NCBI GenBank assembly: GCA_051294905.1
Contig: CM119372.1
Coordinates: 1,116,001-1,180,000 of the forward strand
Direction of reading: 5' to 3'
Origin: Botryllus schlosseri
Taxonomy: Eukaryota
Length of the DNA: 64,000 nt
In this document: positions 1 to 64,000 of the stretch, piece by piece
How the letters are laid out: every line of letters starts with the position of its first letter
Position numbering within the stretch: position 1 is the stretch's first letter
The notes under the pieces: generated by a model
Database searches by the model: none
Told to the model about the DNA's origin: nothing
Seen by the model: the letters and a program-made list of their open reading frames with translations, nothing else
Position numbers and translations under genes: made by a program

Positions 1-183
1 ATTGATGGGAAAAAGCACCACTAAATGCTCTTATCCAAAATTCCATCCTATGGGGACGTCATATTTTACAATACAAAAAATATTCGGGTTTATTTCAATA
101 TGAATATAGTATTAAATAGTATTACTTCCATTCTACTTGAATATCAACTGACTATACTTCGGCCATCTCTGCGCAAATTCCAG

Positions 184-3100
184 ATTCATCGGCAATAGAA
201 TGTTCTTCAGCGAATCTCGATATCATTCGCTGCGATGACGATTCAGCGGATCAAGTCCACTGTGATGTCAAGTGTAGAGACGGTTTCGTTCCAATCCATT
301 TGCCTTCCGAAGCCGCCGGCGAGCAAACTATGTTTCGTATCAAATGCAAGTAAGTCTCTCTTTGATTTCACAGCGTGCTTATCAAGTGATTATTAAAAGT
401 TGTCTAAGTATATCTCCAGTATCAGTTCATTAATAGTTTCATAACTTTAAAACACCACACGACTGCGATACAATGAAAAGATAGAAAGGTGTCCAACCGA
501 CTTGGAGTAGTATTTGAGATCATACACCCACCTGCGGGCCCAGGCGATGTAAATAAGAGTATGGCCGGGCACAATCATTCGAATACTCGAATCTGAATCT
601 AGCATTAATTTTAATGATTCAAGTCGAGTAGTAAAATAAGATTTTTTTTCGAGTAGTGGAATTATACGCTCATCGCAACTGAAAGTTAATTTATCAAAGA
701 TAATTATAGTTTCAATACTCATTTTTACTGTTGAAGCCTTGAAACCTTTATTGGCCGTATCGTAGCATACGAAACATATAGTACAAAGCTATGAACGTTA
801 CTGGAAATAGTACATTTCCGAAGTCATGATCCTCCCATAACATTGTCACCAAGTGCAACGAAATCGGTATGGTTGAAAAAATAATAAAGTACCTTTGTGG
901 ACGCATAAAAGGTACATATTTGAACTTTGACATATTACATTCCATTATGACGTCACAATAAGTGATACTCGATTGCTCGACTCAAAGTATATTCTGTGAT
1001 TCACTCGATTTTGCCCAGCCCTAAATATGAGTCATGCACCCTTGAAGGGATAACATAATGTGTGATGAAAGTGAATGTGTCGATAGGTGAGGTTGATATG
1101 TCAAATCGAGGTAAGGGTCTCTTGAAGGCTGAGTAATGTTGACTAATCATACAAAACCAGTAATATGATTCGAATTAAAATTACAGAATATAAACTAATA
1201 AAAGCGAAATCCCAGTCATCTATAATTCGAATCTAATCTGTTAAATGTTTCTGAGCTCTAGTTTTATATATAATTTAATTTCTGGCTTTCTTGAGAATGA
1301 TACAGGTAAACAGCGAAACGAGTCAGACTATAGGTCTACAGATACTTTTGCCATTCTCGTACTTAAGAGAATGAATTCTGACCTGATGCGAACTGAACTC
1401 GATTTTTGTTGTATTTCTCTCCAATCCGGAATAGTATAGAATTTACAAGTTTTTGTGAATTCTGTCATTTGTATTGTAATATAGTTTCGAAAAACTGTGT
1501 TGTTACAATTTAATTCTAATCAGATTTGGAACAAGCAGAAAAATGTCTAGTTGTCCAAATCTGGTGTCAAGGATCAGACCTGTTTAGTGATAAAGCGATT
1601 CAGATTCCGTGTAACGTGAGTATGCCTTCTGAGACAACGGCGAATTCGGTAATTTTTATTCTAATCTAGTCCGGAAAAACACTGTGTAATTATAATTATA
1701 ATTTTAGTCTAATTTAGAAACAAATTTGTAATTGTCAAGGATTAGGCCTGGTTAGAACACAGAGATGTCAATCCGCGTCACGCGAATGCCATCTGCGACA
1801 ACGGTGACCCGGACTGTCGCCTTATGAGATAAATAAGACTGATTGATGTCCGTGTGATGTCATGGACAGTCGAATACCGCTCATTATCGATCGGGTGTCA
1901 GAGAATTCACAGGGGTGACCCCATTAAGAGTATATTTAGCCTTGGTTGCATTTTCATATAGTGCCGAAATCTTATTTCCTGTAATCTCATTTTGTACGCT
2001 CTTGGTGACCGGGGTGCATTTATTTTACGCAATCATTGGCCGTGGCGTAAAAGGCCGATAGGGGATAAGCACCTAAACCGTATAAACAACAACAATAACA
2101 ACTACGATATCTTCATCTTGAAATCATCAATTTGGACTGATATCAGAACTGTAACAAATTCGCAACGTTCCGGGTTATAAGTCGATTTGACTTTTATAGT
2201 TTCGACTCGAGTCAAGGCGAGTCATTTTCAATTCCCCACCGAGTCAAGTCGTAGACCAAGTCAGGGAGTAGCGAGACTCTAGTTCGAGTCTAAGTCATAG
2301 GGTTCACTGTTTATTATCGAATTCAAGTCATGTTCAACTCGCTTCTGTGAAACTTTCAAGACTATGTTTATTCGAACAGATAAAAGCTAGTTTCTATGGG
2401 CGTACATTTCAAGTATCGGTCCTTATGTTCGGGTCTTGAATCAAATCATCTTGAGCGTCTAGAGCATTGCTCTTCAACCTTTTTGTGCCCCATTCGCACT
2501 TTGTTGGTAAAATAAATTTTATTCGCATAAACTAATAGAAAATTGTTATAAAAAAAAGATGAAGATATTTTGTTCAAATGCGCAACAAATTGGCTACTAT
2601 GTAGATAAAATTATCAATGTCTCATTAAAAAGGCAACTTTTTTTGCTCGGTGCTCTGTTCTGCACTCCTATCTAAAATACAGCGTATTATTCGCGAGTGA
2701 AAAATGCTTGCTGGCAGAAATCGTTTTTGAGAGGTGAGAGCTGACACAAAATTCCCGGACGCTCCAGTTTGTCGAAAGGGTGAAAAACCCACATGTTTGT
2801 GTTGAGGCTTTTGCCTTATGTTTTGGAACATAAGGGGCAAAACGATTAAGGGGACTAGCACTGGCGTAGCAGCATGTGCTGCCGCTCCTGGCTCTCTTGA
2901 AAATGCCGCCCCCTAGGTAGACCTCATCAAATTTCGACATAGATTGATGTTCAAGTAATCTTGTCAATAGGAATAATTACAAATGATATGCCGCTTCTCA
3001 GCTTCACCGTCTCGACGTTAATGACGCCAAAAATAATAAAAACAAGAAATAGCGAACGAATGTATTGTACAAATAGAAAATCAATGGCCGCCTCAAAGCA

Positions 3101-6100
3101 AAAGCAGCGATAATATCCTCAAATTCAAGTTTTTGAACGTAGTCTCTTTCTATAGACAGAATGGATGGAGCTGATAGCCGATCATTATTCATGAATCATG
3201 ATAGAACTAAATATATAAGACTTAATCAGTTTGAGCTTTGAGAAGCTCCTCACACAGCTCGCAGTTGAAACACCAATGTTCAGATAAAGTTTCAGACACG
3301 AGCATAAATACGGTGTCAAATCAAGTAGCTTTGCATTAAACAACCACTGTAAAACATCAAACGTTGTTGCACTACGATCAAACGTGGTTTCACTGCTCCG
3401 CACCAGCCTCTTAACCCTTTTAAAATCCCAAGTTGAACAACTTCATATGATCATAACTTAATTTGTGTTCGTCCTAGAGCAGTGGTTCGCAACTTTTTTT
3501 TAGGATAGTGAAAAATTCCGCGCCCTCGTATCGTCATATTACAAGATCCAACCGGGATGCTAGCAACCCTAACAGATTGTTTGATGGCATGGAAGGTTAT
3601 GACTGTTGATGAGAGAATTCAAAAATAAGAAACTGGGTCTAAATATAGAGAAACACGCGTGAATTGGAGGTAAATCGCGCATAGCGCGAAAAAAATTCAT
3701 TTGACCGATTCTTCGCGCCCCCTCTTAAGATGCTTTCACGCCCCCCCCCCAACGGGGGCGCGCGCCCCAGGTTGAGAACCCCTGTCCTAGAGGCCTCATA
3801 TTGGTTTGTACGAAAAGCTAGCAATCTTCTGCTTTATATGATCCCTAATTCGAGGTATAAAGCATGACAATTTTCGCAGCTAACTCCAAAAAGTCCACCT
3901 CGTCGTCATAAGTGCTTCTAAAAGCGCTGGTGAGTAAATTGTGACTTTCGCTTTGCAGCAGCGCGTGGGAATTCAAAAATCCAAATATATCATTTAAGTG
4001 GTGAATGCCGGTAAACCTAGTTTCAGCTTCAAGTTTAAATCTGTCCTATGCTTGAAACATGCATCGTCTAAATTCTTCAACAACACTGAGGCCAGCATCT
4101 TCTGTTTGTTCGCCGGGCATTCTCCTTTTTCTGCGAACTCTCCGAACAATCGGCCGTGACGGCTATTTCGGAGTGATTCCATCGCCATGTTAACATATTA
4201 ATTCGTGTTTTCGGAATCAGCGCGACACTAGCTTTTGATTGAGACCTGTTTGATTAAATTTTAGCTGACGGGACGCCAGCTATAGGACTACCAAGCACTG
4301 TTCTTTTAGCCGGCTGTCTACACGCCGCGCGAGATAGTGTAATGGTGATGCGTCCGGCTTCTTGATCGGTAGGTTGTGGGCCCGATCCCCGGCCGGGTCA
4401 GACTGAAGACTCGAAAACTGGTATCCGCGGTTATCCCGCTAGACGCCCAGCAATCACGGAGGAGAAAAAAAACGGGGTGCAGACTAGATGACCTTACTAT
4501 AAAGTCCTTATCGCATCTCCGTCTTCAAACCATCACGATGATGCAGGCATCTCTCTCACTGTGCAGCCTCATTTTGCCGCCCCCTTGGAGCCTGCCGCCC
4601 CTGGCGCAGAGCCAGAACCGCCAGGTGGCTGCTACGCCACTGGGGACTAGGCACATTAGAGCTCGCTACCTTATGATACGTTGCTCCAACTATGATAAGA
4701 GCAAATAGACTCACGATACTGTGTGTTCCGCTCTTTAGCTCAATATAACTTGAGAATTCATAACAGTTTATTAACGGTACAGCAACCTTTAGACTAGCCT
4801 ACCACCTAAATCTGGGTTTTTGTGGCATCTCGCGACCCGAGCCTCACCCATGAAAAGGAATGTATTTTAAATATTACAGTTGTATGCTACGATATCGTGA
4901 CATACAGAACTCGCACATCACAATTCTACCCAACACAGCTCTAAAAAAGCATGTCTGACGCACGCGATTTAAAATTGAGGCAAATTAAATTACTCTACGT
5001 GTCGCAGTTGTGCTACTGTCTACTCAGATTGTAAGAACGAAACTATTCCGTGCCGACAACGGAGCATATCCATATCGAGAGGTTTGGCCATCCAGCATCG
5101 GTCATTTTTAGACGAAGGTTTTGTCGCCGCTTATGTTTTGACACCGCATTTTATCAGTGGGTTGTTGGCCAAAACTTCATGTCCTCATGTGTCCCGACGC
5201 AGAAGGGGTTGGCCTCGAAATGAATGAGTCTCATAGACGTGAGCTCGCTCGTTGCATGTGAGTCTATGCCTCGCGCTAATCGAACAGTTATTACAAAAAT
5301 ATGACGATTGCTTAGCGAAAGTGAGCAGAAAGTCAATTTGACGTCATTTTCTAGCCTGTCGCTGTCGCACCACTACACCAGCTTCTAAACCAGGCTTTTG
5401 GCTACGTAATAGTTACAGTGCGAAAATATTAATTCATTGTGAGAGCTACGATTAGTGGTGCGCCGTAAGTTGATCCAAGTTTTTACAATTGCGTCGCAAC
5501 TACAACAGTTACACTGACCTTAAATTTCCTATTAGGTTTATTTGAATTATTCCACGTCAGAAAAATTAACAATTATTCACGATTTTCATTCGCATCTGAT
5601 CCGGATTTTCATTCGCACCATTCGCACCACCTTCACCATTCGCACTGCATTTTTTCCATTCGCACAAGTGCGAACAGTCACACAGGTTGAAAAGCATTGG
5701 TCTAGCTAGAGTCATTTTCAATTTTTAAGAGCATGATTGGAGTCAAGTCCTGTCGACGAAAAATTGCGACTCGAGTCGTGACTCGAGTCACTACAATACT
5801 GGCTGATACGATGAAAATCAATCGAGGCGATTCGGATATGTCCTATGTCCAGAGATATCGAAGTGGTCAGCGTTGCTACCCATACAGAAGTAGAAGTAAC
5901 GGTCTGAAAGAATACCAGCACTTATGTCGAAAAGTAGATTTTTCCGACGTTTCGCATACTTTTAGCGATAAATCGGAGGCGACTTTTGCCGTAAATTGCA
6001 GGCAAATTGCAAAATTGCATGAAGAGGTATCTACGCGACTAATACACATTATAAAATATGTTGTATAGTGGCGAGATAGCGTAGTGGCATAATCCACAGC

Positions 6101-7902
6101 TGCAACACTTATGGGTTGCGGGTTCGAGTCTGACGGAGGTCGACTCCAGAATTCCTACTTATGTGTTGGAGGTTTATCTATAGGCTCCTCCTCGCCATCT
6201 CATCCCGCCTCTGACTAATGACTACTTCTTATTTAATCTCTCTATAAAACTGAATCATCAGAAAACTCCTTATCACTTTTCTTTTTTTCGCAGAACACCA
6301 AAAGTTTCGAAATTGGAAGACGAATCAACCAGGTTTTGTGCCCGAATCGAAGATCTGCCCAGTTCTGACGTGAAAGAATTAACGGTGCGCATAGATCTTA
6401 TGATGAGATATCCATTGATAATGATTGTGATAGTGATGCTATTTTGATGCTATTTTTACGATACAGGCAGATAAGCGTTCATTTCATGCTTTCAACTGCA
6501 ACAGAGCTTGCGCCCGGAACGCTAGAGGCTCTTTTCTCTTTGGAGGCTGCATCGACGGCGTCTTAAACGGTATGCGTTAGCTTTCAATTATTTTCCACTG
6601 TGGACGTCTGTAAATCTCGATTGGTCGTATCGTAACACAAGAAACATGTAGCACAAAGCTACGCACGTTAGTGGAAATGAGATATTTGTGAAGTCGAAAT
6701 AATCCACAGCATTTTATGTTTGATCGGCGATTACAACGCAAGTGATTTTGCTCGCCATATCCAAACATTCTTCTGCATCCGTGACATCTATAAATATATA
6801 AGGGGGCGGGCCACCAAAAGAAATGTATATAGTTACGCAAACGTATGGTTTTGTCGTGGGGACAAATTCCACAACGCGCGAAAACATCTGCGCCGCTGTA
6901 TAGTGAATAAGTTATTGCGAATCGGCTGGAAACGCACAGACTAAATCTTATTAAAGGCCTTACTAAAGTCTTGCTAAATGTCGCATGTCAGCATGCGGCG
7001 AGACTGCATAATTCAGTAGATCCTAGCACGCTGATTTCGAAAACACCCATCATTTTACGTAGACACGTCAACACGCAATACCGCACATTTATCAACCGCA
7101 TTTAATCCCCGTAACGTGACATTCTGGAGATGAGCATGGATTTAGATTTAGATTTGAAAACAAATTGTTTGGATTTATGAAAAGTAGTCTAAGAAGGTAA
7201 ACACACGACCATAAGTAGAACAGGTAGGAAAATCGTATTGCAGTGCTCGGAAAAAGTAAACGTACTCCATTACTAATCACCTATCTAAGTGTTCACTGAT
7301 TGGTGCACAATGTGCACATACATTTCCCAGCCTCGTGCTTATAAGAATGAACTCTGATTTGATATAAACTGGACTTGTTTTTTGTAGTATTTCTTTCTAA
7401 TTAGGAATTTTAATTCAATTTTCAATTTTTTGCCAATTTAGTAATCTGTATTCTAATGTCATTTGGAATACTAGTCAGCCATCAAGATTTCCAGACCTCA
7501 ATCTGACATATCAACCTGGCCTATCGACGCATTCATTTTCATCACTAGCCGTTTTATGTTATCCCTTATTTCATTCCAATCGGTGTACGTGCCACTTCGT
7601 AACATCGCCTAGGCCCAGGTGCGTGTCTGATTTTACAGACCACTCCAAGTCGTTTCGACACCTTCCTACCGTTTCATTGTATCGCAGTTTTGTTGTGATT
7701 TGAAATGATGGAATTCCACTCTAAAACACTTTCGTAGCTATCATTCTAGTCGTAATCTAATATAGAAATGTTGCACATTTTCTAGTTGTCCAAGTCTTGC
7801 TTTGAATGCCAGCAAGTCGTTTCTACTTTTACAGTAAAAGAATGCGTAGTGTGTCGACTGAACGGGATATGCGCATCCGGAAAAGCTTTCGTCGGAGGAT
7901 AA
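184..7902 (+). CDS. Partial spliced gene, Cys-rich protein (first visible exon loosely Sushi/CCP-like); 5' part lies outside the window
   Basis: Hand-built AG/GT exons with compatible phases: 184-349 (SSAIECSSANLDIIRCDDDSADQVHCDVKCRDGFVP...MFRIKC), 6294-6384, 6467-6569 (ADKRSFHAFNCNRACARNARGSFLFGGCIDGVLN), 7835-7902 (VKECVVCRLNGICASGKAFVGG*). No family recognised. Confidence 0.4.
560..1023. mobile_element. MITE-like repeat (GGGCTGGGCA...CCCAGCCC family)
   Basis: Similar to the inverted copy at 44060-44573 and to the split copy flanking the 18-kb palindrome (~21455-21766 plus ~39796-39960). Confidence 0.6.
3004..3403 (-). pseudogene. hAT transposase C-terminal dimerisation-domain remnant, frameshifted
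   Basis: LKLYLNIGVSTASCVRSFSKLKLIKSY followed in another frame by NDRLSAPSILSIERDYVQKLEFEDIIAAFA; matches the hATC pattern but the catalytic E position reads V. Confidence 0.85.
3480..3784. mobile_element. hAT-type MITE inserted in the transposase remnant
   Basis: CAGTGGTTCGCAAC...GTTGAGAACCCCTG; perfect TSD TCCTAGAG. Confidence 0.8.
4324..4520 (+). mobile_element. tRNA-derived SINE
   Basis: A-box-like TAGTGTAATGG, degenerate B-box, then a GGGTCAGACTGAAGACTCGAAAACTGGTA body. Confidence 0.5.
6068..6210 (+). mobile_element. tRNA-derived SINE, second family
   Basis: A-box TAGCGTAGTGG, B-box GGTTCGAGTC, non-tRNA tail shared with the copy at ~11958-12090. Confidence 0.6.
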
Positions 7903-8859
7903 ACCGCGAATATAAGCCGCCATGTCTGTTTTGCCGCAAAAGATAATGGGATTTATACAATAAATGGGTCGTTGGTTTTCTGTAGACAACATGTTTCTAT
8001 TATGCAACGTTGTCGATTTGAACATATACGTTCAAGTGTATCGAGGTTGCTGAACCACGCGCCATAGTCGAAGTTGAATAGCTACGAGCAAGCCAGCGAG
8101 ATCATCAGATCAATCGTGACAGTCAGGCTCATCGTTCTCTGCCTACACTACGATACATTACACTGCGCTTGAGGTCAAGACATACAAATACTCTCAACTC
8201 CTATGATTCGCGATGACACGCCCGTCTCGGACATAATTGGGTGCAGGCAATTAGGTCGATCAGTAGTCGAATTGCGTGCAGTAGCGTAGGCACGTATAGT
8301 TAGAGTTCGGAATCGGAACCCCACCCTTCTGAAATCCCAATTCTATCTTCAGTAGGTATAGAAGCTCATATGCAAGCAATTGGTACCACGCTGTTGTGTT
8401 TCGACCGAACGATGCGATGTCACTTTCCAAAGCGAAGAGACGCGTTTGAGACCTGGTGTCTGAAAGGGAACTGCAGAAGCCACAATGATTTGCAATAAAT
8501 ATATCGTTTTCGTTTTGTGTGAAAAGATTTTGTTCATTCAACACTCTGCTGATGCGTAGGTCATTTTGTGCAAAAGTCATCTATATTGGATGTGTAGTAA
8601 GATATGTAATGTGGAGGATTTTTGTTTGGGTTTACTGAAGGCTTCAAGATTAGCGTAGGGTTCACCATGCAGGTTAGTAAGAGTTAAGAGCCACGGGCCT
8701 AAACTGACCATCGAGTACTAGCCTGTACGAAACAGCACTGATATGCAATACTGCAGCCATGTGTGAGTGATATGTATTCTTTTCCAAATATAGGTCATTT
8801 TACATATATCGCAGCCTTCGTTTAGTACTGACCTCGCAATCTGCTGATAAGGGTTCAAC

Positions 8860-9202
8860 TGTGCGGTAGGGTTGTTCAAAAATAACTTTTTTCCGAATTC
8901 TAGCCATTCTCTGACTAAATTTTCAGGTTACCCTAAAAACGCTGCACACCAAATTGTTGAATTGTTGAGTTGTCTTCAAAAACGATGCAAAACAAATTTG
9001 ACTCAATTGCATAAGTAGATGCGGATATATTTGAGTATTTCATTGATAATTCTCTGATTATCCACCAATTATCAAATCTTAGCTTATAATTGTTAGAATT
9101 GAACCAAATTTGGTGTGCAGCGTTTTTAGGGTAACCTGACAATTTAATCAGTGATTGGCGGGAATCCGGAAAAAAGTTATTTTTGAACAACCCTATACTG
9201 TG
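8860..9202. mobile_element. Palindromic MITE
   Basis: TAGGGTTGTTCAAAAATAACTTTTT...AAAAAGTTATTTTTGAACAACCCTA with long inverted arms; related to 24047-24696. Confidence 0.65.
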
Positions 9203-10981
9203 CGGCCACCGACGAGTCAGCTGAACAATATTCGCGCTGGGTCAACCCATACGGAAAAGTCGAACGTCAAACAAAGATCAATAACGTAGCAATTTCAAAT
9301 CTATTCGGTATATTATTAATTTCATCATTTCAAAACACTCAAGATTGCTATAAAATTAAAAGATAGATAACGACTTGTCGTAGTTGAAGAGTTTCTTAGA
9401 GGTACAGAACTTCAATACACAATTGAATAATATATTCATATTGAAATATAAGCCCGAATATTTCCGACTGACTCTCGTCAGGGGTATCGTCATCGACTAT
9501 ATTATAGAATTGGAATGAACATTGTATATCAACAATCGTATTGCGGACGATTATCTCTAAAACTATTCGGGTCTTGCGAACATGAAAGTAAAGGCATGTA
9601 GCCTACTCTAAACTGAATGAAAAATAACGTAAAACTGACGACCAAAGAGAGATAAATGTTATAGTAATCCAGCGAAGAAAATGTAAAGCAATTAAACCCG
9701 ATATATTTCAGGCAGTAGTATAGCCCTAATGGGTAATAAAATGATGTATTAGAAAATTGACATAGGCTCACTAGACGAAGTTTACTTTGCCACTGAGCCA
9801 CACGCATTCACTGTGGATTGAGGGTTGCAATGCTGTGGTAGGCCTAATCATTGAATGAAAGTCAATATTGGACCTAAAGTATTTTACATTCTGGATATAC
9901 GCTCACATTCACGAATGGCGTTTAGTGGTATTGGATATTGAAAATATTACATCAGTTGTGCAAATTATCTGAGTTTACTTCAATTAGCACGAACAGGGAC
10001 GTTATAAATACGCCAAACAGTTCAACTTTTGGATATATGTAGACATAGCTTTTCGTCCTACTGCAAATAGCCATTTGAAAGCATAGTAATTTGGTAACAT
10101 CTGGATGATACAACTTATTCTAGAACCCAATGAATTTATCAGGGAAGTATCATATTACAGGTGCTGACATATTGACTCGAAAGTGTTGAAACTTGAGAAT
10201 TACAATATTCCTGACGACGCACGGTTTGGACACACCATAGAGAGCACAGAGAGCAATAATTCGTTAATCTCAAGCTATGATGTTGCATATTGCGAGCACG
10301 GCTCTACACTGCAGTCAATGGGAGTGGCCTCTATAGATCAGCGGTTCGCAAACGGTTTTGACTCATGGCCCCCTTATAAAATCTCAACATATCTTTATCG
10401 CCTCATAAGCCAAGCTAGAGGTCATCAGTAAAGAAGTACATCCACCTCTCCGTAGCAGTATATTAGATTTTATCTACTTGATTTATGGCCATGCTTGATT
10501 ACGAATACACCAGCCAAGGCTGTGTCACCAGAAGGAGTTCGTGTACCATCTAAAAAGAGTGAATTGAACTCCCTCTTATTCGAAATTTCATACTGGTGAC
10601 GTCATATTTTGTGAAAGGATTGTTGATATACAATGTTCTGTCCAATTCCTTACCAGTTGCTGACGATTACCCCTGACGAGTATCAGTCGAAAATTTTCGG
10701 GGTGATTTCAATATGAATTCAATTCTACTTGATTCACTAACTCAAGCAGTTTTGTTAGTATATTGCTTTTATTTCGACAGTTTGGGACGCAGAAAAACCC
10801 AAATGTTTTTCTATTCTTTATATTGGTAAAGGGAAAAGAATAATTTTTTGAATTCGCTTCAACAACTGTTGATACGAAATTGAGATTGACTGATTCCCCC
10901 CTCCTCCAATATCTACCCATGGGGCAATATCGCCCACTTTGGTACCACTGCTCAATGCGTACAGAGCAACTACCATTAAGA

Positions 10982-13900
10982 TCAATATTTTGGGTCCTGG
11001 TCCCTATGGATAGCGGGGTTTTGGGGGGGAGTATTTAGAATCGACAATCTTCTTCTCGAAGTCGTGTTTTCTCCGCGGCAGATAACGTTAATGGGTAAGC
11101 TGCAGCCTTCGGACTCATCCCAGCTTTCCACAAGTGAATTCGAAGTAGCGTTTGTTTCAGCCGATTTTCTTTCCTTGTTGCGTCGATACTTACGCCACCG
11201 AATAGATAGGCCTATTATGACCAGGATGACGATGAATCCACCAATTCCACCAAAAATCGCACCCCAAGGAGGTTCTAAAAGAGATCAAAAATCAAGATTG
11301 TGTTTGAATCAAAAATTGTTTGTGAAGACAGCGATAATGTACACTGTAAACCAGTTCAGCTGGACTAGTACAAGCTTGTAGAAACTACTGGATTTTTGAA
11401 ACCCTGAACTAGGACTTGAGCTACTCATTTCTTAAGACTCGCCACTACATCTAGAACTGACGACCTTGAAATTCGAAAGCACAGTAAAACACGACACCGG
11501 TAAAACCCACCCCTGACTGCGCCACTGTAGGCTAATAGTGATGACTCTGAGCCATGAATGGCTGCATTAACATCACACAGCAGAACACTGGTATTGCGAT
11601 TCATGCCAAACAACGACACATGTTTTCTATAGTTGTTAAGCAACTATTGTTTAAATGCGCAACTAGAACTAGAAATCATTAGTTATAGTTGTCAGAGCTA
11701 CAATGTATAACTTAATGATATATTCGTATTGAAATAAACCCGAATATTTTCGGCTGACACTCGTCAGGGGCAATCGTCAGTAACTAGTAAAGAATCGGAA
11801 AGAACATTGAATATCAACAATCGTGACACAGTGTAAAATGTCCTGTGCAATCTCTCCTAGTTGCTGACGATAACGCGTGGCGAGTGCCAGCCGAAAATAT
11901 TCGGGTTGATTTCAACATGAATATATTATTCCACTGTATGTCGTAGCTCTGTACCTCGGGGCGAGATTATAGTGGTGAAATCCACAGCTGCAACACTAAT
12001 GGGTTGCGGGTTCGAGTCCGACCCAGGACGACTCCAGAATTCCTACCTAAGTGTTGGAGGTTTATCTAGGCTCCTCGCCATCTCATCCGTGTAAGCGGTG
12101 TCATATAAAAGCCTAAAATTGGGCCGTGCTACAAATCGGCAGCTACGGAATAGAAACGAAGAAAATTGACCTGGTGCAATGACCAATGACCATAGTAGTC
12201 GACAAACACCATGAATACCACAAACAAGAATAGCTTTGTACCTCCAAGAAGATATTTAAATGCAACCATAAATATCTGGCAACTTTTCGACAACTCCAGA
12301 TTCTCTCGCTATACATTTGAAACGTTGTAGTTCTGATGCTCACCCGGCGGTTTTGTTGTTGTATCTAAATCTATTGCCGGTGACGTGATTGTGGGTTCGC
12401 CCGTTGTTGAGATTACGAACTCGGCGGTTGACAGTGTGACTGTCGCCACATCTGTGGCAGCCGTCGACGCTTCGTGCGTGGTTGCTAAATCAGTCGTGCT
12501 CTGAGTTCGCGTCACTGGAATAGAAGAACTCATGGACGGCTAGTTGTCAAACTGGAGTTAGCAGATGTGCTCAAAGTAGCCACCGTGGGTACTCAAGTGG
12601 AAGTAAAATTTACCAGGGTTGCAATGACTCGAGTCGAGATTATTTGGTGACTCGGCTTGACTCTAGTCGTTTATTCAAATGTGTAAAATGACTCGACTCG
12701 CGTAAATTTTTGCGTCGACTCGACTTGTACTCTAGCCATTGTCCATGACTCGTACCAAGTCATATGACTTGAGACTAGGACGGCCAAGACAGAAATTTCA
12801 TTGGGACTTCGAAGAATAGGAAAGTCACCACATGATTTGTATTTCATCTATCAGTCCTGATACTTGGGAAATGTGGGGCCAGAAACAGTTAACAGCACTG
12901 AGGAAAATAACGACACTATGACTCGGACTCGACCCTCTACTTGGACTCTACTGACTTGGACTAGGATTTGACTCGGTGGTGAATTGAAAATGACTTGACT
13001 TGACTCGATTCAAAACTATAAAAGTGAGAATGACTTTGTTTACTTGCACTACTTGCAAAAGTTGTTATGGTTTCTAACTACTACTTCTACTTTTTAGACG
13101 AAAGTTAGCCTACAACAGGGGCGGGCAACTTCTCCGAGTCGGCGGGCCGGATATAGGAAAATTAATTACGTGGCGGGCCGGATTGCTGAATCGATACATT
13201 ATTCGCCCATTTATCCACGTATACAAGGAAGAAATCGTATTTAATGAATGTATTTTAACGACAGCAATGCAACTTCAAAGCCATTTCTCGCCAATAATGA
13301 CGAAGACAATGTTGATTTGAGAACAGCACTCTCATACAGCAGGGGTGAGCAATCTTTTTGCCAGTCACGGCCGCATTTCGACTACTCATGTAGCCTACGG
13401 CCGCATTACAGGGAATAGTCGTAATGAACTAGCAGGACGCCAAATACTCATGTTAAAGTGTCTATGTCCATTTCCGGCGAACTCCGTACTAATCTAATGT
13501 AGGCTGTTCATAGTCGCGCCAAGCGCGAAAATTTTTTCAGATTCATTCATGAATTTCGTCATGAAAATTAGTAGTTCTACATATTATTTCTCACCCCATG
13601 TGATCAGATTCTCCGGTAGAGTTGGTGGAGGGTCGGTCAGGACAGGCCAATTAGTATTAGTCACTTTGTTGCATGCTGCTCTTTGCATGTCTTGACCTCC
13701 CGTCAGGATTGTCGGTTTAGTGAGGAGAACACGATTCCGAGTTGGTATTTCTATATGTGGCGCATCTGTTCGCAACTGTACTGTGGGGCTCTGATTGCAA
13801 AGTGCGCAACTATATTAAAATCGAAAAATAAAGTCGCATTGAATCGCGCGCTGCGCGAAGAAACTTTCATGAATAATTAAAATCTTTCAAAAAATCGGGA

Positions 13901-16900
13901 GACAATTCGTAAATTCAAATTCCACGTCGACGGCCGCTAACACCTACTAATTGAATTACGTGTCCACGGCCGCACAAATTTGCTTCTACGGCCGCAGGTT
14001 GGCCACCCTTGTCAAACAGGTACCACCCCTGTCATACAGGTACCACCATGTCTGCTTCTCTCTGATCAATCAACACACGATGCAATCCTTCATCAAGATT
14101 TCCAGGCGTTCAATAAGCCCGGTACCCCAAATTTACCAAGATATCAATGCATTAGGATTAAGTAGGTGACGAGATAGCGTGGTTATTAAACTGTGCGGCC
14201 TGTCTATCTCGATATTGAATTCATGCGGGCCGCGGCCTCGAAACTTGAAATTGGCCTGCGACCCGTTTTCAGTTGGCGACACCTGGCATAATCGGTGTCT
14301 TACAAAAGCCTATACGTGTGCGCCGTGCTACAAGTCGACGGTTACGGAATCAAAAATAAGAAATATCGGCCTGGTGTAAATGACCATTGTCGTCGACAAA
14401 CACCATTATTACCACAAATGACATTAGGGTTCAATACATCGTAAATGCCAATAATGCAAGTCTTCTCGCTTCGACGAACTTACGCGTAAGCTCCACCCTC
14501 GCTCGCTGTGCATACATGTGTATAAAAACATACAATCACTAAAATGGATGTGAGCAAGTAGTGGGGAATCTCGGAAGACTGGGGCCGGCGGGCCACATTA
14601 TCATGTAAGACGAAAAACTGTCCGCGGGCCGGACAAAATCCCTTCGCGGGCCGGATCCGGCCCGCGGGCCGTATGTTGCCCACCCCTGGCCTACAATATA
14701 CCTACAATGTCCGACATTTTTACTTACTTTTAACCCTTACGAGGTGGAGCCATATTTTGCAGAATTGACCTTCACTTTTCAAATTCCCACCGTGACCCTA
14801 CCAATACTTGAATCTAGGTCGTTTCTGTTTGAAAGTGGGCGGAGTATGGACACCCAATGACATGTCTCTCTCTCTCAATTTTCAAGGCTGACCCTCAGGA
14901 GGGCGTCAGAGAGAGAAATATGATGCTTCAGTGCGTAGCCACTGTTGCCTGGTTTCCAACAAGCCGTCAACCATGGTTGTAAACCGCGTGGCTCGTCAGA
15001 TATCGAAAAATGGAAAATACATATAAAATTTACAAATGGGCGTGGTCAATGAGTGATCATCAACGTCAAGTTCATGATCAAGACTCAATCAGCCCCTGCC
15101 GTCCGGTTTATGGCATAAAACAACGCAATTTGCTTTCTTTTTTTCATTTACAACCATTTGCAGGCATAGTAAACCAGTTTATGACTCATATGCAGTCTGA
15201 ATTTGCACTTGAACTTGGCCTAGATCTTGAAATTCACTGAAACGTGGTCAAAATTAACAAATCCTCCTCAGAAAACTCTCCAGAACACGTTTTGATGTTT
15301 GAAACGATGAATATTTACACAGAATACCGTACATGTCGACTTCTGATGTTCTGGCAGATTTTCCGACAATATTTTCCACTTGGAAAATATCTGGAAATTT
15401 TAGGTGATAACCATTTTTTCCCTTTTAAAATTATTTTTATACTATTTTTGCAAACCAAAATTTTTGAGTAAGGTACCAAATGCATCGAAAAAGTCTCAGC
15501 TTTTCAAAAAACGTAGTTCTCGATGTCTAGGGCGTGTCAACATGGAGAAACCGGTGTCGGAGACATGCCATATCACATATGATACACCCACCTCGTAAGG
15601 GTTAAATCGCTACTTCTAATTCTACTCCAGTGCCGACGATGACTTCTTTGACCATGGACTTCTGAATGCCAGTCATTTAATTTTAATTTAATTTCCGAAA
15701 TGTTTCTATACTCATTTAAATTTTTATCTAATTTACGGTCTTCCTGAAAATGTGACAGGAGAAGTGTTTCGAGCGAAACGAGCCAACATTGGTTCACGGA
15801 CATTAGTGATTCTCGTGATTATGAGAACGAGCTATGATTTGATATGAACTGTACTTGATTTTTGTTGTATTTCTTTATAACTCGAAATTGAATTCAATTC
15901 CAAAGTATTTGGGAATTCCGTAATTCAAATACTAATATAGAAAAAATGTGTAGCTACAATTCTGCAAAGCTGGAAATTTTCAAATTGTCCGACTCTGTAC
16001 TTACCTGAAGTAAATGGAGCCGAAGTTGGGATTGGGCGGCAATCGATGCTGCACCACGTCGAGAATATCGGGAAGCATTCCTCGTCTGCGTTGCAACTGT
16101 CGCAAGACTGTTCTATGACTGGAAAACGTAAAAGGAGAAGAGTATGGTGGACTATAAGCGCAAACACGCTGGATTAATGTGATGAATAGTGCTTAGTTGC
16201 CACGGCATTGTGCACCAGAAACGCGTCTATTGCTTGCCCTGTAAATCGCTTGTCACACGTCCCTTTTCCAGTCTGTATAACATCGAGACGAGTCACCATA
16301 TATCAGATCCGAAAAGATGACACCTTTTTCAAGATTCAATAATCAACATAAAACGGGGAATTTTTGCAGATAATCGTGACCCTATGTGAGTCGACCTCTT
16401 TTTAGTCAACCGTCGAGGCAACGCATGAAACCCCCCGTTTTCACGTGTTTTGTGTCGGGTTGACCTTTTACAGCCTTCGCTGCGTAATCGCCTAAAACTA
16501 AAGGCAAAAAAGAGGACGGCTTGAGAAAAAAGATATTTCGGCGTTCTCGGAGGCCATTTTACTTTTATTGAAAAAAGAGGACAAATCGTCCTAAAAGAGA
16601 GCTGTATCTCTAATATAAAAAGTCGAGAGGCTGCGTGTATGTATCATTCTAATTCTATAAAATAATTGGGAAAAGTTCAAAATTTTCCAGTTGTTTATTT
16701 CTGTCCGTAGGTGAGTAATCTATAAAGTGCCAATAACCGATCACTTCACCAATCATTGCATGTCTCACGAAGCTTACCTGAAATGCAGAAAAACGGGAGT
16801 GCCGTCGTGCAGTCGACTGGATAATAGATTACACCAGTAGAATTCGGTTCAATGGCTATGCACGAGACGTCGCCTGTAGGACGGGTGCCGTTTCTCCATT

Positions 16901-18408
16901 GGATATTTTCGTTGATAATGTCCTCATCTATGTACAGCTGACCCGATACTAAAAATTAAAGAGTGTAAATGAAATGAACGATTTGTTGTATACCTATACA
17001 CTAAGCGCGCACGTAAGAAAAGATCGACGCGCATGCCAGTGTATAGTCTACCTTCAGTATTACCGGACCACATTCTAACATGTCTACCTCGCCTACTGAT
17101 ACATGCCGCATTCATTTCCGTCGCTTCCTTTTATGTCATCCTTTCTTAAATCCAGTGTGGAATGTGCGTGCAGCCGTGCATGCCTCTTATTTACATGCTG
17201 TAGGCCAAGATGTGTGTGTGCGATTAAAAGAACTGCTGTCAAACGTCCGAGGTTTATCTGGCCTGATCTTGCGTCTTTACGAAATGAAATTAATGGAATA
17301 AAAAACGTCTAAAAAGAAATACAAGTAGACTAGTTCCACTGTTATACATCGGGTGGGGAATGCTACATCGAGAGACCAAACTGTCGTTTGGACAGCACCC
17401 TATTCATTATATTGCATTGGGTCGCGTGTATCGCATTGTACACTGTGTGTCTTCGCCGTATAAAAATAATAAAGCCAATGGTTACGATTATGATAGTTAG
17501 GAATTCAGATTCAGGACACGCGGACGCGGCCGGGGTAAAATACAATGTCTTTGTCCGATGAAATACCATCGCATCACCGTATTCAAATATTGACATGACA
17601 TGACATGACCCTCCATTCCAGGTGGTCGGGTCGCTATAAAGAATAGTGCTATTGAGAATTTGTTTGAGCGCCTATTTGAAGGTCGTTGCTGAAGCTTTTG
17701 AGGCGTGTAAGTGTGGCATTCGTGCTCTATACTGCCGCCTATGGTACTACCTATGGCAGTAATGGCAGCGATACCTGGTGGATTCATATCCTATTTTGGA
17801 CTGGCTGCTTCCAGAGCTGGAATTATCTAGTTGTCCAAGTTTGTTACGGACTAATGTCTATCTTTATTTCAGGTAAGGCTTGAAAAAATTGAGCGCTTTG
17901 ATTGATTTGATTCTGAATCGGGTGTTAGACTTTGAGTCGAGTCGAGTATCACTCATTGTCACAACAATATGAAAAAAGTGAAAAGTTCAGATATGTACTT
18001 TTTATATGCGATCACAAAGCATATATTGCAAGTTCCACATCCCAATAAAGACAATTCGGTGTTTCTTCAACTATACTTATTTCATTGACCTTTGTGACAC
18101 CTGACACTGCTGTGGGTTTATCACGTGATCACGAATACTCTATCCATAGTGCCCAGTGACCACAGCGCCCTAATTGCAGGCTTCCTTTTGATATTACGAA
18201 TGAAACTCATTAAACTCACTCGTTGTGAATGAAGTCATGTAGGCCACTTTGTTGTAATATCGCGCCAACCCCTCGAAGTCTTTCACCCAGTCTTTTTTCG
18301 GCGCCAGAGCAGTCACTGGTCCGCTACAGCATTCTTGGGCGCCAGTCTTGGTCTTCAAACTGCTGTAAACCACGTGCCGGCATTGCGAAGCGTCAGTCGA
18401 TTCACCAG
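10982..18408 (-). CDS. Type I membrane protein: C-type lectin-like domain, Cys-rich module, Thr/Ser-rich stalk, TM helix, cytoplasmic tail; signal-peptide exon not located
   Basis: Phase-1 exons with canonical splice sites: 18408-18220 (QCRHVVYSSLKTKTGAQECC...), 16927-16778 (IQWRNGTRPTGDVSCIAIE...PVDCTTALPFFC), 16118-16005 (SCDSCNADEECFPIFSTWCSIDCRP), 12514-12344 (Thr-rich), 11274-10982 (PPWGAIFGGIGGFIVILVIIGLSIRWRKYRR...DQDPKY*). Confidence 0.75.
11958..12090 (+). mobile_element. tRNA-derived SINE, copy of 6068-6210
   Basis: Shared sequence including GGTTGCGGGTTCGAGTC and GACTCCAGAATTCCTAC. Confidence 0.6.
13116..14688. mobile_element. hAT-type MITE with a nested MITE at 13340-14011
   Basis: CAGGGGCGGGCAAC...GTTGCCCACCCCTG; perfect TSD GCCTACAA. 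Inner element has TSD TCATACAG/TCAAACAG. Confidence 0.8.
14734..15601. mobile_element. piggyBac-type non-autonomous element
   Basis: TTAA|CCCTTACGAGGTGG...CCACCTCGTAAGGG|TTAA. Confidence 0.8.
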
Positions 18409-18545
18409 CTGCAAACAGAACACAGGAGTTATGTACATTATTCATAGGGTGGGAATAACGATTCGAGTTTCGAATCCGTAGCGACTATCAATTTTGATAA
18501 TTTGAGTTGAATAGCGACTAACCGCAGTTCCTAAACATAATAGAC

Positions 18546-19308
18546 GAGCTTCTTGGAGGTACAGAACTTCAATATATAATTGAATAGTTTACTCATATTG
18601 AAATGAACCCGAATATTTTCGGCTGACACTCGTCAGGGGTAATCGGCAGCAATTAGTAGAGACTTGGAAAGAACATTGTATATCGACAATCGTATCACAA
18701 AATATTTGGTCACCAGCATGAAATTTCGAATGAGAGAGCGTTCAATGTACTAATCCCAGGTGGTACACGAACTCCTGTTGACAGAGTTTGGGTTGGTGTA
18801 TTTTGATAACAGTCGACTACAAGGCACACAAATGGAAGTGTGAACGGCCCCTCCCAATAACGCGAAATCTGTCGTCTCGTAATGCACGTGCACGCTCGGT
18901 GAAAAGCTCACCCTTAACTCATCCACTCAAGCTTGATGCTGAGGGATCAAAGACTATTAATTCTGCAATCGGCAAACATCTGTTGGATAATCCGATTTGT
19001 GCGAATAATTATCGAGACGACAGATTTCGCGAGGAGAGGGGCCATTCACACTTCCATTTGTGTGCCTTGGGGTCGACTTTTATCAAAATACACCAACCGA
19101 AACTCTGTCAAGAAGAGTTCGTGTACCACCTGGGATTAGTACATTGAACGCTCTCTCATTCGAAATTTCATGCTGGTGACCAAATATTTTGTGATACGAT
19201 TGTCGATATACAATGTTCTTTCCAAATCTCTACTCATTGCTGACGATGACCCCTGACTAGTGTCAGCCGAAAATATTCGGGTTCATTCCAATATGAATAT
19301 ACTATTCA
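18546..19308. mobile_element. Penelope-like element 3' fragment with inverted terminal copy
   Basis: ORF 18788-19147 ends SAIGKHLLDNPICANNYRDDRF...HFHLCALGSTFIKIHQPKLCQEEFVYHL, like the C-terminus of a PLE GIY-YIG endonuclease; ~18576-18878 is inverted relative to ~19013-19308. Confidence 0.75.
18607..18640 (-). ncRNA. Minimal type I hammerhead ribozyme motif (Penelope-associated)
   Basis: Minus strand reads ACCC-CTGACGA-G TGTCAGC C-GAAA-ATAT-TC-GGGT. Confidence 0.65.
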
Positions 19309-21919
19309 GACATAAAAGAGGAAACTAGAAATTGCCAAATTTATGTATTCGTTCCATTTCGGTCACGGCCTCGAAAAATTCAATGACTTTTTTACCTCGG
19401 AAATCAAAAGCTCATTAATAGTACAACCCACGCGAGCCTGTCCTGTCCAACTATCATGTGTGGAAACACAATGCTCTATCAAGAATACGCCTATGCCGGG
19501 CCACGACATATAGAACAGTATTTCGACAGGTGGTGCATGTCCGTCCAGTCCACATTCAAGTCCAGATACAAACTGTTTCTACTGAATGAAAACTAGTCAG
19601 CGCTCGAGATTTCCGGGCCAATATCTGACATATCCAACTTGCCTTCCGACATATGCCACCTTATTCTGGTCGCCTGCCTTTTTATGTACTAATATGACTT
19701 CTTATCCAGCGTACAGGCCAAGTCGTTTCGCCACTCCCTATCTTTCATTATATGGCAATTTTGTGGTGTTATTATCTCATGAAAATTTCAATAATACGAC
19801 TGAGTGACTGGTCCTGGAGATACCAATTTCAGGTCTACATATAGATGTTGGCGGCTTGATGCTGACAGTTGCATCATGAGTCTGTCAGCGTCAAACGATA
19901 ACTTTTATGAGAAATACATAAGAAAAAAGTGCTCACGTTGACAATCCGAGGATGCGAAAATCCGACCTGCTTCATAACAGATTGACAAGATCAGAATATA
20001 GCAATTCATCGCCGTCTAATATATCGTATGTAGGATTATAATAAAAGAAAATATCAAATGTCCTGTTCTATACGGCCACGAGACAAAAGATTCATCTCGA
20101 AATCAAAACATAAAACGGTATACCGATAGAGAATTGAAATTCCTCGCCGAGAAGCGTGAAACATTATCCCACATCATGAATAATGGTCGACGTCACGACC
20201 CCATTATAAGGTGTTCATGCCTTCCTTAACTAAATATCTGACTCCTGCTATCCGACTGGTAAACATACACACGGCGAGCAACCTTCGCCCAAAGATAGTT
20301 GGCGAGAATGAATTAAACTCCTAATCTTCAGTAGAGTCAAATTGTTATTACAATACAATGCATATGAAGACGACAGATTACAGATAACAGAATCGTGCAA
20401 AATGAAGAATTGGATACCTAATAGGCTACAAGGCCTAGATTATTATATTATAATTGTGGTTTTGCGTGATTCTTCGTCACCTGGTTGGTTTGTTGCGTCA
20501 CGTTGTTCCATTTTAGATTAACTTATTACGATTACGAGATACTACGAATTCCGTACGTGTGGTCGCTAGTTAGGACAGAGAAAATAGGTTTGATCAGCAG
20601 TTATATTCTCAACCTTCTTCATATCATTTCATCTGATGGGAACATTATCAACTTCAAATACCCTCATTTCAAAAAGTAATACTATTGTTGCTCGGAGTAA
20701 TAAATAAAAAATATATATAAAATGAAATCAGAATCTGCATTTGAGCGTGCGTTTCAAGTATAATTATGGACAAAGCTGATTCTGCTCTTCTGCCAACAAC
20801 ATGTCGTTTAATGTTCGGACACTGTAATGAAATCGATTGATATTTACAATGTCTCCAACTCTCCACTTCAGCGAACTCTTGCTTTTTGCGGTTCGTTTTC
20901 TTGTGTACCTTGAGTCGGCATTGCTGTACTTAGTACAGCAAATAACAAATAATGTTCTAACTCACTTCTTCAATAAAATTTCAAAATCGTCTTCTTTTGC
21001 TTGGTATCTACAAACAATTTTTACTGAATCAATACTAGTCAGCCCTCTACAGTTTACCGGACCACGACCTGGCAATACGATCTCGCCTTTCAGCACATGC
21101 CACTTTTTCACGTGTCCTTCTATATTATCTTATTTTACTTTTCATTCAGTGTGCAACCGTGCATGCCTTCGTTTTTTATATCGCCAAGGCCATGTGTCTG
21201 ATTTCGAAGACTACTCCAAGTCGTTTCGACACCTTCCTATCTTTCATTGCATCGCAGTCTTGTGGTGTATTGAAATGATGAAATTGTTAGCAATCAATTG
21301 AATGGAATAGAATCTCACGTGACTTTACAACCTTATCCCGTTCAACTAGTAGACTATATAGAAACAAGGGGAGTGGAACGTTTACTATAAACGGGCAAGA
21401 TAATTAAGGCTGGATGGGTGAAACCACGCGTCGCACGTTTGTACTATAGGACCGGAAACAATGATTCAAATACTTGCATCTGAACTGAGTATTAATTCTA
21501 ATGATTCGAGTACGGTATTGATAGTTGTTTTCTCCGAGTACTGAAATTATACGCTCCTTGTCACTAAGAATTAATTAATCAACGAGAATTATAGTTTCGA
21601 TACTATTTTTCAATTTGGAATGCTGTAAATTTCGATAGGTCAATCACAGCATACGGAAAATACAGTACAAAGCTACGCACGTTAGTAGAAATGAAATATC
21701 TCTGAAGTCTTGGTCAATCCACAGCATTGTATCAAAGTGCAATGAAGTAGCTGTGTGACCGAAAATGTGCCAAGTAGTAATAGACAGAGTATCGCCATGC
21801 GGACCAATGGGCTTAGAGTATTTAATCACGTGACATCTCTTAGCCAATCAGAACGCAGAACATTATGTGCGTGTTTCCAATACGAGAGAGGTTTTGGTTG
21901 TGTGAGAGATAGCATAGTT

Positions 21920-22489
21920 CCAGTTCAGTAACGCTGAGATATTATTACATCATTATTGCGTAAGTTGATTACCTTCATTATGATTGCGTATTGCAGTTGA
22001 AGCATGTCCAGTAATGATTACGTCATTATGATTGCGTAGTTGATGACCTTAGTTATTACGAGAGCGGCTTTGCTTGGTTCCAGTAACGCTGAGATATGAT
22101 TACGTCATTATTGCGTAAGTTGATCGCCTTATTTGTTATTGTAGTTGAACCAAGTGCAAGGCAATATATAACGTGTAATATTTATTACATGATTATTCGC
22201 TGTACGCTGTAGATCGAATATGTCTGAGATTACTGCTAATGATATATACGTCATAATGAATCGGATTGACCCGATAAACTGGTATAGGTTCGCACGTGAA
22301 AAACGTAAGTTGATCGCCTTATTTGTTATTGCAGTTGAACCAAGTGCAAGACAATATATATAACGTGTAATATTTATTACATGATTATTCGCTGTACGCT
22401 ATAGATTGAATATGTCCAAGATTACTGCTAATGATATATACGTCATAATGGATCGATTTGACCCGATGAACTGGTATAGGTTTGCACGT
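21920..22489. repeat. Subterminal tandem repeats (short ATTACGTCATTA/TTGCGTA units and a ~190-bp direct duplication); mirrored at ~39073-39642
   Basis: ~22114-22298 is repeated at ~22304-22489; TACGTCAT recurs several times. Confidence 0.8.
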
Positions 22490-22552
22490 CCCACGTGAAC
22501 ACTTGCTCATTGGAACTTAAGCCCAACGCCTTAACCACTCGGCCAACCCAGT
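22490..22552 (-). pseudogene. Truncated tRNA-Leu(UAA), left-arm copy
   Basis: Reverse complement of 39010-39072. Confidence 0.75.
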
Positions 22553-24046
22553 AGTCATTTACGGCATTTAGCCTCAGCTATGCAACTAGTATTTAGAGAT
22601 AGCAGTGATATCCACCGAGTCATTTACGTTTTTGATATTATAGAGTATACGATTGAATCGCTACGAGTAACGCACTGTTATCTAACTCATTGGGGAATAG
22701 ATTTTTCAATGGAGTATTTAGAGCTAGCAATGCTGTATGGGATCCACTAAGTTCGAACAGCTGCGTTTTGTTATTGTTGAGTATCGCACAGTTGTCATTA
22801 GGGAATAGATTTTCAACGGTTTAGATACGCTTAGTAGATAAACTGCGATTATGCCTTGATTAAGCCTGCCTCTTTCTGGATGTTTTGTGATGTGAAAAAT
22901 GGCTCTGAGATCATGGCTGAAAAGTACCCACTATCATTTGCCGGAAAAACTGTTGTCGTAAAATTTGGAGATAAACTTTACGATCCGTCAGTAGAAGCGT
23001 TGAATAGTCATGGTCGTACACTCTTAGCGAAAAGAGTGGTTATACACACCCCAAAAGGTGGTACACGAAAACAGAACTTACGTAACCCTGCCGGTGTATA
23101 TGACCAGATTCACCCCCTTCCTTGCGGTGTACATCGGATATTTCACCCTACCCATTAGAATTGATAGGGGTTCAATTTCAATATATACACCCTACTTGAT
23201 ATCCTGTATCTTCTTCCAAATGGCACACTATTGCAAATACACAGTCTTGATTGCATATATTCGATATCAATTGAACCATAATAACATAAAATGGAAACAT
23301 ATTTCGTGAAATAACAAAAACAGAGATCCCAGCGACGGAGAAAAAAATTCACTGAAAATACTGCTCGAAGAACATCGCCCATGTAATATCGGGAAGTCGC
23401 CTCCTCCAGGTTTTCTCAAAACACTCTTGTACGGCGAAGGTTGAGTCACTTTTTTCAGCAAGAACTTGTGGCATCATCCTGAAATCAAAATGCATATTCA
23501 CAACCCAATTAACAGGCACATATGTTAACATTCATAACTTAACGAAAGACCACATAAATACAAGCCGTTACGAAGTATATATATTTTCACAAAGTACTTA
23601 CAAAAAATCAGATGTTTCACTTGCTAAGGCATTGCAGCACAGACTGTGGCCCGATAGGGTGAACTTACCGCTATAGGAAACATATTCACACACGATCACT
23701 GTACGTGTGGGCAATTAGGCATCGACAAGATGGAAATTTATGGATAGTTTTCATGAAAACCGCCTGTAACAGGCAGACTTGGACAACTAGAAAACGTTCC
23801 CTTTTTCCAAATTAGATTGGAATTAGATTACAACTACAAGTTTTTTTTTCGAATTAGAGTAGAATTAAAATTATAGCTACACAGTTTGAAATTAGATTAA
23901 AATTATAATTCTAGCTAACAGTTTTTTTTTTCAAATTAGATTAGAATTAGAATTACTCAAATCGCGAAAAGTTGAACCAAACTCCGTTAATATCAAATCT
24001 TAGTTCATCTTATGAGCATGAGAATAGCAAATGTCTGTACACTGTA

Positions 24047-24696
24047 CAGTAGGGGTGTTCAAAAATGACTTTTTCTTCCAAATTCTATTGGCTACTTGAT
24101 AACATCGTTAGGTTACCTAATTGAAGCCTGCACACCAGATTTTATTCGATTCCAACCAGTAGCCGCATTGCTACAGGAGAAGAAAGTTTTTTATTTATTA
24201 TATGAAAATGAATAAAAAAAAGATTAAAAATTTTCTGTTCACCCCATTAAATTGTTAGGTTGTCTATAGAAACAATGCTCAACCGATTTGGCTCAATTCC
24301 AACCAGTGGAAGCGGAGTTATCGGCGTCGCAAAATTTTGGATTTGAATAAAATAGTATTTACGGTGACCGATTCTTTAATCATTTATTACAATTGTGCCC
24401 ACCGTAAATACTAATTTAGTCAAATCCAAATTTTTCGACTGGTTCGAATTGAGTCAAATTTGGTGGGCATCGTTTCTATAGACAACCTTACAATTTCGTG
24501 GGTGAACAGAAAATTTCGAATTTTTTTTACTAATTTTTAAATAATAAATAAAAAACTTTCTTCTCCTGTAGCAATGCGGCTACTGGTTGGAATTGAACCA
24601 AATTTGGTGTGTAGGCTTCAATTCGGTAATCTAACAATTTTATCAAGTAGCCAGTAGAATTTGAGAATAAGAAGTCATTTTTAACACCCCTACTGT
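24047..24696. mobile_element. Palindromic MITE within the arm (mirror ~36864-37513)
   Basis: CAGTAGGGGTGTT...AACACCCCTACTG flanked by TA, with long internal inverted arms. Confidence 0.7.
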
Positions 24697-25907
24697 ACAG
24701 CAAGCTTGGCTTGTTTCGCACTATACAGTTCTCCTGTAGCATTTCCAGGAAAACCAGACATTAGATTAGAATTAAAATTAGAGCATAGAAAGATTTCATA
24801 CATTCGATTAGAATTGGAATTAGAGCATAGACATTGCGCATTACGCAACGCTCAGCGTTGGATGAATATTCTGTTTAGAGATAAATTTGCAATAAAACGT
24901 ACATTTCGATCACATCATTTTTATGCTTGGGAGATATTATTAACTGTACATGTGTATTTGATTGTGTAAAATGTGTTATAGAAGTCAGTCGACGGAAGTG
25001 AATAGACAAGTCTGAACATGTATATTACAGCATGTTAGAGATAGATTGTGCAATAACCGTTTTCGCTGAGTCATAAAACAAAACAAAATGGGAAGTAGGA
25101 GTGATTTGCTAGTTTGACGCACGTGAAATCGATATCATTATAGCGTTCATTTCATAAAAAGTCAATTTTGACTTGCATAAATCATCCTCGAGACTACTCA
25201 AGGGTTAAATTACACTCAAAAGCTACGCAAGACGCTAATTTAGTATTCTAGAACTACTGAATTTTTTCGAAATCTACAACTAGAACTAGAATTACTCATT
25301 TTTCAATATCCGTAACTAAAACTAGCTTTTCCAAATTATAAAAACCTTGATCAATGTGTATGACAGCTTTGGGTGTAAATCAAGAAGTAAGCATAAAATA
25401 GGTGGCTACTATACTCGATAATGTTACATTGAATTCAACATCTTTATAACGAAACCGCTTGGAGATTGCGTTTAGCACAGTGCGATATCGCTCAAATATT
25501 CCATTAGCATCTCATCGTAAGGAGTCAGACTCGAGTCACGATTTTCTGATAACGTTCATTGTAATTTTGAAATCTGTGGTTAACAACACTTTAATATTTT
25601 CAAATCCAAATCCTGTTCCTGCGGGAATCTTATCGGATATATTCGCATTGGGCATTACGCAACGTTCAGCGTTGGATGAATATTCTGTTTAGAGATAAAT
25701 TTGTAATAAAACGTACATTTCGACCACATCATTTTTATGCTTGAGAGATATTATTAACTGCACATGTGTATTTGATTGTGTAAAATGTGTTATAAAAGTC
25801 AGTCGACGGAAGTGAATAAACAAGTCTGATGTACACCTACAATCTACATGACTATACATTATGCTTAAATAATTATACAATTGAATAGTATATTCATATT
25901 GAAATGA

Positions 25908-25941
25908 ACCCGAATATTTTCGGCTGACACTCGTCAGGGGT
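25908..25941 (-). ncRNA. Minimal hammerhead ribozyme motif, left arm
   Basis: Mirror of 35619-35652. Confidence 0.65.
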
Positions 25942-26426
25942 AATCGTCAGCAACTAGTAGAGAATTGGAACGAACATTGTATATCAACAATCGCATCACA
26001 AAATAGGTACCAATAGCTGTTGGGATCAATAACAGTTCAAACAGGGATCCGAATACGCTTCCGAATATACCTTCGACTGTTATTTCCGATGCATTAGCTT
26101 GCGAATGTAATCTAATATCAGGTTGTTTGTCAGCCTTAAATTCAGTGACGTAAATATTCTTGTTTTGACACCGCTGTCTAAATGTCATAAATTACCCCAC
26201 TCGCCTCACGTGCATCCACCAAACAATACCTTCGCTAATTAGTATTAGTATTGTTCCACGCATTAGCTCGCAAATGTAGTCTAATATTAGGTGTTTTGTC
26301 AGCCTTGACGTTTCACAATATCGGAGTGAATATTAGCGTTATAATTCATTAAGTTGTAGTAGGCAACTGTAATAGCATCTGTATTGCATCCGGTTTCTAT
26401 GCATCGGATATCGAGGGCTCAGTTGG

Positions 26427-27004
26427 ACTATAGATGACTAACCTACGGATAGATACGCAAGTCGCGTCGTTACGCTCCGGCAAGCAGTTACACTTGTTGC
26501 TGAGCAATCCAAAAGCAGCATAATTGGAGGAGGTATAGCTTGCGGCCCGAGGGCTGAAATGTAATGGAACTGGTCTTAATCGAGAGCTACTGCCTCACTG
26601 ATTCCGAAAATACAAATTAAAATCGTGCCGGGATATGGAACCACCTCAAAACAGCCCTCAAAGTCTGAAAATCGGCATTGTTCCAACAATGGCACCACCG
26701 CAACAGGATGAACATAACAATGGCCAATTTCGTCAAGCGATTGTTCAGAACAATGCCGATTTTCAGACTTTGAGGGATGGTTTGACATGGTTCCATTTCC
26801 TGACAAGATTTTAATTTGTATTCTCAGAATCAGTGCGACAGTAGCTCTCGATTAAGACCAATTTCAATAAATTTCACCCCTCAGGTCGCAAGTTGTGACA
26901 CCACCAATTATGCTGCTTTTAGATTGCTGAGCAATAAGTGTAACTGCTTGCCGGAGCGTAACGACGGGACTTGCGTATCTATCCGTAGGTTAGTAATCTA
27001 TAGT
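26427..27004. mobile_element. Palindromic MITE with ~270-bp arms (mirror ~34556-35133)
   Basis: ACTATAGATGACTAACCTACGGATAGATACGCAAG...CTTGCGTATCTATCCGTAGGTTAGTAATCTATAGT. Confidence 0.7.
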
Positions 27005-27204
27005 TTGACCACACCTGCTCTAAACCATAACCATAACAACTTGAGTAAGTACTGTCACTAGGCAAACCCTAGCAGAGTTATGCTCAAATTATATCAAATA
27101 TTGCATGGAATATGGCAAATGAACACGCTAAGTATTATCAAGTGAAGGAAAACGAACGCCTAATTCCCTCTAGATACATATTTATTCGGAAAATATCCCC
27201 TTAC

Positions 27205-29514
27205 CGGGTGAGTACAGTTGCTTTCTCAAGGTCTTCCTATCTTCCCCACTCAAGCGCGGTAAGACTAGTTTGACTTCGCGGCATTCAGGATTATATCTCA
27301 CGAAGCTCTGAATGGAATTCACGTATTCCACGTCGACTATCGTTCTGTTGCTATCACTGAGGTCGATTGCCTTTAGCTGTTCATTGAATAATAGGCGATT
27401 TAGATCAATTTAAAAAATACAGAAACGAACTGCATCGCTACATCGGGATCTACTATTGAGCAGAAAGATCTTACTGTAGCGCATCGCTTTCCCGTCTCTT
27501 CGCTCAGATTCCTGATTTGCATGGAAAGCATCTTGCAATTACTCAGATTAAATTCTTCCACACGGGAATTGCACAGGACTTTAGTTAGTGTTTTGTAGCA
27601 GGATGAAATGCCAGGATTTCTACTTAAATCCAGCGAATGCAGCTAAAACATGGTGTAATGTTCAAATATTTTACGAGACTACAAACGACTCGGCACCTGT
27701 AATAGATTAGTCATAATATTATTTATCAACAGTTGAGCAATTTTTGCGATTTCTGCTCCTAATAGCAAAACTGATGCAACACCGAAGACAATAATGAAGC
27801 TCGAAAGGTTATTGAAGAAACCATCTAAACTAGCTTTAAAATGAATGAACGATTGAAAAAACCTCTTGCTTAGAAGCAGTGATAGTATTTATTTTCAGAT
27901 GTGATCATAAACACTTTATTGATGATAAAAGTTCTATCGATCGATGAAATGTCATGCTTGAATATGACTAAAACTCACATAAGCATGACACTGTGATTGA
28001 TTATTTCAGTTAGAAAACATAACGGATCTTGTTCAAATGATCACCTCATGAATTCCGAGACCTTTATTTAATGAGATTAGTGAGTCTTCGTCCAATTCGC
28101 AAGCTGAAAGTCGAACGTTTTTCGTGTTATGCTTTCTTACAAAGCATCCAACTTCTTTCAAACCTGTCGGTTCCATATCCGTATTATAACTCAGATCAAG
28201 GTTTTCGACCTACAAATACAGTAATTTATTTCAAAATGACACACAAAACTATAGAAACGAGTGAGTACCTCGATAGAAGCAAAACTTTCAAAAGCGCGCA
28301 TTTCCTCGGGTGTAAGGTCACACCCCTTCATGATAAGAGTAACCGCTTTGTCTTTACAAAGTAAGGCAGGCAGCGCGGTCATACACTCTTCATCCAGCTG
28401 ATTGTAGCTGATGTCAAGATATTGGAGCTGAACAAATATAGGAAACTGTCAATTTACGATCAGCATTGATCAGATATAAAACATTTCAAACTGATAACAG
28501 AAAAAATGTTGATTAGCCACTCACGTCATAATATACGCGAAATGTGCTAAGATTAAACTAGAATTTGCTCTCTCCATCCATCTCCGCACAATCGCTCATA
28601 CAGAATGTGATCATTAACGACTGAACCCAGCAATAATCGCGCATACCTTACTGTTTTTGAGCTGTAGAGCAACGAAATCTTTTGACTGCAAATGCGAGTT
28701 CACAAGTGACAAATAGGTTAGATCGTTCGAAATAATAGTCGCGAGTTGCGTAAAGTTAATGTTTTCCCCGTAGCTGAGATTGAGGTTTCGTAATTTCACC
28801 TATAGGAATGAGGTATTAGGAAATCTCACTTCGAGAGGTTCTATACTAGATTAGCGCCTAGCTTTTCCCATCATCAATACCTGATGCCGCCTGATAAGTT
28901 GATCCAAAATGATTAGAAAATCTTCGGATCCATCACTTTCTTCCAGATTGAGCTCCGTCGAACCACACTCCTTCATCAACTCGCATATTACTGGGAGGAG
29001 TTTTTCAATGTCGTCGTGTGCTGTAACGCTGAGTTTTCTTATTTCGACCTGAACGAGCGCAAAACTTAACGCATAAAACGCTAAATGAGCTATGAACAGT
29101 TTAACACTGATCAACTTTGGCTATAGCCTATCTAATAAGGCTATTGAGACTGATTCCTATACAAGTAGCAATTGAGCATTGTTCGCTACGTTACCTTCAA
29201 TTCTCGCCTTAACACATTAGTAATAGGGAACAACGCGATTACGATGAAAGTTTTTTTAAAGTCGTATCTGAATATTATACAGATAACATACTTATATTGA
29301 ACGTGAATTTATAATGATCAGTGACTACGAGTGGAATGTGTGAAGGCGTTTACCACAAATTCAAATCCACGAATTTTATCCAGTAGTATCTTTACGAGGT
29401 TTTCATTGAGATCGCATTGACGAAATTCTAACTCATACACGCGACATTGCTGAATAAGACCATTCGCGATATTATGTATATCCAATTCAGTCGTAGTTTG
29501 GTGAAAGAGCCCAT
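27205..29514 (-). pseudogene. 5'-truncated spliced LRR gene segment, left-arm copy
   Basis: Exons 29514-29354, 29048-28881, 28799-28647, 28427-28269, 28209-28045, 27642-27475, 27376-27205; mirror of the right-arm exons. Confidence 0.75.
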
Positions 29515-31310
29515 GATCATGATCATGATGAAGTGAATATTCCTTATGGGCTCTTTCACCAAACTACGACTGAATTGGATATACATAATATCGCGAATGG
29601 TCTTATTCAGCAATGTCGCGTGTATGAGTTAGAATTTCGTCAATGCGATCTCAATGAAAACCTCGTAAAGATACTACTGGATAAAATTCGTGGATTTGAA
29701 TTTGTGGTAAACGCCTTCACACATTCCACTCGTAGTCACTGATCATTATAAATTCACGTTCAATATAAGTATGTTATCTGTATAATATTCAGATCAGACA
29801 TGGGGTAATCGCGATTAGTAATCGTAATCGATTACGACGATTACAGCATTTTGAAGTAATCGTAATCGCAATCGATTACATTCGAAAAAAATCCGAAGTA
29901 ATCGTAATCGTAATCGACTACTTCCCATATTTAATCGATTTTTTTGTGAAAGAACGATTACTTTTTGTTTGTACAAGGACTATGACATAAACTGAATATT
30001 CGTGAACAAGAATGAGATAATATACCAGGTCAGCGGTAGCACAAACGTCTGTTTTCAAACGCCACTGACTCATTATTACGTCAGAAGTATTAGCTCCGCT
30101 CGTCATTGCGTATGAAGTATCCAAACATAGTAAACAGACATGCGACGGACATTAGTAGTGTGATTTTAAGAACAACTCCCGTGGTGTATATCAGGTTATC
30201 AATACACTAGAGAAGTCCCTACCTCGCAGCAGGATATTGATCACCACTCTGCCTATAGTTTCAAATAGTAACTTATGTATTGATGTTTGGTTGTGCTTAG
30301 TTAAACGCAGTTTACCGTTGCTGCTTGGCGAGCAGGAGGCCTACGTACGCACGTGCACCTCACAAAGATTCGGAATTTTGTATACTCGTCGAATAAAACA
30401 TTGCAGTTTCCACAACGAAGCATTACAAATAAACAGCTGCTGATATATATCATAACCGAGCCGTGCTTAGCCGTTTCTCGTAATGGCAGCTCGCTCTATA
30501 TGTATTAAGTTGAAGGCAGAATTTTTATGTTCACTATATCTTATTCTCATATAACTACTTGAAACGGGCGTAAATCGTTATTTCACAGTTCATTACTCAG
30601 CATTTGGACCTGCCGCCATAACCATCCGCTTATATAGCTTGACATGTTAGCGTGGGTTTTAGCTAGAATCAGCAATTCAGCCAATTCAGCCACAACAGCA
30701 ATTCGTCCCCCTGTCCAACCGTTGGTCAATTTTCAAAACTGAATTTCGTCAATAATATTGGTAATTGCATTATATTAATATTCATTTATAACCTCTCTCA
30801 GCCCCGAGTGTCAGATTTACCTCTAGAGCTGGGGCATGTAATTCATAATCATAGCATCTGGTATGTTGTTATAATTACTTTATTGTATGTTGTTAATTCG
30901 CGACCTCCAGTCTGTTGTATAATCAAAAGATATTGTACTCGCCCAAACGTAGCAGACTAAAAGAATATCTCTCGTGAGACGCACATAAAAATTGTCATGA
31001 CTTTATTCCTTTGTGGGTGCGCCGGGTGGCATTTGCATTTTGGGCCCAGATTGGAAGGACAGGAGTAGGCCTACCCACGCCCACCCAGCGCGACTATTGC
31101 CAATGGACGAATACCCTAAGTTTCGGCCATGTTATTTCTTTGGTATCACATCCCGTGGAGTTGCGTGTTGGCCGAAGCTGCATATGTCTTTTGGTGTGTT
31201 GTGGGATCGTGGCGCGGTAATAACCGGATCCGAAACGCCTGTTCCCATAAAATAGCCCATGTATGTTTTTCTTGAGGGGAAGAGGTATGCATTCCAGCTA
31301 TCTACTGGAG

Positions 31311-31784
31311 CAGGGGTCACCAACCGTTTTGAAACAAAAAGCTACTTATTGTGTAGTGTGTAGGCCTACTGATTATTGCGACGACCGATGAATTACAACT
31401 TAGTCCCGCCGTTTATCCGGGTTCAGTTGGATTTCTTTATTTAGAGTAAGACAATCAGAGCACTGGGCCGGGTTTCCGCCCCTTACCAAGAACAAAAAAG
31501 CTCACTCGCCGGGACTCACACCAGCTATTCCGGGTTCAGTTGCGTTGCTGCAGTGCGCGCCGAAGCGCCAATCTCCGCGTCGAGACTCGGGAATATTAAC
31601 TATAGATTCGCGTGGGCGAAGACAAGCAATGCCCCGAGTGACTGCGATCGTATGTTCCTTGGGGTCGGCCGACCCATGTTCAACTGTTGCTCATATGAAA
31701 CCAGCTTCAACTTTCAAATCTCTTATTTGGATATTTGCTACAGCGACCGCGGGCGACTCATTTGGTCCGCGTTGGTGACCCCTG
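31311..31784. mobile_element. hAT-type MITE carrying 28S rDNA fragments
   Basis: TIR CAGGGGTCACCAAC...GTTGGTGACCCCTG; imperfect TSD TACTGGAG/TACTAGAT. Confidence 0.75.
31395..31748 (-). pseudogene. Degraded 28S rRNA fragments (two non-contiguous LSU segments)
   Basis: TCCCGCCGTTTA...TCAGAGCACTGGGC and GACCCATGTTCAACTGTTGCTCATATGAAACC...ATATTTGCTAC match the antisense of conserved eukaryotic LSU core sequence (recognised from memory). Confidence 0.8.
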
Positions 31785-34700
31785 TACTAGATACTTTTGA
31801 ATCGCAAAGCTCGAAGAACTTTTTCAAAAATTAATTAAATTCTCGAAAATACTCTATAATTTATGTTGGTTTACGAAAAACTGTTGAGTCCCCTTCGAGC
31901 ACGCTCCCCACCCTATTAAGGAACTTGGGATGCGGCAGGTAAAGACCTGGCAATAATGCAAATCGTTGGGTGCAATAAATCATCCACTATAAAGTTGGGC
32001 AATTGGTATATTATGACGTGATAAGCAAATGACGCATGATGTATGAAGACAGTTGATATCTCATTAGGCCTTTTCATCGCAATCCTTGTATTGTCTACCA
32101 ACATATCATTTAAGAAGCAAAACAAATGTAATCGTGGGTAATCGTGATTACTTTTCCAATGTAATCGTAATCGTAATCGACTACTTCCTGATTTTGCTGT
32201 AATCGTAATCGTAATCGTAATCGCGTGATTCCGAAGTAATCGTAATCGCAATCGATTACATTCATGAAGTAATCACCCCATGTCTGATTCAGATACGACT
32301 TTAAAAAAACTTTCATCGTAATCGCGTTGTTCCCTATTACTAATGTGTTAAGGCGAGAATTGAAGGTAACGTAGCGAACAATGCTCAATTGCTACTTGTG
32401 TAGGAATCAGTCTCAATAGCCTTATTAGATAGGCTATAGCCAAAGTTGATCAGTGTTAAACTGTTCATAGCTCATTTAGCGTTTTATGCGTTAAGTTTTG
32501 CGCTCGTTCAGGTCGAAATAAGAAAACTCAGCGTTACAGCACACGACGACATTGAAAAACTCCTCCCAGTAATATGCGAGTTGATGAAGGAGTGTGGTTC
32601 GACGGAGCTCAATCTGGAAGAAAGTGATGGATCCGAAGATTTTCTAATCATTTTGGATCAACTTATCAGGCGGCATCAGGTATTGATGATGGGAAAAGCT
32701 AGGCGCTAATCTAGTATAGAACCTCTCGAAGTGAGATTTCCTAATACCTCATTCCTATAGGTGAAATTACGAAACCTCAATCTCAGCTACGGGGAAAACA
32801 TTAACTTTACGCAACTCGCGACTATTATTTCGAACGATCTAACCTATTTGTCACTTGTGAACTCGCATTTGCAGTCAAAAGATTTCGTTGCTCTACAGCT
32901 CAAAAACAGTAAGGTATGCGCGATTATTGCTGGGTTCAGTCGTTAATGATCACATTCTGTATGAGCGATTGTGCGGAGATGGATGGAGAGAGCAAATTCT
33001 AGTTTAATCTTAGCACATTTCGCGTATATTATGACGTGAGTGGCTAATCAACATTTTTTCTGTTATCAGTTTGAAATGTTTTATATCTGATCAATGCTGA
33101 TCGTAAATTGACAGTTTCCTATATTTGTTCAGCTCCAATATCTTGACATCAGCTACAATCAGCTGGATGAAGAGTGTATGACCGCGCTGCCTGCCTTACT
33201 TTGTAAAGACAAAGCGGTTACTCTTATCATGAAGGGGTGTGACCTTACACCCGAGGAAATGCGCGCTTTTGAAAGTTTTGCTTCTATCGAGGTACTCACT
33301 CGTTTCTATAGTTTTGTGTGTCATTTTGAAATAAATTACTGTATTTGTAGGTCGAAAACCTTGATCTGAGTTATAATACGGATATGGAACCGACAGGTTT
33401 GAAAGAAGTTGGATGCTTTGTAAGAAAGCATAACACGAAAAACGTTCGACTTTCAGCTTGCGAATTGGACGAAGACTCACTAATCTCATTAAATAAAGGT
33501 CTCGGAATTCATGAGGTGATCATTTGAACAAGATCCGTTATGTTTTCTAACTGAAATAATCAATCACAGTGTCATGCTTATGTGAGTTTTAGTCATATTC
33601 AAGCATGACATTTCATCGATCGATAGAACTTTTATCATCAATAAAGTGTTTATGATCACATCTGAAAATAAATACTATCACTGCTTCTAAGCAAGAGGTT
33701 TTTTCAATCGTTCATTCATTTTAAAGCTAGTTTAGATGGTTTCTTCAATAACCTTTCGAGCTTCATTATTGTCTTCGGTGTTGCATCAGTTTTGCTATTA
33801 GGAGCAGAAATCGCAAAAATTGCTCAACTGTTGATAAATAATATTATGACTAATCTATTACAGGTGCCGAGTCGTTTGTAGTCTCGTAAAATATTTGAAC
33901 ATTACACCATGTTTTAGCTGCATTCGCTGGATTTAAGTAGAAATCCTGGCATTTCATCCTGCTACAAAACACTAACTAAAGTCCTGTGCAATTCCCGTGT
34001 GGAAGAATTTAATCTGAGTAATTGCAAGATGCTTTCCATGCAAATCAGGAATCTGAGCGAAGAGACGGGAAAGCGATGCGCTACAGTAAGATCTTTCTGC
34101 TTAATAGTAGATCCCGATGTAGCGATGCAGTTCGTTTCTGTATTTTTTAAATTGATCTAAATCGCCTATTATTCAATGAACAGCTAAAGGCAATCGACCT
34201 CAGTGATAGCAACAGAACGATAGTCGACGTGGAATACGTGAATTCCATTCAGAGCTTCGTGAGATATAATCCTGAATGCCGCGAAGTCAAACTAGTCTTA
34301 CCGCGCTTGAGTGGGGAAGATAGGAAGACCTTGAGAAAGCAACTGTACTCACCCGGTAAGGGGATATTTTCCGAATAAATATGTATCTAGAGGGAATTAG
34401 GCGTTCGTTTTCCTTCACTTGATAATACTTAGCGTGTTCATTTGCCATATTCCATGCAATATTTGATATAATTTGAGCATAACTCTGCTAGGGTTTGCCT
34501 AGTGACAGTACTTACTCAAGTTGTTATGGTTATGGTTTAGAGCAGGTGTGGTCAAACTATAGATTACTAACCTACGGATAGATACGCAAGTCCCGTCGTT
34601 ACGCTCCGGCAAGCAGTTACACTTATTGCTCAGCAATCTAAAAGCAGCATAATTGGTGGTGTCACAACTTGCGACCTGAGGGGTGAAATTTATTGAAATT

Positions 34701-35618
34701 GGTCTTAATCGAGAGCTACTGTCGCACTGATTCTGAGAATACAAATTAAAATCTTGTCAGGAAATGGAACCATGTCAAACCATCCCTCAAAGTCTGAAAA
34801 TCGGCATTGTTCTGAACAATCGCTTGACGAAATTGGCCATTGTTATGTTCATCCTGTTGCGGTGGTGCCATTGTTGGAACAATGCCGATTTTCAGACTTT
34901 GAGGGCTGTTTTGAGGTGGTTCCATATCCCGGCACGATTTTAATTTGTATTTTCGGAATCAGTGAGGCAGTAGCTCTCGATTAAGACCAGTTCCATTACA
35001 TTTCAGCCCTCGGGCCGCAAGCTATACCTCCTCCAATTATGCTGCTTTTGGATTGCTCAGCAACAAGTGTAACTGCTTGCCGGAGCGTAACGACGCGACT
35101 TGCGTATCTATCCGTAGGTTAGTCATCTATAGTCCAACTGAGCCCTCGATATCCGATGCATAGAAACCGGATGCAATACAGGTGCTATTACAGTTGCCTA
35201 CTACAACTTAATGAATTATAACGCTAATATTCACTCCGCTATTGTGGAACGTCAAGGCTGACAAAACACCTAATATTAGACTACATTTGCGAGCTAATGC
35301 GTGGAACAATACTAATACTAATTAGCGAAGGTATTGTTTGGTGGATGCACGTGAGGCGAGTGGGGTAATTTATGACATTTAGACAGCGGTGTCAAAACAA
35401 GAATATTTACGTCACTGAATTTAAGGCTGACAAACAACCTGATATTAGATTACATTCGCAAGCTAATGCATCGGAAATAACAGTCGAAGGTATATTCGGA
35501 AGCGTATTCGGATCCCTGTTTGAACTGTTATTGATCCCAACAGCTATTGGTACCTATTTTGTGATGCGATTGTTGATATACAATGTTCGTTCCAATTCTC
35601 TACTAGTTGCTGACGATT

Positions 35619-35652
35619 ACCCCTGACGAGTGTCAGCCGAAAATATTCGGGT
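35619..35652 (+). ncRNA. Minimal type I hammerhead ribozyme motif (Penelope-associated)
   Basis: ACCC-CTGACGA-GTGTCAGCC-GAAA-ATAT-TC-GGGT: stem I ACCC/GGGT, intact core, palindromic stem III, UUC cleavage triplet. Confidence 0.65.
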
Positions 35653-38600
35653 TCATTTCAATATGAATATACTATTCAATTGTATAATTATTTAAGCATA
35701 ATGTATAGTCATGTAGATTGTAGGTGTACATCAGACTTGTTTATTCACTTCCGTCGACTGACTTTTATAACACATTTTACACAATCAAATACACATGTGC
35801 AGTTAATAATATCTCTCAAGCATAAAAATGATGTGGTCGAAATGTACGTTTTATTACAAATTTATCTCTAAACAGAATATTCATCCAACGCTGAACGTTG
35901 CGTAATGCCCAATGCGAATATATCCGATAAGATTCCCGCAGGAACAGGATTTGGATTTGAAAATATTAAAGTGTTGTTAACCACAGATTTCAAAATTGCA
36001 ATGAACGTTATCAGAAAATCGTGACTCGAGTCTGACTCCTTACGATGAGATGCTAATGGAATATTTGAGCGATATCGCACTGTGCTAAACGCAATCTCCA
36101 AGCGGTTTCGTTATAAAGATGTTGAATTCAATGTAACATTATCGAGTATAGTAGCCACCTATTTTATGCTTACTTCTTGATTTACACCCAAAGCTGTCAT
36201 ACACATTGATCAAGGTTTTTATAATTTGGAAAAGCTAGTTTTAGTTACGGATATTGAAAAATGAGTAATTCTAGTTCTAGTTGTAGATTTCGAAAAAATT
36301 CAGTAGTTCTAGAATACTAAATTAGCGTCTTGCGTAGCTTTTGAGTGTAATTTAACCCTTGAGTAGTCTCGAGGATGATTTATGCAAGTCAAAATTGACT
36401 TTTTATGAAATGAACGCTATAATGATATCGATTTCACGTGCGTCAAACTAGCAAATCACTCCTACTTCCCATTTTGTTTTGTTTTATGACTCAGCGAAAA
36501 CGGTTATTGCACAATCTATCTCTAACATGCTGTAATATACATGTTCAGACTTGTCTATTCACTTCCGTCGACTGACTTCTATAACACATTTTACACAATC
36601 AAATACACATGTACAGTTAATAATATCTCCCAAGCATAAAAATGATGTGATCGAAATGTACGTTTTATTGCAAATTTATCTCTAAACAGAATATTCATCC
36701 AACGCTGAGCGTTGCGTAATGCGCAATGTCTATGCTCTAATTCCAATTCTAATCGAATGTATGAAATCTTTCTATGCTCTAATTTTAATTCTAATCTAAT
36801 GTCTGGTTTTCCTGGAAATGCTACAGGAGAACTGTATAGTGCGAAACAAGCCAAGCTTGCTGTACAGTAGGGGTGTTAAAAATGACTTCTTATTCTCAAA
36901 TTCTACTGGCTACTTGATAAAATTGTTAGATTACCGAATTGAAGCCTACACACCAAATTTGGTTCAATTCCAACCAGTAGCTGCATTGCTACAGGAGAAG
37001 AAAGTTTTTTATTTATTATTTAAAAATTAGTAAAAAAAATTCGAAATTTTCTGTTCACCCACGAAATTGTAAGGTTGTCTATAGAAACGATGCCCACCAA
37101 ATTTGACTCAATTCGAACCAGTCGAAAAATTTGGATTTGACTAAATTAGTATTTACGGTGGGCACAATGGTAATAAATGATTAAAGAATCGGTCACCGTA
37201 AATACTATTTTATTCAAATCCAAAATTTTGCGACGCCGATAACTCCGCTTCCACTGGTTGGAATTGAGCCAAATCGGTTGAGCATTGTTTCTATAGACAA
37301 CCTAACAATTTAATGGGGTGAACAGAAAATTTTTAATCTTTTTTTTATTCATTTTCATATAATAAATAAAAAACTTTCTTCTCCTGTAGCAATGCGGCTA
37401 CTGGTTGGAATCGAATAAAATCTGGTGTGCAGGCTTCAATTAGGTAACCTAACGATGTTATCAAGTAGCCAATAGAATTTGGAAGAAAAAGTCATTTTTG
37501 AACACCCCTACTGTACAGTGTACAGACATTTGCTATTCTCATGCTCATAAGATGAACTAAGATTTGATATTAACGGAGTTTGGTTCAACTTTTCGCGATT
37601 TGAGTAATTCTAATTCTAATCTAATTTGAAAAAAAAAAAACTGTTAGCTAGAATTATAATTTTAATCTAATTTCAAACTGTGTAGCTATAATTTTAATTC
37701 TACTCTAATTCGAAAAAAAAACTTGTAGTTGTAATCTAATTCCAATCTAATTTGGAAAAAGGGAACGTTTTCTAGTTGTCCAAGTCTGCCTGTTACAGGC
37801 GGTTTTCATGAAAACTATCCATAAATTTCCATCTTGTCGATGCCTAATTGCCCACACGTACAGTGATCGTGTGTGAATATGTTTCCTATAGCGGTAAGTT
37901 CACCCTATCGGGCCACAGTCTGTGCTGCAATGCCTTAGCAAGTGAAACATCTGATTTTTTGTAAGTACTTTGTGAAAATATATATACTTCGTAACGGCTT
38001 CTATTTATGTGGTCTTTCGTTAAGTTATGCATGTTAACATATGTGCCTGTTAATTGGGTTGTGAATATGCATTTTGATTTCAGGATGATGCCACAAGTTC
38101 TTGCTGAAGAAAGTGACTCAACCTTCGCCGTACAAGAGTGTTTTGAGAAAACCTGGAGGAGGCGACTTCCCGATATTACATGGGCGATGTTCTTCGAGCA
38201 GTATTTTCAGTGAATTTTTTTCTCCGTCGCTGGGATCTCTGTTTTTGTTATTTCACGAAATATGTTTCCATTTTATGTTATTATGGTTCAATTGATATCG
38301 AATATATGCAATCAAGACTGTGTATTTGCAATAGTGTGCCATTTGGAAGAAGATACAGGATATCAGGTAGGGTGTATATATTGAAATTGAACCCCTATCA
38401 ATTCTAATGGGTAGGGTGAAATATCCGATGTACACCGCAAGGAAGGGGGTGAATCTGGTCATATACACCGGCAGGGTTACGTAAGTTCTGTTTTCGTGTA
38501 CCACCTTTTGGGGTGTGTATAACCACTCTTTTCGCTAAGAGTGTACGACCATGACTATTCAACGCTTCTACTGACGGATCGTAAAGTTTATCTCCAAATT

Positions 38601-39009
38601 TTACGACAACAGTTTTTCCGGCAAATGATAGTGGGTACTTTTCAGCCATGATCTCAGAGCCATTTTTCACATCACAAAACATCCAGAAAGAGGCAGGCTT
38701 AATCAAGGCATAATCGCAGTTTATCTACTAAGCGTATCTAAACCGTTGAAAATCTATTCCCTAATGACAACTGTGCGATACTCAACAATAACAAAACGCA
38801 GCTGTTCGAACTTAGTGGATCCCATACAGCATTGCTAGCTCTAAATACTCCATTGAAAAATCTATTCCCCAATGAGTTAGATAACAGTGCGTTACTCGTA
38901 GCGATTCAATCGTATACTCTATAATATCAAAAACGTAAATGACTCGGTGGATATCACTGCTATCTCTAAATACTAGTTGCATAGCTGAGGCTAAATGCCG
39001 TAAATGACT

Positions 39010-39072
39010 ACTGGGTTGGCCGAGTGGTTAAGGCGTTGGGCTTAAGTTCCAATGAGCAAGTGTTCACGTGGG
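39010..39072 (+). pseudogene. Truncated tRNA-Leu(UAA), right-arm copy
   Basis: ACTGGGTTGGCCGAGTGGTTAAGGCGTTGGGCTTAAGTTCCAATGAGCAAGTGTTCACGTGGG: D-arm, TAA anticodon arm and long variable arm present; T-loop and 3' acceptor strand missing. Confidence 0.75.
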
Positions 39073-42000
39073 ACGTGCAAACCTATACCAGTTCATCGGG
39101 TCAAATCGATCCATTATGACGTATATATCATTAGCAGTAATCTTGGACATATTCAATCTATAGCGTACAGCGAATAATCATGTAATAAATATTACACGTT
39201 ATATATATTGTCTTGCACTTGGTTCAACTGCAATAACAAATAAGGCGATCAACTTACGTTTTTCACGTGCGAACCTATACCAGTTTATCGGGTCAATCCG
39301 ATTCATTATGACGTATATATCATTAGCAGTAATCTCAGACATATTCGATCTACAGCGTACAGCGAATAATCATGTAATAAATATTACACGTTATATATTG
39401 CCTTGCACTTGGTTCAACTACAATAACAAATAAGGCGATCAACTTACGCAATAATGACGTAATCATATCTCAGCGTTACTGGAACCAAGCAAAGCCGCTC
39501 TCGTAATAACTAAGGTCATCAACTACGCAATCATAATGACGTAATCATTACTGGACATGCTTCAACTGCAATACGCAATCATAATGAAGGTAATCAACTT
39601 ACGCAATAATGATGTAATAATATCTCAGCGTTACTGAACTGGAACTATGCTATCTCTCACACAACCAAAACCTCTCTCGTATTGGAAACACGCACATAAT
39701 GTTCTGCGTTCTGATTGGCTAAGAGATGTCACGTGATTAAATACTCTAAGCCCATTGGTCCGCATGGCGATACTCTGTCTATTACTACTGTGCCAACTTA
39801 TCTTTATGTGATGTAGAACTGCGAACTGGCATTATGTTCTTTATGGTCGCATGAAATGGTACATATTTGAACTTTCCGCATGAGTGATACTCGAATGCTC
39901 GACTCGACTCGAAGCCCAATAGTCGGTTCAGAATAGAATATCTCATGTAGGCTCGATTCACCCGACCTTAAGTATATAGGCCTACATCGCAGGATTTTTG
40001 AATGGTTGTAGGCGCAAAACCCGATCCGGAAATAGTCGAGGATTGTTTTCGGAATAGGTAACCCAATACCACCCTTCAGAGAATCCAGCGTAAGCATGCA
40101 ATAAGTTTTCGCGAAGCGTGGATTTCTTTTAATGATATCAAACAAATCTGGTCAACTTTCCGGCCCAGCTCCCGAAATACCCGCCGGAGCGTTGCTTCAG
40201 TGTTGATTTACTGTATCCAAGTCGATTTTGCCATATTTTTAACCAAACTCGAAAAAACAGGACAAAATCTCAAAAAAGAGAACATTTGGGCGTCCTCCGA
40301 GGATACTTTCAAAAAAGTCAAAAAAAGAGGACAAATCCTCTTAAGAGGACGCATGGTAACCCTACCTAATATTCCATGTTCATATCTCTACATCTCATCC
40401 AATTCCGAATGATGATCGCATGAAAACTCTCTCGGATTTATCCGAATTTCAACTTTTCTCCTGTTCTTTTACATGAAAGAGTCGACGACTTTCAGCGGTC
40501 AGACTTGGAAAACTAGACAATTCTCGTTGTCTTTTAGAGCGAAATCCAGGTTTCCTTGCTCTAACTGTAATTCTAATCTAAATTCTGGTTTTCCTGAAAA
40601 TGCTGCATGCGAACCGTACAGTGCGAGATGAGCAAAATCTTGCTGTACAGACATTTGACATTCTCATGCTTTAAGAACTGAACCTATACTAATTTCCCAG
40701 TTTTAATGCATTAAATAATTCAAATTCTAACCTAATTTGGAAAAACTGTGTAGCTATAATTTCAATTGTAATCCAATTTATAAAAAACTGCGTAGCTATA
40801 TTATTCTAATTTTAATCTAATTTATAAAAACTTAAAACTATCCAGTGGTTCATTTCTGTTAGCGCCCGCGCTGTGAGCTGAGTTAAGTATTCCTGAATAA
40901 TGGCTCACGCCACTTTTGAGAGGCCTTGATTGGACCTGCGAAGATTGCGAGAATAAAGCATTGGTTTCCGCATATATGCTGTCGCGCGACCGTGTAGGTT
41001 GGTAATCCTATAGGATGAGATATGACTTCGTTACTACAATTTCGTTCTGCATCCTCACTCGATTTACTTGATGCATACTGCGGAACTAAATGAACTCGCA
41101 TTCTGAACGCTATAAATTAGTTAATAGCCAAATTGCCGAGCCTGTTGTACCGTGAGAGCTAAATGACTAACTCCGCGCAATAGCTATAGTCGAATCGTGT
41201 AACTCAACTCCAATTGTTACCTTACGTGTCTGTTAGTTTGGGACACGCGACATGTTGTAATCAGATACGGGGAGGCTTTCAAACACGACAAAGACTAGTA
41301 CGCAAATCAGTTAATTGGATCAGCGAGGACATCGCGCTCATTCCGCACAAGTAATAACACCGGTGTGATTATAATATTCCGATTCCAATGGCGGCCTGCG
41401 TGAAAATAATGCCCCGCCATGAACGTCATATGCCACAACGTATCCTGCAACATAGCACTAGCGACATTTTTCAACTTTTTTTTGTTGCTTTTCTGGAACG
41501 AATAATTGTGTTAATCTAATTTGACGATGCTGATTCCGGATTTGCCGTCAGAACTCACTCATCACATCACAACTTTTCGCCAAAATCGAATAAAAATTTT
41601 ACTCAAAAAACGGCTGTATTAAGTGCCCTTATGCCCGTTTACGTTAAATACGCCGTAATTAAATACACCACAATTAAATACGCCGTAGCGTGACGGTTTG
41701 CACAAGTCAGAATGTCCGAGTTGTTAATGGAGTTGCTGCCGAAAGGCAGTATAGCGGTAAAAACACAAAACACGATGCCCGCATGCAAGACTTCCGCAAA
41801 TGGATCCACCAGATTTCTTGTCGTGGTTTTAACAATGTATCATATTGTTGCAAAGCAATTTAGTAAACAGGACATTCTGGTGTTTTACGATAGAATCTTC
41901 CTCGGTAATATGTCAAAGGCGGGCGGGTAGTGCATTAGCCTCTCCTTTTCTGTGGCAAATACCGGTAATGCTTGCACCCGAAGGAGCAGTTGCAAATCTT

Positions 42001-42219
42001 CTTAAGTTTTGGAGTCTTATATTACAAAGATGAGAATGAAATCATGACATAGTCTAGAAGTAAAGAGCGTAAATTAAAGTAGGTAATTAAATAGAAATAG
42101 TGCAAGTAATGATCCATTAAGTAGTGTAGCTGATACGAACCTTATCCATTCGACGGTACGATTTGCTCAAGTCAGAATTAGCCTAATGTCCGAGTTGTTA
42201 TAGAATCTTTGCTATAACG

Positions 42220-43742
42220 CAGTGCTCTTCAACCTTTTTCGTCGTGCTGGTACTCGATACTCGTACACCCCTGACCACATAACTCACTGATTCCGCATAT
42301 AAGCCTAATCCAGGGGTGTTCAAACTACAATTGCTACTCACGGACGTGCAAAGATTTCACATATAGCATACGGCCGCATTCCGGAGGAAAGTCGTCATGG
42401 CTCATCTGGACGTCATATACTAATGTAAAATTGGTTACAGCGGAACTACTGGGAATTTTCCATCTGGAGGATTAATTTCGTCGATAGTATTGGCAGCTTC
42501 ATATGTTACTGTCAAATGTTTATCCATTGTTATTAGCCAACGTGATCAGATTAAACGACATAGCTGGAGAGTGTCTCTGAAAATGTTGGGCACAAAATTA
42601 TTGATGATGCATCTTCGGGTTTTTATTAATCACTTTGTTGCATTTTTTTTTTAATTTTTTGACCTCCCATCAGAATTAGCAAATAAAGAAGCAAATAAAT
42701 TAGGAGTATTATTTGCCTATGACATCAGAAAAGAATGTAATGGTGCGAAATACACACCCGGTCAAGATGTTCTGAAGCATAAACTTGCCTATTTATTGTG
42801 ATAGCTAGTCATTGGTCAATTTTAATGCGAATCTGGTACATCCCTACACCGCATCTGAGTGGAACACCCTTTTAAATTTTTGGTACACCCTAGGGCAGCG
42901 GTTCTCAACCGGGGGTCCGCGAAGCATTTTCTAGGGGTCAGCGAAGCCTCAAAATAGTTGATAAGCTGATTTGTATTTTTTTTAATTCGAAAAATCACGA
43001 GGCAGTTTCGCTTCATTACTACAGTATAACTCCAGAGCTCACATTAACAGAATGGCAGTCTGAGATTAAATATCCTACTGTGCAGACTCATTAAATTGCC
43101 TAATTGTCAATAGCCTACGGATACAGCAGTTTGCTGTTTAGAGATGTTTTGTTGGGGATTGTGGAAAATAAGTTGAATGAGTATAGGTAAGTCACGGTGA
43201 CTTCGAAATGTTTACAAAAATCCATTTTCTTCTGTGATATATATAACCATTTTTCCATAATAACTGCAAGATAGGCTGCTAGATGGAAATGACCAGGCTT
43301 GACGTCATATGTTCATTAAAAAAATTGTTTGTCAATTTTGGTGTCATATTTGTTGCGATCATACCCAAATGTGCCGTCGAAAGCGTTACGCATTATTAAC
43401 ACATTCGCCACCACCTCTATTTGTGGAAATGGATTTTCGGCACTCGGTAATATTCTATCGAAGGCGAATTTCAAGAAATGCAATTGCAGAATTCGGTTTG
43501 AATTTATAGAAGTCAGCTCAGTTTCTACATGTAGGCTATAACATGATTATTTCCAAAAAATTCATTTGTTGCTGTTTATCACTAAGCCTACAGTTACAAT
43601 TTGCGCAAGACAAGACAGATGACGATTGCACCATAATTAAGCTAAATTTGAACTAAAACTTTGTCCGAAAGGGGTCCGCGAAGACGAAAAGGTTGAGAAC
43701 CACTGCCCTAGGGTGTACGAAACACTCGGTTGAAGAGCACTG
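42220..43742. mobile_element. hAT-type MITE with a nested MITE at 42896-43705
   Basis: CAGTGCTCTTCAACC...GGTTGAAGAGCACTG with TSD CTATAACG; inner CAGCGGTTCTCAACC...GGTTGAGAACCACTG with TSD CCCTAGGG. Confidence 0.85.
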
Positions 43743-44059
43743 CTATAACGTCTTTCTCTTCTTTTACAACTCAAGCAAGCCTTTACACACATCTTTTGAT
43801 AGTTATGTTCAAGTATTATCGTGAGTTCAATTACGCATAATCGCACATGTCTGCGGACATTCGACGTCATTCAGTGTCGTGATGTCCCTCTTTAATCACA
43901 ATAGCTAGTCAGCATACCCTTAACGGCATTGTCACCAATCCATCGAGAGAGGAGCCAACGCATGCTAGGCCTGAGATGCGATAGTTGGCCAGCGATTATA
44001 TCTTTCGTACTAGGCCTTTTGCAGATGACATTGTGTAGGCCAGCGACGATATCGTGCAT

Positions 44060-44573
44060 AGGGCTGGGCAAAATCGAGTACCTGAGTGATTCGATTCCGA
44101 ATCACGTAATATGCTTCGAGTCGAGTCGAGTAATCGAGTATCACTCATTATGACGTCATAACAGATTATGTTATGTCAAAGTTCAAATACGTATCTTTTA
44201 TGCCACCACACAGAACATAATGCCTGTTATCCAACACATTAAGGCTACTTTGGTATTTTTCGACCATACCGATTTCATTGCACTTAGTGACAATGTTGTT
44301 GGATGATCATGACTTCGGAAATGTGCTGATTCCAGTAACGTTCGTAGCTTTGTACTATATGTTTCTTATGTTACGATACGGCCAATCAAGGTTTCAAGGC
44401 TTCAACATGGAAAATTAGTATCGAAACTGTAATTTTCATTGATAAATTAACTTTCAGTGGCGAGGAGCGAACAATTTCAGTACTCGAAAAAATCGGCTTT
44501 TACTACTCGACTCGAATCATTAAAATTAATACTCGATTGAGATTCGAGTACTCGAACCATTGTACCCAGCCCT
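44060..44573. mobile_element. MITE, uninterrupted member of the family split by the 18-kb element
   Basis: AGGGCTGGGCA...TACCCAGCCCT termini; similar to 560-1023. Confidence 0.65.
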
Positions 44574-44922
44574 AATCGTGCACTGCACATTGCAGATGCG
44601 ATAGCGCAGGCCAGCGATGGTATATAGTGCGCACCGGGCCTATTGCAGATGCGATTCTTCAAGCCAATGGAACTAGGCTTGTTGGAGACGCGATAAATAA
44701 GGCCAGCTATGATTGACGAGTATACGGGTGCACGGCTATCAATGACCTAATTTCGCGATCATCTCAGCGGGAAATCGAGACCCGTTACATTTTGCACTGA
44801 GAATCTCGCTAATTGGCGACACGCTTATCGCTATAATTGACCTCGCGCAACGGGTTACCTCGCTCACATAAGCGGCAACAGGTAATGTCGTAAACGGAAA
44901 TACATTGCAATTTGTTCTAAAT

Positions 44923-46773
44923 CAGTGGTTCTCAACCGCCGGTCGGCGGACCGGTGCCGGTCTGCGACGACATTCCTGCCGGTCCGCCAGGTATATCACA
45001 ATTTTATAACTTAAATTCAAGATGCAATGTAAAAGGCTGGTCCATTGATCAAATAAATATAACATCAAATTTTAAACTTATCCAGAACTTCTTGAAGCAA
45101 CATTAGGGCTGGGTTCGATTTGACTTAAAGTTCATGACGTGTCCTTTGAAGACTTGCGAGCGACAAGTAAAGAACAGGTACGAGCTGACTCATCGCTAAA
45201 CAGCGCAGTTTGCGCGAGCATTCGCCTTCGATTCATTCATTTTGTACAGGACCGTAACCGGGGCACCCCAAACCGCCCAATTGGAGAAGGGCTAAGCTTG
45301 AAAAGAACCCGAAATTATTTTGCAAATGAATATCAGGGTTGTAACCAATGTCACAAGGTTCCAAGTCACAAGTCCATCTCACTTATTTAGTTTTGACTCG
45401 AGTCAAGTCGAGTCATTTTCAATTCACCACCGAGTCAAGTCCAAGTCCAAGTCACCGAGTAGACTGTCGAGTCCGAGTCATAGTGTTTTGACTCGAGACC
45501 GAGTCCAAGTCATTGTGTGGACTTTTCAGTTTCGAGTTAATGTCATGTGAAACCCACTTTTCACAACTCTACTCGGTGATATCGAATGCTTCTCATTCAT
45601 AATATCCACATTACCTTCACTTTTATCAGTTTCAGGTAGCGTTTTCAAGTACCGGTATTGATAGACGAAATAATATCAGCATGATAACTTTACTATTCTT
45701 TGAAATTGCAATGAAATGCCTGTCTTGGTAGCCCCAGTCCCGAGTCATATTACTTGGTTCGAGTCATGCGTAATGACTCGAGTACAAGTCGAGTCAATAC
45801 ACAAATTGGCTCGAGTCATTACAACCATGATGAACATAAATCATAGCGTATGTTTTTTTTTTGAAACTTTTTTCAACATTTTTCAATTTCTTTTCGCTCT
45901 TTGCGCGATTTAGTGTCACTAAATGTCTTGCATATCAGGCGCCCTTCTCCCAGAAATACGCATGATTAATAGAAATAGGCATTTGGGCGTCAGCCATTAC
46001 CGCGCCATATGACGTACCAACACATAATAATGAAGATTAGGTAACATGGGACTCCAAAAAGCGTGCCAAAAATAAGGCAGCGAGAAAACCGATTCAGTCA
46101 TGAATGATGGAAAATTTTCGCTATTAGCGCGTTTAAGCTATTTAAACTCTTTGCTTACACTGAGTAGAATGAATGTGCTCTCAAGTACAGGTGAAAACAT
46201 TCGCCGAACTGTGGCTTTATCGACCTGTAGGGCACAAGATCAACGCTTTTGGGGATGGGCTGACGAAGTGCCTTTTCTGCACAGATTGCCGGTATAGTAG
46301 CTGTAAGGTGTTTTCGTGCGTCGCGCATTGCATTCGTAGTTGCCAGAGTAGCCTATGCGTCCTGCGGCAGTGGGCAATGAGCAAGTTAGCTCGACAAGGT
46401 GCTTGGTTCGACTCCGAAACGCTTCTTGTATCGATTTTGTCGAAGAGAAGAATATTATTCGAGTTGACGTGGTTGATTAAACCCACGGCCTTCAGCACGA
46501 AACACTGTAAACGGTTCTCGGCGGTAGCACGTTTATCTGGATAGCAACGCAATTTTACATCGACTCAGCAGACTGGCTACCATAAAATCACATGGATGCC
46601 ATCGTGAAGATAATTTATTACGATCAAAACCCCCTAAATGTCACTCTCTAGCATCAAAAAACGGCTGCATGCTTTACATCTTGGCTTAATTTCAATTTTG
46701 AAAGTTCACCGGTCCGCCAGTCATTTTTTGAAATTTTACCGGTCCGCGAGGTGAAAAAGGTTGAGAACCACTG
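44923..46773. mobile_element. Non-autonomous hAT element with a nested MITE at 45334-45829
   Basis: CAGTGGTTCTCAACC...GGTTGAGAACCACTG; perfect TSD TTCTAAAT. Inner TSD ATGAATAT/ATGAACAT. Confidence 0.85.
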
Positions 46774-48606
46774 TTCTAAATAGCATAATCGGTGTTTATG
46801 CCAATACATGCCAAACAGTATTCTAGGTATGCGTTGCATACCTTACAAATAACTTTTTTTTTTCGGATTCCAGACATTCACCGATTAATTGTCAGGCTAC
46901 CCTAAACGCTGCACACCAAATTTCGTTAATTCTATCAAGTAGGCCTATTAAAATTATTAAGGGGAATTAAAAAAAATCAAATTTTTCTGCCAACCCCGTG
47001 AAATTGTTGTGTTGTCTTCTAAGACGAAGCAAAACAAATTTGACTCATTTCCAACTAGTGGAAGCGGACTTATTTGAGTTTATCGTTGATAATTCTCGGA
47101 AAACCCAAATTGGGAGTACCCAATAACTAGTAATTCGCGTTGCATAAATTCTCCAAAAATTACTCCATACTTTACGTTAATTAACGAAATAATTTTGAGC
47201 CTACCTAATTGGGGGTTTGGGGTGCGGCAGTTAAGATCCTGTGTGAGAGTACCGGTAATTTGTTCCATTGATACAAACAATCGTGAAAGTACCGTGTAAC
47301 AGCTACCTTTCTTTCAAAAACTGACCACCAGCTACGTGCCTGTCTATGTCTTTTTGTATCCTGTCATTTTATATTATCTTCTTTTACTTCGGATTCAGAG
47401 TGCATGCCTCCTTTTTACTCCGCCTGGAGGTCAGGTGTCTGATTTCGAAGACAACTTCAAATCGTTTTGACACCTTCTTACCCTTCATGTATCGCAGTCT
47501 TGCGGTGTATTGAAATGATGAAATTCAGATAAAAAACTGGTAATTTGAAAAAATTTGCCGGAAATATAATCGGGTGCCTTAAAAAATAATTTTTTAAATT
47601 AAATCCCTAAAGACCCGCTCCAACGTAAATTCAGTTGCCAGTGTTTTTTTAGTCAAATTTGTCGTCACAATCCAGATTTTGCATCGTTTATGGCATTTTT
47701 GATGTCCGTGTTCAATGGTCTGGAACTCAACGCTATTACGGACAAATTGTCAAAAAATAAGATATTTTTGATTTCTTGAAAGAGGGCGTATGGCAACATT
47801 ACTATATCGGCACAGATTTTGCAACTTTCCAGATCAGTCAGCCTTAAATCTGTGATATGCCGCTCAGCTTTCAGAAATTTTTTACGTATCAGAGATTTCC
47901 TAGTTCCGGACTTGGAAAACTAGATGATTCTTGCTTTGAAATTAGACAATTACAACAGAATGCTAGTAACCTAGTAGGCAAAATGTTTCTATGCTCCTAT
48001 TTTAATCACAATCTTATCTCTGGTTCACTCAAAGCTACAGCAAAACAGTAGCACAATACGAGCCAAGCTTAGTGCGCAAATGTTCATCATTTTCATGCTA
48101 GTAAGAATCAACTTTGCTTTAATACGAATAGAACTTGCCTTTTCTTGTATTTGTACTAATCCGGGATGTAATTCAAAATCCAAGTTCTCGCAAATTCACT
48201 AATTTTAATCATAATGTAATTCGGAAAAAACTGCCGCTATACTTTTAATTCGGAAAAACTCAATACTTTATTTCTCCACGTCCGCAGCGACCTAACAAAA
48301 CAACCTCACCCCAAGCAGCACAAAAGCAACGTTACGAAAGGTATTCATAATAATGAAGGACCATTGACTGAGCAAACGTCATTCACAGAATTAAAAGAGT
48401 CCGGCGACAGTCCCAGCTACAAACGCGCAGCAGGCAGTGAGGCAGGGTGTACTGGGCTGTAACACAGACTGCTTCAGAGTAAGAAGTGTGGTATAACCAA
48501 AGAAGCTAAAAGCATGTCAACTGAAATGGATCATGTGCCGGCTGCCAATATTTCGCATTCAGAGGCGTCCAATGTTGCCCGCGACCGTGTCAAATCGGGT
48601 TCTGGC

Positions 48607-57936
<9,330 letters not shown>

Positions 57937-58536
57937 TTCAAATCTATATCTCACGGGTTAATGAGAAATTACAGAACTGCTTCAGAAATAAACGACGAAA
58001 GTCTATATAAGTCTGTAGAACGACTTGGTCGATGACACCGCAATGTAACGATAATAGTGTATAAGACACAGTTCACCAGTGCTGTCAAGTTACATCACGT
58101 AGGAATGGGAAAGTATATCCCACGCAGAAAGTATGTCTGGAGCTTGCACTTACGAACTTAAAATAACCATCAACGAATCACGGAAGTCACGCCGATGGAA
58201 ATTTCAAAAAACAGACCCCATCAACCATCCTCGTCTGAAAGATGTTAGCGACCTCCGTGTTCAAATACATGCTCATTATTTGCTTTAGTTATTTAGGGAC
58301 ACGTTGTTGATAAGTTAAGGACTTGGGGGTATTCTTCGTGTCTGTTAGACCTTTCATAATAAATACGATATTGGAAGGCACCACAAGTTCGTATTGGGAA
58401 TTGTTCGTTACAGATACTTGCTCTGAAGGAATATTCCACATTCGTAATCGGTGCCCGGGGGTGAAAAAGCGCGCAAAAATTACCCGCGCTTTTACGCAAG
58501 ACTTGGCATTGCGATTCGGACGACGCAGATACTTAC

Positions 58537-58806
58537 TTTGGCGAAATTCACGCGAAAGATCGTTCGTTTATTTAAAGAGGTTGCGATTTAGACATAACCG
58601 CACATTTTCGATCCACGTGAATACCAACTCTTTCGCGGATTTTTGCTGAAAATTCAAGAACATCCGGGGCTTCTGAATATCGTCACGTGACTCCAATTAA
58701 CGCAGTCAGAATTCTCGTGCACGCCATTTCCTCTTCGAATTCAAAATCTGCGTTTTGCCAAGGATCCTGTTTTCTACGCTGTAGCTACACTGAAAACTCA
58801 ACGATA
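58537..58806. promoter_or_regulatory. Probable bidirectional promoter between HP1 and the hnRNP A gene
   Basis: Divergent ATGs are 870 bp apart; minus-strand GTAAGT donor at 58531-58536 suggests a non-coding HP1 first exon; palindromic E-box GTCACGTGAC at 58682-58691; CpG-rich. Confidence 0.55.
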
Positions 58807-63959
<5,153 letters not shown>

Positions 63960-64000
63960 GTAAATCTTTTGTGTGTATCTACTCTGTAGGTGGGGTAGGC

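Follow-up and report, generated by a model that had tools for sequence, protein, structure and literature searches.

A probable palindromic, non-autonomous derivative of a resident Polinton/Maverick in the genome of Botryllus schlosseri

Introduction

How does a piece of animal DNA some 18 kb long come to be its own mirror image, and what does it carry? The window analysed here, a stretch of 64,000 nucleotides from Botryllus schlosseri, contains at positions 21773-39789 (~18 kb) a palindrome with arms of ~7.7 kb that begins with AGTAGT and ends with ACTACT. The element is most probably a non-autonomous palindromic derivative of a Polinton/Maverick resident in the same genome, and is filed here as a palindromic non-autonomous Polinton satellite. 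Polintons, which are virus-like transposons, would thus yield long-lived, gene-less, parasitic mirror copies of themselves that form a family in this animal genome.

Anatomy of the palindrome

An inverted-repeat search resolves the palindrome into three arm pairs, 21773-23931/37631-39789 (2,159 nt), 23922-29273/32287-37638 (5,352 nt), and 29261-29514/29546-29799 (254 nt). Aligned with MAFFT and compared over 7,498 sites, the left and right arms show 12 differences. The left junction reads ...aaaatGTGCCA/AGTAGTAATAGA... and the right junction ...TCTATTACTACT/GTGCCAactt..., the slash marking the element boundary, and the near-perfect palindrome, the ends, and the GTGCCA duplication of the original prediction are all borne out. 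On the left, the flanking DNA is part of a large repeat family (2,707 genome candidates at first look, of which 40 were scored at 75-79% identity). In the paralogues L048 and L050 the left flank is contiguous with the right flank and the 6-mer is present in one copy, which means that the element split an older repeat, as had been proposed, and that the duplication is real. The features are collected in Table 1.

Table 1. Features of the palindromic element and its surroundings (window coordinates)
Feature	Position	Strand	Evidence or remark
Older interspersed repeat, left half	21473..21766		Genome matches; paralogues L048, L050
Target-site duplication GTGCCA, left copy, 6 bp	21767..21772		Single in paralogous repeat copies
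Left arm, 7,742 bp	21773..29514	+	Inverted-repeat search, MAFFT comparison with right arm
Polinton-type terminal region, begins AGTAGTAATAGA	21773..22489	+	Genome matches, helper comparison
Nested unrelated ~1.8-kb repeat	23016..24831	+	Mirrored in right arm; also in C10, C1b, C6b
Apex-proximal 3.1-kb core, LRR-like frames reading outward from centre	26415..29514	-	Frame scan, genome matches
LRR-like frames of core	27400-27642, 28194-28448, 28851-29120, 29318-29563	-	Frame scan
Unpaired centre, 31 nt	29515..29545		Remnant of 655-bp central deletion, family apex hairpin gone
Right arm, inner piece	29546..29794	-	Inverted-repeat search
Later insertion, non-autonomous element, 2,492 bp, one arm only	29795..32286		Inverted ends, 8-bp duplication
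Right arm, outer part, ends ...ACTACT	32287..39789	-	Inverted-repeat search, MAFFT
Target-site duplication GTGCCA, right copy	39790..39795		Junction sequence
Older interspersed repeat, right half	39796..39900		Paralogues L048, L050

Two changes disrupt the perfect palindrome. The later insertion has inverted ends, CAGACATGGGG...CCCCATGTCTG, and is flanked by the duplication ATTCAGAT at 29787-29794 and 32287-32294. A reading-frame scan reveals no long frame in it that would encode a recognisable transposase; from its 8-bp duplication it may be hAT-like. The second change lies at the centre, where position 7742 of the window copy aligns with position 7559 of the family member C10 and position 7749 aligns with C10 position 8215. 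Judged from this alignment, the 31-nt loop is the scar of a deletion that took 655 bp. It is composed of 26 nt from the right arm and a duplication of GATCAT, and the family apex is positioned 341 bp beyond it.

Contents of the arms

Frame scans and Pfam find no polymerase, integrase, or capsid frame in the arms, and the original prediction was correct on this point. In the left arm (21000-32400 read) stop-to-stop frames reach at most 106-107 aa, Pfam matches above threshold are lacking among arm frames from two sister copies, and none of the capsid module (capsid protein, packaging ATPase, protease) is found in the arms with Pfam. The terminal region has 52 genome matches. It includes two units of ~190 bp in tandem (22164-22297 and 22356-22489), both of which contain the start of a Death-domain-like frame; the counterpart of this frame in an autonomous Polinton is a Death domain (E 8.5e-11). 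The nested repeat (query 527-2342) is matched singly, at 91-93%, at five dispersed places elsewhere.

The core nearest the centre has 96-98% matches at ~12 loci in addition to the three sister copies, for the most part in mirror pairs. One of its LRR-like frames, of 85 aa, has 149 genome matches. Such a frame matches a solved LRR protein at E 3.3e-5, and Pfam returns only sub-threshold LRR_1. By our own summation, pN/pS is ~0.53 in the LRR-like frames versus ~0.69 in off-frame controls, a comparison that gives no sign of coding constraint. The genome also has weaker, unpaired relatives of the frames, with amino-acid identities of 46-64%. The cargo as a whole is 96-98% identical with sister copies and ~88% with an older subfamily, mostly in mirror pairs. 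By these sequence comparisons, it is old, family-wide and apparently non-coding passenger DNA.

Autonomous relatives

Matches to the terminal pattern number 65 in the genome versus 0 in the reversed control. By our own count these matches form 24 +/- pairs, 10.7-28 kb apart, of which three were left unclassified. In nine pairs, with 17.8-18.0 kb between their members, a polymerase match lies between the two termini, and 11 polymerase matches show at least 98% identity and no stop. Gene content was read in one such helper copy, C2:2211650-2229478, which is flanked by a perfect 6-bp duplication (TACGTA) and whose terminal repeat is 251 bp long. Its polymerase frame of 1,314 aa contains the motifs DANSLY, KLCGNSAFG, and YLEGDTDS and reaches an Atlas score of 0.97 against PF03175 clusters. 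The copy also holds a chromodomain-bearing rve integrase (E 2e-13) and a 443-aa frame that scores 0.98 in Atlas against clusters with a double-jelly-roll-like domain (Pfam E 0.15). No packaging ATPase or protease is recognised in this copy. The window type of terminus is borne by an 18.0-kb element at C1:6088352-6106337 (duplication CCTGGG), whose ends are 95% identical with the first 209 bp of the window element and whose polymerase frame is 91% identical. The terminus had been predicted to be that of a Polinton, and the check proposed to refute this did not do so, as the terminal sequence matches polymerase- and integrase-encoding elements.

A palindromic copy shares 540 bp with the right end of the helper and only the 251-bp repeat with its left end. 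This comparison supports the proposal that both arms derive from one Polinton end, that of the Death-domain gene. Autonomous Polintons/Mavericks (polintoviruses, adintovirus-like) and the window element have in common the AG...CT termini, the 6-bp duplication, and the terminal sequence. However, the autonomous elements carry genes and terminal repeats of 251-326 bp, whereas the window element is gene-less and its 7.7-kb arms make up the whole of it. The palindromic design has one genome end at both termini and a central hairpin module, while the autonomous copy lacks the hairpin. By frame scan and Pfam, the window element has no polymerase gene of its own and its partner has one; the same holds for the rve integrase, which the partner carries with a chromodomain. 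Being gene-less and sharing its termini with the helper, the element was probably moved in trans by the helper integrase, as first suggested, and presumably copied by the helper polymerase. The predicted length, roughly that of a normal Polinton, also agrees with the coordinates, by which the palindromes are ~83-95% as long as the helper.

A family of palindromes with a conserved apex

Palindromes of the same kind, 15-17 kb long, are present at no fewer than 12 other loci. Three sister copies match the whole arm of the window element at ~98%. Arm identity is 99.1-99.97% in all of the first seven elements, the window element and retrieved copies, all of them palindromes; C16 and D1 are alike in both respects. 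The 6-bp duplications of these seven are perfect in four, match at 5/6 positions in two, and are mismatched in one; C10 and C1b are among those with imperfect duplications, and that of C16 is perfect.

At the axis is a conserved hairpin of ~90 bp, a short stem with an unpaired centre of ~30 nt, the loop being made of telomere-like TTAGG units, degenerate versions of the telomere unit of the host. If the copies had arisen de novo, their turn-around points would differ; the same stem and loop was found in 7/7 copies whose centre is intact (C10, C6b, C6a, C1b, C3, C1a, and C16, where it is present twice). The loop motif has 23 genome matches versus 0 in the control, 19 of them within 9 kb of a matched terminus. 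The apex is conserved even where the neighbouring cargo is unrelated. Cargo types A and B share the apex and termini only, and subfamilies have exchanged terminus types and cargo modules symmetrically. A search for the termini of the older D1 subfamily, a putative Polinton derivative, did not find them. The lineage, as its sequences indicate, keeps the Polinton termini and the apex constant, and the DNA between is exchangeable.

The palindrome of the window was inherited, not made at this locus; it comes from an old lineage with several subfamilies whose first member may have formed when one Polinton end folded back at the telomere-like hairpin. Each arm consists of the Death-domain-gene end (terminal repeat and end-specific sequence) followed by ~7 kb of passenger DNA reaching to the centre. 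Insertion by the integrase of the ~18-kb autonomous relatives with the same termini, presumably with copying by their protein-primed polymerase, would have made the GTGCCA duplication. After the element had inserted, the central deletion removed the apex from this copy, and the 2.5-kb insertion entered near the centre.

Why the arms are alike

The two arms of each copy evolve in concert. The arms of three copies have 261 variable sites (MAFFT), of which 235 are mirrored between the arms and 26 are not. All 14 informative mirrored sites support one split, and the private mirrored branches are long (33-120 sites per copy), giving a star-like tree. The likelier cause of such similarity, to which we give about an even chance, is arm-to-arm gene conversion in the chromosome. 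The long private mirrored branches and the imperfect duplications of C10 and C1b favour conversion in place. Divergence is somewhat lower near the apex (p = 0.009), which favours change in the mobile lineage, and the 1-2% divergence of the open helper polymerase frames points the same way. The arms of C16 differ by 0.29% and a later in-place duplication in it by 0.03%, which means that arm differences are not quickly erased in the chromosome.

A serious, if weaker, contender is replication as a hairpin. The inherited unit would be one arm, from which snap-back or a turn-round at the apex remakes both arms in each round; arms would be identical at insertion, and old copies would be lost fast owing to the instability of long palindromes. 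This would suit the mirroring of large changes, such as the nested 1.8-kb repeat found in both arms of four copies, the symmetric swaps between subfamilies, and the restriction of what A and B share to apex and termini, as expected of cis-acting signals. It would also suit the arm identity of 99.1-99.97% in all 18 palindromes examined, whatever the subfamily, and the two values for C16. A precedent may be the hairpin or palindromic derivatives of protein-primed yeast plasmids (pGKL1) that Kikuchi and colleagues are said to have described in 1985. However, imperfect duplications in two of seven copies are improbable for copies as young as their arms suggest (~0.002, by our own estimate), a star-like tree with long private branches is the usual sign of decay after insertion, and no extrachromosomal form is seen in the assembled DNA and contigs.

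Tentatively, the palindromes may be heritable snap-back satellites that replicate as hairpins of ~7.5-8 kb, closed on one side and carrying a protein-primed Polinton end on the other. It is possible, though doubtful, that in such satellites the loop began as TTAGG(G) repeats of the telomerase type, added to a broken genome, that replication through the loop gives the 15-17 kb palindrome inserted by the helper integrase, and that the capsid holds its length at 83-95% of the helper's. In that case defective-interfering DNA genomes would have left a fossil record here, and their structures would be direct evidence for the packaging of animal Polintons and for replication of these viruses by protein-primed strand displacement.

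Other explanations of the locus

The host might instead retain the palindromic loci as genes for hairpin RNAs, a source of small RNAs against Polintons. The arms do contain a Polinton end and the start of a Death-domain gene, and a read-through transcript would form a perfect hairpin. This explanation is nevertheless improbable, given that the arms are almost uncovered except at nested repeats in one bulk RNA run (~6% read) and that the copies are scattered with target duplications like ordinary insertions.

The original prediction envisaged a single copy-back event at this locus, in which a Polinton end and ~7 kb of adjacent host DNA folded at 29515-29545 and integrated, giving a gene-capture vector. 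The occurrence of one Polinton end on both arms agrees with it, and the unpaired relatives of the LRR-like frames would fit an ancient host origin. A one-off event at this locus is contradicted, however, by a multi-copy family with a conserved apex and by a whole arm common to three sister copies. The supposed fold-back apex is what the deletion left, with the family apex well beyond it. Cargo so widely shared, even with an older subfamily, is not freshly captured neighbouring DNA, and no donor locus is among the scored genome matches. Nor is a gene-capture vector supported: in two sister copies Pfam has no match above threshold to the arm frames, and the LRR-like frames give no sign of constraint.

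An assembly or long-read fold-back artefact, suggested by the near-identical arms and by the finding that no Logan contig listed for the probable source run bridges a junction of the window copy, can be dismissed with near certainty, as the element ends abut the halves of a single flanking repeat and are bordered by a 6-bp duplication, the arms have 12 differences and an insertion private to one of them, and many loci have the same architecture, each with a different target duplication.

Comparison with known systems

Protein-primed linear replicons are known to give snap-back or palindromic defective genomes, as in adenovirus incomplete particles and pGKL1 derivatives. These share with the window family an end that is inverted and duplicated around a short unique turn, and dependence on a helper. 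In contrast, the window family resides in germ-line chromosomes and makes target duplications when it transposes, and it has persisted through at least 12% divergence with a conserved turn-around site, whereas the sites of snap-back genomes vary.

Foldback transposons, such as Drosophila FB and sea-urchin TU, consist almost wholly of two long inverted arms. FB elements are of another superfamily and have arms built from tandem repeats of short units, whereas the window arms have Polinton ends, a 6-bp duplication, and complex sequence throughout, the two subterminal units being their only tandem repeats.

The arms of primate sex-chromosome palindromes are kept alike by gene conversion. The window family resembles them in having arms 99.7-99.9% identical while the loci diverge; the primate palindromes are immobile, whereas the window family has mobile ends, target duplications, and dozens of dispersed copies.

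In Tetrahymena, the rDNA palindrome forms at short inverted repeats beside a break, and Tel-1/Tlr elements have telomeric repeats at their ends. The assembled sequence gives no sign that a break or telomerase was involved in the window family. What is shared is a short stem with an unpaired centre of ~30 nt in the middle of a very large palindrome, together with the association between telomere-type repeats and a relative of Polintons; the telomere-like units are in the central loop in the window family, whereas those of Tel-1/Tlr are at the ends.

Structure and insertion site of the element

Judged by sequence comparison, the window element is a member of a multi-copy family of palindromic, non-autonomous Polinton satellites, and this family is previously undescribed within the literature searched (open papers and preprints). 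The original prediction described a near-perfect palindrome with Polinton-like ends, flanked by a GTGCCA duplication and interrupted by an insertion. This structure is borne out by the arm pairs and the flanks, and a MAFFT alignment shows 12 differences between the arms over 7,498 compared sites. The interruption of the right arm is a later insertion.

Features of the window element and of related loci (window positions, or contig coordinates in the same genome)
Feature	Location	Description
Window element	21773-39789	starts with AGTAGTAATAGA, ends with its reverse complement; GTGCCA immediately outside each end
Inverted-arm pair 1	21773-23931/37631-39789	collinear with pairs 2 and 3 (window self-comparison)
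Inverted-arm pair 2	23922-29273/32287-37638	
Inverted-arm pair 3	29261-29514/29546-29799	
Centre between the arms	29515-29545	31 nt
Interruption of one arm	29795-32286	inverted ends; 8-bp duplication ATTCAGAT
tRNA-like segment and its mirror	22490-22560, 39005-39075	by eye like the 5' two-thirds of a tRNA (D-arm, anticodon-arm motifs); uncalled by ARAGORN and Rfam
Autonomous helper Polinton	C2:2211650-2229478	17,829 bp; duplication TACGTA; 251-bp terminal repeat (read from a single copy)
Counterpart with the window-type terminus	C1:6088352-6106337	18.0 kb, bounded by the variant AGTAGTAATAGA; duplication CCTGGG; 326-bp terminal repeat
C16 palindromic copy	C16:3640251-3668306	28 kb; perfect duplication GGCCTT; 12.1-kb direct partial duplication at 99.97% identity
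Other loci with two apexes	C8:4623681, C2:17023736	
Unclassified terminus pairs	C1:3286665, C1:8147269, C4:4489486	
Private insertion in a sister copy	L033:3307-5641 (C1:39556606-39558940)	3.7 kb, one arm; frames of 211, 443, and 151 aa, none with a Pfam family
Telomere-type array	C1:41837632 onward	TTAGGG, near the contig end

The left flank is part of a big interspersed repeat family (2,707 first-look candidates). In two paralogous copies of this repeat, the left and right flanks are contiguous, with a single copy of the 6-mer between them. The element was therefore inserted into an older repeat, which it splits as had been proposed, and the 6-bp duplication is real. A 568-nt contig from another sample with the same species label tracks the left flank exactly to 21773 (6 differences in 191 nt) and continues into sequence absent from the window stretch compared. 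An empty-site allele would look so, and the contig may be a candidate for that allele. No bridging of the junctions was found among the listed Logan contigs of the probable source run, which are short in this repetitive region.

The arms lack long reading frames, and a Pfam search of 55 arm frames from two copies gave nothing above threshold, only sub-threshold matches, in agreement with the predicted lack of viral genes. ARAGORN found no tRNA in the window region; the Rfam matches, all below threshold, were of miRNA type and lay in the central hairpin. One bulk RNA run, of which about 6% was read, barely covers the arms.

A family of giant palindromes

When the first 59 nt are searched as a degenerate pattern, the 495-Mb genome yields 65 matches and the reversed control none. 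By our count, these form 24 +/- pairs, 10.7-28 kb apart, with 17 singles. Twelve of the pairs are palindromic (apex motif or mirrored cargo inside), nine bear a polymerase, and three are unclassified. The element is thus not the one-off event at a single locus that was first envisaged, given these twelve pairs and the arms and apex that copies share.

The first seven elements compared (the window and six others) are all giant palindromes with arm segments 99.1-99.97% identical, as are the C16 copy and D1, a copy of an older subfamily; the ends of D1 were not found in C4:20652600-20655800. The 6-bp duplications of the first seven are perfect in four, match at 5/6 positions in two, and do not match in one. 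Without private insertions, copies are about 14.9-16.9 kb long, or 83-95% of the helper by our reading.

The C16 copy contains two apex hairpins in the same orientation. It was considered as a second-order snap-back and rejected, because equally oriented loops and a nearly identical direct repeat denote a partial tandem duplication made in place.

Eight further -/+ pairs match terminal-region positions 201-532 only, in reversed polarity. These are 99.5-99.9% palindromes of other families, and their mirror symmetry extends beyond the point where the families cease to match each other. Giant palindromes seem to be common in the B. schlosseri genome.

Polinton termini and autonomous relatives

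Inside each of nine terminus pairs, 17.8-18.0 kb apart, is a sequence matching a 1,314-aa frame; 11 matches to this frame are at 98% identity or above with no stop. In the helper, this frame contains DANSLY, KLCGNSAFG, and YLEGDTDS, which we take to be the A, B, and C motifs of a family-B polymerase. The frame has a protein Atlas score of 0.97 against PF03175-carrying clusters and is unrecognised in Pfam and PDB sequence searches. A 350-aa helper frame encodes an rve integrase that includes a chromodomain (E 2e-13). Pfam faintly matches a 443-aa frame to a double-jelly-roll-like domain (E 0.15), and the Atlas score of this frame is 0.98 against clusters in which 14-24% of members have that domain. 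A packaging ATPase and a protease were not recognised among the helper frames.

The counterpart with the window-type terminus has ends 95% identical to those of the window element over 209 bp, and its polymerase frame, which has one internal TGA, shares 91% identity with that of the other type. The assignment of Polinton ends was open to refutation had the termini matched no polymerase- or integrase-bearing element; such matches were found, and the assignment stands.

Beyond polymerase and integrase, four genes of the helper relate to cell death or ubiquitin. They encode a member of the Bcl-2 family (E 4.8e-21), an E2 ubiquitin-conjugating enzyme (E 1.6e-47), a protein with a BIR/IAP domain (E 7.6e-11), and one with a Death domain. 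At least two other Polinton families are present, with polymerases 65-67% and 60-61% identical to that of the helper (at least 10 and at least 13 loci) and a single stop within most polymerase matches. Terminus positions 13-45 appear to be a mosaic of a few alternative blocks, variously combined among copies. In some palindromic copies (C3:33643268, C1:3169799), the first 59 nt are identical to those of the polymerase-bearing C2:14480542 and C15:11059686.

One viral end in both arms

Both arms derive from one viral end. In the palindromic copy C3, 540 bp match the right end of the helper, and only the 251-bp repeat matches its left end. The extra right-end sequence lies upstream of a 106-aa Death-domain frame (E 8.5e-11) and extends into its start, which is present as two tandem copies in the window arm. 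A segment of about 300 bp, 2.7-3.0 kb from the helper right end, is also common to the arms.

The apex hairpin and the window centre

The centre is intact in seven copies (C10, C6b, C6a, C1b, C3, C1a, and C16), which share a stem of about 28 bp (...AAACATAAAAATATTTCCGCGCC) that closes an unpaired loop of 30-40 nt rich in CCTAA units. This apex module is the sole similarity near the centre between the two unrelated cargo types, A (as in the window) and B (as in C3), and it is absent from the helper. A 23-nt loop motif has 23 genome matches and none in the control. Of these, 19 are less than 9 kb from a matched terminus; two of the others are second apexes in rearranged loci, and two have no matched terminus nearby, one of them flanked by mirrored cargo. 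The core of D1 is 87.7% identical to C10, and its loop is different, again with several TTAGG units. The array near the end of contig C1 indicates that the host telomere unit is TTAGGG. By our estimate, chance would produce far fewer than the three to four TTAGG units present in 31-45 nt. Flip and flop loop orientations were dropped as a sign of hairpin replication, since with identical arms the orientation of the loop merely reflects that of insertion.

Compared with the sister copy C10, the window left arm ends 341 bp short of the family centre and the right arm restarts 315 bp past it. The 31-nt loop is made of an unmatched 26 nt of the right arm and a GATCAT duplication. This alignment and the make-up of the loop show that the window copy lost 655 bp, with the apex among them, once the palindrome had formed; its 31-nt centre is the scar of this central deletion. 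The original prediction, in which one Polinton end and adjacent host DNA were folded back at the 31-nt loop and integrated, holds for the Polinton ends and the origin of both arms from one end; its history does not, as the palindrome was inherited within the family.

Perfect palindromes are known to be unstable, and nearly half of the copies examined have a deletion or insertion that breaks the centre. One-arm private insertions lie 250, 348, 636, and 945 bp from the centre in the window copy, D1, C6b, and C6a. In a post hoc count, four of about seven private insertions lie less than 1 kb from the centre, and the window copy is also centrally deleted. This clustering fits perfect-palindrome instability.

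Cargo

The whole window arm is common to the three sister copies C10, C1b, and C6b at about 98%, and each arm of all four contains an unrelated 1.8-kb repeat nested at the same position. About a dozen additional loci match the 3.1 kb adjoining the centre at 96-98%, for the most part in mirrored pairs. The cargo had been proposed to be host DNA with a donor locus elsewhere. Among the 35 of 16,285 first-look candidates that were scored for 22490-29514, there was no non-palindromic donor; the matches were other palindromic copies and dispersed copies of the nested 1.8-kb repeat only. For B-type cargo, one candidate was scored.

Some cargo frames resemble leucine-rich repeats (LRRs), with sub-threshold LRR_1 matches in Pfam and weak support from a solved LRR protein (E 3.3e-5). 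One 85-aa frame has 149 genome matches, with identity down to about 46%. By hand count, about 55 of them form -/+ mirror pairs, 2-15 kb apart on many chromosomes, the full-length pairs at 64% identity and above, which suggests that older subfamilies account for some tens of palindromic loci. Between C10 and D1, pN/pS is 0.29-0.68 for LRR-like frames and 0.2-1.3 for off-frame controls (about 0.53 and 0.69 in our sums), and this comparison gives no sign of coding constraint on the LRR-like frames. The cargo, shared family-wide, with weak LRR support and no sign of constraint, is therefore read as an old passenger rather than the captured working gene once suggested, and it may at one time have belonged to a host LRR gene.

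Origin and significance

The anatomy of the family is that of a single viral end, duplicated in inverted orientation around a short hairpin. Such a structure would arise if a truncated linear genome folded back to give a closed end and protein-primed replication then passed through that end to yield a two-ended palindrome. We infer that the fold-back took place long ago. In view of the telomere-like loop, the closed end may have arisen on telomerase-type repeats. Comparable systems include adenovirus snap-back genomes, yeast hairpin plasmids, foldback elements, Y-chromosome palindromes, the Tetrahymena rDNA palindrome, and Tel-1/Tlr elements. Hairpin and palindromic derivatives of protein-primed yeast plasmids were reportedly described by Kikuchi et al. 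in 1985. A 2026 preprint describes terminal palindromes of 52 nt in the virophages of protists, for which it proposes priming by hairpins. No description of giant palindromic Polinton derivatives was found in full-text searches of open papers and preprints.

The replication and spread of animal Polinton/Maverick elements are still argued mostly from gene content. The family is telling in that it keeps one viral end and a central hairpin, stays near the helper in length, comprises several subfamilies, of whose terminus variants at least one is the same as in polymerase-bearing copies, and has persisted through at least 12% sequence divergence. It amounts to a natural mapping of the cis-elements required for copying, insertion, and perhaps packaging, and to a test bed for the survival time of perfect palindromes in an animal genome.

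Concerted evolution of the arms

In three copies, arms differ by 0.08-0.16% within a copy and by 1.0-3.2% between sister copies. Across these six arms, 235 of 261 variable sites are mirrored, and 25 of the 26 that are not are singletons. In a four-copy comparison, 14 mirrored sites occur in two copies each, all backing one split, and the remaining mirrored sites are private to single copies (33, 37, 63, and 120). The mirroring extends to large changes: the nested repeat, the exchange of terminus types, and that of cargo modules.

Arm-to-arm gene conversion in the chromosome, a process known for sex-chromosome palindromes, has an even chance of being what keeps the arms alike. It is favoured by the star-like tree and by the fact that C10 and C1b have imperfect duplications; for copies of the young age that their arms imply, two mismatched duplications in seven would have a probability of about 0.002 by our estimate. 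A less probable but still credible explanation is that snap-back or hairpin replication remakes both arms from one and that old copies are lost fast. The conserved apex and termini speak for such replication, as does a divergence somewhat lower near the apex (p = 0.009). The open polymerase frames of the helpers are also 1-2% divergent, so divergence that large can arise in active lineages. Between the arms of C16 the difference is 0.29%, and in its later in-place duplication it is 0.03%, which indicates that homogenisation in place is not fast.

Follow-up and report, generated by a model that had tools for sequence, protein, structure and literature searches.

In the 64,000-nucleotide stretch of Botryllus schlosseri DNA analysed here (the window), a palindromic mobile element carries in both of its arms a set of LRR exons related to those of a host NLR gene. 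We consider it likely that this NLR fragment is now the stand-alone gene of a Polinton satellite mobilised in trans, and that the copy in the window is a truncated one. Across the family, the sequences suggest a putative working gene for an LRR-only protein of ~400 residues rather than an inert half-gene. Gene fragments captured by mobile elements are generally regarded as passengers in decay. In this case a single genome contains the donor, the carrier, the helper, and several dated subfamilies, so that the birth of a new gene on a selfish element can be traced stepwise, from capture at an exon edge, through a start codon absent from the host gene and long purifying selection, to loss in some lineages. 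The case is a variant of gene capture by mobile elements, of which the NLR-derived cargo gene in the arms is the new part.

Table 1. Positions of the palindromic element and of its parts in the window.
Feature	Positions	Strand	Remarks
Left 6-bp target-site duplication	21767..21772	+	GTGCCA
Entire palindromic mobile element	21773..39789		18,017 bp; ends AGTAGT...ACTACT
Outer ~1.25 kb, left arm	21773..23017	+	blastn: 84-98% identity to Polinton G000:C2:2211650-2229478
E0 remnant, left arm	29354..29514	-	codons 16-70
Deletion junction in place of native apex	29515..29545		~655 bp lost relative to the C10 copy
E0 remnant, right arm	29521..29706	+	codons 9-70 of the 70-codon first exon
Later 2,492-bp insertion, first intron, right arm only	29795..32286		own 8-bp duplication
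E1	32512..32679	+	168 nt, phase 0/0; mirror 28881-29048 (-); E1-E2 join in contig X2
E2	32761..32913	+	153 nt; mirror 28647-28799 (-); E2-E3 join seen
E3	33133..33291	+	159 nt; mirror 28269-28427 (-); E3-E4 join seen
E4	33351..33515	+	165 nt; mirror 28045-28209 (-); E4-E6 join seen
E6	33918..34085	+	168 nt; mirror 27475-27642 (-)
E7	34184..34355	+	172 nt, phase-1 donor; mirror 27205-27376 (-)
3' exon start	38084..38114	+	spliced from E7 donor; mirror near 23449-23478 (-)
Mirror of Polinton-derived outer region	38545..39789	-	arm symmetry
Right 6-bp target-site duplication	39790..39795	+	GTGCCA

The ends of the palindrome are of Polinton type. The (AGT)2 end motif and a 6-bp duplication are given for Mavericks in the available text of Barreat and Katzourakis (2021, PMC8097293), and the element in the window has both, its duplication matching at 6/6 positions. 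Among eight end pairs, the duplication was 6/6 in four, 5/6 in two, and 4/6 in one, and the last pair was read directly as 6/6; at least 5/6 positions agreed in seven of the eight. An 8-bp duplication with G...C ends was tried and rejected, as the base adjoining the end was A in 9/9 ends and only a 6-bp span matches. The outer ~1.25 kb is a mosaic of Polinton terminal repeat and internal pieces. Autonomous Polintons are defined by (AG)n or (AGT)n ends with terminal inverted repeats and by the 6-bp duplication, which are found here, and by PolB, integrase, ATPase, protease, and capsids, which the element in the window does not encode. It has no Polinton gene frames, and the longest open frame inside it is 129 aa. 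These features point to a non-autonomous Polinton derivative, not an autonomous Polinton. Unlike the Mavericks and Polintons of that text, the element lacks a polymerase, integrase, capsid, or protease frame, forms one palindrome over its whole length, holds its cargo centrally, and has a donor gene identifiable in the same genome. Intron-bearing host-derived cargo is itself described for nematode Mavericks in the available text of Widen et al. (bioRxiv 10.1101/2022.07.12.499685).

With arms that are 99.8% identical (13 differences over 7,503 nt) and a 31-nt junction known from the assembly alone, a fold-back artefact of sequencing or assembly has to be weighed. We give it almost no credence: the element is flanked by target-site duplications on either side, only one arm has the later insertion, itself bordered by a duplication, the arms do carry those 13 differences, and 55 such pairs were found among matches over 17 contigs, with subfamily structure. 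The pairs come from a genome-wide search with E7, in which 110 of 150 matches formed the 55 outward-facing pairs. Elements at 14.12 Mb on C11 and at 21.49 Mb on C1 have the same arm asymmetry, and the arms are therefore not rebuilt from one arm at every jump. The insertion in the window copy, putatively hAT-like, has short terminal inverted repeats beginning CAG and duplicated 8-bp flanks at 29787-29794 and 32287-32294.

A candidate helper is present in the same genome. One full-length Polinton, at C2:2.21-2.23 Mb, agrees with the palindrome in its ends, is flanked by a 6-bp duplication of its own, and encodes an rve integrase together with motifs B and C of PolB. The PolB call on its 1,314-aa frame was made by eye from these motifs, Pfam and PDB giving no match; a genome-wide search with Pfam DNA_pol_B_2 found it in 0/9 candidates, which is uninformative, as control genomes were equally blank. 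Twelve of 95 scored capsid-like matches were at least 96% identical and stop-free, the capsid label being based on size and position, with no match in Pfam. A young, intact Polinton family with the palindrome's ends is thus present. The palindrome would be copied and integrated in trans by the Polinton polymerase and integrase, a mobilisation that we infer only from the shared ends and the dispersed insertions. A displaced single strand may fold to one long hairpin, which would keep the arms alike. Protein-primed linear plasmids give rise to hairpin or palindromic deletion derivatives, F1/F2 of the yeast killer plasmids being an example, in which both ends are the same replicon end, joined through a fold-back. 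Those derivatives are extrachromosomal and are not known to carry a captured host gene, whereas the palindrome is integrated, with target duplications.

The cassette itself is largely as the preliminary description had it. Each arm of the window copy has seven open, GT-AG-bounded exons that face outward from the apex with intact splice sites, E1 to E7 being mirrored exactly at 27205-29048 on the minus strand. The phase-0 joining stated there applies to every join from E0 to E7, and the LxxLDLSxN motifs are found in the cassette exons. An eighth open stretch (33696-33863) was rejected as an exon, being skipped by the RNA-type contig and broken in the 89% subfamily. If E7 is left unspliced, the frame stays open until a stop at 34378; if it is spliced, a canonical GT..AG intron of 3.7 kb leads to a 3' exon that contributes one residue and a stop and sits in a high-copy repeat. 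Single exons fell below the Pfam LRR cut-off, with 2/8 scanned exons at E 0.004-0.035, and a profile from 16 natural exons matches LRR proteins in the PDB, including NLRP1 LRR chains. Symmetric two-repeat exons with alternating LxxLxLxxN and LxxLxLxxC motifs, an RI-type trait, are common to the cassette and to RI-type NLR LRR regions in the available text of Hoss et al. (2019, PMC6642158). In contrast to those regions, the cassette exons are 153-172 nt rather than exactly 171, coding for 51-57 residues (mostly below the canonical 57), and the element, known here from sequence alone, has no NACHT or effector domain.

The native apex of the family is a GC-rich stem with a 30-45-nt strand-biased loop. 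In the window copy, the deletion of ~655 bp spans the apex and has taken with it the E0 ATG and acceptor of other copies, so that this copy is left without a start and is a 5'-truncated derivative. The absence of a start and promoter that had been described is thus correct for the window copy; in the family, other copies have their own ATG.

As to origin, the proposal that the 3' part of an NLR-type receptor gene was moved as DNA with its introns is supported by a match at G000:C16. All seven exons are there in order, with identical lengths and 50-75% amino-acid identity, and the DNA of element and C16, introns included, is 67.5% identical over 2,541 columns. Chance is excluded, as a host NLR gene shares both this exon set and its exon lengths. 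A parent with an upstream NACHT domain had been put forward as the thing to look for, and C16 does have a NACHT exon upstream (Pfam E 2e-18, 67 bits); public protein P0001 (1,198 aa) holds NACHT, LRR block 1, and counterparts of E0-E7 in one chain. The donor gene has two LRR blocks with an acidic linker exon between them. This linker is single-copy (1 match among 4 candidates), and its phase-1 donor is compatible with the phase-1 acceptor of E0; phases at C16 are compatible from LRR block 1 via the linker to E0, colinear with P0001. With NACHT followed by LRRs in what reads as one frame, C16 would qualify as an NLR. Its E7 has a stop two codons ahead of the donor. What the element captured is the second LRR block as genomic DNA, similarity beginning ~8 nt before the first-exon acceptor. 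In a tree, six element rows grouped as a single clade (100/98), C16 was its sister, and two further host rows lay outside both; this topology together with P0001 excludes a derivation of C16 from the element. No NACHT was found within 9.5 kb of sequence upstream of the second host paralogue (C2:3.68 Mb), nor between apex and E0 in any element copy read. The element gene is best described as NLR-derived, not as an NLR.

The cassette had been described as a passenger without a start, which does not fit the family: an own ATG, purifying selection, and splicing are the picture in most copies read. A search with E0 gave 150 matches, of which 120 covered the whole exon from residue 1; a hand count showed 119 of these 120 to be stop-free. 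The first exon has an ATG in three subfamilies, and the host gene is without it. Of 20 young arms that were read directly, 16 had the ATG, as did both of the older subfamilies sampled. It lies, in the element lineage, 10 nt past the old acceptor, where C16 has ACA, and the resulting frame is open, LRR-only, and 399-405 residues long. Between subfamilies, dN/dS was 0.52, 0.30, and 0.33 (p 3e-3 to 1e-14), a result that survives transition-bias correction, and exons had 0 indels in 1,194 nt versus 10-27 intron gaps. Among 11 young elements, synonymous variants numbered 18 and non-synonymous ones 24 (p 0.005; 0.012 at kappa 2), a signal that is weaker at kappa >=4 (p 0.058). Purifying selection has preserved the frame through several subfamilies.

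Selection on the frame has to be reconciled with the possibility that the gene is passive cargo, in which case the element would have been seeded repeatedly from a constrained source, either one or a few copies of benefit to the host or an LRR-only host paralogue not seen here, and most palindromic copies would be inert. The gene has indeed been lost or broken in some lineages. Fifteen E0 stubs flank apices at loci without an E7 match, which shows that spread does not require the gene in cis, and in the 89% group the one arm read has a stop in E3. Unpaired E7 matches (40/150), apex loops and spacers that vary among subfamilies, very low expression, and protein searches that returned no spliced product agree with passive cargo as well. 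However, the rows from the element form a monophyletic group relative to C16. The two closest subfamilies, which have apex stem and spacer sequence in common, still give the dN/dS of 0.52 and 0 exon indels, and the young elements are also skewed to synonymous change. We regard passive cargo as unlikely.

Expression was assessed by mapping RNA junctions, a check that had been proposed for the cassette. The joins E1-E2, E2-E3, E3-E4, E4-E6, and E7 to the 3' exon were found, contigs X1 and X2 being putative RNA, and the gene is spliced at a low level. The cassette accounted for 24 reads in a total of 12.9 million and for 51 in 10.0 million, and as these reads are mostly 90-95% alike, they need not stem from the window copy. 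At this very low depth, neither the E0-E1 join nor a 5' end was seen. The single long contig keeps the E6-E7 intron, and three reads are polyadenylated within the E4-E6 intron. Transcription may run outward from the apex region, and the orphan E0 acceptor may receive a host spliced leader. A public protein search with E0 gave no match among 7 candidates; one with E3 returned 25 proteins, of which only an unspliced 63-aa piece was at 100%, and no spliced LRR-only protein. None of the runs listed as containing cassette sequence is recorded as RNA.

The same data bear on whether the palindrome acts as RNA. Near-perfect inverted-repeat arms would fold upon any read-through of the apex into long double-stranded RNA, and small RNAs from it could silence the parent NLR family; 145 of 1,021 21-mers match the host gene at <=2 mismatches. 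However, only 6 of the 1,021 match it exactly, and apex depth was 0 in 4/4 runs, overall depth being low. The genes point away from the apex, and transcription driven from there therefore yields sense RNA in either arm. Moreover, it is the amino-acid sequence and the reading frame that are constrained, and a role as RNA would need neither. A silencing role, raised in the preliminary description, is in our view improbable.

Exon shuffling, raised in the same place, fares slightly worse, and we would be surprised if it were the role of the cassette. The palindrome does offer a sense LRR block in either orientation, into which an upstream NACHT gene could splice. The E0 acceptor is retained, the exons are symmetric, the genome has at least 94 NACHT loci (94 scored among 224 candidates), and at C1:39.57 Mb a NACHT exon has an element 2.5 kb downstream of it. 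Yet a scored NACHT lies <=40 kb upstream of only 2 of the 150 E7 matches, one of which is the donor gene, and a single such neighbour is near chance (~0.2 expected on a rough estimate). Beside the NACHT at C1:39.57 Mb, the element has no LRR exons in the 1.5-kb flank on either side. No chimeric join was seen in the RNA data, at low depth, and an element-to-host direction for C16 is excluded by the tree and P0001.

If the stand-alone gene of the satellite is translated, its product may interact with host immunity. Tentatively, its likeliest role is that of a decoy or dominant-negative LRR-only protein that interferes with NLR or cell-death signalling of the host, to the benefit of the element or the helper. 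Equally speculative is a selective account in which the satellite's NLR-tail inhibitor, expressed outward from both arms of a hairpin replicon, would be favoured for protecting cells with an active helper Polinton. The helper also encodes a BIR-domain gene and a ubiquitin-conjugating-enzyme gene. Concave-face conservation toward C16 was significant and was considered as a sign of mimicry; it was equally strong between two host genes, says nothing specific for mimicry, and was dropped. Should the product act on NLR signalling, this would be a clear NLR-derived counter-defence gene on a Polinton-dependent element. KSHV ORF63, the often-cited viral NLR mimic, is judged an unlikely NLR homologue in the available text of PMC3437474.

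Capture of a host gene by a foldback-type element has a precedent in Drosophila Ssk-FB4, treated with Pack-TIRs and Pack-MULEs in the available text of Tan et al. (2021, PMC8277862). Like the palindrome, Ssk-FB4 is non-autonomous, has captured a host gene with introns, has transposed again with distinct target duplications, is transcribed, and shows selection at the protein level. It carries a single, nearly complete gene together with the region upstream of it, has ~700-bp repeats and MULE-like duplications of 9-10 bp, and is given with four copies. In the palindrome, by contrast, the cargo derives from the 3' part of a gene, begins with an ATG that is missing in the host, and is doubled in 7.7-kb arms with Polinton-type ends, in at least 55 pairs and several old subfamilies under purifying selection. 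A captured host gene with introns, target duplications, and a parent elsewhere are what defines a Pack-TIR, and all are found here; the carrier of a Pack-TIR is a cut-and-paste TIR element (for MULEs, with 9-10-bp duplications), and the carrier here has a 6-bp duplication and Polinton-derived ends. In its working the element thus resembles a Pack-TIR, but it does not belong to the Pack-MULEs. A literature search, limited to the text accessible in each source, found no description of NLR-derived cargo in a palindromic derivative of a Polinton. For annotation, it matters that more than 100 sets of LRR exons in this genome belong to elements as cargo and would lead to immune receptors being overcounted.

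The LRR cassette lies within one giant palindrome in the window sequence, whose arms align at 99.8% over 7,503 nt (13 differences), with a further 249 nt adjoining the centre. Each arm carries the same seven open, outward-facing exons, with the sizes and phase-0 joins given in the preliminary description. An eighth open stretch was rejected as an exon, being skipped by an RNA-type contig and broken in an older subfamily. Small MITE-like elements inside the arms are mirrored and so were there before the arms last became alike. The right arm also holds an insertion with an 8-bp duplication, for which two hAT/SPIN-like frames elsewhere in the window are a possible helper.

Coordinates of the features discussed (G000 is the genome assembly, C its contigs, L stretches taken from it)
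Feature	Location	Remarks
Palindromic unit	window 21773-39789	starts AGTAGT, ends ACTACT; identical six bases on both flanks
Insertion, 2,492 bp	window 29795-32286	right arm only; each end has a subterminal array of the 6-bp unit GTAATC; no long open frame
Two adjoining open frames, 515 and 167 aa	window 51413-53418 (-)	presumably resemble hAT/SPIN-type transposase
MITE-like inverted-repeat elements	window 26427-27004, 34556-35133, 24042-24700, 36860-37518, 18581-19308	inside and outside the arms
Rejected eighth exon	window 33696-33863	
3' splice target beyond E7	window 38085-38114	high-copy repeat
Host paralogue L046	G000:C2:3680501-3687000	same seven exons, 34-56% identity
Full-length Polinton	C2:2211650-2229478	identical ends, own 6-bp duplication
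Its BIR (inhibitor-of-apoptosis) and ubiquitin-conjugating-enzyme genes	L047:7333-7737 and L048:2908-3378	G000:C2:2.21-2.23 Mb
Folded apices	L004:876-956, L041:1376-1456, L042:7672-7750, L044:408-484	
Concatemer-like elements	G000:C11:8548706-8565499, C10:21038112-21056252, C9:13236809-13255656, C4:27229361-27254959, C5:22360451-22372379	two apices or four alternating arms
Sub-lineage with tandem duplication	L012:330-1300, L019, L020, L008	between apex and E0
Related element near a NACHT exon	C1:39553853-39571908	
That NACHT exon	G000:C1:39574387-39574893	same strand as the element's left arm

The donor search set 150 last-exon matches (165 candidates) against 94 scored NACHT loci (224 candidates), and two pairs were found in gene order within 40 kb. 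The pair at C16:8.63 Mb lacks an inverted repeat: its NACHT exon (Pfam E 2e-18) is followed by LRR block 1, by an acidic exon that is single-copy and then by E0-E7, with exon lengths equal to those of the element. There the acidic exon ends and E0 starts in phase 1, and in E7 a stop falls two codons short of the splice donor. The DNA matches the element at 67.5% over 2,541 columns, introns included, the similarity beginning some 8 nt ahead of the E0 acceptor. The preliminary description had inferred that the 3' half of an immune-type receptor gene was moved as DNA with its introns, and had suggested looking for a parent with an upstream NACHT domain; both are borne out by this locus. A public protein of 1,198 aa (P0001) likewise combines NACHT, block 1 and equivalents of E0-E7 in a single chain. 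For the donor NACHT exon, the best named relative is a protein from an ascidian (27% identity). A tree of E1-E7, built from 9 rows of which none was dropped, places all six element rows in a single clade (100/98) whose sister is C16; the two remaining host rows fall outside. The transfer therefore went from host to element, as the preliminary description had inferred. Of the host loci found, C16 is the nearest relative, though the exact donor may be another gene. The second host paralogue, at C2:3.68 Mb, has no NACHT within 9.5 kb upstream; it explains the deepest contigs in the read mapping.

The carrier is a Polinton derivative. Across the animal's genome (495.5 Mb, 219 contigs), its ends recur at many further palindromic pairs (175 candidates, 40 of them scored). 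Sixteen of 20 end loci could be paired, the other four having no partner among the sequences compared, and the 6-bp target duplication agreed at 6/6 positions in four pairs, 5/6 in two, 4/6 in one and 6/6 by direct reading in another. The same end motif and duplication length are reported for Mavericks in PMC8097293. About 1 Mb from the window element lies a full-length Polinton encoding an rve-chromo integrase, a BIR protein and a ubiquitin-conjugating enzyme; a further frame of 1,314 aa shows PolB motifs B and C and went unrecognised in Pfam and PDB searches. The outer 1.25 kb of the element arm matches this Polinton piecewise at 84-98%, and among 95 scored matches to its capsid-like protein, 12 lack stops and reach 96% identity or more. 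Such a helper would mobilise the element. There are precedents for gene capture by non-autonomous elements, in Ssk-FB4 (PMC8277862), and for Maverick cargo with introns (Widen et al.). A palindromic Polinton derivative with a selected, NLR-derived, LRR-only gene was not found in the literature searched by title and abstract; the carrier could be in the founding Polinton paper, Repbase or supplements.

In its native form, the centre of these elements is a GC-rich stem closed by a strand-biased loop of 30-45 nt (151 candidates genome-wide, 40 scored), and it is the exact midpoint of several elements. When four apices were folded, the loop was strongly strand-biased in three and differed in the fourth; the biased loops look like degenerate telomere repeats, with G-runs on one strand. 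This stem-loop may serve specifically as a signal for turn-around or for resolution. In nine elements compared on both sides, the arms differ at 0-3 positions per ~1,868 nt. Of these 18 arms, 14 are separated by 6-36 differences from the nearest other element, and the remaining four come from two elements with one common asymmetry. Consequently, the arms are homogenised often, though not at every jump. A helper polymerase copying a fully folded single strand would keep them alike. Several loci have a concatemer-like structure.

In copies that keep the centre, E0 comprises 70 codons and starts with an ATG 10 nt past the old acceptor, where C16 reads ACA. This ATG was read in 16 of 20 young arms and in both older subfamilies sampled; two of the other four are the window's arms, and in the last two it was not found within the stretch examined. 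Compared with the C10 copy, the window copy lacks ~655 bp across the centre, and with them the native loop, the two spacers and the ATG of each arm; in the right arm the insertion additionally interrupts the first intron. The initial statement that the cassette has no N-terminus or promoter describes this damage to the window copy. Genome-wide, 120 of 150 E0 matches are full length from residue 1 (119 of them stop-free by hand count), an alignment that is no proof of an ATG; host E0 matches begin at residues 2-15. The 150 E7 matches fall into 83 clusters on 17 contigs, and 110 of them form 55 outward-facing pairs.

The captured gene is under selection. E1-E7 are stop-free in all 20 young arms, one of which has a damaged acceptor; in the arm from the 89% group, E3 contains a stop. 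Comparisons between subfamilies give dN/dS of 0.52, 0.30 and 0.33, with a synonymous excess that persists after transition-bias correction, and 1,194 nt of exon contain no indels, compared with 10-27 gaps in introns of about that length. In eleven young elements, 18 variants are synonymous against 24 non-synonymous ones, with p at 0.005, rising to 0.012 under the measured kappa of 2 and to 0.058 if kappa is 4. Fifteen E0 stubs flank apices without a last-exon match, so some lineages spread even after losing the gene. One sub-lineage carries a tandem duplication with a broken E0 stub ahead of the intact exon, and stubs of this kind also lie beside the apices of elements from which the rest of the gene has gone.

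The element family is spliced at a low level. Four of 24 listed runs were mapped to an intact copy, and raw RNA reads on the element (24 of 12.9 million; 51 of 10.0 million) were mostly 90-95% alike. Two raw reads spanned E2-E3 and seven spanned E3-E4. In a run tentatively taken as RNA, one long contig joined E2-E3-E4-E6, retained the E6-E7 intron and left E7 at its donor, the next 30 letters matching the repeat beyond E7 exactly; a further contig joined E1-E2. The junction mapping proposed at the outset recovered E1-E2, E2-E3, E3-E4, E4-E6 and the join from E7 to that repeat, and neither an E0-E1 join nor a 5' end was seen in the four mapped runs. Three reads were polyadenylated inside the E4-E6 intron. 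The alleles of the long contig exactly matched none of the 13 arms compared; expression is assigned to the family and not to the window copy itself. Runs X11 and X13, labelled as a second organism, contain 55-67% of the cassette's words, a share that could stem from a mixed sample, from transfer or from the second organism being a related species.

Transcription would run outward from the apex, and trans-splicing may take place at the orphan E0 acceptor. It had been proposed that transcription through the apex gives hairpin RNA against the parent family; apex-bin depth was 0 in all four runs, where overall depth was low, and the idea found no support. Constraint on the protein, an NLR donor and a helper carrying a BIR gene favour, tentatively, an LRR-only product acting as a decoy of NLR or cell-death signalling, the likeliest function proposed, though less likely than not; a sequence test for mimicry failed its control. 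The proposal that the cassette supplies exons for shuffling also found no support, its sole candidate being a related element on C1 that lies 2.5 kb downstream of a NACHT exon and is possibly an insertion into an NLR gene.
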